Below, piece after piece: positions 1 through 64,000 of a DNA stretch of 64,000 nucleotides. Source of the stretch: Laetmonice hystrix (taxonomy: Eukaryota). The notes under the pieces were generated by a model, which worked only from the letters and a program-made list of their open reading frames with translations, was not told where the DNA came from and did not search any database. The position numbers and the translations under genes were made by a program. Numbering within the stretch: position 1 is the stretch's first letter; every line of letters starts with the position of its first letter. The stretch spans positions 4,094,001 to 4,158,000 of the forward strand of contig OZ249436.1 in NCBI GenBank assembly GCA_965235115.1, in the 5' to 3' direction.

Positions 1-340
1 GCCCTAATACAGCTTCGTACTTAAGCCCCTGTTACTTGTGTAGGCTACATGTATTTCTTTAAAATATTTCTGGGCGATCGGCCCTCATGTATACATAGGC
101 CTACTCCTGCTTCGTAGATTTTCGATTCCAAACTTGGCAAAGTCCAGTGTCCCGATGCCGGAACGGAATCCAATAGGTCGGGGTGAGACTTACCGATTAC
201 GATTCCAAACTCGGCAAAGTCCGCCTCCGTCCGCTGAGAGACGACCCCGTAAATAGTTCTGTATCGTGCCGCCAGGTGGCGCAGCACCGAGTGCTGACAT
301 CGGCGGAGCTGTCCGAGAATGCTGACCGCGGCCCTGACAA

Positions 341-997
341 AAAGACCATCTCTGGTTAAATTACCCACAACTTTACCAAAGACCATTTCTGGTTAAATTA
401 CCCACAACTTTACCAAAGACCATCTCTGGTTAAATTACCCACAACTTTACCAAAGACCATCTCTGGTTAAATTACCCACAACTTTACCAAAGACCATCTC
501 TGGTTAAATTACCCCCAACTTTACCAAAGACCATCTCTGGTTAAATTACCCCCAACTTTACCAAAGACCATCTCTGGTTAAATTACCCACAACTTTACCA
601 AAGACCATCTCTGGTTAAATTACCCCCAACTTTACCAAAGACCATCTCTGGTTAAATTACCCCCAACTTTTCCAAAGACCATCTCTGGTTAAATTACCCC
701 CAACTTTACCAAAGACCATCTCTGGTTAAATTACCCCCAACTTTACCAAAGACCATCTCTGGTTAAATTACCCCCAACTTTACCAAAGACCATCTCTGGT
801 TAAATTACCCCCAACTTTACCAAAGACCATCTCTGGTTAAATTACCCCCAACTTTACCAAAGACCATCTCTGGTTAAATTACCCCCAACTTTACCAAAGA
901 CCATCTCTGGACCCCCAACTTTACCAAAGACCATCCCTGGTTAAATTACCCCCAACTTTACCAAAGACCATCTCTGGTTAAATTACCCCCAACTTTC
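341..997. repeat. Minisatellite, 37-bp unit, about 18 copies
   Basis: Unit aaagaccatctctggttaaattacccccaactttacc. Confidence 0.95.
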
Positions 998-1031
998 TCC
1001 AGGCAACGGCGGCGCAGACTTGTTATAATTT

Positions 1032-1442
1032 AGGATATCACATATCAAATAGGGGACAACGCAGGATATCACATATCAAATATGGGACAACGCAGGATAT
1101 CACATATCAAATAGGGGACAACGCAGGATATCACATATCAAATAGGGGACAACGCAGGATATCACATATCAAATAGGGGACAACGCAGGATATCACATAT
1201 CAAATAGGGGACAACGCAGGATATCACATATCAAATAGGGGACAACGCAGGCTATCACATATCAAATAGGGGACAACGCAGGATATCACATATCAAATAG
1301 GGGACAACGCAGGCTATCACATATCAAATAGGGGACAACGCAGGATATCACATATCAAATAGGGGACAACGCAGGCTATCACATATCAAATAGGGGACAA
1401 CGCAGGATATCACATATCAAATAGGAGACAACGCAGGATATC
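1032..1442. repeat. Minisatellite, 31-bp unit, about 13 copies
   Basis: Unit ggatatcacatatcaaataggggacaacgca. Confidence 0.95.
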
Positions 1443-1900
1443 TGGGGGACTGGTTCCCGCCCTAGTCTTCACTTCTGTCGACCTATGACTTAGTGATATC
1501 TTTTTGATAGATCCGATGGTATTGCGAAGCTATGCCTATGCTTGGTTGACCTGATTTCCTTTAGTTTTTTTTTCAAAGAAACTCCTCATTTTGTATGTAG
1601 GCCACGTCAATATCGAGGTGTGCCCTTACCCAATGTTTCGGTCGCTGATCCGGCTGATGTTGGACAGAGACACTCCACAAAATATGTGATTCATGGAAGC
1701 AATGTCGCTGTCCGTGGCCACTAACAGACCATTCAGGGCAAAGTAACGCCCTGCAAGGACTTCCAACTGAATGGTAAAAAAACAACAAATATCAGCAAAG
1801 AGGCCTATATATTCTAGCTGCCCAAATTAACAGTGACTAGCCTAAGACAGAACACTAAGGAAATTCTACAAATCACTTCAGTGCTTAGGTCCAAGCTGAC

Positions 1901-2144
1901 CAGGGCCCGTTTTTTGTTTGTTTACTGTTCCACTCTGAGCAAGGGTGAGCTGAGCCGAGCAAGGGTGAGCATGACCTCATGCTCACCGTTTTCGCCCCCC
2001 CCCCCGCCCGTGAGCTTGTGAGCACGCCTCACGAAAAAAAAAACACGAAAACAGTGAGCATGAGCTCATGACTGCTCACCCTTGCTCAGCTCAGCTCACT
2101 CTTGCTCAGCAGGGTGGAAAAGTAAACCAAAAAAACGAGCCCTG
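1901..2144. mobile_element. Foldback MITE family A, copy 1 (GGCCC termini, CWG flanks; PIF/Harbinger-like)
   Basis: Long imperfect inverted repeat: cagggcccgtttttt..gagcaagggtgagc versus gctcacccttgctc..aaaaacgagccctg. Same element recurs at 22809 and 60965. Confidence 0.8.
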
Positions 2145-3272
2145 GTCGCTACCTGATTTAGTCCTACTTTATATTGTTTGACCCCGCCTGGCATTCCCTG
2201 CACGTATGATATCACAGGTAACAATCATATGAGATAGTTTACCTGTTCTGGAGTCCAATCAGAGAATGAGCCAAACGTACGAAAGACATCATTGTTTAGG
2301 CCGGATATGTGCCGTAACTCTGCTGGGGTCAGTTGGGAGGCTATAAACCCTAGCAGTTGCAGGTCCTCAGGTTCCCAGTTGGCTACGCCGTCTACCGTCA
2401 GAGTCTGACAACATTATATTACCCGGTATAGCTATAGGCCGATCTGTCGACCTTATTCCGGGTGGGTCAAGTTAGAGTGGGATCGATTTTATCAACAGGT
2501 TGGGTTTCATTGTGATATAAAGGTAAGCAACCCTCTATCAGGAAAGGATAACTTTGGCCAATATTTACACCCATTGTAGTTGTTACACCCATTGTAGTTG
2601 TATATTTAAACCATTGTAGTTGTTACACCCATTGTAGTTGTATATTTAAACCATTGTAGTTGTATATTATTTACACCCATTGTATTTGTATAGGGTGTAT
2701 AGAGGTAACACTGCTGTATACCGATCGTATATTGACGAGTAGTTCCCTTGCCCGCTCTTTGTCCCATCCTTCGTCATCGCCAAAACCCAGCAGTTCTGCG
2801 CATGCGTAGATATCGGCAGACTGCTGGCACCGGATGTCATCCTGACCAAGGACCTCAGAGGGGGGTACACCAAAGTCAAGGAACTGGCGAAGAGTCTCAC
2901 ATGTGCTGTCGCATGCATCTTGGAGTATAGGGTAATAAAGAACAAATATTTTGGATTTAGATAGTTAATTCGCAAATTATATGAATCGTATTGGAAAACG
3001 AGGCCAATTTATATCTATAGGACTGGGGGCAAACATTGCAACACTCAATTACCTAACTACTATAGTAAAAACGGGATGATTTAAACATTGTAGACCTAAA
3101 CCGCTGAAACGACTTCCATCCCACCAGCCTGCCTCATGAAGTGAGCACAGGAGAGATCAAGAGCTCCCGTATGTCACGTGACAGGGGTACACAAATGTAA
3201 TACCTTTTGTGGGACAACTCTCTCGCACTCAACACTGTCTGAGGAAGCAAAAATCCTTCCTTGGGGACTGAA

Positions 3273-4238
3273 ACCTCTGTACCGTGGAGGATTGCTATGT
3301 GCCCATTATGTATACATTTTACCTCTGTATCATGGAGGATTGCTATGTGCCCATTATGTATACATTTTACCTCTGTATCATAGAGGATTGCTATGTGCCC
3401 ATTATGTATACATTTTACCTCTGTATCATGGAGGATTGCTATATGCGGCATTGCCCATTATGTATACATTTTACCTCTGTACCGTGGAGGATTGCTATGT
3501 GCCCATTATGTATACATTTTACCTCTGTATCATGGAGGATTGCTATGTGACCATTATGTATACATTTTACCTCTGTATCATGGAGGATTGCTATGGGCCC
3601 ATTATGTATACATTTTACCTCTGTATCATGGAGGATTGCTATGTGCCCATTATGTATACATTTTACCTCTGTATCATGGAGGATTGCTATGTGCCCATTA
3701 TGTATACATTTTACCTCTGTATCATGGAGGATTGCTATGTGCCCATTATGTATACATTTTACCTCTGTATCATGGAGGATTGCTATGTGCCCATTATGTA
3801 TACATTTTACCTCTGTATCATGGAGGATTGCTATGTGCCCATTATGTATACATTTTACCTCTGTATCATGGAGGATTGCTATGTGCTCATTATGTATACA
3901 TTTTACCCCTATATCATGGAGGATTGCTATGTGCCCATTATGTATACATTTTACCTCTGTATCATGGAGGATTGCTATGTGCCCATTATGTATACATTTT
4001 ACCTCTGTATCATGGAGGATTGCTATGTGCCCATTATGTATACATTTTACCTCTGTATCATGGAGGATTGCTATGTGCTCATTATGTATACATTTTACCC
4101 CTATATCATGGAGGATTGCTATGTGCTCATTATGTATACATTTTACCTCTGTATCATGGAGGATTGCTATGTGCCCATTATGTATACATTTTACCCCTAT
4201 ATCATGGAGGATTGCTATGTGCCCATTATGTATACATT
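3273..4238. repeat. Minisatellite, 45-bp unit, about 21 copies
   Basis: Unit acctctgtatcatggaggattgctatgtgcccattatgtatacatttt-type. Explains the 15-aa periodic ORFs. Confidence 0.95.
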
Positions 4239-4669
4239 TGCTTAGCTTCAAGCTTGCTGCTTAGAGCCTTTCTGAAACCGGAGCGAGGAGTGTGAGTGAC
4301 CGTTCTATTGGCTGGGTCTGTTTCCAGTTAAAGGAGCATTATTCAAACATGATATCACTGGAGCGACTACGTTTCCACTGTAGAAGATATAAAGTGTATA
4401 GCCTACCCCTTTTAATCCTTTCAGACGCTCTGACGCGGATTAAGTTACGGACAATGGCAGTTTTCAAATCGCACTGGCTACTGCCGATCACCAACGTAGA
4501 TCTATCCGATCGCTTGGCAACATCCCGGAGGAGATTCTGAGATGATGAAGTATCATGTTATCAAAATGTTGTCTCTTTCTCCCTGTGTCTGTGTATATGT
4601 TGCTTTATTTCGCTCTCCCTCTCTGCAATCCCAATATTATGATCAACTCTCTTTTTCTGTTCATCTCTC

Positions 4670-4948
4670 TGACTGTCTCTCCCTGTCCCCTCCTTCTCTC
4701 CCTCCCTCCCTCTCCCCCTCTCCCTCTTCTCTCTCCCTGTGTCTGTGTATACATATAGATGCTGCTTTATTTCTCTGTAATCCCAATATTATGACTCTCT
4801 TTTTCTGTTTATCTCTCTGTCTCTCCGTGTCCCCTCCCTCTCTCCCTCTCTCCCTCTCTCTCTCCCTCCCTCCCTCTCTCTCCCTCTTCCTCTCTTCCTC
4901 TCTCTCCCTCTCTCTCTCCCTCTCTCTCTCTCCGTCCCTCTCTCTCCG

Positions 4949-4990
<42 letters not shown>
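4670..4990. repeat. CT-rich polypyrimidine microsatellite
   Basis: (CT)n and (CCCT)n tracts within a locally duplicated segment. Confidence 0.9.
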
Positions 4991-4993
<3 letters not shown>

Positions 4994-5943
4994 ACGTGGT
5001 TATATTGGCCTTTTTATCTTCCCCTTGACCCTTACTAATGAGAGAATATTTTCTGTAAATATCCTTACCTCGTTGAATGATAAATGTGGCAGGAACGCTA
5101 AACATCTCAGCTTCTCAATATCTTTCGTAGACTTGTATCTTCAAAAGAATTTGTGTGTTTATTCCTAGATTTGACAAACTATACAAAGTTTGGCATAAAA
5201 ACAGACAAACTATGCAAAGTTTAGCCTGAAAACAGACAAACTGTGCAAGGCTGGGCATAAATACATGCAGACAAACTGTGCATAGTTTGGCCTTAAAACA
5301 AGCTGAATAACATTGGCCTAAAAGGACAAAGTGCACATAATTTGGTATAAACACAAACTGTATATAGTTTTACCCCAAAACAAAACTATGGCATAGTTTG
5401 CCCCCCCCCCCCCAAAAAAAAATGCAACACCAAACATTTTTATACTTATGCAGTGTCTCCACCACCGTCTTTTTTCTCAATTCTCCAATTTATCTAAATA
5501 GAAGCCCAGTCACACATTATTGTGTATGAAGACCTGAGAAGTCAACCTTCAAGATGAAGTACCTACCGAAGATTCTTCATTGCACTTAGAGAACGTTGAA
5601 TTATGTCAGGGAGGTTCGTCCCTGAAGAACACAAATTCCAACAATAGCGTACGGCGCAGGCGGTCAGGTGAGCGTAGGACGGTAGGTAAGGCAGGTACCC
5701 AGTGAACATAGGCAGGAAGCTAGAGCACTCCTTCACACCTGGACCATAGTGGTTCTGTTTAAACACACAAACAAAAACTGTCTATCCAAAATACTACTTT
5801 CATAAATTCGTCTTGAACTGCTGTAGATCAGTGGTGTAATGACTGGGGGTGGGGGCGCCAACACACGGGGCGCCGGGGTGTGTGTGTAGGCCGACATGCA
5901 TGGCCGGCATGTAGGCTAGGCCTACTGTTGTTGGCAATATGGG

Positions 5944-6683
5944 GGGCGCCATAAGTGCGCCATAAGTTAAGTTTGCCCCCAGGCGCCATAAGTTAAATTT
6001 GCCCCCGGGGCGCCATAAGTTAAGTTTGCCCCCGGGCGCCATACGTTAGGTTTGCCCCCGGGCGCCATAAGTTAAGTTTGCCCCCGGGCGCCATACGTTA
6101 GGTTTGCCCCCGGGCGCCATAAGTTAAGTTTGCCCCCGGGCGCCATAAGTTAAGTTTGCCCCCGGGCGCCATAAGTTAAGGTTGCCCCCCGGGGCGCCAT
6201 AAGTTAAGTTTGCCCCCGGGGCGCCATAAGTTAAGTTTGCCCCCGGGCGCCATAAGTTAAGTTTGCCCCCCGGGGCGCCATAAGTTAAGTTTGCCCCCGG
6301 GCGCCATAAGTTAAGTTTGCCCCCCGGGGCGCCATAAGTTAAGTTCGTCCCCGGGCGCCATAAGTTAAATTTGCCCCCGGGCGCCATAAGTTAAATTTGC
6401 CCCCGAGCGCCATAAGTTAAATTTGCCCCCGGGCGCCATAAGTTAAATTTGCCCCCGGGCGCCATAAGTTAAGTTTGCCCCGGGCGCCATAAGTTAAGTT
6501 TGCCCCCGGGCGCCATAAGTTAAGTTTGCCCCCGGGCGCCATACGTTAGGTTTGCCCCCGGGCGCCATAAGTTAAGTTTGCCCCGGGCGCCATTAGTTAA
6601 GTTTGCCCCCGGGCGCCATACGTTAGGTTTGCCCCCGGGCGCCATAAGTTAAGTTTGCCCCCGGGCGCCATAAGTTAAGTTTG
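5944..6683. repeat. GC-rich minisatellite, 26-29-bp unit, about 27 copies
   Basis: Unit gggcgccataagttaagtttgcccc(c). Confidence 0.95.
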
Positions 6684-6949
6684 CTGTAGATCTACACACC
6701 CGTCTGATTATCACAAATTATAGAAACGGGCATGATTTATATATATATTCCTCCATCTTGATACCATAGGTGTACATACCACCTGGTGGGCTTCAGTCCG
6801 ACACTCACGCGCCCAAGATCTCCGTGTGTCGTCATCGAGCTGGAAATTGTCAAGTTTGCCGAATATAAAACAGGCCTTTCTCTTATGCTCTGTCGTGGAC
6901 ATGATTTTCTGGCGCCATAACGTTCTGAAAAAAATAGAAAAAAACAAAA

Positions 6950-8637
6950 ATGTTATGGAGTACCATGTGTGTGTCTGTTTCACCCCATGTTATAGAGTAC
7001 CATGTTTGTGTCTGTTTCACCCCATGTTGTAGAGTACCATGTGTCTGTCTGTTTCACCCCATGTTATAGAGTACCATGTGTGTGTCTGTTTCACCCCATG
7101 TTATCTGTTTCACGACATGTTATAGAGTACCATGTTTGTGTCTGTTTCACCCCATGTTATAGAGTACCATGTGTGTGTCTGTTTCATCCCATGTTATAGA
7201 GTACTATGTGTGTGTCTGTTTCACATGTTATAGGGTACCATGTGTGTGTCTGTTTCACATGTTATAGAGTACCATGTGTGTGTCTGTTTCACCCCATGTT
7301 ATAGAGTACCATGTGTGTGTCTGTTTCACCCCATGTTATAGAGTACCATGTTTGTGTCTGTTTCGCCCCATGTTATAGAGTACCATGTGTGTGTCTGTTT
7401 CACCCCATGTTATAGAGTACCATGTGTGTGTCTGTTTCACCCCATGTTATAGAGTACCATGTTTGTGTCTGTTTCACCCCATGTTGTAGAGTACCATGTG
7501 TGTGTCTGTTTCACGACATGTTATAGAGTACCATGTGTGTGTCTGTTTCACCCTATGTTATAGAGTACCATGTGTGTGTCTGTTTCACCCCATGTTATAG
7601 AGTACCATGTGTGTGTCTGTTTCACCCCATGTTATAGAGTACCATGTGTGTGTCTGTTTCACCCCATGTTATAGAGTACCATGTTTGTGTCTGTTTCACC
7701 TCATGTTGTAGAGTACCATGTGTGTGTCTGTTTCACCCCATGTTATAGAGTACCATGTTTGTGTCTGGTTCACCCCATGTTATAGAGTACCATGTTTGTG
7801 TCTGTTTCACCCCATGTTATAGAGTACCATGTTTGTGTCTGTTTCACCCCATGTTATAGAGTACCATGTTTGTGTCTGGTTCACCCCATGTTATAAAGTA
7901 CCATGTGTGTGTCTGGTTCACCTCATGTTATAGAGTACCATGTGTGTGTCTGTTTCACCCCATGTTATAGAGTACCATGTTTGTGTCTGTTTCACGACAT
8001 GTTATAGAGTACCATGTGTGTGTCTGGTTCACCTCATGTTATAGAGTACCATGTGTGTGTCTGTTTCACCCCATGTTATAGAGTACCATGTTTGTGTCTG
8101 TTTCACCCCATGTTATAGAGTACCATGTGTGTGTCTGGTTCACCCCATGTTATAGAGTACCATGTTTGTGTCTGTTTCACCCCATGTTATAGAGTACCAT
8201 GTTTGTGTCTGTTTCACCCCATGTTATAGAGTACCATGTTTGTGTCTGTTTCACCCCATGTTATAGAGTACCATGTTTGTGTCTGTTTCACCCCATGTTA
8301 TAGAGTACCATGTGTGTGTCTGTTTCACCCCATGTTATAGAGTACCATGTTTGTGTCTGTTTCACGACATGTTATAGAGTACCATGTGTGTGTCTGTTTC
8401 ACCCCATGTTATAGAGTACCATGTTTGTGTCTGTTTCACCCCATGTTATAGAGTACCATGTTTGTGTCTGTTTCACCCCATGTTATAGAGTACCATGTTT
8501 GTGTCTGTTTCACCCCATGTTATAGAGTACCATGTTTGTGTCTGTTTCACGACATGTTATAGAGTACCATGTTTGTGTCTGTTTCACCCCATGTTATAGA
8601 GTACCATACATGTTTCTGTTTCACCCCATGTTATAGA
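6950..8637. repeat. Minisatellite, 37-bp unit, about 45 copies
   Basis: Unit catgttatagagtaccatgtKtgtgtctgtttcaccc. Confidence 0.95.
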
Positions 8638-9046
8638 ATTATAATAAAGTGCCCAAACCTCTTTCTCAAGATGAAGTTCACACAGGTCACACAGAGGTCA
8701 TCGAGGCGATCCATCAACTGGTCGACACTGCTCACGTTCTTGGCCACGATTGAACATAACACATCTACCTGTTCGCCATCATGTTTGATACTTAGATTAT
8801 GGTAGATCTGACATGACACTGAGAGTATGGATGCGGCACTGTTCTAAGGCTAGGAATAAGGGTCAGTTTTCTTTGAGGGTAGGAATTACCTTTAGATCTG
8901 GTCCCGGTTTCAGAAAGGTTAGCATTTTAACTTGAGCCCTGCTTAGAATCTCTGATTGGCTGGTCCTCTGCTGCTCAGCTTCAACCAGACAATGAGAGGC
9001 CCTAAGCAGAGTGTAACTTAAATGAGGGATGTATCAGGAAGTGAAT

Positions 9047-9760
9047 CCACCATTATTCCTGTCCCTAATCCTAACCCGAATATCTACCATTATTCCTGTC
9101 CCTAATCCTAACCCGAGTATCTACCATTATTCCTGTCCCTAATCCTAACCCGAGTATCTACCATTATTCCTGTCCCTAATCCTAACCCGAGTATCTACCA
9201 TTATTCCTGTCCCTAATCCTAACCCGAGTATCTACCATTATTCCTGTCCCTAATCCTAACCCGAGTATCTACCATTATTCCTAGCCCTAATCCTAACCCG
9301 AATATCTACCATTATTCCTAGCCCTAATCCTAACCCGAGTATTATTCCTATCCCTAATCCTAACCCGAGTATCTACCATTATTCCTAGCCCTAATCCTAA
9401 CCCAAGTATCTACCATTATTCCTAGCCCTAATCCTAACCCGAGTATCTACCATTATTCCTAGCCCTAATCCTAACCCGAATATCTACCATTATTCCTATC
9501 CCTAATCCTAACCCGAGTATCTACCATTATTCCTATCCCTAATCCTAACCCGAGTATCTACCATTATTCCTAGCCCTAATCTTAACCCGAGTATCTACCA
9601 TTATTCCTAGCCCTAATCCCAAGCCGAGTATCTACCATTATTCCTGTCCCTAATCCTAACCCGAGTATCTACCATTATTCCTAGCCCTAATCTTAACCGG
9701 AATATCTGCCATTATTCCTAGCCCTAATCCTACTATCTACCATTATTCCTAATCCTAACC
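9047..9760. repeat. Minisatellite, 37-bp unit, about 19 copies
   Basis: Unit ccattattcctgtccctaatcctaacccgagtatcta. Confidence 0.95.
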
Positions 9761-12700
9761 GCCCCTCCCTGAAGGTAGCCATAGCAATAGCCATAGCCAT
9801 GTCCCTACCCCTAAACCCCAAGCTTGGTGGCAAACTTACCTACGGGGAATGACCGTATTGTGATAAATTGCCAAACATAAAAATACATTTGAAGTTTATC
9901 ACTTCAAATAACCATGTTTCGACAAAGGGATTGACAAAGGAGTTTCTCTTTCTTTTGGAAACTGTGAAGAAAAGTGCTCAAACAGAAATTGGAGTCAAAG
10001 TGAGCAGAAATTAACTTGTAACTTGAGGAACTGAACCTCGGTGAAAGAAAGATAATATCACTTTACCTTCGACTCAAACGTGGATAAGTCGATTTGACTA
10101 TCACATTTACACATCTCAGTGGCCATGTCTAGTTTCAATCTTTGAGCCCCTTCCATGGTCAGGGATTTCCATGTGTGACATCCTCCCCTGTGGTCAACAA
10201 ATGTATTTGTCTATTTACACATATACTGAGAAACACATAAAACTGATCGTGTTTTTGGTCATTTCATTAAAGCATGTTTGCATCGGGGATATCGACATAA
10301 CCTTTTTATGTAGGTTTATCACTGAATAACGAGGCAGGAATAAAGCAGAAAACAGTATCCAAAAAGTATGACGTGTATTACGCAGTGATTACAGGGTAAT
10401 TCGTATGACTATATCTTGGATACCTGACATCTTCTTACTTGAATGATCATGACTATACATACCATTTTCGATAGTCCATCAATAATTCAGGTTTCTCTAC
10501 TATGCGTTTACCCATTGTATAAAGGACCTGAATCAATTAGTTTAGTCATACAAGATCAGCAAGAAAAAGAAGTGTCAACTAAAATATTTATGCAATTTCT
10601 TCAACGAATATTTAAGAAGTCTTGTGAAAAATGGTATTCACTTCACCAGCTAGTCAAGATGTTTAGATTTTTTCTTCACTAACATCATCCCCGGAAGGGT
10701 ATCTGGAGTGAATCGGACATTCAGTCGTCCACTCCATTCAGTTATAACAGTGTTTTGACATTACCAAATGCTGGTAAATTTGTTAGGAAGTGCAAATAAT
10801 GAAATCATTGACGATTTTTTAAGAATTGACATGAGCAACCGATTTAGGGAGGGATGTAGCTCTTTTTTCTTAGACACCTTGTATAAAGTATAATCTTCTA
10901 ATTTACCACAACTACAAAAGCTTTTTCTCTTTGTGAACAGAGTAAAATATCCAGAAAATGTCTGACCTTTGTCTGAAAATAACTGACCTTTGCTTTTGGA
11001 AGGTTTTTAACATTGGCCACAACTTTGTCGTCTATGTCCTTGTTGGAGAGATGGCCAAGTTTAGCCTTTGGTATTGCATTCATGAGAACGCCGGCACTGA
11101 GTAGGTCCTTGGTTGGAACCGTCGTATGCTGGAAACAATTCACACATTGAATTCCCATCTTTTGTCTTATATTGCCCATAATAGGCTTAGCAATAAAATG
11201 GCGGAAAGGTTTGAATACTTACGTCAAGAAACTCTAACGCCAGGTAAAACTTGGAGCTTGGTTTGGCCTTTCCGAGGTCAAGGTTGAGAATCTCCTGAGC
11301 TGTGGGCGGTGTCTCATTGAGGGCCGCGTGCGAGCACCGTACGTCCCTGATCCTCACAGTTCGGGGAAGGATTTCACAGGGACATTTCCGCGTAGAAAGT
11401 CTGGCCAATGTAACCTATCAACATCAAACGCTGCTTTTAGAACCGTTTTCTGGGTCGCGCGCTTCTCCGCCGCTTTTCAACGCGCGGTAAAATCGATTTT
11501 CTGCGACTTTTATAAACTTTGCATGAACGCGCTAAAAGTTCGCGCGCGGAAAAAGCTCAGTCATGTTGCGATTTCTCCGCACGCGTAGATCTCACAGCTC
11601 TCAAGGGTCTCTGAGGGCCTTCCTGGAGATTCACCAACTGTTTTTGCTGGAGATTGGGGTGCAATGCTGGAGATTTTTTTTCTCATATAAAGGCACTTAA
11701 AACACCGTAAAACACGTTTTTGTATTGTTTTTCAAGCGTTCACGTGGGTTTCCATGTGTTCAGCAAAACAAAGCTAAAGACAAAGATGAAAATGGTGAAT
11801 TATCCAGAACGTTCATTTATATCAACAATAAAATTTGTACACATTAGGTGCAAAGAAACTACATAATAAAGTCCATATGTTGTCTTGCCCAATTTTCCAA
11901 AATGCGTGAGAATCACTGGGGCACGGGGAGGAAGAGTTCAAATGCCTGAGACTCCCGCGAAATGCGTGAGACTTGGCAGCATTCGGGAATCCTCGGCCAT
12001 ATCTTCGAAAGTAGCCTCGGGTGAAATATGTGCCATTTTGAGCATTGCATCGCGGGTACATTTAGCCGGGACTCTCGACAGCATGGCAGTCATGTCATGA
12101 TACACCTTAAATTACAACATGATTACAAGTAGTCCAACCATGACTGTGTCGGGCCAGTGTCGTACATGGGCGCGGCCATATTGCTTCCCAGAATTTGATA
12201 AATTACCGCATTGACGCCCATTTAGGTAAATTGGGTGATTCATTTTTCTTCTTCAAACGTTCCCCTTCATACCAGAAATTTATATTTGCACATACAACGC
12301 CGAAGGAGCAGGTGCCAATAATGCACTACTTTCTGGCTCGATGGGATATGACGGTTCACTCAGTGCCTCGCTACACACCTCCATTTGGCCGTGTATCTGG
12401 TTGCCAAACATGGCCGCTATTCCACCCGAGGGTATTTCGAATAGCAGGAAGTGACGTCATATGCCCGAGGGAGTCCCGAATGACTTGGCAGGTCACCATA
12501 GGTCTACAAAGTGACGAGCTGCCATTGCAGAAAAACGCGCGTCGAGTCGCTCATGTGGACACCGATTTCCCCGCACGAACATGCATAGGCACTGGGGAAT
12601 CCAGGGGGGCCCAAGGGGCCCGCCCCCCCTTAAATTTTCCTTTTCCCCGCTTTTTTAAGAAGATGCATTATTCGGACCCTGAAACCAGTATTCCAACAAA

Positions 12701-13296
12701 ATTCTTTTAAAAAAGCCTTCTATATTATACGTGATAGTAACATCGGGCCCAAAGGGGCCTCCTTAGTCATCCAGGAGCAACATAACTCTGGGCCATTGCG
12801 CATTGAAATAGATCAAAAGGGGCCCAAAATGGCTATAAGTGCAATAAAATCATGCCGAGCGTAGCGAGGCTAAAAAAATTTCAGGTGGGCCCCCCCTTAT
12901 CAAAATCCTGGATCACCCACTGATAGGCCTACTCGTGCGGACAAAAGTCGGATATGCACAGAATCTATACGAGTTCTCAGTAAAGAGGATTTTACCTCGC
13001 AGCCGCGTAGACCTAATTTGATCGCCTACATTGCCAATGGCCTATCGAGCCGCAGCTAGGGGAGGCTACATCTAGGATTTTGCAACGGGGGGGGGGGGGC
13101 TGCATGTATGTATAAAACGTCTTAGGTGCGCCGTATACACACCTCAAAAAAATAACTCTGGAATCAGGTGGGGGGGGGGGCGAAGATCCCCCAAAGCCCC
13201 CCCCCCCCCCCCCGCTGGATCCGCCTTTGGTATGCAGAAATCGCTCCTGACGAATCGAAGCGGACGTATGTGCGGGTTTGTTCGGGCAGGTTCGTA

Positions 13297-13630
13297 CTGT
13301 GGCCGAAAAGTACAAACAATCTCAGCTGGCAGATTTCGATCCTCGGGTCATATGTGTCGCTGCTCGGGTCACAGATTTCGCTACTCGGGTCAGATGTTGC
13401 TACTCGGCTCGCCAATTTCGCTACTCCGGTCAAATGTTGCTACTCGGGTCGTCGATTTTGATCCTCGACTCGCAGATTTCGGTACTCGGGTCCAATGTCC
13501 CGAGTACTGAAATCTGCGAGCCGAGGATCGATATCGACGAACCGAGTAGCAATATCTGACCGGAGTAGCGACATTGTGACCCGAGGATCGAAATCTTCCA
13601 GCCGACAATGTTTGTACTTTTCGGCCACAG
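13297..13630. mobile_element. MITE with long TIRs and TA target duplication (Tc1/mariner-type)
   Basis: TA|ctgtggccgaaaagtacaaaca ... tgtttgtacttttcggccacag|TA, with imperfect pairing extending about 60 bp and internal gctactcgggtc subrepeats. Confidence 0.8.
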
Positions 13631-15407
13631 TAGTACTAGAGAAATGGCAATGAAACCTCACGGTTGGTATGTCGGTGCACTTCGCCAAGGCAGGCGCGTG
13701 ATCGCGCAGGTAGCTGCAGGCATCTCTGTAGGCATCTCCTTGTTGGTGAAAGTAACAACAGCCAAGGTTGGAGGAGCTCAAGTTAGATAGGCCTCTCGGC
13801 TTACAATTCTGGAAATACAATGTGTAGATTATTACTTGAAGCCGACGTTTTGAGATGTGTTGTGGCATTATGTTGGTGGTTCAAACCTTCCGACAAAATC
13901 CCGTATAGAGTTATGTGAAGATGTCGGTGAGTAAATAAAACTACATAACGTGTGGCTAAAATTGCTATAAACAATGTATACAACTGATTGCTATAGATTG
14001 GACTCTGTATTAGTATTTAGTAAAAGATAAACATTCACATATATGATATATGTCTAAGGTGATAAAAACATTTTTTAAATAATTCATGTCTTCACATGAC
14101 TGTAATTGTTTTTTTAAACATACCAATCCTTGCCATATTTGAGGAATACAATTTATGGAAAATTATACTTACGTCAATATCCACTGAGGTCACATTGCTG
14201 TCACTGCATACCGTTTCACATGACTTGTCGCAAACGTCTCGAGTCACGCCGGCTTTTCTAGTGCAAACGTAATTGTAACACAACTGTAGGAAGTCTTCTT
14301 TATCAAAAACTTATCATGGAAGACACTGAATATATTGTAGGTCATTATGCCGAAATAGTGAACTCCAAATAAACACAATCTCACTGAGGGATCCAGGGAG
14401 CTCGGGCCCCCCTTAGATTTGCTTTTTTATGAAGATGTTATGACTATAATTATTTAAATAATATATAGTATTTTAATAAAAAAACACATTTAGAAGTACA
14501 ATCAAATACAATTAAGTACAGATACAATCCAATCATGCCGAGCGTAGCGTAGATCCCCCACTACAATCCTCATTTTTTATCTACCCGTTATACCTCTTAT
14601 TTTCAAAATCGTTGAGCCAGAAGGCAGGGTATCAATGGATATAATCAAACAAGACTTTTGGGTCATTTCCTCCTTTGGTCCTTTAAATTTCAGCCAGCCA
14701 CCCACTCCCCATGATGCACGTTATACTATATGATATCCTGCTTGAAGAGTACCAAGGCAGTTTCTCCTTCATCAAGAAGAAAAGAACATGTGTATCGGGC
14801 GGAGCTCATGATTTTATGATTTCCTCCCTTGTCATGCCTACCTCATGCCGTTACAGAATGCCTTCTTACAATCTGCCTGGCTTAGACTGAACTCTGAAAG
14901 AAAGGTCAAAAAGTTTACAGTGGCTGATCAGACGTATTAGCTGCTTGGTATACTGAATGTCTACGAAATGAAATGATATAATGATTCTGTATCCAAGCGT
15001 ATTGATTCATGGTATGGCATTTTTATACTATGGAGATCTCATAGTAAATGCACCTACCTGAATCCCAATCCAAAGCCTCCTGTAATATGCCAAACTGTGC
15101 GATGGTGTCCGTAACCTAAGACAAATCATTACACTTTGCTGATTCAAAATTACTTAAGGCTTTTGCTTGACAATCAAAGCTGGTAAGTCGTGGTTTTAGT
15201 CCCATACCTTATTCAAAAAACTAAATGGACTCTCTTTGTTACCTCGGGTCGAGAGTATCAGTATCCTGAAGAAACCCGCATACTTAAATGTTTGCATTAA
15301 TCATTAATTAATTAATTAATTAATTAATTACCCCTTATGTTTACAATACAAACAGAACGTTAGTAAGAGGTTGGTATTCAGGACCGGCTACCGCTTGTAA
15401 ACGCTGC

Positions 15408-15712
15408 CACAGAACTCACGTAATCACTTATCGTCGCTGTGAACTTTAGGCAATGCCTGACACTGAGACCGCGTGGTCTATACGCTGACACAGAACTCAC
15501 GTAATCACTTATATCGTAGCTGTGAACTTTAGGCAATGCCTGACACTGAGACCGCGTGGTCTATACGCTGACACAGAACTCACGTAATCAGTTATATCGT
15601 AGCTGTGAACTTTAGGCAATGCCTGACACTGAGACCGCTTGGTCTATACGCTGACACAGAACTCACGTAATCAGTTATCGTAGCTGCGAACTGTCGGCAA
15701 TGCCTGACGCTG
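15408..15712. repeat. Tandem repeat, about 90-bp unit, about 3.3 copies
   Basis: cacagaactcacgtaatca..gctgtgaactttaggcaatgcctgacactgagaccgc repeated. Overlaps the 3' end of ORF 15592-16089 (-). Confidence 0.9.
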
Positions 15713-16327
15713 AGGGTATGAAGATTTTTCAATAAGAGATCCTGGTCGTCGGGAGGAATTCCGGTCTCCGACAAGATGTTCAGAAGCTCTTGAATCTCTT
15801 TTTGACTGACTTCCTCTTTCACTTTAAGGTACTTTGTCCTACGGGAGAGAAGTCCGTACGTGAGGGAGGGGTTACCAAATTCGACAGGGGGGGGGGTCAC
15901 GACCCAGCGCAATACAACGCAAAGCGACGCTTCATGTCGGCCTAAGCCTATATTTAATTTTACAAAGCGTTTCGTATGACAGTATGTTATGGATGGCTGC
16001 TTATGATAGATTAGGCTGTCAATGGCCCCAAGGAAATCACAAATAGGCCTAATATAAAAACAGTTTTGGTGGTGCTGACTGAGTACCATGTGCTGTGTGG
16101 AGGATTAGGCCAACAAAGGTGGTGATTGAAACGTAAATTGATCTGTTTTATCAAATAGTATTCAAACAAATAAATCTTGGACTTACCCAGCTGATCCCAA
16201 CATTTTGAAACAGTTTTCCGAACACCTTTTCCACGCCGTAATAATTTTTAAAAATAAATTAGATAAGTCGCTACTGGACCCGCCTTCCTTGAAAAGACAC
16301 CCATGCATACTCTGTAAAATTAATTAA

Positions 16328-16855
16328 AGGGGCATATTATGAGGAAACATTGAAAAACGGTATTTCATAGAACTTTTGCTGTTTTCATAAAGAGATCCTT
16401 CATTAAAATTGCTTGGTAAACAAAGACAGACTTATCAGTTTCATTTTGCGTGAGAAATCGAAGGTTATTAAGCTCCCTTGTCCGCTTCTCTGCCGATTTC
16501 GTAAAATATTTTTTGGGTGGCATTCTGATGCCGGGCGATCGAGGGCCACTGCTGAATTGTTTACAATTAAGCAAAGCACGTGACTAAGCACATGCAGAGA
16601 GTGCACACACAGGATGTGACACAGTATGCAATTACACGGGTTGATGGGAGGTTGTCCGCCAAATTATGGTGGGAGATGTGCTATCGGGAGAAATCTATAG
16701 GTTTGGTCGTATAGAACCTACTTGTGCTGCATACGCAGCGAAAACACGTCGGAGGACAAAATGCTGTGGTAGGATTATTTACTTGGATCCCTAGTACACG
16801 GTCATGTTGGATAATTGCCGGAAATCCTCCAAAACGTGTTTCATAGCATGCCCCT
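16328..16855. mobile_element. Non-autonomous DNA transposon with TTAA target duplication (Kolobok-like)
   Basis: TTAA|AGGGGCATATTATGA ... TCATAGCATGCCCCT|TTAA. AGG termini plus TTAA TSD fit Kolobok better than piggyBac. Confidence 0.65.
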
Positions 16856-17254
16856 TTAAGGCCAAGAAAAGTATATTTGCTTTTTATTGACAACACATTT
16901 AACACCTTCTATTCCTAGGCCTGGGTAAAGAGTGCCATTCTTTGTCACAAAGGTATGCAATCAAACTGCATCAAAATACGTGATGCAGCTCAAAGTTTTG
17001 TAAGGAAATGTCTCGAGTAAGAATTTGATACATTCGATGGTGTATAACACTTACGTCCTTGCATTGATTCGTGTCATTCCTGCAACCTTGCCAAGTCTCC
17101 AATAGGAATATGGCATAGTGGTTTCCGTCTGTAACGCTGGAAATAATTTCTCTTTTAAATAACCATTTTCTCAATACCAAGAAACCAGTAAATTTTTTGC
17201 ATGCGTGACCTGAGATATGTCTGCGACATTACTGCCCGCTCCTGTGAAGGTTTC

Positions 17255-18020
17255 TTTGAGTCATTACTTCCCGCTCCCTGGGGTTTCTTTGAGTCATTAC
17301 TTCCCGCTCCCTGAGGTTTGTCTGAGTCATTATACTTCCCGCTCCCTGAGGTTTGTCTGAATCATTACTTCCCGCTCCCTGAGGTTTGTCTGAATCATTA
17401 CTTCCCGATCCCTGAGGTTTGTCTGAGTCATTACTTCCCGCTCCCTGAGGTTTGTCTGAGTCATTATTTCCCGATCCCTGAGGTTTGTCTGAGTCATTAT
17501 TTCCCGATCCCTGAGGTTTGTCTGAGTCATTACTTCCCGCTCCCTGAGGTTTGTCTGAGTCATTATTTCCCGATCCCTGAGGTTTGTCTGAGTCATTATT
17601 TCCCGATCCCTGAGGTTTGTCTGAGTCATTACTTCCCGCTCCCTGAGGTTTGTCTGAGTCATTATTTCCCGATCCCTGAGGTTTGTCTTAGTCATTACTT
17701 CCGCTCCCTGAGGTTTCTTTGAGTCATTACTTCCCGCTCCCTGAGGTTTCCTTGAGTCATTACTTCCCGCTCCCTGAGGTTTCTTTGAGCCGTTACTTCC
17801 CACTCCCTGAAGTTTGTCTGAGCAACTTTGGTCTGAGTCATTACTTCCCGCTCCCTGAGGTTTGTCTGAGTCATTATTTCCCGATCCCTGAGGTTTGTCT
17901 GAGTCATTATTTCCCGATCCCTGAGGTTTGTCTGAGTCATTACTTCCCCCTCCTTAAGGTTTCTTTGAGTCATGACTTCCCGCTCCCTGAGGTTTCTTTG
18001 AGTCATGACTTCCCGCTCCC
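17255..18020. repeat. Minisatellite, 33-bp unit, about 23 copies
   Basis: Unit ctgagtcattacttcccgctccctgaggtttgt; gives 11-aa periodic ORFs. Confidence 0.95.
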
Positions 18021-18069
18021 TTATTTGGGTAAAAACATATCCCCTCCCTCTCCAGTGAGCATGCAGGTT

Positions 18070-20838
18070 CTCTCGTATACAGCCATGTGTTTTGGTAGTC
18101 AGGCCGGGGATCTCGTATACAGCCATGTGTTTTGGTAGTCAGTTGGGCCGGGGATCTCGTATACAGCCATGTGTTTTGGTAGTCAGGCCGGGGATCTCGT
18201 ATACAGCCATGTGTTTTGGTAGTCAGTTAGGCGCGGGATCTCGTATACAGCCATGTGTTTTGGTAGTCAGTTGGGCCGGGGATCTCGTATACAGCCATGT
18301 GTTTTGGTAGTCAGGCCGGGGATCTCGTATACAGCCATGTGTTTTGGTAGTCAGTTAGGCGCGGGATCTCGTATACAGCCATGTGTTTTGGTAGTCAGTT
18401 GGACCGGAGATCTTGTATACAGCCATGTGTATACAGCCATCTGTTTTGGTAGTCAGTTGGGCCGGGGATCTCGTATACAGCCATGTGTTTTGGTAGTCAG
18501 TTGGGCCGGGGATCTCGTATACAGCCATGTGTTTTGGTAGTTGGGCCGGGGATCTCGTATACAGCCATGTGTTTTGGTAGTCAGTTGGGCCGGGGATCTC
18601 GTATACAGCCATGTGTTTTGGTAGTCAGTTGGGCCGGGGATCTCGTATACAGCCATGTGTTTTGGTAGTCAGTTAGGCGCGGGATCTCGTATATACAGCC
18701 ATGTGTTTTGGTAGTCAGTTGGGCCCGGGATCTCGTATCATAGGCCTACAGCCATGTGCTTTGGTAGTCAGTTGGGCCCGGGATCTCGTATACAGTCATG
18801 TGCTTTGGTAGTCAGTTAGGCGCGGGATCTCGTATACAGCCATGTGTTTTGGTAGTCAGTTGGACCGGAGATCTTGTATACAGCCATGTGTTTTGGTAGT
18901 CAGTTAGGCCCGGGATCTCGTATACAGCCATGTGTTTTGGTAGTCAGTTAGGCGCGGGATCTCGTATACAGCCATGTGTTTTGGTAGTCAGTTGGGCCCG
19001 GGATCTCGTATACAGCCATGTGTTTTGGTAGTCAGTTGGGCCGGGGATCTCGTATACAGTCATGTGTTTTGGTAGTCAGGCCGGGGATCTCGTATACAGC
19101 CATGTGTTTTGGTAGTCAGTTGGGCCGGGGATCTCGTATACAGCCATGTGTTTTGGTAGTCAGTTGGGCCGGGGATCTCGTATACAGCCATGTGTTTTGG
19201 TAGTCAGTTGGGCCGGGGATCTCGTATACAGTCATGTGTTTTGGTAGTCAGTTGGGCCCGGGATCTCGTATACAGCCATGTGTTTTGGTAGTCAGTTGGG
19301 CCGGGGATCTCGTATACAGCCACGTGTTTTGGTAGTCAGTTGGGCCCGGGATCTCGTATACAGCCATGTGTTTTAGTAGTCAGTTAGGTCCGGGATCTCG
19401 TATACAGCCATGTGTTTTGGTAGTCAGTTGGGCCGGGGATCTCGTATACAGCCATGTGTTTTGGTAGTCAGTTGGGCCCGGGATCTCGTATACAGCCATG
19501 TGTTTTGGTAGTCAGTTAGGTCCGGGATCTCGTATACAGCCATGTGTTTTGGTAGTCAGTTAGGCGCGGGATCTCGTATACAGCCATGTGTTTTGGTAGT
19601 CAGTTGGACCGGAGATCTTGTATACAGCCATGTGTTTTGGTAGTCAGTTGGGCCGGGGATCTCGTATACAGCCATGTGTTTTGGTAGTCAGTTGGGCCGG
19701 GGATCTCGTATACAGCCATGTGTTTTGGTAGTCAGTTGGGCCGGGGATCTCGTATACAGCCATGTGTTTTGGTAGTCAGTTGGGCCGGGGATCTCGTATA
19801 CAGCCATGTGTTTTGGTAGTCAGTTGGGCCGGGGATCTCGTATACAGCCATGTGTTTTGGTAGTCAGTTGGGCCGGGGATCTCGTATACAGCCACGTGTT
19901 TTGGTAGTCAGTTGGGCCGGGGATCTCGTATACAGCCACGTGTTTTGGTAGTCAGTTGGGCCGGGGATCTCGTATACAGCCACGTGTTTTGGTAGTCAGT
20001 TGGGCCGGGGATCTCGTATACAGCCATGTGTTTTGGTAGTCAGTTGGGCCGGGGATCTCGTATACAGCCATGTGTTTTGGTAGTCAGTTGGGCCGGGGAT
20101 CTCGTATACAGCCATGTGTTTTGGTAGTCAGTTGGGCCGGGGATCTCGTATACAGCCATGTGTTTTGGTAGTCAGTTAGGCGCGGGATCTCGTATACAGC
20201 CATGTGTTTTGGTAGTCAGTTGGACCGGAGATCTTGTATACAGCCATGTGTATACAGCCATCTGTTTTGGTAGTCAGTTGGGCCGGGGATCTCGTATACA
20301 GCCATGTGTCTCGTATACAGCCATGTGTTTTGGTAGTCAGTTGGGCCGGGGATCTCGTATACAGCCATGTGTTTTGGTAGTCTGTTGGGCCGGGGATCTT
20401 GTATACAGCCATGTGTTTTGGTAGTCAGTTGGGCCGGGGATCTCGTATACAGCCATGTGTTTTGGTAGTCAGTTGGGCCGGGGATCTCGTATACAGCCAC
20501 GTGTTTTGGTAGTCAGTTGGGCCGGGGATCTCGTATACAGCCATGTGTTTTGGTAGTCAGTTGGGCCGGGGATCTCGTATACAGCCATGTGTTTTGGTAG
20601 TCAGTTGGGCCGGGGATCTCGTATACAGCCATGTGTTTTGGTAGTCAGTTGGGCCGGGGATCTCGTATACAGCCACGTGTTTTGGTAGTCAGTTGGGCCG
20701 GGGATCTCGTATACAGCCACGTGTTTTGGTAGTCAGTTGGGCCGGGGATCTCGTATACAGCCATGTGTTTTGGTAGTCAGTTGGGCCGGGGATCTCGTAT
20801 ACAGCCATGTGTTTTGGTAGTCAGTTGGGCCGGGGATC
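18070..20838. repeat. Minisatellite, 42-bp unit (37-bp variants), about 65 copies
   Basis: Unit gatctcgtatacagccatgtgttttggtagtcagttgggccggg-type. Confidence 0.95.
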
Positions 20839-22197
20839 TAGGCTATAGATCCTCTATGTACGTTATGGAGGTATCATATGCATCCATTTCCAGCACTGAT
20901 CGATGCAGGAGATTGGAAAAGACTTGCAAATCTTAAATACAAGCCAACATGTATGTTAGCCAGTTTTCATTTCGGAGTATTATCTCCAATAACAAGCAGA
21001 AAGTAAGGTACACACCCTCTTCGCAATTTTGCAAATTACATTATGATTGTTAAAACACGTAAAACATACTTCTGACCGCAAATTGAGCAGCCATGTGGAG
21101 GACAGGTCCAGCCAGCTAAAAACAGAAAGTAATACAATAAGGATGTAAATATCACTATGACATCAATATTTTCCATTTTTAGCGACTCAATAGGAATATG
21201 ATCCTTGAAATTATATCCTCTTATTTACACTTAATTTTACGACGTATGTTTGTAATTATCTTAGCGAGAACAATAGAAGATAAAAATAATGGAAGTAAAA
21301 ACTAGAATTTAGAATTTAATACTGCAGTTCCGAGCTACCTTGAGCCTAATAGGCCTACATACATAGACCTATTGCCCCCCCCCCCCCCAAAAAAAAAAGA
21401 GAGGAAAGGTCGTAGCTCTTGGGTACCAAAGAGGGATAGGTTCTAATCTTGTCAGGCGCGAATCTAGGATTTTTTCAAGGGGGGGGGGGATGTTACAGGT
21501 GGGTGGGTGGGTATTTGGGGTTTTACGCCTTGCAACAGCCAGGGTCATATCACGGCGGTGAAGAGAGACGCCAACAGCGCCGAGCTCGCGAAGCGGGAGC
21601 CCTAACGGGTGGAGTCCAGTAGGCCCTTATAATTTGTGGCTCTGAGGGGGGGGAGTTAAACCCCCTAACCCCCCTGGATCCCCCAGTGATTGTCATGCAT
21701 AATCGAAGGGGTGAGGGGGGGGGGGTCCTGAGGATCTTGAACAACTTGTTAATCCTTAACGACCATTTATTGACACAGGTGACGTCATTTCCAACACCAA
21801 AGATTTCACTAAAGAGGGAGGGGGGGGGGGGCATGTGCACAGAAAAACAATTCATGATTGTTTGCATTACTAAAGCTCTTTTGTTGTACTATCTAAGAAT
21901 TCTATGTCATAAGTTACAACCATTTGCTCCATCATGTCCACTCGTGATGTGATGTGTCTAATCTAAATATGACAAAAATATTTTTAAATGATTAGGTATA
22001 AATTAGGAATTTGGGGCACGTGCAGCTTCTACCCCCTCCCCCTGCACGTGCGTGGCGGATTTAAAGGGGGGGGGTTACTTGTGTTGCACCCCGCCCCATT
22101 ACGAAGTGATTTTTCTTTTTCCTCCGAAAGGTTCACCCCCCCCCCCCCCGTATAGCAGTTAGTGTGACACCGATCGTTGACTTACAGAACTACAGAC

Positions 22198-22665
22198 TGT
22201 GACGGGGCCCCGTGGTTTACTTACCGACCCCTCGCACAGATAGCATAACGGCGGTGATCAGCAACAGAGGGTTATCCATCTTGATACAATCGTCCGTCTC
22301 ACAGCCTCCTCGGGTCGGCGACCTGATAATACCGGTCCTAACTTACATCGGCTGCTGCTGCTGTATAGATATACCGTACTCTTTGTCTCAGATCGCCATG
22401 TACGAACCAACAGGATACTACTCGCATCAGGTCGTGATATAATCTCTCCAAACATAGGCGGCCTATAGCATTATGATACGAGGAAGCAGGAACTTGATGT
22501 AGGTTGTGGGGCAGAAGTATAAATGGCCGAGCACGCTTTACTTTTAAACTGAAGAGGCGCGAGTGACTGACTTTCGCAGCTGACTAATCTAGGACAGTTG
22601 GGAATAAATAGAGCATCACAACAACTCATTGGGAGTTGACTATAATGATTAGATCCGCCGTGACA
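22198..22665 (+). mobile_element. Possible solo LTR
   Basis: TGTGACGG ... CCGTGACA termini about 470 bp apart, with TATAAA (about 22518) followed by AATAAA (about 22603). No target duplication found. Confidence 0.35.
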
Positions 22666-22808
22666 CCCTGCTGATATTCCGACCAGGAACCATTATGTAC
22701 GAATAGCCAGTCTTTTTATAAATTTCTGTAACTCAGGAGTCCCCACAAGCCATTTGTGTGTTTGTGTGTGGAGGGGGGGGGGGGGGTGCCGTCTGCAATC
22801 ACTTCCAA

Positions 22809-23056
22809 CAGGGCCCGGTTTTTCTGCTTACTTTTCCACCGTGAGCAAGGGTGAGCTGAGCTAAGCAAGGGTGAGCATGAGCTCATTCTCACCGTTTTCG
22901 TCTTTTTGGGGGTTCCTTTTTTCATGAGGCGTGCTCATGGTGTGCAAGCTCACGGAAAAAACCCCCAAAAAACGAAAACAGTGAGCAAAACGGTGAGCAT
23001 CAGCTTCTGCTCACCCTTGCTCACGGTGGAAAAGTAAACAAAAAAAACGGGCCCTG
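22809..23056. mobile_element. Foldback MITE family A, copy 2
   Basis: cagggcccggtttttctgcttacttttccaccgtgagcaaggg ... cccttgctcacggtggaaaagtaaacaaaaaaaacgggccctg; homologous to 1901-2144. Confidence 0.8.
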
Positions 23057-23405
23057 GTATCACAACACTTCCTCCCTGGACATTTGCCCCCCGGACTTCT
23101 GCCCCCCAGGACATCTGCCCCCCCCCCCCATACATTCGCCCCCGGACATTAGCACCCGTACAACAATAATATCTCGAAATGGGAGGATTGAATTTGAGTT
23201 CAAAGTTCATTGCAGGACGTCTGTATCCGGCTGCCAACTGTAGCAGTCGGTGTAAGTCTGGTGTTAGATCTCCGGCATTTCTGGCGCTTTCGTAATTCCA
23301 TGGTTATGATCGTAAAAAGGTCAGAGCATCGAGCCCTTTATGGTGTCACCACAGCGACATTATCTTTACTGTGTCAACGGTATCTGGCCGGGGACTGGGT
23401 ACGTG

Positions 23406-23494
23406 GGGAGGGGGAGGGGGGAGGGGGGGAGGGGGGAGGGGGGAGGGGGGAGGGGGAGGGGGGGAGGGGGGAGGGGGGAGGGGGAGGGGGGAGG
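23406..23494 (+). repeat. Pure polypurine (GnA) tract, G-quadruplex/H-DNA prone
   Basis: About 88 nt containing only G runs separated by single A. Confidence 0.85.
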
Positions 23495-25108
23495 GTATCC
23501 CGCTTGCGGAGAGGTGGTCGAGTCTTAAATACTGTACTTTGATATGCTGTCGAAGTACCGTATGTGGCCTTGAGGTTAAAGTACACTCATGTGACCTTGA
23601 GGGTAAACTACAAGGTATGACGTAACAGCGCCACAAAGACAGCGTCTAGATTGCTTCACCTCTCGCCCAGTCTCGCCCAGGAACGTATCGCAATAAAACA
23701 CACATCAAATTAGTCTTTACACAAAGTTATATTTTTCTAATGAACTTAAATCAACAAACCCTCTCTCAGCTACTTGTTTCTGGAATGTCTGAGACTGGTG
23801 TGAGTAGTTCTTTTAGGCTTCCAGAAATACATTCAAATAACAGATTTTCTTCGATCAGAAAATAGTTTCCATGTTAATCTATATCCTGGTCAGAGGCTAT
23901 CATAGCCCTTTTCACATGTACATCATCAAATTACCTCACAGCATTCACTTCAAGTATTTTACTCAATCTACATCATAATTTTTAACCTTTTGAAGGTCAC
24001 ACAAATGGCAAACAAGTACAAAAGAATTCTAATAAAGATGTACATGTACTCAATCAAAATTTCTTTCTAACTTGAGGTACCTAACGTTAGAAAACGGTCT
24101 CGTATTCATCTTCTTGGCCCATCACTTTGGCACACATTGCAAAAAAAAAAAAAAAAAGTGAGAGAATTAATTTTTCAAGCTACATAAACATGTGTTCAAT
24201 CAAGGTTTCATCATTAACTGAGGTACTTAATTTAAGAAACCAGCTTGATGCCCATCTTGTTATCTCTTCACACTGGCACTGGTTGCTATAACAACCTTAC
24301 ACACACACACCACTGTATTTTCTGATGACTCTCTCTAAGCCAACTTTTATACCGGTTCCTCAGTGAGCGATAATCTGGGTCAATTCAAAGGAGGGTTGAT
24401 GTTCTTTTTTAAAATCATTATTTTCCCTGAACATGTTCACAAGTACAACGCTCAAGATAACTATCAAAGTCGATGGAATTTCTTCTCACGCCATTCTGTG
24501 TAGTTTAAGGAAGCAATCATGAAACCCCTGATTTGAATCATCTATGCTCCTCCAACATTATGCTATGTTTAGGTAACAAAAACACACACAAAACTAGTCA
24601 TCTTCTTGGGGACAGGTTTTAGGACTGTCTGTAGGTATGGATGGACTCAATAACCCTGAACCATTCAATCATACTTACAGCGTTGGCTTTTTCCGCAATA
24701 AATCTTCATGCTACCCTTTGAAACATCTCGTAGTGTGATTATAAACACTGTAGACACAAATAGTCATATCTTGTCTACTGATCTACAGCAGTTTCTACCT
24801 GCGTGCATGCCCAAATATTGTATCGCTTATCAGGACATTACATTTAGGATACAATAGGTCACCGGTATTTTTATTATCTGGATCTTCTTTGGCAACTTTT
24901 GAAAATATCTGTACCAAACCAAGATGTGGTCATGTCTCGGCATACTCCATAATTTCATGAACTACTCCTATGTGCTACAGAACCACATCAAATTAATATA
25001 CCTGACAAATATCTTGGAATTAGACTGCTCTATAAGTTGAGACTGACTTCTGGAAATTGTTACTTGTTGGTACAGTTCACCACGAAATCACCTATCTGTG
25101 AACCTAGA

Positions 25109-28100
25109 TTAGTCCTCCATAGAAATGTGCTGGAAGAGATGCGACATAGACTCTTGGTTGTGGATCCTTCGCATGGCTTCCGATAACATAATGCTGATAT
25201 CAACCGTCTTAATCTTGTGGCACTGCATCTTCTGTATGTCGTGAGACACAGTGTTTGTGACGACCACCTGTAACACCAAACCACACAACACTACAGCTAC
25301 GGCAGGTTAACATATCCACATCAATCTGTATGTCGTGAGACACAGTGTTTGTGACGACCACCTGTAACACCAAACCACACAACACTACAGCTACGGCAGG
25401 TTTACATATCCACATCAATCTGTATGTCGTGAGACACAGTGTTTGTGACGACCACCTGTAACACCAAACCACACAACACTACAGCTACGGCAGGTTTACA
25501 TATCCACATCAATCTGTATGTCGTGAGACACAGTGTTTGTGACGACCACCTGTAACACCAAACCACACAACACTACAGCTACGGCAGGTTTACATATCCA
25601 CATCAATCTGTAGATCGTGAGACACAGTGTTTGTGACGACCACCTGTAACACCAAACCACACAACACTACAGCTACGGCAGGTTTACATATCCACATCAA
25701 TCTGTATGTTGTGAGACACAGTGTTTGTGACGACCACCTGTAACACCAAACCACACAACACTACAGCTACGTCAGGTTTACATATCCACATCAATCTGTA
25801 TGTCGTGAGACACAGTGTTTGTGACGACCACCTGTAACACCAAACCACACAACGTTACAGCTATGGCAGGTTTACATATCCACATCAATCTGTATGTCGT
25901 GAGACACAGTGTTTGTGACGACCACCTGTAACACCAAACCAAACAACACTACAGCTACGGCAGGTTTACATATCCACATCAATCTGTATGTCGTGAGACA
26001 CAGTGTTTGTGACGACCACCTGTAACACCAAACCAAACAACACTACAGCTACGGCAGGTTTACATATCCACATCAATCTGTATGTCGTGAGACACAGTGT
26101 TTGTGACGACCACCTGTAACACCAAACCACACAACACTACAGCTACGGCAGGTTTACATATCCACATCAATCTGTATGTCGTGAGACACAGTGTTTGTGA
26201 CGACCACCTGTAACACCAAACCACACAACGTTACAGCTACGGCAGGTTTACATATCCACATCAATCTGTATGTCGTGAGACACAGTGTTTGTGACGACCA
26301 CCTGTAACACCAAACCACACAACGCTACAGCTACGGCAGGTTTACATATCCACATCAATCTGTATGTCGTGAGACACAGTGTTTGTGACGACCACCTGTA
26401 ACACTAAACCACACAACGTTACAGCTACGGCAGGTTTACATATCCACATCAATCTGTATATCGTGAGACACAGTGTTTGTGACGACCACCTGTAACACCA
26501 AACCACACAACACTACAGCTACGGCAGGTTTACATATCCACATCAATCTGTATATCGTGAGACACAGTGTTTGTGACGACCACCTGTAACACCAAACCAC
26601 ACAACACTACAGCTACGGCAGGTTTACATATCCACATCAATCTGTATGTCGTGAGACACAGTGTTTGTGACGACCACCTGTAACACCAAACCACACAACA
26701 CTACAGCTACGGCAGGTTTACATATCCACATCAATCTGTATGTCGTGAGACACAGTGTTTGTGACGACCACCTGTAACACCAAACCACACAACACTACAG
26801 CTACGGCAGGTTTACATATCCACATCAATCTGTATGTCGTGAGACACAGTGTTTGTGACGACCACCTGTAACACCAAACCACACAACGTTACAGCTACGG
26901 CAGGTTTACATATCCACATCAATCTGTATGTCGTGAGACACAGTGTTTGTGACGACCACCTGTAACACCAAACCACACAACACTACAGCTACGGCAGGTT
27001 TACATATCCACATCAATCTGTATGTCGTGAGACACAGTGTTTGTGACGACCACCTGTAACACCAAACCACACAACGTTACAGCTACGGCAGGTTTACATA
27101 TCCACATCAATCTGTATGTCGTGAGACACAGTGTTTGTGACGACCACCTGTAACACCAAACCACACAACACTACAGCTACGGCAGGTTTACATATCCACA
27201 TCAATCTGTATGTCGTGAGACACAGTGTTTGTGACGACCACCTGTAACACCAAACCACACAACACTACAGCTACGGCAGGTTTACACAGCCATATATTTC
27301 CAATCCAAATGATCGTATACATTTTGAGACAGAAGTGTACTCACGTAGCAATCTGCTGTATGGCTAGAGGACACACAGTCTAGATTTAAAGTTACGTGTA
27401 TAACTATGTCTGTGGTGACTTACTTCATCAATAGGAGAATCATCAATTAGTCTGGGCGCATCTGCTGACAGAATACCATGGGTTGCCATCACGTAGATCT
27501 TGTAGGCCCCTCTCTCTTTTAAAATTTCTGCTGCACTGACGAATGATTCAACATCATCTACCATATCATCCTGGCAAAGAAATGATTAGGAAAAAAATAC
27601 ATTACGGAACTTTACCCTTTCCAATGAAACAATCACACAAAGATTGCTTTAAATCGTCCATAGTATTTTCACAGCTAGGTAAGATGACAAACCAAATGAC
27701 AAAGATTTGAAAACCCAATGATTGCTAAATAATATAATGCAGCAGTACAAAGTTATGTAATAATTAAATGAAGAAAACGGAAACTATAGATTTGAGGATG
27801 TTCCATGGTATACTTACAATGACAATTGCAATCCTCCCCCCGACATCTCCAACAACGTTAATCGGGGGCTTCTCTTTGGCCTGTTGCACTGTAAAAAAAT
27901 CCTCTCGTTAACATTCTGTCACCTTTTATACATAAGACATGTCAGATGAATCACACAACTGCCCAAGTTGGCCTGTTAAAAATCAGCTCAAAGCAGCAGA
28001 TAAACAAATAAGACATTGGGGCCATTGCACTAACAGTGACTGGCTGTCGACCTGTGGTTGCTGTGGTTGTCTGACTGACCATGTCACTCTCAGTCAGCCT

Positions 28101-31100
28101 CCGTCTTGTTTGCCAAAATGTCCACCAGGTGGCCATCATCATAGTTCCACAGTGTGCCACTAGAGGGCCCATCTTTACGGTTACTACCGAAAATTAAACG
28201 GCAAAGGTCCTCACTGTCTAGACTTCTTTCTAATTTTACGGCAGACAGCCCTGGTGTAAAAGATTAAGTAAAAATAGATTTTTGGGCATCAACTGACTTT
28301 TACCAAGGACCAAATTAATGTAAGCTGTTCAATAAAATTAACATACTTGGCATAAACTCAAGGCCAAGGCTGAAACTTTGCCTTGTTTCCACCTCAGGAG
28401 GTGGTGGCGAGTTGCGGCCATCATCAATTTCTGAATCTGCCGTTTTTTCTTCTCCATGAATAACAGCAATACCCAGTCGCAGGCGTTCTGCATATGATGT
28501 AGCCCGCTTCACGGCACCCGGATGGCGTGCTACAATGATTGCATTTCGGTAATCTGGGATCTGTAAAAAAAAAAAGATATTCATAATAAAATGTTTCTAG
28601 TGTAGTCAAAGTAATACAAGACCTATTCAGCTATTGTATGCGAGAATGCTATTTATTCAGCCCAAATTAAAGAATTCTGTCTTCAAGTGCAGCAGCCTTT
28701 ATATATTTTATGGTTTGCATTATACACTTACCGACTCTTTGATATACTGGATGAGAAACGGCGATGCACGTAGGTTGTCAACTGGGATGTCAAAGAAACC
28801 TTGAACTTCCTTCTGGTGAAGATCCATGGTGATAATATGGTTAAAACCTGTTCAGACCATGCATGAAGCACTATTTGTTAGTACGTATATTAGCAATCAA
28901 ATGGTGATTAATTTTAATATTGATGTGAATAATGTTTTCTGGGTCACCGGTATCATACACACGTAAAAACCACAATGCAGTCACTATCTTTACGATTCAG
29001 TTTGACCTTATCAATTAATTAATGTTCAAGGTCACATATGTGTGCCAAACGCTTTGACAAAATTATGTGAAAATACCTGACTTGCTGATCATCGTAGCCA
29101 GTAACTTTGAGACTATGGATCCCCGTTTACGCATCTTGCTTTGTTTTGAGTAAGGCATATACGGGATGACACCAACTATCTTCCGTGCTGATGCCGTTCT
29201 ACATGCATACGCCATGATAAGCATCTCCATGATGTCATTATTAACTTCTCTGAAATTAAATTTCTGATATAAGCCTCACCGTATTTGATTTATTTGATTA
29301 GGTGGGAGTACCATGGGACCCATTGGAACACAACTCAAGAGAGAAAAAAAAGTAAAATAAAATTCACAAACGGGTCACAAAATAAACTAAAATTATTCCA
29401 CTGCTGAACTTCTTAATTATTTAGGTAGATGTTCTTACAACCTACTTCTGAGGTTTTTTGCTCTTCCTAATATGGTGGAAATCATGAGCAATGTAAGTGA
29501 ATTGACATAATTTGTTATGAGCATACACAGTATGTGCTTCATTCTTTTCATTTACCACCTTGGGTTGACTTTACGACAAAGGCGCAGTCCTCAAGACACC
29601 TTTTGGAGGTCAAATATCTACCAACTCATGATGGTGAAACAGACAGTGAAACAGAATTAGTCTGGTAGTCAAATATTTACCAACCCATTACGGTGAAACA
29701 GACAGTGAAACAGAATTAGTCTGGTTCTTTTTCTTCATTTTTGTGCAACAATCTAAACGTCGTTACATCAATCGTCCATTCTCTTTATCTGTAAACCTGT
29801 ACAAATGTATATTGTCCAATCCGTACTTGATCCTGTCTGGATGATGTACACATCACGTCCACGAACAGACTCGCGACAATCTAAACCTTACATCAATCGT
29901 CGACTGTCTTTATCTGTAAAACTGTATTGTCAAATCCTTACTTTGATCCTGTCTGGATGATGTACACATCACGTCCACGAACAGACTCGCGACAATCGAA
30001 ACCTTAAATCAATCGTCGACTGTCTTTATTTGTAAAACTGTATTGTCAAATCCTTACTTTGATCCTGTCTGGATGATGTACACATCACATCCATGAACAG
30101 ACTCGCGACAATCTAAACCTTACATCAATCGTCCACTGTCTTTATCTGTAAAACTGTATTGTCAAAGACTTACTTTGATCCTGTCTGGATGATGTACACA
30201 TCACGTCCACGAACAGACTCGCGACAATCTAAACCTTACATCAATCGTCCACTGTCTTTATCTGACTGTATTGTCAAATCCTTACTTTGATCCTGTCTGG
30301 ATGATGTACACATCACGTCCACGAACAGACTCGCGACAATCTAAACCTTACATCAATCGTCCACTGTCTTTATCTGTAAAACTGTATTGTCCAATCCTTA
30401 CTTTGATCCTGTCTGGATGATGTACACATCACGTCCACGAACAGACTCGCGACAATCTAAACCTTAAAACAATCGTCCACTGTCTTTATCTGTAAAACTG
30501 TATTGTCCAATCCTTACTTTGATCCTGTCTAGATGATGTACACATCACGTCCACGAACAGACTCGCAACAATCGAAACCTTAAATCAATCGTCCACTGTC
30601 TTTATCTGTAAAACTGTATTGTCAAATCCTTACTTTGATCCTGTCTGGATGATGTACACATCACGTAGACGAACAGACTCGCGACAATCTAAACCTTACA
30701 TCAATCGTCCACTGTCTTTATCTGTAAAACTGTATTGTCAAATCGTTACTTTGATCCTGTCTGGATGATGTACACATCACGTCCAGGAACAGACTCGCGA
30801 CAATCTAAACCTTACATCAATCGTCCACTGTCTTTATCTGTAAAACGGTAATGTCAAATCCTTACTTTGATCCTGTCTGGATGATGTACACATCACGTCC
30901 ACGAACAGACTCGGCCACTTCAACCATGGTTTCTGAAAACACAAAACATACACTCATTCACTATTTACTTGCACAGTTTTATATGGTCCATAGAATAATT
31001 TAAATATACTTATAGTTAGTATACATGTCAAAGTATGCCTATGAAGATAAAACACAGATCTGGCCTAAAATAATTAGATATGAATCAAGAAGGTAGATTA

Positions 31101-32992
31101 ATTAATTCAGACAATACTCACCTCTATTAGATTTGTGGTAGACATTAGCTCTTCCCAACACGATTCCAAGTTTGCTATGAAATGACCGAGAAACAGTTGA
31201 TTTCACATTATCAACACTTTTAACAAGATTTGTTCCTGATCTCAATAGTTCTAAATTAAAATTTGCCATATGCAGCAAGCCCTAGTTTTAGTGATACTAA
31301 TGAATCAGAGGCTATATATGGCCCTGACTCTAGATTCCTTGACTATCTCTCCCCATTCCGTGGCACTGACTCACATTTTTACATTCCCAACAACAAGCTG
31401 CAAGTTTTCTAGGGTAAGACCCCTACAGCTTACAAGTCAAATATCATCAGCCTCGTCTCGCTGGAAGGGTGTGATAGATGAATATTTTGTCTAGTCATAA
31501 TCATGTTTGCAACGGCACACATGACAAAAAGTGAGGAGGGGGGGGGGCACATCAGGCACAGATCGGGGGTGAGGAGGGTCCAGACCCCTCCTACTCAGGA
31601 CCACCTTAGGTTTTTGCAATTTTCCTGGGGAAGGTTGCCCGTGTTCCCCCACCCCTGCCACTGCAAAAAGTCCTGATCTGTGCCTTTACATCTAAGCAGG
31701 CTATAATATGTTCACGTGGGTTGGGCCTGGATCCGTGCCTTCACTTTTGAACAGGCTATATGATCGGATAGGTTGGGCATGCATTTTTAGGCTTGATCAT
31801 GCATGAAGATGAAATCTGTAGCAGAATTTATAAGTGGATATTCAAGTGAGCATCCAGCACTGCGGGGGAGGGGGGTGGTTCTGGGGGTCCTACCCCCAGA
31901 GAAGGCCAAAAAACGCTATTTCCCGGCATCTGGAGTATGGACTGGGCCCCGTCTTACTAAGAATATTCCTCGCCGAACGGCGACATCGCCAAACGGCGAT
32001 GTCCCGGCGACATCCCCCGATGACTGTCTTACTAACAGGTCGCCGATTGTCGCTTATGCTGATGATAATTCGCCCAGCAGAGAAACTTAAAACACGATGT
32101 TTAACATCCTTTAAAGTCCATTTTACATTATTACCTTTTATTAAATATATATCTAAAATCCTGAGCTCAACTTATGCTGTATGATTATGATAAACTAACA
32201 TTCTAAAACACGCTATTTTAGACGTCCGCCATGCCCGTCCACTGTGTCGGCTAGAATCACTGTCTATTTTGACGTCAGACAATGGTTTGTTTGGACGTCA
32301 CGTAGCGCTCTCTGCAAACACAAACGTTGTGTTCGTGGCACTGGGGAGAGACAGCAAGATCTCTACTTTACGGTTAGACATATTTTAGCTTTTATTTACG
32401 TAAAGATGTACCTCTAATTAACAGTTTTTTATTGGCGATTTTGCGGCGACTGCTCAGTAGCACTCCCCGCCAAAGTCGCCAAAATGGCGAAATCGCCAGA
32501 GAGGGATTTTTCAGTAAGACACCTAGAGCTGGCGATATCGCCGATTTGGGGATTTGGCGGCGATATTGGCGGCGATCTGCGTTAGTAAGTCGGGCCCCAG
32601 GAGATATAGAAATTGTGAAGATTTAGATTTAGCCATGCCTAGCCTACAAATAATTTTTGTCACTTCTTCACACACACAAAAAAGCCCCCCCCCCCCCCCG
32701 ATCCACGGCACTGGCAGTCAGTGACACTGACAGGGTGTGTGTGACTGTGACTGATCGAGTCAGTGGGTGTGACACTGACACTTAGTGACAGACACTGTCA
32801 GTGTCACTGTGTACTGACACTGTCACTTGAGTCTAGTTTGGGTGTGTTACGGTTACTGTTACTGTTACTACTACTAGTTAGTCAGTGTGTAGACAGTCAC
32901 ACTTACTCTGCTATCAGTTGTGACAGTTCAGGGTGAGAATTTCCAGCAAATACCGTCATAGGGCCCCGGGCCCCTGTCGTGTACATCTCCAT
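25109..32992 (-). CDS. PRPSAP2: Phosphoribosyl pyrophosphate synthase-associated protein (PRPSAP1/2-like), 9 coding exons, 361 aa
   Basis: Exons (-): 32907-32992, 31122-31174, 30866-30932, 29077-29249, 28732-28847, 28347-28560, 27818-27888, 27424-27570, 25109-25267. All GT-AG, phases join, total 1086 nt. Peptides include [138 protein letters not shown]. The HGE..DGR.SPP insert and DDMVDD (not DDMADTCGT) identify the non-catalytic PRPSAP rather than PRPS1. Paralogue number is nominal. Confidence 0.95.
25231..27286. repeat. 94-bp tandem array, 22 copies, containing the PRPSAP intron 8 acceptor and the first 37 nt of exon 9
   Basis: Unit starts at 25231, 25325, 25419 ... 27205. On the minus strand each unit has GGTGTTACAG|GTGGTCGTCACAAACACTGTGTCTCACGACATACAGA. 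Confidence 0.97.
29760..30912. repeat. 116-bp tandem array, about 10 copies, containing the last 47 nt of PRPSAP exon 3 and its donor
   Basis: ctttgatcc recurs at 29941, 30057, 30173, 30285, 30401, 30517, 30633, 30749, 30865. Minus strand reads GAGTCTGTTCGTGGACGT..GGATCAAA|GTAAGG. Confidence 0.97.
31945..32597. mobile_element. PIF/Harbinger-like MITE in PRPSAP intron 1
   Basis: ctg|ggccccgtcttactaa ... ttagtaagtcgggccc|cag (TIR 14/16 match), with subterminal tcgcc/ggcga repeats at both ends. Confidence 0.7.
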
Positions 32993-33700
32993 ATTGCAGC
33001 GTTGTGGGCGTCTACCGTGCTCACGACACTGGAGGGGGTAAAACGGATATTTCAACTCCAGAGTGCAGCTCTAGGACGAGGAGAGCACGCGAGCCCTCAT
33101 CAAAACACCTTGGACAATAATGACCTTCACCTTGGCTTCAGACTGCCGAGCCGACATGCAAAATATCTTCGGACTGTGCTGAGTGTCCACAGCTTTAAAC
33201 AGTATGTGGAAAGTCGGGTGCTTAGTCACAGGCCACTACCAGAAAAGGTTTTAACATAAATATAGGATCGCTAAAGGCTAAAAGCGGCAAAGCCGGGGGG
33301 GGGGGGGTGGCACTTCGGGCTATTTTTGCGGGATTGCCGTCGGAATGGTGACGTCATTAGAGATAAATAGGTCAGGCCGAATTCTGGGTGAGAGCACGGA
33401 ACGGCACCATGCGGATTCCACTTCTCGGAACCAAATAAAATGACCCCATTTTACTGTAATTACAGTCGCTCTCATCATTGCCATTGTATTAATTGGTACT
33501 TTTCTTTAAGTTATAGGTCGATACTTCTTTAAAAATAAATTTGCTCACATGAAATACGGAACGAAACTTGACCTCATTACAATTTGGCTTTTGACACAAC
33601 CCTGGAGAAAATCCCTGACCTGATTCTGCGACCGCCTTTTCCGCGCTGGCTGTGGCGTGTGATTGTTTACGACTTTATGACAGGCCGTTGTATTCCTATA
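32993..33700. promoter_or_regulatory. Putative bidirectional promoter and 5'UTRs shared by PRPSAP and NTHL1
   Basis: Divergent start codons are about 0.7 kb apart. The interval is CpG-containing and has a palindromic CRE/ATF site TGACGTCA at 33349-33356. Confidence 0.6.
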
Positions 33701-36700
33701 ATGACGTCCCCTTACTTCACTCCTGCGTTGCGAATGACAAGACTGACAGCGAGAAAGTTGGCCAGTTCCAGCGATAGCAACATCAAGCCTAAGCTGACCA
33801 AACTTTCCAAACGAATCAAATCTAAGAAGGTGGTAAGCAAAGACGGGTTCCCGGCCGGCACTCCAGCCGGCAGTACGTCATGCACCACACGTGGTGCCCA
33901 GCACCCTCGCCCGGAGCCGGCGGAGGGACTGAGTACAGCTGCTACTGCCGCCGTCAAAATCAAGGAAAGTCAGTGTCGACCAGGGACCAACTATCCATCG
34001 CGTACTGCATACAAACGAACATCAGTTAAAGTAGAATACGATGAACGGGGTGGTACAGAGACTAGTGACGGCAGTGATGGACAACCCGTCACTGCCGTCA
34101 AGGCCAAGGCGTTGAAGCTAGGCTGGGAACCCAAGGACTGGAGGCAACAACTTGAAAATATTTATGAGATGCGGAAACACAGAGATGCACCAGTGGATAG
34201 CATGGGGTGTGATCGAATCAGTGATACCCAAGCAGAACCCAAGGTGGTTATTAGAATTGGATAATTGGAAGAGACTAGTACTTCTAGATCTACTAATATT
34301 TGCCATTTCCATTTGGTACTAGTAATAGTAATTTAAATTTCTGCGAATTAAGTTTACTCCATCATCCATGTTCCAAAGACAAAGTACATGATGTATGTAT
34401 GAATGCTTGTAATCCGTATGTATAATGATCTACTACAAACTGAAAATCAGGATAATAGTTTGACCAGAGATCCTGACATGGTTTGATAGTAGATCTAGGG
34501 CTGATGGGTGATATGGGGGGGGGGGGGGGGGGGGGGGGGTTATGGGAAGAATTTGCTAAGTGGGTTCAGCTTCGTCAATTCAGAAAGTTCTTTGGGGAAA
34601 AAAGAAAAATTGGTTGCCAAGGGAGGGGGGAGGGGTGGTTAAACGCTCTAAACACAACAGGTAGAAGCAATTAATCCAGCTGTATAGCCAAGTTATGGGG
34701 AGGGGGGGGGGGGGAGTCGAAGCCCTTCTTGATCTGCATCTGCCTCAGTACCTCTGCAATTGTAACTCCAGAAAATATTCATTATTCTTCATCATCATAC
34801 CTTTTCTCCACAGACAAACAAGCAGAGTAAAAGAAATATTATATATTTCCCTAGGTATACAGGTACCAGTGCCTGCTCAGTTTGATGTTGTCAAGTCAGA
34901 CCAAAGACCAGGTGACAAGTGCAGCAATGATGAAGTTACGAGCTCATGGCTGCTCACCTGACAACATTCTCAATACTTCAGATGAGAAGCTAGGGGAACT
35001 GATATATCCTGTCGGTTTTTGGAAAGTAAGTGTCCTTACAGTCTTCTTGGAAATAGCATAAAAATATATCCGTCCCTGCCCCCCAAAAAAGTTGCCGGGT
35101 CCTGGTATGAAGAACATTTCAAAGGTGATGTGGTTTTTGTTTTTTTTAAATAATTTTTTTTTGGGTTACAGCTGGCTAAATGCTGGTAAGCCTCATAAGA
35201 ATTATCATGTAAAATGAACCCATAAACAAGGGCCATACCTTGGCTGTCATCGCTTTGAATACAACACACTCCTGTTGCAGTGTTGTTAATCAAAAATATC
35301 CATTACAACAATCGTTAGTTTCAAGCCTTACCACTAGGTGGCAGCACAATTCACACAGTCATGCAAGGGAAATAAACACTGATGCACTCCTTCTGAAGTG
35401 ATGTGCACATACCAGAAACCAGGGATTTTCTTTTTTTGGCCTAAGTTAGATCCAAATACCATTGAACATTTTTCCATGATTAATAACCCCAAAAAAGGAA
35501 ACAAAGTGGGTAAAAAATATATTTTCCAATTCAATGGGAAATATCTTATTTTTCGCAAGGACATACCAGGGTATATAAGTAATTGGTGTAGGCCTATCTA
35601 TACAAATGTGTTTTAGAAATACTGATTATAGACTTTTTTGCCAGTTTATCTTTAATTTAACTCCTATTGATCAGGTTAATATAATCGCATCAATAATGTC
35701 CCATGATCTTTGAGAGCATCAATAATGTCCCATGATCTTTGAGAGTGGTGTCTGTAAATTTGGATTGACCTTGTATCCAGACAAAAGTGCAGTATATCAA
35801 GAAAACGACACGTATCCTGAAAGAACAATATGATGGTGACATCCCTGACACCATTGAGGGCCTCTGCAAACTCCCAGGTACTGTAGGCCTACTTTAGCTC
35901 ATGCAGAGCTACTCAGTTACAAAAATCTAAATTTCTTATGTTAAAAAAAATTAGTGAATTGCTGTCCACCTTTTAGGGGGGGGGGATTGTTTTTTTGTTA
36001 CACATGACGACAAATTGTCAATAAGGGCTACAAACTTGCGATAGTCATGAGTAATAACATGTATCATACCCAATGGTCTGCGGCAAATTGTCTGGTCTAA
36101 AGAAACTTGTAGTTTAACCTGAAGTTCAAGCCATGTCGAGCCTTCTTGAATTATTTAATCTGCTGACAGTAAAGTATCCGTTGCAGGTGTCGGACCAAAA
36201 ATGGCCCATATCACAATGAAATCTGCGTGGAATGTGATCACTGGTATAGGAGTGGATACACATGTCCATCGTATAGCGAACCGTCTTGGGTGGGTCCGTA
36301 AAGCCACAAAACAGCCGGAGGATACACGCAAAGCTCTAGAAGATTGGCTTCCTAGGTTAGTCAACTGCTAGCTCCTTCTTCTAAATTCTATTCAGTTTGT
36401 CAGAACCGTTAAAGCCACGAGGTTGTAGAATCTTGGGACGAGCCAGCAAAATACAGTTTATTGCAATAACTTAGTCTACCATGAATTCTTCATCAAGTTT
36501 TTATTCAACATTATTCTATAGTTACTTAAGTTGATACTTGATATTTCTTTTTCAGAGAATGCTGGGAAGAAGTCAATATATTGTTTGTGGGCTTCGGCCA
36601 ACAGACATGTCTGCCGGTTGGCCCGAAGTGTGTCACGTGTCTCAATAGACGGCTGTGTCCCACTGGTCGGAGTAACACACGTGGTATGAAGGTTGAGACA

Positions 36701-36784
36701 GACTTAAAGGTTGAACCAAAACTCGAGACAACCACCTTACCAGCAGAGACGTTCAGCATTAAAGTTGAGGTTAAGAAAGAGTAA
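33701..36784 (+). CDS. NTHL1: Endonuclease III-like DNA glycosylase/AP lyase, 5 coding exons, about 402 aa
   Basis: Exons (+): 33701-34243, 34855-35025, 35781-35877, 36187-36355, 36556-36784. GT-AG, phases join, total 1209 nt. Motifs: [39 protein letters not shown], Hh[30 protein letters not shown], 4Fe-4S C-x6-C-x2-C-x5-C ([17 protein letters not shown]). Start taken at MTSPYF (33701); an in-frame ATG at 33677 is an alternative. Confidence 0.95.
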
Positions 36785-37296
36785 AGATAACTAACAAAAC
36801 AAAAAAAATGTTGGGGATGTTATCTTGGGGAAAGTGATCGGATGTCCCAGGCATATTGCCTTACAATTTTGTTGTACGTCACACAAGAAATCCATGTTTA
36901 TTATACATTTGTCTAATTATGTATAATAAAGTTTTTTCACATGTTCCTGTCGCTATGCTTCAATCGTCATTATATTTTCAGTCAAAAACAAGTCAGAGTA
37001 ATAAAGTATGCTTGAATAGAATTACAAGAATAGATCCATCAAAAGCAGCGACAAAAAAACAAATTTCTAATTGGATGATTGCTAAAAAACCTTGAAATAG
37101 TCTGTTGAGGATTGGTGCAGTTTGCAGAGGTGGTGGTGAATTTAGGCCGTCTCAAGTTAGACTGTCATTTTAGGGAATGTTTGGAAAATGTACTGCTTTA
37201 TTCGCTGGAATCTTTATACTATTACCCAGGAAAAAGAAATGATTGAATATCACTGAATATAAGTAGTTTGCAGGGTCGTGCATGCTGGGCTTAAGA

Positions 37297-38210
37297 TATA
37301 CAGATATACGATATACCCATACAGATATACGATATACCCATACAGATATACGATATACCCATACAGATATACGATATACCCATACAGATACATGTATCCG
37401 ATATACCCATATTCGATATACCCAATCAGATATACGATATACAGATATACGATATACCCATACAGATATATGTACATACGATATACCCATACAGATATAC
37501 CATATACCCATACAGATATACGATATACCCATACAGATATACGATATACCCATACAGATATACGATATACCCATACAGATACATGTATCCGATATACCCA
37601 TATTCGATATACCCAATCAGATATACGATATACAGATATACGATATACCCATACAGATATATGTACATACGATATACCCATACAGATATACCATATACCC
37701 ATACAGATATACCATATACCCATACAGATATACCATATACCCATACAGATACCATATACCCATACAGATATACCATATACCCATACAGATATACCATATA
37801 CCCATACAGATATACCATATACCCATACAGATATACGATATACCCATACAGATATACCATATACCCATACAGATATACGATATACCCATACAGATATACC
37901 ATATACCCATACAGATATACCATATACCCATACAGATATACCATATACCCATACAGATATACCATATACCCATACAGATATACCATATACCCATACAGAT
38001 ATACCATACACCCATACAGATATACCATATACCCATACAGATATACCATATACCCATACAGATATACCATATACCCATACAGATATACGATATACCCATA
38101 TGATACAGATATACCATACACCCATACAGATATACCATATACCCATACAGATATACCATATACCCATACAGATACATGTATACGATATACCCATACAGAT
38201 ACCATATATA
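37297..38210. repeat. Minisatellite, 21-bp unit, with a higher-order duplication, between the convergent NTHL1 and RING 3' ends
   Basis: Unit cagatatacSatatacccata. Nearly stop-free in all frames, giving 7-aa periodic ORFs. Confidence 0.95.
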
Positions 38211-39757
38211 CCTTTCAATCTTCTCAATGAAGGACTTTTATACACAGTTCTGTTTGGAGATGCATGCTCATCCATTCAGACATCTTAAGATACGATGTGC
38301 TCTTCTACTAAAGTACCAGCAATTGCTACATAGAACAGTATTAACCGTCCAGTTGAAATTCTCTGAAGGATTCGTTTTCAAAGACATACGGTAACAAGAC
38401 AATGGGATAAAGGTTAAAATAATTTATTTTATTGCGCATCTAAAGAGGCAACAGGTAACGAGCCACCCACCCCCACCCCCACCCCCACCCCCGATGTCCT
38501 GCCAAGTTTCATCACGTGGAGAACTTAAAAAAGAAGTGTGGAATATAAAGGCTAGGGTACCAGTATGACCCAAGGCTTTTGACTTGTCACAATAAGAGTC
38601 TAATGATACTGATCACCTGTATTACCGATGTACTTATCCACCAATTGGTACAATGGCAAAAAAGAAAAGAAAAAAAGCTGAACAAATTACCAGCATTTTT
38701 ATGAGTGATCCAAGCAGTGTGTTCATGGATTCTTCTCTTCACATTGGGTGGAATGTTTTCTAAATTACATGTTTGCGTAAAATTGGTTAATGTCTGGCTT
38801 TTCTTTTTAAGGGCAACCTTATCTACTAAAGCTGATTAATTTATTTCTAAACGTGGAAAAAAGAAACTTCTGCATGCATATTTATGTCATAATACACACT
38901 TTAGCAGTAAAAGATTTTGTGTTCTTTTCAGTGAACAGTTTCCTCATAACCCATTATTTCTGGTGCTACAATTCCCAATTTGACCCAAGGCTTTTGACTC
39001 GTCATATAATATTTGTTCAAATATTAAATTTCTTTAATTACCAAAAGTGTGTGTACGTCAAATTAAATGGTTGTATTGTAATTCAGTTGAATTTGTATTT
39101 GGATTATTTTTGTCCCATGCAAAACAAACATCTTGTCTTCCAGTCACCAGTATCATTTTCATATCATCCTAAAGAGGCGTTAATCGTTACTCCTCCTAAC
39201 CCCACATCTTGTCTTACACTCTGTCTCATCCATCCAACTACTGCTATAAGCACCGTGAGACTTCCAAAACTGGACATTACACCTCCAACTTACATGTAAT
39301 ATTTCGACCATGTGTGCTCTTCACAATCTACATGTACCTGCCAAGTGTTTGTTAACCCAGAGCCTCTCGATCAATTTACATGAACCGTACCACAACAATG
39401 TCTGCGACTGCTTTCTACATGTATGCACAATAAAATCTACTTTCTCAAAATCTGGGTTCTATGTTCCAAACCTACCTATTCTCTTCACAAGGTATATTTG
39501 ACACAGGTAAATTGTTATGCACATCTCAAACTGATGTTTAACATCAAAAAGGCCTTCCATTTCAAATGCCATAGTTTTCCAAAGTACAGTCTGTAATATG
39601 TTTCAACGGGATACAATCATTCAGTCTCCTGCTGATCTGAAGGAGGCAATAATTATACTGTACACAAAGGAAAAATAGACTGTCAGACTCCAAACGACAT
39701 AGCCCACATGATCAGTATTTCAAATACAGTCACATGACATGCACACAATGTGGTTAA

Positions 39758-42671
39758 CTACTTGTCATCCTTTTTCTTCTGGACAGCAAAGTACATTTCT
39801 AGGGGTTTGTTCACCTTCCAATATTTTTCATTTACTTGTTCCAGTGTCATGGATCCTGTGAGTACAGTAAAGTTGCCTGGCGTTGATGCAATATAAATGG
39901 TGTATTTCTTCTGCTCAATCTCAACGCTTGTCCCTGAAACCAAGAGTTGATATGATAGTTAGTAGCTCACTAAATAGAACCTTGGATGAACCCATAAAAC
40001 CCCACAACATATAGTAACTGGCTATCATCAGATCAGAGACTTTTGCGACATGATAGTTTGAAAAATATACACATTCCTTATTAGTATTCATCTCTTTTAT
40101 GTTGGTTATTGGTCTTCATTATTTTGTTGTCATTCCTGCAGAACAATCTTCGTGCTTCTAGCTCTATGTGAAACCAATCCATTCAACATGAAAAAATAAA
40201 ATTTGGTGTACCTGATTCAGCTTCCTTCACTTTCTGGGCCTCCAGGGCTATTCGCAAGGCCAAATACTTGCACAGGTGGTCCACTGCAACATTTCATCAC
40301 AAATTTAAAATTAAATGCCTTAAATTTGCAACATTTCTATATATTATAACATAATGGCCCTGGTGACATTATCAATGATCAAAATTAACATGGGGCCCTT
40401 TTGTCTCTTAAAATAAGTAGCAATATACTCCATGGCTTACTTACTCTTAAAAGGTTGTGTGTCAACTAACCCAAAAATACTCTATGGCTTACTTTTAAAG
40501 GTTGTGTGTCAACCAACCCAAAAATACGCAGCAATATACTCCATGGCTTACTTGTACTTTTAATCGAAGGTTGTGTGTCAACCAACCCAAAAATAAGTGG
40601 CAATATACTCCATGGCTTACTTACTCTTAATCAAAGGTTATCTGACAACCAACCCAAAAATACAGCTGCACTTTACAAGACAAGAAGCCATTTACTTGCA
40701 AAACTACTGTCTGCATGTCAGCTTAATAATGTTCATCGGATCAAACATGGCATGTAATTCATACAAATTTCATACCTATTACAGTGCCTCCCCCAGGATT
40801 TCAGGAAGGCTGAATAATACGTCAGTAAAAAGGTGCACATTTTGCATGGGAGTGAGTGAGTGAGTGAGTAGTGGTGGTTTTCCGCCGTGCCGGCATCCCA
40901 CATTTTGCATGGGACAAGTGCCTAAGGCATCGGGGCGAGTGCCAGAGGTGTGAAGTGTTAGAGGGGGATCTGGGGTTTTAGCAAAGGAATTGATGCTATG
41001 GTAGTTATATGGATGCTATGGATTGATCAATTATGAATGATATTGTAAAATGTATAAATTTAGATATGTTCATAAGGCCACTTAAAATTAATAAATTGTT
41101 TTACATGGCCGGCCGCCTCAATTTTTTGGTGCCGCTTCGATTTTTTTTATATTTTATATTTTTCAAAAAGTCCGTTTTTTTCATCCCCAAAACCGTCTCC
41201 CACAGTTCTGTCAGGGTGTTACAGTTAAGTGACTCTCAATGTATAGAAGGGCTGTACAAAATGTTGAGATTTTGAGAAATTAAAAGTATTTTTCCAGTAT
41301 TGGTGATCTCTGCTGTCCTTCCTCTTGTCGAGGAAAAATATAAAATATAAAATATAAAATGCCCTACTCACCAACATTTCAGAAGTTGGAGTCATGTAAA
41401 ACAATTTATTAATTTTAAGTGGCCTAATGAATGAACTGGTTCTTTGAGGTCTGTGTAATGACACACTGACAGGTCAGCTGGGTCATTTCTTGATAACTTT
41501 GGGTATTATGAATTATATGGGGGAGGCACGGCACTGTCTGACAGGGACGGGGTGTAAAAAGGCAGGGTGCCGCACCCTGCTACTTTTCACTAGGGCAGGC
41601 ACTGCCTAAACTTCCCAGTAGGCTAGTCTGGCTAGTCTAAGTCTAAGCAGATATAAAGGCAACTTGTATTTGCCAGCTATATACAACAGTGGCGTACCCT
41701 GAAACTGGACCCAGAGGGGTGCTGGAAATAACCAACATCGTAGGCGCTGCAAATTGGGAGGGGGCTGTGGGCAACAAGCGCAAAAAAAAAATTGGGAAAA
41801 TTGAGGGGGGTGCTTGAGCACCCCAAGCACCCCCCTGGGTACGCCACTGTACACTGCCTAATCTTTAAACCACCAATGTTGTACCTGTGGCATTCGCTGT
41901 CGTTTTGACATATCTGGTGGCGTTGACATCACTCTGTTCCTCTTGTGGATGAGGTTTGAAGACAAGCTCGACGTCGTTTACCACCTTCTCCGGGGTACAC
42001 ATCGCGGCGATGACGGCATCTGGTACACTCTCCCCGGCCACAGACGTCGACGACCCGCCGTCCCCGAGCGACTGGTTCGATTCCCCAGCAGACTCTTCCG
42101 AAGGAGCACGAGGTCGTTTTCGGGGTGTTGCTTCATTTGCTGAAGAATTGGCACCATCCGTTTGTTCACCTGGCAAAACTTCACCTCCTTCCACGGGACC
42201 ACCATGCTTTCTCACCCTCTGCGCCCGGTTTCGGGCCTGCAAACGCATGACCTCTTTGAAGGTGTTTGTGAGCGAATTAGTGCTTGTCTGTTGCGTCAAA
42301 TTCTGCAGCACTCGTTCTTGGTGTGCTTCATATTCATCCCTACTTGGGTATATCTTGGAAATGAGGGCATCAAAATTTGGATCTGGTCGAAGAGACCGCT
42401 TCGAGACCAGTTTTTTGCGACAAGTGGGGCATTCCTTATTGCCCGATCGCAAGGCTGTGATGATACACTCCTGACAGAACCGATGCAAACACTCTTTTGT
42501 TGTCATTGTGTTCTTCAACATATCGAGACATATTGGGCACATTAGCTCGTTATGTAAGCTCTTTGGACTTACGGCAATCTCTGTAGTGTCTGTGATTGTT
42601 TCCTGTGGGGTTCTGTGGAGCTCATAAAGGCTTAATTCCCACGTTTTGCTCGGTACTGGTGGATGTTCCAT
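39758..42671 (-). CDS. RNF2: Polycomb PRC1 E3 ubiquitin ligase RING1/RING2 (Sce/RNF2 orthologue), 3 coding exons, 344 aa
   Basis: Exons (-): 41885-42671, 40212-40283, 39758-39933, total 1035 nt. N-terminus [83 protein letters not shown] domain [61 protein letters not shown]. The ORF-track start at 42701 is a GTG; the first ATG is at 42671. Confidence 0.96.
41076..41424. mobile_element. MITE with perfect 32-bp TIR and TAA duplication (PIF/Harbinger-like) in RING intron 1
   Basis: TAA|ggccacttaaaattaataaattgttttacatg ... catgtaaaacaatttattaattttaagtggcc|TAA. Confidence 0.85.
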
Positions 42672-44067
42672 GTTGATTTTCTTGGAGTGTCGCTTCTCCA
42701 CATCCGGGCACTTTCAGTGCGCTGAGTGATCTGACTGGTCCCCTGTTCAACTCCTATCTCAATCTCCGAGGAGAGGGAGGACTGAGCAGGGGACCAGTCA
42801 GCTGAATGATCTGCGTGTGAAACACTGGTGCGACATGAGAAATATCCTCTCACTCTCAGCTGTGTCTGGTTGCTCCAGATGGGAGAAAAACGCACCAGGC
42901 GCGTCAGAGTAGGGGAGGGGGCAGGGGGGGGGGAGCAGTTGCCCCCCACTTTTTCCTACACTACTACAGCAAAAAAAGTGAAAGGCGGCTAAGGCTATAG
43001 CCTTGGCTAGAAATAATAGGCCTTGGGCGGCCTGTGGCTGTGTTGAAATTTCCACTGAAAGTGACACCAAAACTCCCAAATTAATTTCATGACCAATGCC
43101 ATGGCAATGCCAGATAAAATTAATCAAATTCACTAATATTGTTCCCAAGAACGTTGTGGTAATAAAGAACCAAACATGTAGATCTCTATATCAAATTTAA
43201 TGACTTTTCCATGACTTCTCCTCGTTTTGGCCGCTACTCTGCAAATTCCATGACTTTTTCATAACTTTTGACATGACCGTGGCCGTGGCGTGGGATCATT
43301 GACTTGGACTTGGAAGTTGGAGTTGGAATCAGTGGCGTCCGTAGGCCCTATCCAGAATTTTTTTAAGGGGGGGTTTCCGAAGTTTAGGTACCGGTAGGCC
43401 TACTTCACACAGATGGCCATTAGCAATTGGAAATTTAACAAAAAGACATCAAATAAATATAAAATAGATCTAGGCCTACTAGGCCTTATTAATGCAATGA
43501 TCTTGGGACATCTTGTGACTTGTGAAGTTGTGTGGAAATATGAAGGTTTCCTTTGGTTAAAATAGATCTAATGCATTTTACACCCCTAGCTTTTTTTTTA
43601 CCAAAATTTCCTTAACATAGTATTTTTTTAAGGCGGGGGGTCTCCAGGCGGGGGGTCTCCAGGTGCGGATTCAGGGGGGCCGAGGGGGCCGCGGCCCCCC
43701 CTTTCGTCAGGGTACCAATCAGAAAAAAGGCAAAATTTTGTTGTTTGCAACTGTAAAAACAAACATTTTGCTTTCTCAGAATGCAGGAAATTTCAGGAAA
43801 TGCCATTTCAGAGACTATAGATGTTCAAAATTGTCCGGGGCATGCCCCCGGACCCCTACTAGGGCTCGCCCCCCCTTTAATTCCAACTGGACCCCCCTTT
43901 TCCAAAATCCTGGATCCGCCCCTGGTCTCGGGATAGGCCTACTTTGAAACCCCCCTGGCCACACTGCAGTGACTCTACCGGCCCTTTCACAGTTCATCCG
44001 CGATTATCTGCGCAGCAATTTGCAAGTCGGTCTCGCTTTCGAAATATCGGTTGATGATTGTCGCAAA
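42672..44067. promoter_or_regulatory. Putative bidirectional promoter region between RING1/RNF2 and E4F1
   Basis: Divergent start codons are about 1.4 kb apart, with a CpG-rich patch at about 43990-44120. Probably includes a RING 5'UTR intron. TSS not determinable from sequence. Confidence 0.5.
43660..43924. mobile_element. CAGGGGCGGATCC-type MITE family B, copy 1
   Basis: caggtgcggattcagg ... cctggatccgcccctg termini. The body is the reverse complement of 46520-46758. Confidence 0.75.
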
Positions 44068-47000
44068 ATGTCTTCCCCAACACAGAGCGACAGGCCGTCC
44101 TCCGACTCTCAACCGCGAAATGGTAGGCTATTTGATTTGTTAGTGTAAACAGAAGCACGTGGAAGACTATTTGAAATATCAAGATGCCAGTGACACCACT
44201 CAAATATAAAAAAATACTTGTATTGTTGTCAAAGAGTGGTGTCTACGACATAGCCTGTGTGAGTGTGTCAACTGAACAGTCTAACACTTAGTAACAGTGC
44301 GCTGATACGGGCAGTCCAACACCTCACCGTGAGTACTGAGTCAGTGAGTGTGAGTGTGACTGTCTGTGCTGTGCCGGGGGAGAGTGGCTGCAGTGCCGTG
44401 GCGGTGCCGCATTGTGCCATGGCTGGGGCGTGGGGGTGAGTGTGACTGTGAGTCCGTGGGCTGTCTGGCTGAAGTGTGGATGCGGCCGTGTTGATGTGCT
44501 GTCCAGTCCACTGACGTAGGCTGGGGGGGGGGGGGGGGTATACTTGGCCTTCGACACCTGGCATGATTCTAGGGCATTTGCCCCTGTAGGACTTTGCCCC
44601 CCTAGCTAAGACATTTGCCCCCCCAGACACCCCCCCCCACCCCACCCAGACATTAAACCCAGCAGGACTTCTGTCCCCCTCTAGAGGAGATCTGCCCCCC
44701 AGACATTCATCCCCCCCCCCCCGGACATTAACCTCCGTAGCCGGCGTAGGACTTCAGCCCCCTAGGACCCTAACCCTAACTCTAACCCTGTCCTAACCCC
44801 TCCGCGCAGGCACAGGTGGGGGGAATATCTGAGTTACATGGATGCAAATTGCAATGTCCGGGGGGGAATGTCTCTGGGGGGGGGGGGGAGATTTCCTAGA
44901 GGGGCCAAAGTCCTATGGGGGTACATGTCTGGGGGGGGGGGTGAATGTCTGGGGGGCAGATGTCCTAGGGGGCAAAAGTCCTATGGGGGTTAATGTCTGG
45001 GGGTGAATGTCTGGGGGGCAAAGTCCTACGGGGCTAATGTCTAGGGGGCAGATGTCCCAAGGGGGCAAAAGTCCTATGGGGGCTAATGTCCGGGGGGTGA
45101 ATGTCTGGGGGGGCAGATGCCCTAGGGGGGCAGGGGTCCACTAAGCCTGAAAGATGTCTTTGAAATGGTCGCTGAGCCCAAAGAGGTCTTTGCGGTGACG
45201 GGTGTTCCACTATCCTCCTATTCTCTAACATTGGCCCTGCAAAGTCGTCTTTCAAAAGACGTCTTTGCTAAAGACATCTTTCGTTAGTGGAACGGACCCC
45301 AGATGTCCGGAGGCAAATGGCCAGGGGGGAAGTGCCCTAGCTGATACCCACCTGGCATATCAGAATGCGTCATATTACATGAAATCCCATTGCAAGTTTT
45401 TGTTATTGCTTCCAGATTTTCAGCAGGATATCCAAGTCATGGCCATACAGGCAGTGCTGGCATCTGAAGAACTTCAAGAAGGGTCCACAACCAAAGATGT
45501 CAGAGCGGGTTCATACTCTATAGTGACAGCAGAGCCTGATATTGCTACATCTGCTCACATGACTGGCCAAGTCCAAGCTTCTCAACTTCAACCAGGACAG
45601 CATGTTGGCTACGATAGTGAAGGTAATCCAGTCATATTGCAGTTTCAAGTTGAGGATCCACAAACATTTCCGCTCAGTCCTCCTTCAGGTGATCATACAT
45701 TAAGTTTCAATCAGCCAACAATCGACCAACATGACCGTACAACTGAAGTTAGGGAGGAAGTTTCAGAGAGTTCCAAAACAGATTTACAAAAAGAAGGAAA
45801 TGAAGAAGAAGATACGGCTGAGAATGAAGAAGAAGGAAATCGTGAGGATGTCGAAGATACACACAGATGTGGGAAGTGCAACCTTGTGTTTACAAACCTT
45901 GAAGATTACATACACCATAAAGTGTATGGGGACAAATGCAAGGTGAGCGATATATCTAGGAATAAAACATTCAAGGTTTTATTCGGCCTCAACACCTTTT
46001 CATATAACAACGTCTCTGAGTTGCCTGCAGAGGTGTCCAATTTGAGGACCGTGTTATTCAACATAATACCTTCACAGGGTTTCCTGTAGTCCCTTTTTGG
46101 GGGAGACTCCCCCCTTCCCATTATTCAGCTACTCCTCCCAAAAAATTCCCAGGGAGAAATATTTTTCATTACTCTCTCCCCCCCCCCCCCAAACTCGCAG
46201 CATTCCCCCCAAAAGTCGAAAATCTCCAGGAAAGCCTGCTTCATTAGTCCATGAGCCAGATAGGTCGATCGGTACCAGTTTGGGGGGCAAATTCTCACTA
46301 GTACCATCTTGTAGTACTACCCAAAGGTAAATAAATTTGGTATGATAGACATTCCAAAGTAGTAGCTTAATGACTGTTTTACAGTGTTACATTTTACCAA
46401 GATATGCACCCATTCATACAAAGGATTTAGCTTATAACACTCGTAATAACCATGTATCAAGAATGGCCATAACGGGTTACTTTTACTTCCTATGAAGCAT
46501 AGAATTACTTCCTATCCAACAGGGGCGGATCCAGGAATTTGGAAAAGGGGGGGGGGGGGGCGGTTGGAAAAGTGGGCTGAGCCCTGCATGCTAGGGGGGT
46601 CGGGGGCATGCCCCGGACAATTTTGAACATTTATAGAGTCTCTGAAATGGTATTTTCTGCATTCTGAGAAAGCAAAATGTTTGCTTTTACAGTTGCAAAA
46701 AACAAAATTTTGCCTTTTTTTCTGATTGGTACCCCTCGCCCCCCTAAATCCGCCCCTGCCCAATATTATTTGGTGTAAGATTCAGATAAAATTTGTATTT
46801 GCATCTCTGAGATTTACTTTTGTATCATTTTGGATGATAGGACATGAATTCAATTTGAATTTTCCGTCTGGTTAGTCCTTTGAAGACGCTGGCATTAATA
46901 CAAAGAAACGTTATGTAAAGACATCTTGTTACATAAAGAACTCCTCGAGAACTTGAAACTGGTGAAAAACAATAAAACACCTGGCTCTGATGGTCTCCCT

Positions 47001-50000
47001 GCTGAATTTTACAAATTCTTCTGGACAGACACCAATTACCTTGTCTTTTCTTCACTAGTAAATTATGCCTACTCTGCTGGATATCTTTCTATTGAGCAGA
47101 AGCGTGGAATCATAACCCTAATCCCCCAAACGCGCAAAAATAAACTATTCATAACTAACTGGGGACCTATCTCTCTCCTTAATACTGACTATAAACATAC
47201 CACATACATGTGTATTATTAACGCGGATCAGACCGCCTATATCAAAGGTCGTTTCATTGGTGAAAATATCCGTGTCATATAGACGATATACTGTCCATTG
47301 CACAAGCACGCGGATTATCCTGCATTATAACTACGGTCGATTTTGAAAAGGCTTTCCATACTGTCTCCTGGACCTTCATTAATAAAACCCTTCAGGCCTT
47401 TAATTTTGGCCCTATTTTCCATAACTAGATTAAAATTTTATCCAACGACATTATTATATATGTACATCAATATCCAATAATAACGGACGTTTAGGTGCCC
47501 CCTTTCATCCACAGAGAGGGATACGTCAAGGCTGTCCTATTTCAGCTTATTTATTCTTGCTAGTTGCTGATCTCTTAGCTTCTCACATAAGAAAAGATAA
47601 AGATGTAAAAGGTGTCTTTATAAATGATGACGAAATTAAAATTACTCAAGTTGCTGATGATACTACACTAATTCTCCTTGATTGTCAGTCCCTAAAGAAT
47701 GCTGTTAAAATCTTAGACCTATTTTACTAATGCGCAGGCTTAAAAATTAATTTAAACAAAACAGTGGCAAAATGAATAAATTCTCCACCAAATATAAACT
47801 CAAATCTTTTTGGTATTATATGGACCAACGGAAATATACAGTCCATTGGTATTACTTTTGTACGCAGTGAGTTTGAATCATACAAGATAAACTTCAAAAC
47901 TAAGATCACTAATCTCCGTAACTTACTTAACGTTTGGCGTCAGAGAAATCTTTCAATAAAAGGAAACATCACTATAATTAATTCGCTTGCCATCTCTCCT
48001 ATTATCTATATGGCTCAAATAATTCGCGTGCCCACAAATGTTATCGTTGAAGTAGAAAAACTGTTATATGACTTTTTATGGAGTGGTGGTAGTTCAAAAG
48101 TTGCCAAAAGTGTCATCACTCAAACGATAGATAATGGTGGTTTGAAAATGGTGGATTTTTAACAGGTAAGCCAGGTCTCTCTTAAACCTACCTGAACACA
48201 AAACCATTCCATTTTTTCAATATACAGATATTGTGAGTTGAAAGCTCTGCCTCCCTTTTATAGGGAGTTATTAACCTTCTGGAATGATATAAAGAATGTT
48301 AACCCCCACCAATCGGGAACATTATTCTCAAACAATATATTTGGAATAACAATTCTCTATTAATTGGCAAAAAGCCCTTTTGTTGGAAACAATGGATTAA
48401 TATGGGTGTACTTTACATTTCTGACTTACTAACACTTGATTCTGACTTCATGTCGCATACTGATCTCCATACCAAGGGAGTCCGATGTAACTTTCTAGAC
48501 ATATGACAAATACGTCAATGTATACCCTTCGAGTGGAAGGTTATCCTATTTAAATATTCCAACGAATTCCAACGACCTCGGCCTCATTAAAGCTATTACT
48601 GCATTTGGGGTAATACAGAACCACGTGGAATTTGGTCATATTCTTGAATGACAGGCAGTGATGACTTGTGATACGCCAGTTGTGGATAGACGGGAGGAGG
48701 GGGGCAGGTCAGAGCTTTAATGAGGCCGAGGTCGAGGTCTTCTTAAAGCGAACAGACTATAGGGCCTACTACCTTATAAAAAAAGAGGAAGACTGTGCAC
48801 TGTTATGTAGGGCCTACTTATCAGGTTCTGTTCAAGAAAGTTCTACCCTGCTTGTATCATATAACAGTCTACTTGTATACAAATGATTATTTACCAAGCC
48901 TTAAATGTATATACTATAAATTGTTATATAACTATACTTTATCACATTTCAAGTTAGCCTATAACGGTTTAAAAGGAAAATAAAAGCCCGGATGCCTAAA
49001 TATATTGGGTAAACCAAGCTGATTGGCGATATATCCCCAATTTTGGAGTATAGCAAGTTGCACTGACCCACCCATGAAAACCTGTTGATATAACACATTA
49101 AGCTACTACTTGCAAATGTCTATCATGCAGAAATATTAACTAGGGATATCATACTTAACAAAAATGCATATTAGAATTTGCCCCCTAAACTGGTACCGAA
49201 TGGCCATTTTTGGCCTATCTGGCTCATGGACTACATGTCAATTGGTGGCTTGTAATGTTTCTGCTTCCAGATTTCCAGGATTTTTTAGATATTCTAAAAC
49301 CTGGGGGTTTTCCCCAATTTTATATCTATAGGTAAAGTATGGCAAGACATTCTTGGACAAACAAGCTCTGATGCCACAGATCCTTAGAGGAAGAGGGAGA
49401 GGGAGACCAGTCAGAGGTCGTGGACGACCTCGCAAGGTGGACAAACCTGCACAACTATCAGAAAATGAGCAAGTAAAAAAAGGTATTTTTATTTATTAAA
49501 TTGGAGGAAAAATGTTCAGAGGTAGAATAAAGGAAATTTTGTATTTTGGACTCGTTAGGTCAGTGCCAGTTTAATTGATCATTGGTCACGTGACTCAATG
49601 CACTTACAGCTCCTGCAGTACGGTTCAAGCGCTCCTTACAACTACACACACCTGACAACATTTATACAAATACTTCTTACAAATGCCCAAAATGTGACAA
49701 GACATTCCGTCGAGAGGCTGCTCTCAACCGACATGTAGAATATGACCATGTAAAGAAGGAGGACGTGGAAGTTGATGAAGAAGATGAGGAAGATAAAGAT
49801 TCAGAAGGCAGAGAGGATTTCAATGAGGAGCAGAATGTGGATTGGACAAGTGGTGGATCACTGAAGCCATATGGTTGTACACATTGTGGAAAGTATTTTA
49901 GAGAGGTAGGTGTCGCTAACTATCACTGTATCAGACAAGTACGGTGAAGTACCAGATGTATTGATAGTCTAATTGGTGCCGGGCGGGCGTGGGCACATCC

Positions 50001-53000
50001 CTGAGAGATCATTCTAATTGGCTTTAACATGCTTCCATTATTGGATAAAATTGGACCAAGTGACTGAGCTGGATTCATATAGATCTGTTACTATAATAAT
50101 GTAAATGTTTCTGAAATGTCGTTGGCCATTGATAGTCTTTTATTTTATTCAATTAGGCAACTATTTTGCGAGCACACTACTTGACCCATTCTGACAGGCG
50201 TGAGTTCCAATGCAACTGGCAAGGTTGCACATTTTCTTTCAAGACAAAAGGTTCCCTGAAGCGTCACAGGAGGCGGCATACAGGTATGGCAATCATAAAG
50301 GAACAGAAGGCTATATCAAAGTTTGCTGTCATAATACAAAGTAGAGTCACTGTTACATTCATATCATAGAAAACATGCAGTACCCATTTTGAAAAAAATC
50401 TAAAGGAATCTTGAAATTATTAGAACAGTAATGAGTATCTGTCATGTACATTTTTTAAACAGGTGAACGACCTTACAAGTGTGAGCAGTGTCAACGGTGC
50501 TTTGGAGAGTCTGGTGCCCTGTCGAGACATCTAAAATCTAGGTTAGCTTATTTTGGAGAACAAGCAATAGACCCATGCTTAAGTTGATGACAATGTATCT
50601 TTGTATCTTGGTGGGCTTACACCTTGATGACGATGTATCTTTGTATCTTGGAGGGCTTACAACTTGATGACAAAGTAACTTTGTATCTTGGAGGGCTTAC
50701 AACTTGATGACAAAGTAACTTTGTATCTTGGAGGGCTTACAACTTGATGACAAAGTAACTTTGTATCTTGGAGGGCTTACAACTTGATGACAAAGTAACT
50801 TTGTATCTTGGAGGGCTTACAATTTGATGACAAAGTAACTTTGTATCTTGGAGGGCTTACAACTTGATGACAAAGTAACTTTGTATCTTGAAGGGCTTAC
50901 AACTTGATGACGATGTATCTTTGTATCTTGGAGGGCTTAGAACTAGAGGACAACAACTTGATGACAATGTATCTTTGTATCTTGGAGGGCTTACAACTTG
51001 ATGACAAAGTATCTTTGTATCTCTTCGAGGGCTTATAACTTGATGACAAAGTATCTTTGTATCTTGGAGGGCTTACAACTTGATGACAAAGTAACTTTGT
51101 ATCTTGGAGGGCTTACAACTTGATGACAAAGTAACTTTGTATCTTGGAGGGCTTACAACTTGATGACAATGTATCTGTGTATCTTGGAGGGCTTACAACT
51201 TGATGACAATGTATCTTTGTTTCTTGGAGGGCCTACAACTTGATGACAATGTATCTTTGTTTCTTGGAGGGCTTACAACTTGAGGACAATGTACAACTTG
51301 ATGACAATGTGATTTCCTATCTTGGAGAGTGATGAACGTTGAAGTAAACATAACCTGTAGGATTGTTTGTATTTGACAGAACTCCATGTACAGCAAAGAC
51401 TGATTCTGATTTCCCACGGTATGGCAAGCGGCAGGAATTGGTTCTACCTCCCAGTATGTTAACAGACATGTCGGTTGGGGAGGAGGACCAATCTCAGCAA
51501 AGTGCAGACCATGAGCCAACCACAGAATGCTTGGCTGTAACTGAGGAAGTCATGCAAACAAGTGAAGTTGTTAACATTGCAGGCCAGGTAAGTATATCAA
51601 TGATTGTGACTTTTCATAGTTGGCTCGAGACTGTGCCATTTCTGAAATATTATGACCAAATTCTATGTATTTGCTTGAACTCCTGTGGAATGGAATAAAG
51701 GTACACGTGTGGATTGGTCACTCCTGAGTTAAAGCACTTGTTGTAGGAGAATACGGAGAAAGGACCTGTCATAGTGCAGATAGATGACACAACATTGGAA
51801 GGTCTGGAGGGGGACGAAGTCCATCACTGTAGGGTGAGTGATAATCTCTCGTTGATTGTAAACTTATTACCAAGAGAACGTAGTTGAAAACCTTTATATA
51901 TATATCTAGGATTATCATGGCTGTGGCCACACTGCCGGTTAATTATTTAAAGTAAATGGGGGAATCCCAATAAGAGAGGCAGATAGCGCAGACTTATGGT
52001 AAAATTAAACTTCTGTCCATTCAGGCATGTCAAGTCGTCCTGGCTAATGAACACCTTCTTAAAATCCACTTACGGAGTCATCTTGCTTTGACACCTTTCC
52101 GCTGCGGGTTGTGTGCTTACGCAACCGCAAAAAAAGATCAACTTGATCTGCACAAACGGGTTGCTCATCACATGAATTTACCGGTATGTAACTAAATATT
52201 AAATTCTCTTCTTTCTAAAATAGCATTTTTTTCATAGTTTATGCAAAATATTTATTATGATATAATTACAAAATTCATCTGTTGGTTACAGGCATTTTAG
52301 CTGAAGTCTACTGCTCAAGAGAATATTCTTCTTTTACTTGCATAAATATATTCACATTAAAATATTTTTATTTTGCTTGCTTTTCTGTCTAACCTACCTC
52401 TATTTTAGACAATAGATAAAACATATTTCTGAAACATGATTCTGGCAAATGCATTTTGACCATGGTAAGAAATGAACACTATTAGTATATAAATACAGTC
52501 AGACCTGATGAATCCTTACTTTTGTAATCCATACATCTCCTAATCAGAGCAATTTCTTGTAACCTCTTAAACTATTCTTCAAAATGATTCAGTCATCCAT
52601 TTGTATCAAAATCCTATTTTAATGGGCACTAGTTGTTCAGATACACTAGGTCTGACCGTAGGTTAGTTGCAGTTCCTCAAGTGTTGTGTACTTTAATCGG
52701 ATGCAGCGTAAAGCACAGAAACTTGGGTAGAATGATGATGTTTTTAGTACTGATTGAGTGGTAGGTTTCTCTCAATGACTTTCCTTGATTGGACAGGTGG
52801 GCCCAGCAGCTGGCACTAACAGTGAGCAGCTGCTGATGACAACTGGAGTGCTACCAGAGGGGACTGAAGGAAAACAGTCCGAGGTTCACCCTATCAAGGC
52901 AGTCACAGAGAACGGTGACGTAAACATGGATCTATCTGTCCAAGAATCAGACGGTGTGGTCACGGGAGCCGAGGTCACAATCATGGCGACACCACTCCAG

Positions 53001-56000
53001 GCCAAGGAAACAACACCAATCCACATAGACGGTAACACACAACCAGAGTCTGCAGATTCAGCTAACCAGACACGGTCAGTGACATTATTTCAAACTCATT
53101 GAACTACAATGTATGTCAATGATGAAATGAAGTTTCTTTGTTTTTTTTTTGTTCAAATATTCTTTATTGCAGCATCAATCAAGTTTTACAAAGTTACAAA
53201 TAACATTACATCAACTTCTTCCTGGCTGTATAGGTTGTTTTTCAGCAATTGCTGGTTTTCGGCGGCAACCTAGTAAAACTCCCATCCTTTGATTTTTTAA
53301 TAGTTAGTGGCTTAACTATTCATGCCTTTGTGAAAAGGCATTTTCTTCAGTATACAGAGCTATCGTTGTTGTATAATGGTAAAAAATCTGTTTGGGGAAA
53401 AAATGCAGGTTTTGTTTTTATGTACCTTTCTATATGTTGTCACGTGAATAGGCCCATTTGCACTTTCAAAAAAAGTTGTGACCTTTCAGTGAAGCTATAT
53501 TTGAGGATGTTCTCTGTGGGCCAAGAGTTTTCTAAGATGCAGTAGTCTATCAGAAACAGTTTTAGAAAATTTGGAGGGGAGATGTCAATGTGTTGCTTCA
53601 GATATTGTACATGTAACTTAAAAATGTAAGCCCTGCCAGGATCTCCACTGTACGTCTCACCGGTACAGCCAAGAACGGACAACCATACATGTACATGTAT
53701 TTGGAAGCTTAGTTTGACGTTAGTCCTCCAGATGGCGCCCCGGGTTGAGTTGTAAAGGCCCTCATGTATGGTCCAAAGGTCCGATAGTTTAATTACGATT
53801 AGATTTCCTTGAATTCTGTGTGTATATATGTACGCACGTGCATCAAGTGTTGTCAAGTTATGTTTTACTTGGGCGGAGCAGGGGGTGGGGTCGGGGTGGG
53901 GTCGGGGGTTTGAAGTTGACTCTATAATTATAAATCATTAATGGGAGGATGATGATGATGATGATAGTGATGATGAGGACGATTTGCATGAAGAATAAAG
54001 ATTTGGACAGTTTCCTTGTAGTCATTAGCGTCTTCCTGTATGTCTAACCGACTCCGATGGACCAGTGTCGTTCGTCCAGGGGTGACTGCACCCAGGCACA
54101 AACCTGGACCCCCTGTAGTTTGTAATGGTTGCGTCCAGAATGGAGAGCCACCCAATCCCCCCTCTAGTGTGAACTCCTCCCAGACTCCTCATCAGGCATG
54201 TCGGTGTGGGCACACTGGTGGTGGCTGTCAGTGACAGTCTGGCTGGTAGATATTGTTTCAGTTTTAGTTCTGGCTATCTGTTTGGTAACATGAAATCAGG
54301 TTAATCAATATGAACAATACATGGCCTGCATGTCAGGCCCAGTCGAGGTAGGCTTATTTGACTTTAGAAAAAAGGTGAAAATTAATTGGAAAAAAAAACT
54401 GGAAAAGAAGCATCCCTTAATTCTCCAACCTACTTCCTAAATTCATATTAATTAATTAATTAATTTAGGTATTTTATTTGTAAATATATTTCTTGGAAAT
54501 GTTCTTTGTTATTTAATTATATAATTTTTTGTAAAAGCCTTTAATTTAATTTTCTATCACAGATGGGGGTGGGGGTGGGGGTGGGGGGGGGGGGGGTCGT
54601 CCCAGGTATGGAACCCTCCGATCAGATATGGTTTGGTAGAGTTGACCTGGTTAAGGACAGAGGTCATCCCATCGCCACACCAGTCCTACAACAAATAACC
54701 TGTCATACCATGTGTTCTGGTCTCACCTAGATTCCCGGTGGGGAGGGGGGGGGGTATGTATGCTGTCATTGGGGGCAACACTATAGCGGGGCCGTCAGTT
54801 GGTGACCTCTTTCATGACCAGGTTTGCAATCCTTGACCAAGAAATGTCATGACCTGGCTGGGAAACGAGGTCAAACCTGAGGAAGCTGCCCCCCCTGATC
54901 GGAGTGGTTGAGTCTGTTTATATTAGGTCAAGGCATTATGTAAGTGGGTTGTGCCCGAGCTGGGGGGGGGGGTGGAACGCGGAGTCAGTCAGAGCTCACA
55001 GGGGATCATACCAGGTGTACCCTTGTGACCTACCCTGTTACAGATGTATGATCACAATTAAACTTGATAAATTCGTTGAATACACAATTTAGTGAGCAGA
55101 CAGGATGGTGTAAGACATCTATAGCTGCCATCCTGCCACTGGGGTTTCACTTCTAGCACAGGGAAGAGATACATCATCTGTAATAATAGGAGCAAGCAGA
55201 TGGTCACAGTAAAATAATTTTAAATTTGTAGATTTGTATAGTCCATAATTAAGGTCAGAATACCACCCTGGTTGAGAAGTGAGATAACGTTTGGTAAACC
55301 TTTCCTTGTTGATATTATTGTCTCCTAGATTTCTGACAGACGTGTATGTACATGTATGTATCTGCTGTCCAGAGGTCCTGTCTGGGCGGCGGGGGGTTGG
55401 GGGGTTGTGGGGGGGGGGGGGGATTCAAACCCGTTGAAAATGGCCTGTTCTCAGATAGCGCCAACCGAATGCTATACAGGTTCTTTAAAATATTCAGATT
55501 GCCTTTTTGCATATATACTCCGTGAGAAAAGATCACTTCTATGTGTCCTTATGTATCCGTATGCCGTCTAGATATTCAAGCACAATCCAAACATTAATTG
55601 GTAAGAAAGGTACACATTACATATGTGGTCGATGAAGCGGGTGTTACCTCATTTATAATGGTATGTCCCAAACCCATACACCCCACATTTACAATGGAAT
55701 GTCCTGAAACCAGCGTTCCTAGACAGATTGTGGCACTGTTTGAGGACAAGTACGCGAGTCTGGCACCCTTTCGATCACTGACCAAGGTCAAGCTCACGGC
55801 AACAGGCCCTCTCAAGGTCAAACTCAGATTGTGGCACTGTTTGAGGACAGGTACTCGAGTCTGGCGCCCTTGCAATCACTGACCAAAGGCAAGCTCACGT
55901 CGACAGGCCCTCTCAAGGTCAAACTCAGATTGTGGCACTGTTTGAGGACAGGTACTCGAGTCTGGCGCCCTTGCAATCACTGACCAAAGGCAAGCTCACG

Positions 56001-59000
56001 TCGACAGGCCCTCTCAAGGTCAAACTCAGATTGTGGCACTGTTTGAGGACAGGTACTCGAGTCTGGCGCCCTTGCAATCACTGACCAAGGGCAAGCTCAC
56101 GGCGACAGGCCCTGTCAAGGTCAAACTTAGATTGTGGCACTGTTTGAGGACAGGTACTTGAGTCTGGCACCATTGTAATCACTGACCAAGGGCAAGCTCA
56201 CGGCGACAGGCCCTCTCAAGGTCAAACTGACCCTGTTTTTGGACAGAGTCTGACAGGTTGGCTAGGACAATGCCGGTAACTAAGTGGTGCGTGTTGCACG
56301 TCTAGCCCAACCACGGTCCCCAGACCCCCTCTAAACCCCCTCCCCTACAAACATATCCCTACCCCTATCCCTGACGTGAACCCTAACCCTGACCTAAACA
56401 AGTCTTGGGGAAGTTATCATGAGGAAATATGCATGGTAGATATAATGGTATATTACCATGTGTTCTGGTCTAGTCTGGTCTAATACCATGTGTTCCGGTC
56501 TAATCTGGTCTAATGGTATTACCATGGTATATTACCATGTGTTCCGGTCTAATCTGGTCTAATGGCATTGGTATATTACCATGTGTTCTGGTCTAATCTG
56601 GTCTAATGGTATTACCATGGTATATTACCATGTGTTCTGGTCTGATCTGGTCTAATGGTATATTACCATGTGTTCTGGTCTAATCTGGTCTAATGATATA
56701 TTACCATGTGTTCTGGTCTAATCTGGTCTAATGGTATATTACCATGTGTTCTGGTCTAATCTGGTCTAATGATATATTACCATGTGTTCTGGTCTAATCT
56801 GGTCTAATGGTATATTACCATGTGTTCTGGTCTAATCTGGTCTAATGGTATATTACCATGTGTTGTGGTCTAATCTGGTCTAATGGTATATTGCCATGTG
56901 TACTGGTCTAATCTGGTCTAATGGTGTGTTCTAGTCTAATCTGGTGTAATGGTATATTACCATGTGTTCTAGTCTAATCTGGTGTAATGGTATATTACCA
57001 TGTGTTCTGGTCTAATCTGGTCTAATGGTATATTACCATGTGTTCTGGTCTAATCTGCTCTAATGGTATATTACCATGTGTTCCGGTCTAATCTGGTCTA
57101 ATGGTATATTGCCATGTGTTCCGGTCTAATCTGGTCTAATGGTATATTACCATGTGTTCTGGTCTAATGGTATATTACCATGTGTTCTGGTCTAATCTGG
57201 TCTAATGGTATATTACCATGTGTTCCGGTCTAATCTGGTCTATTAAATAGTATATTACCATGTGTTGTGGTGTTATGGACCACGAAATGTGCTCGGAAGT
57301 AAAGATCTGTCACTATAACCTTATCTCTAACCCCCAACCACGGTCTCTAGATCCCCCTACAAACATATATCCCTACCCCTATCCTCTTGGGGAAGTTTTC
57401 ATGAGGAAATAACCCCATACATGCAGGTATTACGTTATAGGTCTATTGTGCTATGGTACGTTTGACAACGGCACTACTAATCATGGGCGTCCGCAGGAAT
57501 CTTTCCTTTTTTTTGGGGGGGGGGGGGGCGGGGTTGAACTTATACGTTCATTATATGCCCCCCCCCCCCCATTTATATGTTTTCCACTTGCAGTATACGT
57601 TACAGCGTTGATTGTGTACATTGTATTCCACTTGCAGTCTGAAGGAACATATTGCGTTCTATGAATGAAAAAAAAACTTCCCTGATTTTGCTGTGGAAAA
57701 GGACGATCGGCAACTTAATACTTTCTTTTTGTAAGTGGCCTTATGAAAAGGTATTTAAAAAATATAACATTACGAACTCCAAGTACCAAGAAAGCAAACC
57801 CGTCGGACCTATATTTCAGGGATTGCAAGTCCATTGAACCTGCATTTTAGGTGACTTGAAAATCTGTTAGACCGACCGGCATCAGTTTGACTTTTATTAA
57901 TAGATCTCATGATAAGCATTTATACAGCTGTGTAGCCAAATAAAAAAAGGTAGCTAGCCGGACACTCTAGCTCTGTCTGGTGTTCCTGATTCTGGCTTTT
58001 GTACTACCTATTCACCCGACATCGGCGTTCCATCGTCCCAGAAACTGACCCAGCCTGGCACTAACGGCAATATCAATCGTTGCACGTCCTTGATATTGAA
58101 CCCACGTGCCACAAGCTGACCTCCCACACGACCTGCCATGGGTACTTGTGTTGGTCCGCTTGGTGTGTCATCGTTTAACCTTGGAATTTGTTGTTTAACT
58201 TTCGATATTGTTGAACCAGTTGGGCGACCTCCGAAAGCTCTCTTAGTTTATTGTTAGACTCGGTCATGATAGTGTCCTACATTTAGGCCTAGCCATTTAG
58301 AATTTTAGCCTGGTAAACTCCTGGAATGTTGAGCTTCGTGAAGGCCGATACCTGCACTAAGGGGTGGGCTGGGGTACGTGGGGTGTAGTTGGAGGGCCGA
58401 GACCAGATCTCGCAGCAGGGGGATGCATTTTGATGGGGGGGGGGGGGGGGGGTCAGGGGTAGAATTTGGTAAGGGGGGGGGGGGTCAGCATGGTCAAATC
58501 AGAAAGTTCTATGGGGAAAAAAGAAAAATTGGTTCCCAAGGGGGGGGGGGGGTCGAACCCCGAACCAGGCTGGATCCGCCCCTCCCGTTTGGGGGGGGGG
58601 GGGGGGGCTGCACCCAGTTTCGGCGCCTATAGGCCTATACATTTGGGGGTTGAAATTAGTGAACCTCAGTATGACATGAGATTACCAGTCGATAAATTGA
58701 TGACTAATCGCTAATTATGGCTAAATTGATTTCTTTGACCTATATTCTGGAATAGCTCTTCTAAAAATCCTAAAATCCTGTAAAGATCCACTACTACTGT
58801 CTAACTACAGGGTGGAATGTGCCGTTTACTTACGGGCCACCCCCATCCAGAGATACATACATGGACTCGCCTGGGTCAGACTCACCTGTCTGTTCGTCTG
58901 GTCACTCAGATACTACGGAAGCTACCATCTGTCGGGGGGGGGGGTGCAGAATGTTGTGTCTGGCAAGAGGAAGGTACCATCCTTCACAGAAGGGGGGGAT

Positions 59001-62000
59001 AAAGAAAGATTTAGTTCTATTATATTTCATAATCACAAAATAGCCTCAGTTATAACACTATACTGTTATCATTACCTTGCGATAAAAGTTCAGTGGGAAA
59101 TACAATAATTTTTTTAAAAGATTTATTTTAGGGCAACATATTAATTGGCATTAGGTAGGGAGGGCCCAGGTAGGCCAAGTATGATAATATATTGTATATC
59201 CTACCCCAGTAAAAACCTGTACTCACGGGCTTTGCCCGAATTCCCCAACTGTTCCCCCCCATCGTTTTTTCTTGGGGGGGGGGGCTGCCCCTCTGCCCCC
59301 CCCCCGGCTCGTACGCCCACGCCTGTACTGGACTTTCACTAAGAGAACACCCCTTGGGGTCGGTAGTCCCCAGGTGACGTCATTAATGAGGTTAACTCAT
59401 TCATCTATAGTTTTTTTCCTGGCGTCATTCTGTGTGAGCCTGCCCTAGAAAATGCTCACTCGCACCCTATTGTTTTCCTTGTCACTTAGCAGCATTTCTG
59501 ATTGGCTGCTTTCTCGGTTAATCAACAAGTGGAGGAGAGTAAAAAAACCGACGTCGGGTCGGGATGTCAGACGGGCGGTTATTAGTGGCAGACGGGCGGG
59601 TGAGGGTTTGACGGCAGCGGGCGGCCGGGGAGGCGTGCGCCCAGCCCGGACGAAAGGGGGAGGGTTGTCGGTACGGACATGACCATTGTACCGGCAGGTG
59701 AGCTCCACCAAACTCCCACCCCTCCCACCGGCTAGCTTGGTCTCGCCCATGGCCGGGCTGTCTGCTCGGTGACAGCAGCGTCCGGGGCCGGTGGCCGATG
59801 GCCGGCCTCGATCAGACCCGCGCCGTAATTTACGGTGGCCCAAAAGGGACATCGTTATTTGTCTACAATAGGTTATATTTTCCCTACAACTTTTTAAAGA
59901 AACATTTTAATTTTTTTCCAATCTATTATTCTATTTCCACCCGGGGAAAAGTATTTCCACCCAGGTGAAAAGTATTTCCACCCGGGTGAAAAGTATTTCC
60001 ACCCGGGTGAATCGCGTGATACCAATCATGATACCAATGCCAACGTGGATGCTGATGCAGCAGGTAGATGCTATTCTTTAACCACTACAGGCAGGTTAAT
60101 CACAGGCAGTGCCAATCAAAACATAAGCTACGCCCAGTTTCCGCCAAATTCGATTCGGCAACACGACTGACACGGGACCAACTGATTGTAGTAATTACTC
60201 CCCTATATACCCCACCTGACTGTATTTGTCTTTTTGAAAATGCACGGGCATCAGGCGTAACCCAATTACTTTGACAATGTCCCTAAAGAGAAAAGTTGTA
60301 TAGTCCTCTACAGGAATCGAACCCAGGCCCCAAGATTACTGCACCCATTCGCATAGCATAAGGTATCGACGCCCATGCCCACTCGGCCACCGCCACTTAG
60401 TGATTAGGACCCTATCTACCCCATCTGACCCCTTTTGGGCCACCGTAGTAAATACCGAAAGGGAGCAGAAAATTGGCACTGTTTTGGGACGCTGCCCCCA
60501 CTGCTATGGCGGTGGATAATTACGTACAGGATATAAGATTGCAGTAGTCATAACCAATTTTTTATAGAGGTTTTTTTCAGATTGATCGTGATTCTGACAT
60601 ATCACGCATCCCATTTTCCATCAAATCTAAAAAATTCGGGACATTTTCTTACAGGGATGCCAGCATTGCATTAGAGCAGCTTTTGGAACTGAAGGACACC
60701 TCGGAAGGTGAAGTGAACGTCGTGATGACGTCAGGTATCCATGGTTACAAGCCTCTCCACAAGTGTCGGGTGTGTGGACGCAGCTTCCGAGGTCTCCGCT
60801 ACCTGGGACTGCACATGCGCATTCATACAGGTATGATGACAGGAATCATTTCACACACACACACACCCTTCCATACACTCAGATAATGAATAACTTTACT
60901 TAACCCCCCCTTCCATACACTCAGATAATGAATAACTTTACTTACCCCCCCCCCCCCATGCACTCTGGGCCCGGTTTTTGTGTGTTTACTTTTCCACCGT
61001 GAGCAAGGGTGAGCATAAGCTCATGCTCACTGTTTTCATGTTTTTTTGTTGTTTTTTTCCCCGTGAGGCAAGCTTATGGTGAGCAAGCTCAAGGGAAAAA
61101 AAGAAAATGGTGAGCAAAGCAGTGAGTATGAGCTCATGCTCACCCTTGCTCAGCTCAGCCCACCCTTGCTCACGGTGGAAGAGTAAACAAAAAAGGTGGC
61201 CCAGATAAATCACTTGACTTACCCCTCGCCCCCCCCCCCCCATTCCAAACACTTTACACTCAGATAAGTCACTTAGCACCCTGGTCCCACCACTTCTAAC
61301 ACTAGGACAAATCCCCACAAATAACACTGAGCTCTACATCTCTTCAGACTAAGTATGACCCCAGTAGAACTTGTCAGTTGATGGAAACTGCTCGATCCTA
61401 TAACAAACTCTATGATGCAGTGTACCGGGAACCATAACTTAATGCCGGCTTGTTGTATGACAGTACATTGTTGTACATGTATTAATGTATAGAATGAACA
61501 GTTTGTTTTTCTTTGATCCCTGTGTTAGGAGAGCGGCCTCACAAGTGTACCCTGTGCCCCAAGACTTTCGGTACGAAAGATACATTAGCCAAGCACATCC
61601 AGGCTCACTCAACTGAACGACACTATCAGTGTGGAGAGTGCGGCAAACTCTTCAAGCGCATCTCTCACGTCAAGGAACACCTAAAGATCCACAGCTCCGA
61701 ACGGCCATACCCGTGCCATTACTGCGAAAAGTCTTTCAAAACTACGGTCAGTAACCAAGAGATAATGTCCAACGAATGTCTTTCTAAAAGTCCTTCAAAA
61801 CTACGGTCAGTAACCAAGAGATAATGTCCAACGAATGTCTTTCTAAAAGTCCTTCAAAACTACGGTCAGTAACCAAGAGATAATGTCCAACGAATGTCTT
61901 TCTAAAAGTCCTTAAAAACTACGGTCAGTAACCAAGAAATAATGTCCAACGAATGTCTTTCTAAAAGTCCTTCAAAACTACGGTCAGTAACCAAGAGAAA

Positions 62001-63891
62001 ATGTCCAACGAATGTCTTTCTAAAAGTCCTTTAAAACTACGGTCAGTAACCAAGAGATAATGTCCAACGAATGTCTTTCTAAAAGTCCTTCAAAACTACG
62101 GTCAGTAACCAAGAGATAATGTCCCAGAATTGTCTTTCAAAAAGTCCTTTAAAACTACGGTCAGTAACCAAGAGATAATGTCCAACGAATGTCTTTCTAA
62201 AAGTCCTTCAAAACTACGGTCAGTAACCAAGAGATAATGTCCAACGAATGTCTTTCTAAAAGTCCTTCAAAACTACGGTCAGTAACCAAGAGATAATGTC
62301 CAACGAATGTCTTTCTAAAAGTCCCTCAAACTATGGTCAGTAACCAAGAGATAATGTCCAACGAATGTCTTTCTAAAAGTCCTTCAAAACTACGGTCAGT
62401 AACCAAGAGATAATGTCCAACGAATGTCTTTCTAAAGGTCCTTCAAAACTACGCTCAGTAACCAAGAGATAATGTCCAACGAATGTCTTTCTAAAAGTCC
62501 TTCAAAACTACGGTCAGTAACCAAGAGATAATGTCCAACGAATGTCTTTCTAAAAGTCCTTCAAAACTACGGTCAGTAACCAAGAGATAATGTCCAACGA
62601 ATGTCTTTCTAAAAGTCCTTCAAAACTACGGTCAGTAACCAAGAGATAATGTCCAACGAATGTCTTTCTAAAAGTCCTTCAAAACTACGGTCAGTAACCA
62701 AGAGATAATGTCCAAGAATTGTCTTTCTAAAAGTCCTTCAAAACTATGGTCAGTAACCAAGAGATAATGTCCAACGAATGTCTTTCTAAAAGTCCTTCAA
62801 AACTACGGTCAGTAACCAAGAGATAATGTCCAAGAATTGTCTTTCTAAAAGTCCTTCAAAACTATGGTCAGTAACCAAGAGATAATGTCCAACGAATGTC
62901 TTTCTAATAAAACCGGCCTGCCAGTATTTTTTTTTTTGGGGGGGGGGGGGGGGTCATTAATCACAGGAAAACGATGATATTTGTTCCTACTTTAGAGTAA
63001 AGATGAATATCTGTATCTCATATAGGAGGTAGCAGTAGTTTTCACTACCTTCAGCAAATTATTATGTTTAACCTCTCAAATAACATGACAATACTGTGTT
63101 GTTATACCACAGAATGCATGTAAAGTTCACCTGCGGACACACACAGATATCTTTCCATGGCAATGCCGTTACTGCCACCGTACATTCCGGGAGAAAGGTT
63201 CCCTGGACCGCCATCTTCGTGTCCACACTGGTAGTAAACCTTACAAGTGCAGACATTGCTTGCGATGCTTTGCTGAACATGGCACCCTCAACCGTCACCT
63301 GAAGGCAAAGAGTAAGTAGGACCTGCCCCATTTTTCAAAGGTCATTTGGTATTTGACGTTGGCATTAAGTTGGAATGAGCAAGTAGGACCTGCCCCTTTT
63401 TCAAACATTATTTGGTGTTTGACGTTGGCATTAAGTTGCAAAAGTACTCCTATACTTTCGGATAGGATATTCAGAGTTGACATGTTTCAAATATTTTGCA
63501 AAATATAGAATGCTGTATGAAAGGGTTTTGGATTGTGAAACCTAATACAAGATTCATGCTATTTCAACAATTTCTTCTGTCAGGAAGACCAAATGCTATA
63601 TTTATTTGTTCCCGTCCCTGTCTTCAGTCAGGAACAATAATTTTCTGACTCCTTTTTTGTATTTAATCGTTCCCGCTAGTTCCCTGCACCAAACAGCTCC
63701 AAGTCCTGCGGGAGAAAGGCCCACGTTCGGCTCCGAGTGGTGGCGCTGCTGATGTCAGCGCCGGCGGCGATGATGGCGCCCCCACCGGCGGGGAGGAGGA
63801 TCAGACACCCACTGTGTTGGCCGAGTTCTCCTCTATGGTCGCCCACACCCAGCAATACATTATACAGACGGACGACTCACAGGACAATGTG
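44068..63891 (+). CDS. E4F1: E4F transcription factor 1 orthologue (multi-C2H2 zinc finger), at least 14 coding exons, 3' end beyond the window
   Basis: Exons (+): 44068-44122 (aaaATG, inferred first exon), 45416-45942, 49332-49482, 49610-49905, 50157-50283, 50463-50541, 51380-51587, 51747-51833, 52025-52183, 52797-53074, 60655-60830, 61529-61746, 63113-63311, 63680-63891. All GT-AG with matching phases. E4F1-diagnostic strings recalled from the vertebrate protein: EDTHRCGKCNLVFTNLEDYIHHK, FKTKGSLKRHRRRHTGERPYKC..FGESGALSRHLKSRTPCT, FREKGSLDRHLRVHTG..FAEHGTLNRHLK, TVLAEFSSMVAHTQQYII. Confidence 0.88.
44572..45135. repeat. Foldback element built from ggacatttgcccc / ggggcagatgtcc subrepeats in E4F1 intron 1
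   Basis: C-rich left arm (44572-44770) and G-rich right arm (44815-45135) are inverted versions of one motif around a ccctaac tract. The same motif occurs at 23075-23155. Confidence 0.6.
46520..46758. mobile_element. CAGGGGCGGATCC-type MITE family B, copy 2 (inverted relative to copy 1)
   Basis: caggggcggatccagg ... cctaaatccgcccctg. Related G-run elements also appear near 12590-12920, 13060-13230, 21450-21690 and 58410-58590. Confidence 0.75.
46870..48590 (+). mobile_element. Degenerate non-LTR retrotransposon (L1/Tx1-like) ORF2 reverse transcriptase fragment in E4F1 intron 2
   Basis: Translated motifs KTPGSDGLPAEFYKFFW, ISLLNTDYK, DQTAYIKGRFIGENIR, DFEKAFHTVSW, RGIRQGCPISAYLF, QVADDTTL, AGLKINLNKT, WRQRNLSIKG, NGGLKMVDF. 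Several in-frame stops and frameshifts. Confidence 0.9.
50577..51330. repeat. Minisatellite, 40-bp unit, about 18 copies, filling E4F1 intron 6
   Basis: Unit ttgtatcttggagggcttacaacttgatgacaaagtaact. Confidence 0.95.
55725..56229. repeat. Tandem repeat, about 101-bp unit, 5 copies
   Basis: agattgtggcactgtttgaggaca..caagctcacg..ggccctctcaaggtcaaact repeated. Confidence 0.95.
56443..57270. repeat. Minisatellite, 38-bp unit, about 21 copies
   Basis: Unit atggtatattaccatgtgttctggtctaatctggtcta. Confidence 0.95.
60303..60395 (-). mobile_element. tRNA-derived SINE head / tRNA-like Pol III promoter
   Basis: Minus strand has A box TGGCCGAGTGG (60379-60389) and B box GGTTCGATTCC (60313-60323). No convincing acceptor stem or cloverleaf, so not called a tRNA. 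Confidence 0.55.
60965..61204. mobile_element. Foldback MITE family A, copy 3 (E4F1 intron)
   Basis: ctgggcccggtttttg..ttccaccgtgagcaaggg ... cacggtggaagagtaaacaaaaaaggtggcccag. Interrupts a local repeat whose uninterrupted copies read cactCAGataa, supporting a 3-bp CWG target duplication. Confidence 0.8.
61728..62906. repeat. 59-bp tandem array, about 20 copies, containing the E4F1 exon 12 donor site
   Basis: Unit ttcaaaactacg|gtcagtaaccaagagataatgtccaacgaatgtctttctaaaagtcc. The first copy is the true exon end at 61746. Confidence 0.97.
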
Positions 63892-64000
63892 GTCAGCGTT
63901 CGTTTCTCTCTACATCTAAAGTTGTTTTACTAGGTCACCAGGGGGCGCCATGGTCTGACACTGTCCGCTACCTTATGTTATTTGTCGGTCACCAATAGGT

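What the first reader, a model, noticed from the sequence alone, without database searches (positions are those of the whole stretch)
25231..63440. Recurrent local tandem amplification centred on exon-intron junctions
Seen: three large arrays span splice junctions (25231, 29760, 61728). Small 2-3 copy duplications also start at or near other junctions (63311-63440, 60866-60960, 35688-35745), and the 40-bp array starts about 35 nt after a donor (50541). Units are unrelated to each other and derive from local unique sequence. Inference: an active process amplifies 30-120-bp local segments (slippage, microhomology repair or microDNA rolling-circle reinsertion). It may be biased to junctions, or survive there because one intact exon copy remains. 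This would be a route to intron expansion and new exons. This is the best candidate here for an undescribed system, but novelty was not checked against the literature.
Basis: inference. Interest (0 to 1): 0.7.

Follow-up and report, generated by a model that had tools for sequence, protein, structure and literature searches.

The report
Splice-junction "mirage" minisatellites, worm genome
Four short stretches holding an exon edge and its splice signal have been copied head-to-tail 2 to 22 times in two ordinary genes, a repeat type already known from lancelets and some human genes, and here they occur about as often as chance predicts in a genome packed with such repeats and short introns.

Summary
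The arrays are real. Three large ones (94 bp x22, 116 bp x10, 59 bp x20) and one duplication (66-67 bp x2) contain a splice site plus part of its exon, in a PRPSAP gene and an E4F1 gene of a probable annelid. The other three repeats lie 36-43 nt from a site and do not span it. Spliced contigs join the PRPSAP exons through the authentic copy at both its arrays. Junction-centring is not shown. A modest excess within 50-100 nt (P 0.002-0.02) vanishes when intron length is controlled. Copies share variants in a stepwise pattern, like the non-junction arrays, which argues against one rolling-circle insertion. The structure is published: amphioxus 'mirages' (PMC3087553) and human F7, CBS, 6-16 and lamin B2 VNTRs (PMC1557585). 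This scan has already found it many times, in this genome and in two others. Verdict: new member of a known kind, low interest.

The parts
25109..32992 (-). PRPSAP-family gene (phosphoribosyl pyrophosphate synthase-associated protein), 9 coding exons, 361 aa
   Evidence: Spliced model open, all 8 introns GT-AG, 331 of 362 columns identical to P0001 and colinear; 5 joints and 2 loose ends in spliced contigs of run X4
25231..27286 (-). 94-bp x 21.9 mirage array: 57 nt intron end + acceptor + first 37 nt of the last exon; authentic acceptor is the last copy (exon starts at 25267), 21 decoys upstream
   Evidence: 22 acceptors, score 13.4-14.7 on a matrix trained on this window; X4 contig joins exon 8 to one exon piece that continues into the unique exon (loose end maps to 25201)
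29749..30913 (-). 116-bp x about 10 mirage array: last 48 nt of exon 3 + donor + about 68 nt intron; authentic donor is the first copy (30866); distal unit degenerate (128 bp)
   Evidence: one decoy donor at 30174 scores 9.9 vs 8.0 for the authentic one; X4 contig runs exon 4 - one exon piece - unique exon 3 - exon 2 (loose end maps to 30914 and 31122)
29609..29725 (.). 59-bp x2 intronic duplication, not at a junction (92 nt after collapsing)
33701..36784 (+). NTHL1 (endonuclease III-like) gene, 5 exons
   Evidence: HhH-GPD; human NTH1, E 7e-23
35687..35745 (.). 29-bp x2 duplication ending 36 nt before the exon 3 acceptor; contains no splice site
39758..42671 (-). RING1/RNF2-type gene, 3 coding exons
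   Evidence: RING2, E 2e-83
44120..63891 (+). E4F1-like zinc-finger gene, 14 exons in the window (runs off the end; exon 1 provisional)
   Evidence: 904 codons with no stop; best named hits E4F1 of Lingula and Haliotis at 73-74% on exon 13; joints 12/13 and 13/14 colinear with Lingula and Owenia proteins
50584..51310 (.). 40-bp x about 18 intronic minisatellite starting 43 nt after the exon 6 donor (50541); collapsed intron only 151 nt
60866..60965 (.). 42-bp x2 duplication 36 nt after the exon 11 donor; poly-C at its ends
61727..62907 (+). 59-bp x 20 mirage array: last 20 nt of exon 12 + donor + 39 nt intron; authentic donor is the first copy (61746)
   Evidence: the exon copy alone differs from the array consensus at unit position 8; variants in copies 17-20 alternate as a two-unit block. 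No RNA laid here
63310..63438 (+). 66-67-bp x2 duplication: last 2 nt of exon 13 + donor; second donor GT>GC
   Evidence: No RNA laid here

Best explanation
These are 'mirage' minisatellites: by-products of a very active, locus-local minisatellite process in a genome with short introns. (1) Seed, inferred: a 20-120-bp stretch of unique DNA is duplicated in tandem by replication slippage or repair fill-in, with little or no terminal homology. (2) Growth, shown as stepwise: repeated slippage, unequal exchange or conversion expand the duplicate to 5-60 copies, carrying variants and blocks of units along while edge units lag. (3) Filter, inferred: arrays wholly inside coding exons are purged, but a duplication across a junction automatically leaves one full exon-contiguous copy and pushes the rest into the intron. 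With a median collapsed intron of 278 nt, a 60-116-bp unit in such an intron overlaps a junction 31-64% of the time. (4) Silence, shown for two arrays: the spliceosome uses the site contiguous with the intact exon, the first donor (as in human F7) and the last acceptor (exon definition, inferred). Decoy use would give premature stops. The arrays most likely have no function beyond lengthening introns.
For: Spanning rate matches chance window-wide and within introns. 22 of 26 locus-specific arrays lack a splice site yet look the same: the 8 non-junction and 3 junction arrays tested all have 96-99% unit identity and shared variants far above an independent-mutation null. Spliced contigs use the authentic copy only, with zero cover over the intronic part of the 94-bp unit. 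Every decoy read-through hits a stop within 1-27 codons. Edge units diverge, as described for BflGb6. Published precedent with normal splicing.
Against: In 24-64 kb spanning is marginally high (4/14 vs 1.4-1.6, P 0.04-0.06). Window-wide proximity is in excess: <=50 nt 11/26 vs 5.2-5.9 (P 0.008-0.02), <=100 nt 15/26 vs 7.6-8.5 (P 0.002-0.007), threshold-free P 0.006-0.08 by model. The within-intron test removes this but would also hide a per-junction bias. Junction-spanning units are longer (59-116 vs median 37, P 0.005), as both a length effect and a distinct process would predict. The 1-24 kb gene model is provisional. Contigs drop rare isoforms, no RNA was laid on the E4F1 arrays, and all four runs are one sample.
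Confidence: 0.75

Rival explanations
1. Junction-biased seeding: duplications arise preferentially at or near splice sites, for example through co-transcriptional splicing pauses, R-loops or nucleosome edges, on top of the general minisatellite process.
For: Proximity excess under the position-uniform null (11/26 within 50 nt vs 5.2-5.9); 4/14 spanning in 24-64 kb; many similar loci noted elsewhere in this genome (unchecked notes).
Against: 0/12 spanning in 1-24 kb; within-intron test null (4/25 vs 4.8; <=50 nt 11/25 vs 9.9; mean percentile 0.52); transposons in long introns and intergenic DNA could only be masked from within-window copies, which inflates the first test; several thresholds were tried.
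Confidence: 0.17
2. Single-step reinsertion of a rolling-circle product from a small circle (microDNA) creates each array.
For: Units are local unique DNA of 30-120 bp and 96-99% identical. The 94-bp unit junction has a 12-nt block matching neither flank, so seeding was not a clean slip there.
Against: One event predicts private variants. Instead 16 of 22, 9 of 21 and 13 of 21 variant calls are shared between copies, including compound variants in distant copies and a two-unit block (null 1.2-2.3). Terminal homology varies from about 0 to 8 nt with no common signature. A circle as the first seed is not excluded.
Confidence: 0.04
3. The decoy sites are functional: regulated alternative splicing, recursive splicing through the AG/GT motif of the 94-bp unit, or nascent exons.
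For: Decoy sites are as strong as the authentic ones and mostly intact; each 94-bp acceptor is followed directly by GT; human CBS and 6-16 use the next one or two pseudo-sites.
Against: Only the authentic forms appear in the X4 contigs; read-throughs and in-frame pseudo-exons contain stops; the donor regenerated after use of a decoy acceptor scores 1.6, below all 28 annotated donors (lowest 4.1 on the near-identical matrix).
Confidence: 0.03
4. The arrays are assembly artefacts.
For: No independent assembly was available; the runs found are one sample and may be the source.
Against: Copies carry structured variants. In the three unspliced runs the bin over the 94-bp unit has summed depth about 23x, 20x and 74x the flank (rough, the tool warns this is no copy number, and X3 disagrees with 22 copies).
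Confidence: 0.01

Closest known systems
Amphioxus 'mirage' minisatellites (Adh3, globins BflGb6 and BflGb9, troponin C, PGBD5); passages of PMC3087553 and PMC3902484 read; Canestro et al. 2002 known only as cited there
   Same: Tandem units spanning an intron/exon boundary, both donor-type and acceptor-type; unit sizes in the reported 10-160 bp range; many copies keep AG/GT; normal mRNA; edge units excluded from homogenisation; proposed as a route to new introns.
   Different: Host is a probable annelid, not a cephalochordate; copy numbers 10-22 exceed the 3-6 reported for BflGb6; length polymorphism and somatic instability untested here.
Human exon/intron-border VNTRs: F7 IVS7 (37 bp x5-9), CBS intron 13 (15-20 repeats), interferon-inducible 6-16, lamin B2 (100 bp x10-15), PDGF intron 4 (81 bp x16-18); abstract and passages of PMC1557585 read
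   Same: First unit spans the exon end and donor; identical pseudo-donors follow; the most upstream donor is used (F7, lamin B2), as in the 116-bp array here.
   Different: The passages describe donor arrays only; the 94-bp array is an acceptor array where the last of 22 sites is used. CBS and 6-16 leak to the next pseudo-sites; no leak was seen in contigs here.
Intron gain by tandem duplication of an AG/GT-containing segment (Rogers model as cited in PMC3087553; PMC3265369, abstract read)
   Same: Local duplication that copies splice signals.
   Different: That model creates a new intron inside an exon; here existing junctions are copied and no new intron or exon is seen.

Membership tests
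Mirage minisatellites | Head-to-tail minisatellite-like units derived from the gene's own sequence | tested here: met
Mirage minisatellites | Unit spans an exon/intron boundary and keeps the splice signal in many copies | tested here: met
   22 of 22 acceptors (94 bp), 9 of 10 donors (116 bp), 19 of 20 donors (59 bp); in the 66-bp pair the second donor is GC; junctions validated by homology and spliced contigs
Mirage minisatellites | Either the 5' or the 3' boundary can be duplicated | tested here: met
   One acceptor array, three donor repeats
Mirage minisatellites | Regular splicing of the mRNA despite cryptic sites | tested here: met
   Both PRPSAP arrays, dominant form in contigs of one run; the two E4F1 repeats were not tested
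Mirage minisatellites | Concerted turnover with edge units excluded | tested here: met
   Shared variants and block duplication; divergent edge units in all three large arrays
Mirage minisatellites | Length instability between haplotypes or somatically | not testable with these tools
   One sample, contigs only, no genome held
   Spanning not enriched window-wide or within introns; proximity modestly enriched under one null only; 26 arrays, one window
Rolling-circle (microDNA) reinsertion | Copies made in one event, so variants are private | tested here: not met
Rolling-circle (microDNA) reinsertion | Matching extrachromosomal circles exist | not testable with these tools
   No eccDNA data

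The most novel reading that the evidence does not exclude
In this annelid lineage mirages are not sporadic but genome-wide and seeded preferentially at or near splice junctions by a transcription- or splicing-coupled mutational process, and the spliceosome reliably skips 20 or more identical upstream acceptors. The genome would then be a natural library of hundreds of splice-site-choice experiments and a direct test bed for intron gain by duplication.
Probability: 0.17. Interest if true: 0.6.

Novelty: new member of a known kind. Interest (0 to 1): 0.18.

Why it matters
As it stands it is a clean extra example of a little-known repeat type outside chordates, and it shows how minisatellites inflate short introns about 3- to 11-fold without changing the mRNA. 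The acceptor array is a ready-made minigene for asking how the last of 22 identical 3' splice sites is chosen; the F7 work I read covers donors only. It would matter more if a genome-wide test showed a real junction bias, because that would tie tandem duplication to splicing and give intron-gain models a measurable rate.

Tried and rejected
No whole genome is held, so no genome-wide test. Run search listed 4 runs of one sample and no holder on record as RNA; X4 is treated as mRNA-derived only because its contigs skip GT-AG introns. The 4/5 intron of PRPSAP was not bridged by a listed contig (5 of 6 introns in the stretch were). The gene in 1-24 kb could not be identified: no hit; one search gave two exon-sized homologues (P0122, P0124) and four repetitive chance hits. 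Its exon list is hand-picked, and I ran strict, middle and loose versions. Rows dropped before counting: TRF rows with period under 20, overlapping rows of one array, and the degenerate in-frame 24-bp repeat inside E4F1 exon 2 (114 rows to 30 arrays); then 4 arrays inside dispersed repeats (30 to 26); the intergenic 21-bp array is outside the within-intron test (25). A nested antisense gene in E4F1 intron 10, which could make the 101-bp array a fifth junction case, found no support but is not excluded. A common microhomology signature was sought and not found. Literature searches for annelid cases, microDNA links or a genome-wide enrichment test returned nothing on point; PMC12783039 (passages) reports intronic minisatellites in earthworm metallothionein genes, not junction-spanning ones in the passages shown. 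The library lacks most subscription papers. Look-ups near this place and for enrichment tests in earlier findings were blank.
Full report
Setting. The window is animal DNA, probably an annelid: a PRPSAP exon's best named invertebrate hits are Capitella (75%) and Owenia (77%). No whole genome is held. I built four gene models from the sequence. PRPSAP (minus, 25109-32992, 9 exons) is 331 of 362 columns identical to P0001 and colinear. NTHL1 (plus) and a RING1/RNF2 gene (minus) are supported. E4F1 (plus, 44120 to beyond 63891) gives 904 codons with no stop; its best named hits are E4F1, and the joints beside the repeats are colinear with Lingula and Owenia proteins. A fifth, unidentified multi-exon gene lies on the minus strand of 1-22 kb; its model is provisional.

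Observation. TRF gave 114 rows, which I merged into 30 arrays of period 20 or more covering 18,023 bp, 28% of the window. Four contain a splice site. The 94-bp array has 22 acceptors of the last PRPSAP exon. The 116-bp array has the donor of PRPSAP exon 3 in 9 of 10 copies. The 59-bp array has the donor of E4F1 exon 12 in 19 of 20 copies. The 66-67-bp pair starts 2 nt inside exon 13, with the second donor changed to GC. Units have no match elsewhere in the window, except four that sit in dispersed repeats.

Splicing. Four runs of one sample hold the locus, none on record as RNA. I laid them on 27150-29900, which holds about one unit of each PRPSAP array. Run X4 behaves as mRNA: its contigs skip 5 of the 6 introns at GT-AG ends. 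One contig joins exon 8 to a single copy of the repeated exon piece and continues into unique exon 9 sequence (loose end at 25201); X4 has no cover over the intronic part of that unit. So the last of 22 identical acceptors gives the dominant mRNA. A second contig runs exon 4, one exon piece, unique exon 3, exon 2, so the first donor is used even though one decoy scores higher on my window-trained matrix (9.9 vs 8.0). Read-through into any of the four repeats meets a stop within 1-27 codons, and both possible pseudo-exons carry a stop in the gene's frame. In X1-X3 the bin over the 94-bp unit has about 23, 20 and 74 times the flank depth; this is rough and not independent, but it argues against an assembly artefact.

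Is it more than chance? I collapsed each array to one unit and computed, for each unit length, the share of allowed positions (not wholly exonic, not swallowing an exon) that span or approach a junction. In 1-24 kb, 0 of 12 versus 1.1-1.2. Window-wide, 4 of 26 versus 2.4-2.8 (P 0.22-0.30; 2.2-2.9 with strict or loose left-gene models). Against my reading, proximity is in excess: within 50 nt 11 of 26 versus 5.2-5.9 (P 0.008-0.02), within 100 nt 15 of 26 versus 7.6-8.5 (P 0.002-0.007), threshold-free P 0.006-0.08, uncorrected for four thresholds. When each array is moved only within its own collapsed intron the signal goes: spanning 4 of 25 versus 4.8, within 50 nt 11 of 25 versus 9.9, mean percentile 0.52; for the four confirmed genes alone 4 of 13 versus 2.6 (P 0.23). 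The median collapsed intron is 278 nt, and the four junction units had a 31-64% chance of spanning a junction given their intron. So arrays favour short introns over long introns and intergenic DNA. That may reflect unmasked young transposons or a true per-junction bias; one window cannot separate them.

Mechanism. In all 11 arrays tested, 3 at junctions and 8 not, variants are shared between copies far more than independent mutation gives. Examples: a two-base variant in 94-bp copies 7, 11, 13, 18, 20, and a three-base variant in 59-bp copies 7, 17, 19 alternating with another in 18 and 20. This is stepwise growth with block duplication, not one rolling-circle insertion. The null ignores mutation hot spots, but compound variants are hard to explain that way. 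Edge units diverge from the consensus. Terminal homology runs from about 0 to 8 nt, and the 94-bp unit junction has a 12-nt block matching neither flank, so the seeding step remains inferred. That the authentic copy lies at the exon end of each array follows from geometry and is no evidence of design.

Comparison with what is known. Earlier notes of this scan gave me the name 'mirage' and the paper; I checked it. [quoted passage not shown] PMC3902484 (passage) adds troponin C and PGBD5. PMC1557585 (abstract and passages) describes the human F7 VNTR, with the most upstream donor chosen, and lists CBS, 6-16, lamin B2 and PDGF. PMC3265369 (abstract) shows intron creation by segmental duplication. 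Canestro et al. 2002 I did not read. Supplements were not opened; BflGb6 unit data are in them. Searches found no paper on annelid mirages or on a genome-wide enrichment test, within a library that lacks most subscription journals. The scan has noted the pattern in at least 8 other places of this genome and in two or more other genomes (unchecked notes, not independent support).

Verdict. Real arrays, a known kind, five of six mirage features met and one untestable. Junction bias is unproven and unnecessary to explain the count. Novelty: new member of a known kind. Interest 0.18.

Noticed in passing
window 194-22322, minus strand: Unidentified multi-exon gene (about 18-20 candidate exons). Exon 2722-2918 has exon-sized homologues P0122 and P0124 (55% over 56 aa and 41% over 66 aa); no Pfam family. 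A likeness to otoancorin/stereocilin-type proteins is recalled, from no call.
   Followed up: partly
window 6925-8658: Putative intron of 1734 nt of which 1688 nt is one 37-bp array; collapsed length 83 nt, array ends 22-25 nt from both splice sites. The 37-bp array at 341-996 ends 8 nt from another putative acceptor.
   Followed up: partly
window 46850-48660: Decayed LINE-like reverse-transcriptase fragment with stops and frameshifts in E4F1 intron 2 (translation; family label from recall).
   Followed up: no
window 1899-2146, 22800-23058, 60967-61200: Copies of a dispersed element with internal 20-bp repeats, in both orientations; other dispersed pairs at 43710-43924/46520-46734 and 34522-34633/58435-58552. 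Possibly MITE-like.
   Followed up: no
window 55724-56301 and 58011-58247, minus strand: Possible antisense exons inside E4F1 intron 10: a donor-like site in each 101-bp unit and a stronger one 4 nt outside the array, plus a 79-codon open frame. No family or homologue found.
   Followed up: partly
window 28918-29078: High heterozygosity in the sample: alternative contigs differ by 6 substitutions and 1 insertion in about 160 nt.
   Followed up: no
window 32992-33701 and 42671-44120: Two divergent gene pairs with short spacers: PRPSAP/NTHL1 (about 0.7 kb) and RING/E4F1 (about 1.4 kb).
   Followed up: no

Follow-up and report, generated by a model that had tools for sequence, protein, structure and literature searches.

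A mirage-like minisatellite repeating the acceptor of the terminal exon of a PRPSAP2-type gene in the annelid Laetmonice hystrix

When an intron presents the spliceosome with 22 nearly interchangeable 3′ splice sites in a row, which of them is taken, and do the others matter to the gene? The question is raised by the last intron of a PRPSAP gene in the window, that is, the whole 64-kb stretch of Laetmonice hystrix DNA that was analysed. The parts of the gene concerned are:

25109..32992, minus strand: PRPSAP (PRPSAP2-type) gene, nine coding exons, 361 aa (Pfam and PDB matches, homologs; five joints in the contigs of run X4)
27424..27570, minus strand: PRPSAP exon 8 (Pfam PF14572 positions 90-138; contig joints)
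25109..25267, minus strand: coding part of the terminal exon 9, 52 aa plus stop (Pfam PF14572 positions 139-184; PDB)

A model of nine exons separated by GT-AG introns (32992 to 25109) yields an uninterrupted frame of 361 aa, in which exons 8 and 9 match consecutive parts of PF14572. Human PRPSAP2 and PRPSAP1 are matched far better than the PRPS enzymes by both exon 6 (E 8.7e-19 to PRPSAP2 versus 1.9e-4 to PRPS2) and exon 9 (3.6e-19 to PRPSAP2 versus 3.1e-11 to PRPS), the best PDB match of the latter being human PRPSAP2 329-379. The closest named homologs are those of Capitella (78% over the full length), Owenia, and Lingula. PRPSAP proteins are described in PMC12238573 as non-catalytic partners in the PRPS complex that carry an insertion, a non-homologous region, in the catalytic flexible loop; in the present case, exon 6 matches PRPS only to residue 45, and the alignment of a 92%-identical relative (P0001) to PRPS1 is split in two by about 35 additional residues. 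The host gene resembles the PRPSAP2-type PRPS-associated proteins of that source in its best PDB matches (human PRPSAP2/PRPSAP1) and in the flexible-loop insertion. Judged by its sequence, the gene encodes a PRPSAP2-type protein with this insertion and with nothing unusual compared with known members, the arrays described below being intronic after correct splicing. Head-to-head with the PRPSAP start and within about 0.6 kb of it lies, on the plus strand (33074-36368), an HhH-GPD glycosylase gene, which we take to be MBD4-like.

Intron 8 and its boundary with exon 9 are built as follows:

25231..27286, minus strand: 94-bp minisatellite of 21.9 units (TRF and unit alignment)
25361..27243, minus strand: 21 decoy acceptors in 94-nt steps, exon-side first base 25361 to 27241 (unit alignment, matrix scores)
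25267..25269, minus strand: authentic intron 8 acceptor, AG at 25269-25268 (open frame; spliced contig 24)
27287..27423, minus strand: non-repeated 5′ stretch of intron 8, 137 nt long, holding its one donor (27423)

At 25231-27286, TRF reported a period of 94, 21.9 copies, 98% matches, and 0% indels. Each unit is made up of the last 57 nt of intron 8 and the first 37 nt of exon 9 (12 codons plus one base), and the minus strand carries 22 acceptor copies at an exact 94-nt spacing, their exon-side first bases running from 25267 to 27241. The duplicated splice signals are kept, with the AG retained in 21 of 21 decoys and a GT directly after the AG in all 22 copies. The original prediction of 21 near-identical acceptors upstream of the last PRPSAP exon, in units bearing the real acceptor and the first 12 codons of exon 9, is borne out by these 94-nt steps, 98% likeness, and 37 exon nucleotides per unit; its estimate that the array takes up about 95% of intron 8 was slightly high, in that the array does fill most of the intron (27423-25268, 2156 nt) but amounts to 93.6% of its length. 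Inside the array the units are homogeneous, 10 of 20 being identical to the consensus; divergence is greatest in the 5′ border unit, with six differences, and the last unit departs from the consensus at exactly one base (25309). When the genome (627 Mb in 35 contigs) was searched at the DNA level with one unit and its exon flank, very common words being skipped, 22 matches were returned, all of them at the PRPSAP locus; within that search, a mobile or dispersed repeat is ruled out. The array is not a chance occurrence and, from the likeness of its units and the search, appears private to its locus, homogeneous, and young-looking.

Could the array be the work of the assembler rather than of the animal? 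This is extremely unlikely, even though none of the listed contigs spans the array. Contigs from four public runs of one sample cover the region, namely the DNA runs X1-X3 and a further run, X4. In the X1-X3 contigs, the array unit is covered at depths of 1236, 878, and 2200, against 55, 44, and 31 for the unique flank; these depths are sums and not copy numbers, two of the ratios lying near 20-22 and the third at 72. The units, moreover, hold shared and private variants in a non-random order, which also speaks against an artefact. The repeat thus exists independently of the assembler, although not of the animal, as the DNA-run contigs probably come from the assembled individual. The same DNA runs contain two divergent haplotypes at 28500-29700, with, for example, six substitutions and one insertion over 161 nt of intron 4.

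The acceptor in use was read from X4. This run carries no RNA label on its record and is taken as RNA because its three contigs skip five introns at GT-AG ends, introns that are kept in the DNA runs. In contig 24 (1732 nt, depth 60), exons 6, 7, and 8 are followed directly by the shared 37 nt and then by unique exon 9. The stretch compared with X4 comprised 1.5 units without exon 9, and contig 24 leaves it exactly where the unit and the real exon 9 diverge, exon 9 being identified from the loose-end letters of the contig. Since these letters are those of unique exon 9, the full-length exon 8-9 junction exists and was assembled unbroken. If colinear, the spliced contig implies that exon 9 extends to about 23824, giving a terminal exon of about 1.4 kb or more. 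In a transcript spliced at a decoy, the intron part of the unit would be present many times over; it is covered by none of the three X4 contigs, a hole that was counted as no evidence. Contigs drop rare forms, give no ratio, and do not phase reads across repeats. Among the X4 contigs of this one sample, in which rare decoy products could be missed, there was no truncated product. Normal mRNA is made from the authentic last acceptor, as seen in one contig from one sample. Contig 24 agrees with the claim that 21 similar acceptors are passed over before the spliceosome settles on the last copy, low-level use of decoys being possible behind contigs of a single sample.

What the decoys would yield follows from translation. 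Splicing to 20 of the 21 would give a 326-aa product with a stop five residues past the shared part (18 of these products being identical and two having one changed residue), and the nearest decoy would give 359 aa, read on out of frame. The 40 residues lost by truncation show a mean identity of 77% across 70 full-length homologs aligned, of 120. It was thus rightly foreseen that almost any upstream copy would truncate a conserved C-terminus and that the nearest would read on out of frame. The decoys might be used to an appreciable extent and their products, with an early stop and a very long 3′ UTR, degraded, leaving the array as a mild load. Decoys as strong as the real site and transcribed before it would lend themselves to such use, and the 20 early-stopping products would carry up to 2 kb more 3′ UTR. 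The marking of a transcript for decay, however, needs a junction downstream of the stop, and a stop in the last exon has none; the stop of the decoy products would fall in the last exon, and the X4 contigs show none of these products. We regard degradation of this kind as decidedly improbable.

How, then, is the last acceptor singled out? On a rough, self-trained acceptor matrix, the decoys score 12.0-13.7 bits against 13.1 for the real acceptor, which ranks in the top 5% of 103 inferred acceptors; because the decoys score like the real site, the acceptor sequence is not the discriminator, and acceptor strength was rejected as an explanation. The masking of decoys by RNA structure was rejected as well, three decoy units and the region of the real acceptor all folding less stably than shuffled sequences (z +2.1 and +1.9, respectively). 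Exon size alone does not explain the choice either, since terminal exons tolerate length. As the acceptor used in intron 8 is the last transcribed, 5′-to-3′ scanning does not account for it. According to the Discussion of the factor F7 paper (PMC1557585), scanning is widely accepted for 3′ sites, and of the duplication studies mentioned there, one found only the proximal copy used and another the opposite. In the light of the scanning view and these conflicting studies, use of the last copy is not the default prediction.

The human F7 system of that paper offers a close comparison. The 37-bp VNTR in F7 intron 7, like the PRPSAP arrays, carries identical splice sites with the end unit forming the real junction, and splicing is confined to the site adjoining the exon, as in the PRPSAP contigs (PMC1557585). 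Its spare donors, otherwise unused, were shown for F7 to be functional once the real one is removed (same source). F7 is a donor-side case in which the used copy is the first transcribed (PMC1557585), and in this it matches an array in PRPSAP intron 3 that was absent from the original prediction; unlike F7, PRPSAP intron 8 uses the last transcribed acceptor. The intron 3 array is:

29810..30913, minus strand: second PRPSAP array, 116 bp × 9.6, over the end of exon 3 and its donor (TRF; contig 26)

It repeats the last 46-47 nt of exon 3, as a donor-side twin of the array in intron 8, and holds nine further donors downstream; splicing from any of them would cut the protein short at 69 aa. In contig 26 (X4), exon 3 is linked to exon 2 and, by way of the first donor, to exon 4, even though one of the downstream donors scores 8.9 bits against 7.4 for the real one. 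The site used in each of the two PRPSAP arrays adjoins the unique body of the exon (contigs 24 and 26).

The account that we favour, and consider quite likely to be right, is that of a tolerated local duplication in which the last copy is chosen by exon context and which has no regulatory role. A local tandem duplication would have chanced to span the boundary of intron 8 and exon 9, and the array would have been amplified and homogenised like other minisatellites of a repeat-rich genome, presumably by unequal exchange or slippage. The anatomy of the array and its local origin are directly observed. The extra acceptors would be tolerated in that the spliceosome takes the copy before the intact exon body, as in the one contig seen, with position or context, and not the sequence of the acceptor, probably deciding. 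After 37 exon bases, every decoy runs back into intron, and the last copy continues into the rest of exon 9, which would bring enhancers and 3′-end signals with it. The array would in this case be a “mirage” without regulatory role. The logic of exon definition and of competition between sites accords with a choice by exon context, and in a duplicated-site experiment, Reed and Maniatis in 1986 reportedly found that sites beside truncated exons lose in competition.

One finding counts against the explanation by context, namely that the real copy has a private branch-point-like variant. Two pentamers are concerned:

25306..25310, minus strand: private variant of the last unit (base 25309), a branch-point-like pentamer with its A at -40; a lead only
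25771..25775, minus strand: private variant in the decoy 25737, a branch-point-like pentamer with its A at -35

It could accordingly be argued that only the real acceptor has a working branch point, the private base making a YTRAY at -40 that is missing from the consensus decoy. The sole difference of the last unit does create the motif, as only 3 of the 165 possible single substitutions in the -50..-15 window would, and 20 of the 21 decoys are without a YTNAY in the same window. Yet the decoy 25737 has a YTRAY of its own at -35, five decoys carry a weaker TNAY at -24, and two AG dinucleotides lie downstream of the -40 site ahead of the acceptor (among 46 sampled acceptors, 6 have an AG at least 12 nt beyond the nearest YTRAY). 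The enrichment of YTRAY in this genome is slight (44 of 103 acceptors versus 36.8 ± 4.9 in shuffled sequences), the kinesin, myosin C18, and myosin C20 arrays have no such private motif, and the idea is post hoc. We consider a branch point private to the real acceptor an unlikely cause of the choice. With the variant at base 25309, the frame of the nearest decoy also loses its stop codon.

The GT after each AG suggests another route, in which exon 8 is first joined to a decoy; the donor thereby restored would then be spliced to a later copy, and so on to the last. The AG is followed by GT in 22 of 22 copies, the end product would be the same as contig 24, and one other array (kinesin C1) is AG-GT as well. 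The regenerated donor, however, scores 1.1 bits against a median of 8.5 among 100 inferred donors, and lies below all 100 of those kept (the lowest being 3.5, a value partly set by the selection threshold), and the GT is here part of a conserved valine codon. Three of the four other acceptor arrays have no GT after the AG, so such a route is not needed in general. The recursive splice sites known from very long introns are AG-GT ratchet points at which a strong donor is regenerated. The PRPSAP copies have AG-GT in common with them but differ in the length of the intron (2.2 kb) and in the weakness of the regenerated donor, the strong donor typical of recursive sites being absent at 1.1 bits. 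Taken together, re-splicing is very unlikely here.

Tandem arrays make up 27% of the 64-kb window, and further ones touch exon edges. On the plus strand, a 59-bp × 20 array (61727-62907) repeats the predicted donor of a C2H2 zinc-finger exon (about 61530-61746), and the next exon, near 63113, carries the zinc finger on in frame past the array. On the minus strand, an 83-bp × 3.8 array (15401-15714) has four donor-like sites at the end of an exon-like frame of 58 codons. It is a possible fourth boundary array of the window; the frame beside it had no Pfam match, and its only Atlas hit was at 0.76. A gene with RING and RAWUL domains (Polycomb RING-finger type; 39761-42713, minus strand) contains an intronic 69-bp repeat with donor-like motifs, away from any exon edge seen. 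At 47434-47727 (plus strand) lies a reverse-transcriptase fragment just under the Pfam cut-off.

The frequency of such arrays was estimated from a survey of 77 loci around exons of myosin, kinesin, and aldehyde dehydrogenase, merged into 54 blocks of 199,751 non-redundant bases; a search for TCP1 loci, intended for the same survey, found none. The surveyed bases hold 41 tandem arrays. Junctions were deduced from profile matches and the self-trained matrix, from the letters and not from RNA: 112 matches in the blocks gave 110 acceptor and 109 donor candidates, of which 103 and 100 were kept by score (203 in total, 201 distinct). Two or more extra copies of the junction-spanning 20-mer were found at 4 of the 203; a fifth case repeats an acceptor with only five exon bases, and a further probable acceptor array (myosin, L021) is among the junctions dropped for low score. 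These four to five compare with about 1.5 expected by random placement (P(≥5) 0.02; P(≥4) about 0.07, worked by hand), so boundary arrays are frequent and show no sign of purging. The sample suggests that about 2-2.5% of the junctions in the genome may carry boundary arrays, 5 of 203 corresponding to a 95% interval of 0.8-5.7%.

One surveyed case (L051, G000:C20:12491429-12492961) is a 101-bp array that places 14 or more decoy acceptors ahead of a kinesin P-loop exon; between -60 and +12, its real acceptor matches the nearest four decoys exactly. If this gene splices normally, position would be the only visible cue. Further arrays span predicted junctions at L020, L044, L027, L021, and L054. 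Those at donors among the surveyed loci are found in a myosin (34 bp × 13.9) and a kinesin (45 bp × 12.1), and those at acceptors in two myosins and one kinesin.

Judged on its anatomy, the PRPSAP array is a “mirage” minisatellite, a class known from amphioxus that the original prediction overlooked: it is a head-to-tail minisatellite, its unit spans an exon-intron boundary, the splice signals are duplicated, and the mRNA is normal, the last as seen in one contig. In PMC3087553 and PMC3902484, the amphioxus mirages are those of Adh3, troponin C, the globins BflGb6 and BflGb9, and PGBD5, troponin C and PGBD5 having been added by PMC3902484, and the class is described as not disturbing splicing. 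A tandem unit over an intron/exon boundary, a duplicated splice site, and a normal mRNA are common to both animals, and the interior units are homogenised with a diverged border unit as in the globin mirages (PMC3087553). The differences lie in the array, of 22 units at 98% in PRPSAP against 3-6 units at 81-100% in BflGb6, and in the sides affected, which are divided between BflGb6 (acceptor) and BflGb9 (donor) in amphioxus and united in one gene in PRPSAP (amphioxus data from PMC3087553). The host is also an annelid and the exon a terminal one, whereas the amphioxus mirages are cephalochordate.

These comparisons bear on the suggestion that the array is a regulatory device, its copy number setting the ratio of full-length to truncated PRPSAP and hence tuning PRPP synthesis. 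The loss of 40 conserved residues from a non-catalytic partner of the PRPS complex (PMC12238573) would give such a device something to act on. Against it, there is no truncated form among the 70 full-length homologs aligned (a set chosen by length), the like anatomy occurs at unrelated genes (myosin, kinesin, zinc-finger), and the repeat is private to the locus and young-looking, with a full-length form as the sole transcript seen. The tuning of full-length against truncated PRPSAP by array length, as originally predicted, is therefore not upheld, no truncated product having been seen, arrays lying at unrelated junctions, and the class being described as harmless to splicing. We hold regulation by copy number to be highly improbable. 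It is most likely that the array is a tolerated by-product of minisatellite turnover. That the last copy is instead reached by re-splicing through the AG-GT donor, or that splicing leaks to truncated PRPSAP in a copy-number-scaled manner that varies between alleles, is quite unlikely; were either true, the minisatellite would be a working part of splice-site choice.

A truncated PRPSAP form could matter to the animal, but nothing points to one, and as a genome feature, the boundary array is ordinary for this animal. It amounts to a natural experiment on the choice of a 3′ splice site, in which 22 acceptors of equal strength precede a terminal exon and the last one is used, and so bears on first-come scanning versus exon context, the intron 3 array serving as a donor-side control in the same gene. 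The share found in the survey would, if general, extend the class from single amphioxus genes to genome scale, and the frequency of boundary arrays matters for gene annotation and for models of intron gain.

Follow-up and report, generated by a model that had tools for sequence, protein, structure and literature searches.

A tandemly amplified PRPSAP intron 8 acceptor in Laetmonice hystrix, with a plausible branch-point variant in the exon-adjacent copy that is unlikely to be a discriminating mark

The boundary between intron 8 and exon 9 of a PRPSAP gene in Laetmonice hystrix has been amplified in tandem into a mirage minisatellite, in which 22 near-identical acceptors precede one intact exon. 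The acceptor is probably picked by position, and the single base that sets the exon-adjacent copy apart would then be a substitution in an edge unit, perhaps the current branch point and dispensable for the choice. An initial annotation of the window (the whole 64,000-nucleotide stretch of contig OZ249436.1 that was analysed) had proposed instead that this base marks the correct acceptor among identical decoys. If one base did choose among 22 near-identical acceptors, the locus would be a natural experiment well suited to tell branch-point-first from exon-definition models of 3' splice-site choice, and also a case of selection acting against repeat homogenisation. The variant is more likely an incidental edge change in a known kind of repeat, possibly helpful and non-essential.

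The gene and the array

The gene that harbours the array is on the minus strand; PF14572 is the Pfam match of its last exons, and its homologs carry the name PRPSAP. Nine coding exons were delimited by translation and tblastn. The closest full-length named homologs over exon 6 are those of annelids (Capitella, 75%; Owenia, 77%); a match from Tetraodon scores higher, but is 826 aa long and covers 75%. The assembly, of 627 Mb in 35 contigs, is chromosome-scale, and this locus is the only one in it that holds the 94-bp minisatellite. The features of this part of the gene are the following:

27424..27570, minus strand: PRPSAP exon 8, with its donor GTAAGT starting at 27423
25268..27423, minus strand: PRPSAP intron 8 (of a gene with nine coding exons), 2156 nt
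25231..27286, minus strand: 94-bp minisatellite, 21.9 copies, 98% matches
25268..25270, minus strand: true 3' splice site CAG of intron 8, at the junction seen in an X2 contig
25109..25267, minus strand: coding part of the terminal exon 9, 52 aa and stop (PF14572, X2 contig)

Each unit consists of 57 nt of intron ending in CAG followed by the first 37 nt of exon 9. The array presents 22 acceptors at an exact spacing of 94 nt, that is, 21 decoys and the exon-adjacent true copy, and CAG/GTGGTC is intact in every one of them (22/22). Once the 21 extra units are subtracted, the intron measures 182 nt. The consensus unit holds no yUnAy in the range scanned and has a GU-rich tract with 53% pyrimidine. 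Ten distinct variants occur in the array, and six private substitutions are spread over five of the 22 units; the last unit has a private change, and shared variants group in neighbouring units (8/9, 14/15). Part of the unique 5' portion of the intron (about 27340-27380, minus strand) bears a weak likeness to the unit (P about 0.02 in one shuffle test) and is possibly an older, decayed copy of it.

Use of the exon-adjacent copy is seen in assembled contigs. Four runs of one sample cover the stretch, all of them as contigs, which show presence alone, and the comparison with the window covered 24400-25365, a stretch containing 1.4 units. One X2 contig (1732 nt, depth 60) spans exon 9 and the UTR and departs from the genome at 25267 into the letters of the end of exon 8. 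None of the runs is registered as RNA; since it joins exon 8 to exon 9, this contig is taken as RNA-derived, and its departure at 25267 indicates that the exon-adjacent copy gives a full mRNA; the 3'UTR runs beyond 24400 in the same contig. No X2 contig falls on the intronic part of the unit, which is not counted against use of the decoys, and presence-only data may be compatible with such use at a low level. The sample is heterozygous at 24564-25121, where contigs and window differ by 8 substitutions as well as 3 indels, one of them 15 bp long; differences are found at 25031, 25083 and 25121, among other places, and this heterozygosity in exon 9 and the UTR is usable to follow allele-specific splicing.

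A protein made from any of decoys 1-20 would end after 17 codons, and one made from decoy 21 would carry a frameshifted tail of 50 residues. The variant at 25309, described below, abolishes the in-frame TAA at which translation from the penultimate decoy would stop, so that a shifted tail of 50 aa replaces one of 17 aa. Rescue of the protein through this lost TAA was considered and rejected, since 94 nt shift the frame and the 50-aa tail is wrong; of 86 homologs in which the VVTN motif is found, 83 terminate 51 residues beyond it.

Other genes were recognised in the same window. NTHL1 lies head to head with PRPSAP and, judging from homology, has an unusual GTGGTT donor after exon 1 (34244-34249, plus strand). 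Pfam matches additionally point to a gene with RING and RAWUL domains of the PCGF/RING1 type (39760-42713, minus strand), to reverse-transcriptase fragments (47264-47727, plus strand), and to two similar C2H2 zinc-finger genes (49330-53100 and 60550-63900, plus strand).

The exon-adjacent variant and its predicted branch point

The base in question and the motifs around it are as follows:

25309, minus strand: variant T at -42, found in the exon-adjacent unit alone, against A in the remaining 21
25306..25312, minus strand: TGTTAAC heptamer, matching YNYTRAY at 7/7 positions, with the candidate branch A at 25307 (-40)
25291..25299, minus strand: two TAGs, present in most units, with their G at -30 and -24 (25297 and 25291)

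The initial annotation was accurate on the variant itself: 21 units read TGTAAACC on the minus strand and the exon-adjacent unit reads TGTTAACC, a difference seen in the assembly as a plus-strand A at 25309, and the change yields TTAAC, which matches yUnAy with a candidate A at 25307, at -40 from the first exonic base (25267). The heptamer TGTTAAC conforms to both yUnAy and YNYTRAY, with U at -2, and across the 22 acceptors no other 7/7 YNYTRAY occurs between -45 and -15. It is also the best U2 match of the array, with a pairing score of 5.0 versus at most 4.0 in the decoys, given by 4 Watson-Crick and 2 wobble pairs; the branch-recognition sequence GTAGTA is present in a U2 copy of the L. hystrix genome. 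The same heptamer recurs at -20 of the acceptor of PRPSAP exon 7. Some 12 U2 snRNA genes stand in tandem elsewhere in the assembly, with a spacing of about 7.4 kb (G000:C4, about 36.53-36.61 Mb).

How far branch motifs can be relied upon in this species was judged from the 23 hand-annotated acceptors of the window (24 were listed, one motif being missing and one spurious match dropped), over the range -45..-15. The yUnAy motif occurs at 17 of the 23, versus 14.0 in shuffles, which is not a significant difference (P 0.14), and six lack it altogether. YNYTRAY, found at 10 of the 23 versus 5.3 in shuffles, is enriched (P about 0.02). The branch consensus in L. hystrix is thus real yet optional. 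Besides, AGs within the last 40 nt are common at these acceptors, and four of them hold YNYTRAY at -37 to -44, followed by AGs in three of the four cases.

The two TAGs between the candidate A and the true AG had been raised as a caveat. They are indeed there, with their Gs 10 and 16 nt downstream of that A, but the objection is weaker than feared, since in human AGs lying about 12-18 nt past the branch point are sterically protected, according to the available part of PMC4358997. With the consensus real but optional and AGs frequent near the acceptors, a branch point at -40 may be compatible with the two TAGs. The TGTTAAC at -40, a prediction from sequence, may be the branch point actually used.

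Branch-like variants in the decoys

The statement that the functional copy alone has a branch-like variant holds for the strict 7-mer and fails otherwise, because six decoys carry variants of this kind:

25771..25775, minus strand: private CTGAC of decoy unit 17 (acceptor 25737), a perfect yUnAy with its A at 25772 (-35)
25855..27077, minus strand: five decoys with CTGTAAC at -24 (A at 27077, 26889, 26419, 26231 and 25855)

The CTGAC of decoy 17 arises by a private C>A at 25772. The five decoys with CTGTAAC are units 3, 5, 10, 12, and 16, which share AC at -24/-23, a change that also removes the TAG at -24. Even the decoy heptamer TGTAAAC scores, in terms of U2 pairing, at least as high as the best site of 17 of the 23 real acceptors.

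Other splice-site arrays in the same genome

Arrays of splice sites are found at other places in this genome, some of them in the window itself. The search for adjoining exons took in 181 of the 215 frames at array edges, drawn from 20 sampled loci, after repeat-derived and redundant frames were dropped, and gave one credible Pfam match; three further 10-kb loci were inspected and held no additional acceptor array. The arrays that bear on the question include the following, with L009 and L030 numbered within their own loci:

L009, 1539-4289, minus strand: C-type lectin exon with 17 copies of a 64-bp acceptor unit upstream and at least 39 copies of a 32-bp donor unit downstream
L030, 1256-2128, plus strand: purely intronic array, 45 bp x 19
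29810-30913, minus strand: second PRPSAP array (116 bp x 9.6), lying across the donor of exon 3
61727-62907, plus strand: 59 bp x 20 array over the donor (GT at 61747) of a C2H2 zinc-finger exon

At L009, 17 acceptors predicted from the genomic sequence stand ahead of a C-type lectin exon recognised with Pfam. A 7/7 YNYTRAY is found at -24 in 13 of the 16 decoys, and at -26 in the exon-adjacent copy, which has a poorer pyrimidine tract. The 45-bp unit of L030 is a complete pseudo-acceptor, with TTCTAAC, a pyrimidine tract, and TAG, and the array ends about 10 nt before the real acceptor of an EGF exon (Pfam); a scan of the last 10 units compared nine acceptors before this exon, among them the real one, and showed the same 48 nt in all. 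At L013, five acceptors precede an unconfirmed exon, and the last copy is without yUnAy. In the genomic sequence of these three other acceptor arrays, two of them Pfam-supported (L009 and L030) and one unconfirmed (L013), a private branch mark on the exon-adjacent copy was found in none (0/3). The units of L009 and L030 already hold a branch motif and therefore speak to whether a discriminating mark is needed, and not to any advantage from acquiring a branch point.

On the donor side, the exon-adjacent donor is identical to most of its decoys in PRPSAP intron 3, in the zinc-finger gene at 61727-62907, and at L009. The GT is kept in 19 of the 20 copies of the 59-bp zinc-finger array, and every 116-bp PRPSAP unit further contains an acceptor-like site, TTTTACAG, along with a second GTAAGG.

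What selects the acceptor

The reading preferred here is that position decides. The last copy would be used as the sole acceptor leading into an intact terminal exon, through terminal-exon definition and exonic signals; every decoy runs into repeat intron sequence after 37 nt. Reed and Maniatis reportedly found in 1986 that duplicated sites beside truncated exons are disfavoured. Rare errors may additionally be cleared by decay, given that transcripts spliced to any of decoys 1-20 would reach a stop after 17 codons and carry as much as about 3 kb of untranslated RNA behind it. The T at -42 would have arisen later, by one substitution in a unit at the edge of the array, out of reach of homogenisation; by completing a good U2-pairing heptamer it may well provide the site where the lariat now forms, with the choice of acceptor independent of it. 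Edges do change more often: among 42 arrays of at least 8 copies, taken from the window and the 20 sampled loci and including the PRPSAP array, private changes occur at 43 of 84 edges versus 119 of 754 inner units.

The age of the variant points the same way. The outermost 5' copy borders on unique intron sequence near -45. Its base at -42 is the majority A, which stands only 3-4 nt from the edge of the array and is unlikely to have been overwritten from inside, so the A is probably ancestral and the T derived. In that case the array would have formed and been carried without the variant, which argues against the proposal that the T is a compensatory change allowing the array to exist, although the order of events would still be the one supposed in the initial annotation.

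The main alternative is that the variant is a needed mark. Here, a strong branch point would commit U2 at the last copy, scanning would skip the protected TAGs, and the decoys would lose because they lack the U at -2. This is unlikely. A perfect yUnAy is present in decoy 17, and TAAC stands at -24, a more usual distance, in five decoys upstream of the used copy; the common decoy heptamer, as noted above, already outscores or equals most real sites. A branch-like motif is not unique to the copy in use, the two Pfam-supported arrays and the unconfirmed one do without a private mark, and the array appears to be older than the variant.

Against the positional reading could be held the small strict coincidence, the branch-poor unit, and the enrichment of YNYTRAY in real acceptors. 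Only two of 282 substitutions in range create yUnAy (0.45% when weighted by the observed mutation spectrum), and both are seen in the array, the true copy having one and a decoy the other; a single one of the 282 creates YNYTRAY, and it is exactly the observed variant. For the true copy, the strict coincidence amounts to about 0.2-0.4%; it rises to about 5% if all changes that strengthen the acceptor are admitted (32 substitutions, 9.4% weighted). This small probability favours some function. Moreover, the lack of yUnAy in the consensus unit, together with its GU-rich tract, implies that a branch point could matter more here. On the other side, acceptor arrays are common, with four in roughly 300 kb of sequence surveyed, of which one was chosen on a prior indication, so a survey of many windows would be expected to meet such coincidences.

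Structure of the RNA was tried as a discriminator and rejected. The true CAG is the most open of the 22, with 0.74 versus 0.18-0.61 at a window of 150 and 0.79 versus 0.29-0.78 at a window of 240, but the margin is small and the majority allele at -42 changes little (0.67 and 0.76, respectively). The openness of the true CAG is a weak hint.

A quite unlikely alternative is branch-point turnover, where homogenisation would overwrite the working copy with the branch-poor consensus and selection would repeatedly favour a new branch point there, for splicing efficiency and not as a discriminator. Older branch points would then be moved inward by unequal crossover and persist in the decoys as fossils, such as the TAAC at -24 and the CTGAC at -35. 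Concerted evolution and selection on splicing would be in standing conflict, and the array would record successive branch points (-24, -35, and -40), the newest of which is perhaps needed by now for the right acceptor to be chosen, a picture held to be just as improbable. What speaks for turnover is that TRAY motifs at -45..-15 arise through three of the 10 distinct array variants, against an expectation of 2.6% for each variant (P about 0.002 in a post hoc test), or two of nine when the true-copy variant is left out (P about 0.02). The variants of 54 other arrays create no excess of motifs (yUnAy, 36 versus 48.9 expected; TRAY, 44 versus 51.3). However, the test was post hoc and concerns one array with small numbers, both edge units are in the majority state at -24, and inspection of the other three acceptor arrays revealed no such pattern.

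That the base at 25309 is an assembly error, or a rare private allele without effect, is very unlikely. It is a single base in a repeat, and the contigs of the three runs covering the repeat never show the window base there. However, these contigs are a collapsed consensus that also misses the AC variant present in five copies in all three runs, so this absence is uninformative; the X1 and X4 contigs are the bare consensus cycle (82 + 72 - 60 = 94 nt). In contrast, one run retains the two-copy -17 variant of the assembly, as deduced from piece positions and depths, and the assembly is of chromosome scale. As regards length polymorphism between haplotypes, a trait of mirages, the depth ratios of the contigs for the repeat are 18-23 in two runs and 45-68 in the third, where depth is no copy number.

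The least probable reading is nested or recursive splicing, in which CAG/GTGGTC at each boundary would let a decoy act as a donor and the array would be excised as an intron of its own, giving the same mRNA; yet the donor regenerated after joining exon 8, GAA/GTGGTC, is weak by the established consensus, and L009, L013, and L030 have no GT after the AG, which implies that such arrays are tolerated without this route. In its favour are the AG/GT present at every copy, the GTGGTT donor that neighbouring NTHL1 would use, with homology ending there, and the finding that duplicated AGGT segments can form introns, as given in the available part of PMC4974935.

The locus is a ready-made minigene, comprising 21 decoys, six of which have branch-like variants of their own, and one authentic site.

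Comparison with known systems

The closest known relatives of the PRPSAP array are the mirages of lancelets, described for Adh3, the globins BflGb6 and BflGb9, troponin C, and PGBD5 (PMC3087553, PMC3902484). Like the PRPSAP array, they consist of minisatellite-like tandem copies across an intron/exon boundary, with normal splicing kept. The unit in L. hystrix likewise spans the boundary and keeps the splice signal in 22 of 22 copies; exon 8 is joined to the full exon 9 from the authentic site in one X2 contig, as presence in one sample; and concerted evolution inside the array is accompanied by a divergent boundary unit. This last trait is shared as well, as cluster boundaries in lancelets are excluded from homogenisation (PMC3087553). 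BflGb6 duplicates the 3' end of an intron and the start of an exon, as the PRPSAP array does, with 3-6 copies versus 22 copies at a terminal exon in an annelid-like host. A branch-motif variant in the authentic copy is not described for lancelet mirages in the portions available of PMC3087553 and PMC3902484; a literature search outside subscription journals found no published report of branch-point gains in such arrays.

Splicing to the authentic or distal site is common to lancelet mirages and to the human CBS 68-bp duplication (PMC3087553, PMC3902484, PMC1802585, PMC2630376). In CBS 844ins68, as in PRPSAP, a 3' splice site and the start of its exon are duplicated, and the distal, exon-adjacent site is used. 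However, CBS involves two copies and an internal exon, and there the G runs separating the two sites, rather than a branch point, are given as the reason for the choice (PMC1802585, PMC2630376). The 37-bp VNTR of human F7 intron 7 also resembles the PRPSAP array, in that identical functional pseudo-sites go unused and position relative to the exon decides. It differs in acting on the donor side, and its 5'-to-3' scanning rule, applied to acceptors, would pick the first copy, which is the wrong one (PMC1557585).

As for the predicted branch point, the distant-branch-point cases likewise have a branch A beyond the typical distance of about 24 nt and AGs 10-17 nt downstream of it; they are human cases in the context of SF3B1, whereas that of PRPSAP is a prediction (PMC4358997). 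Taken with these systems, the PRPSAP array belongs to a known kind of repeat, the mirage, and its variant is real in the assembly, plausible as a branch point, and unlikely to be a discriminating mark.
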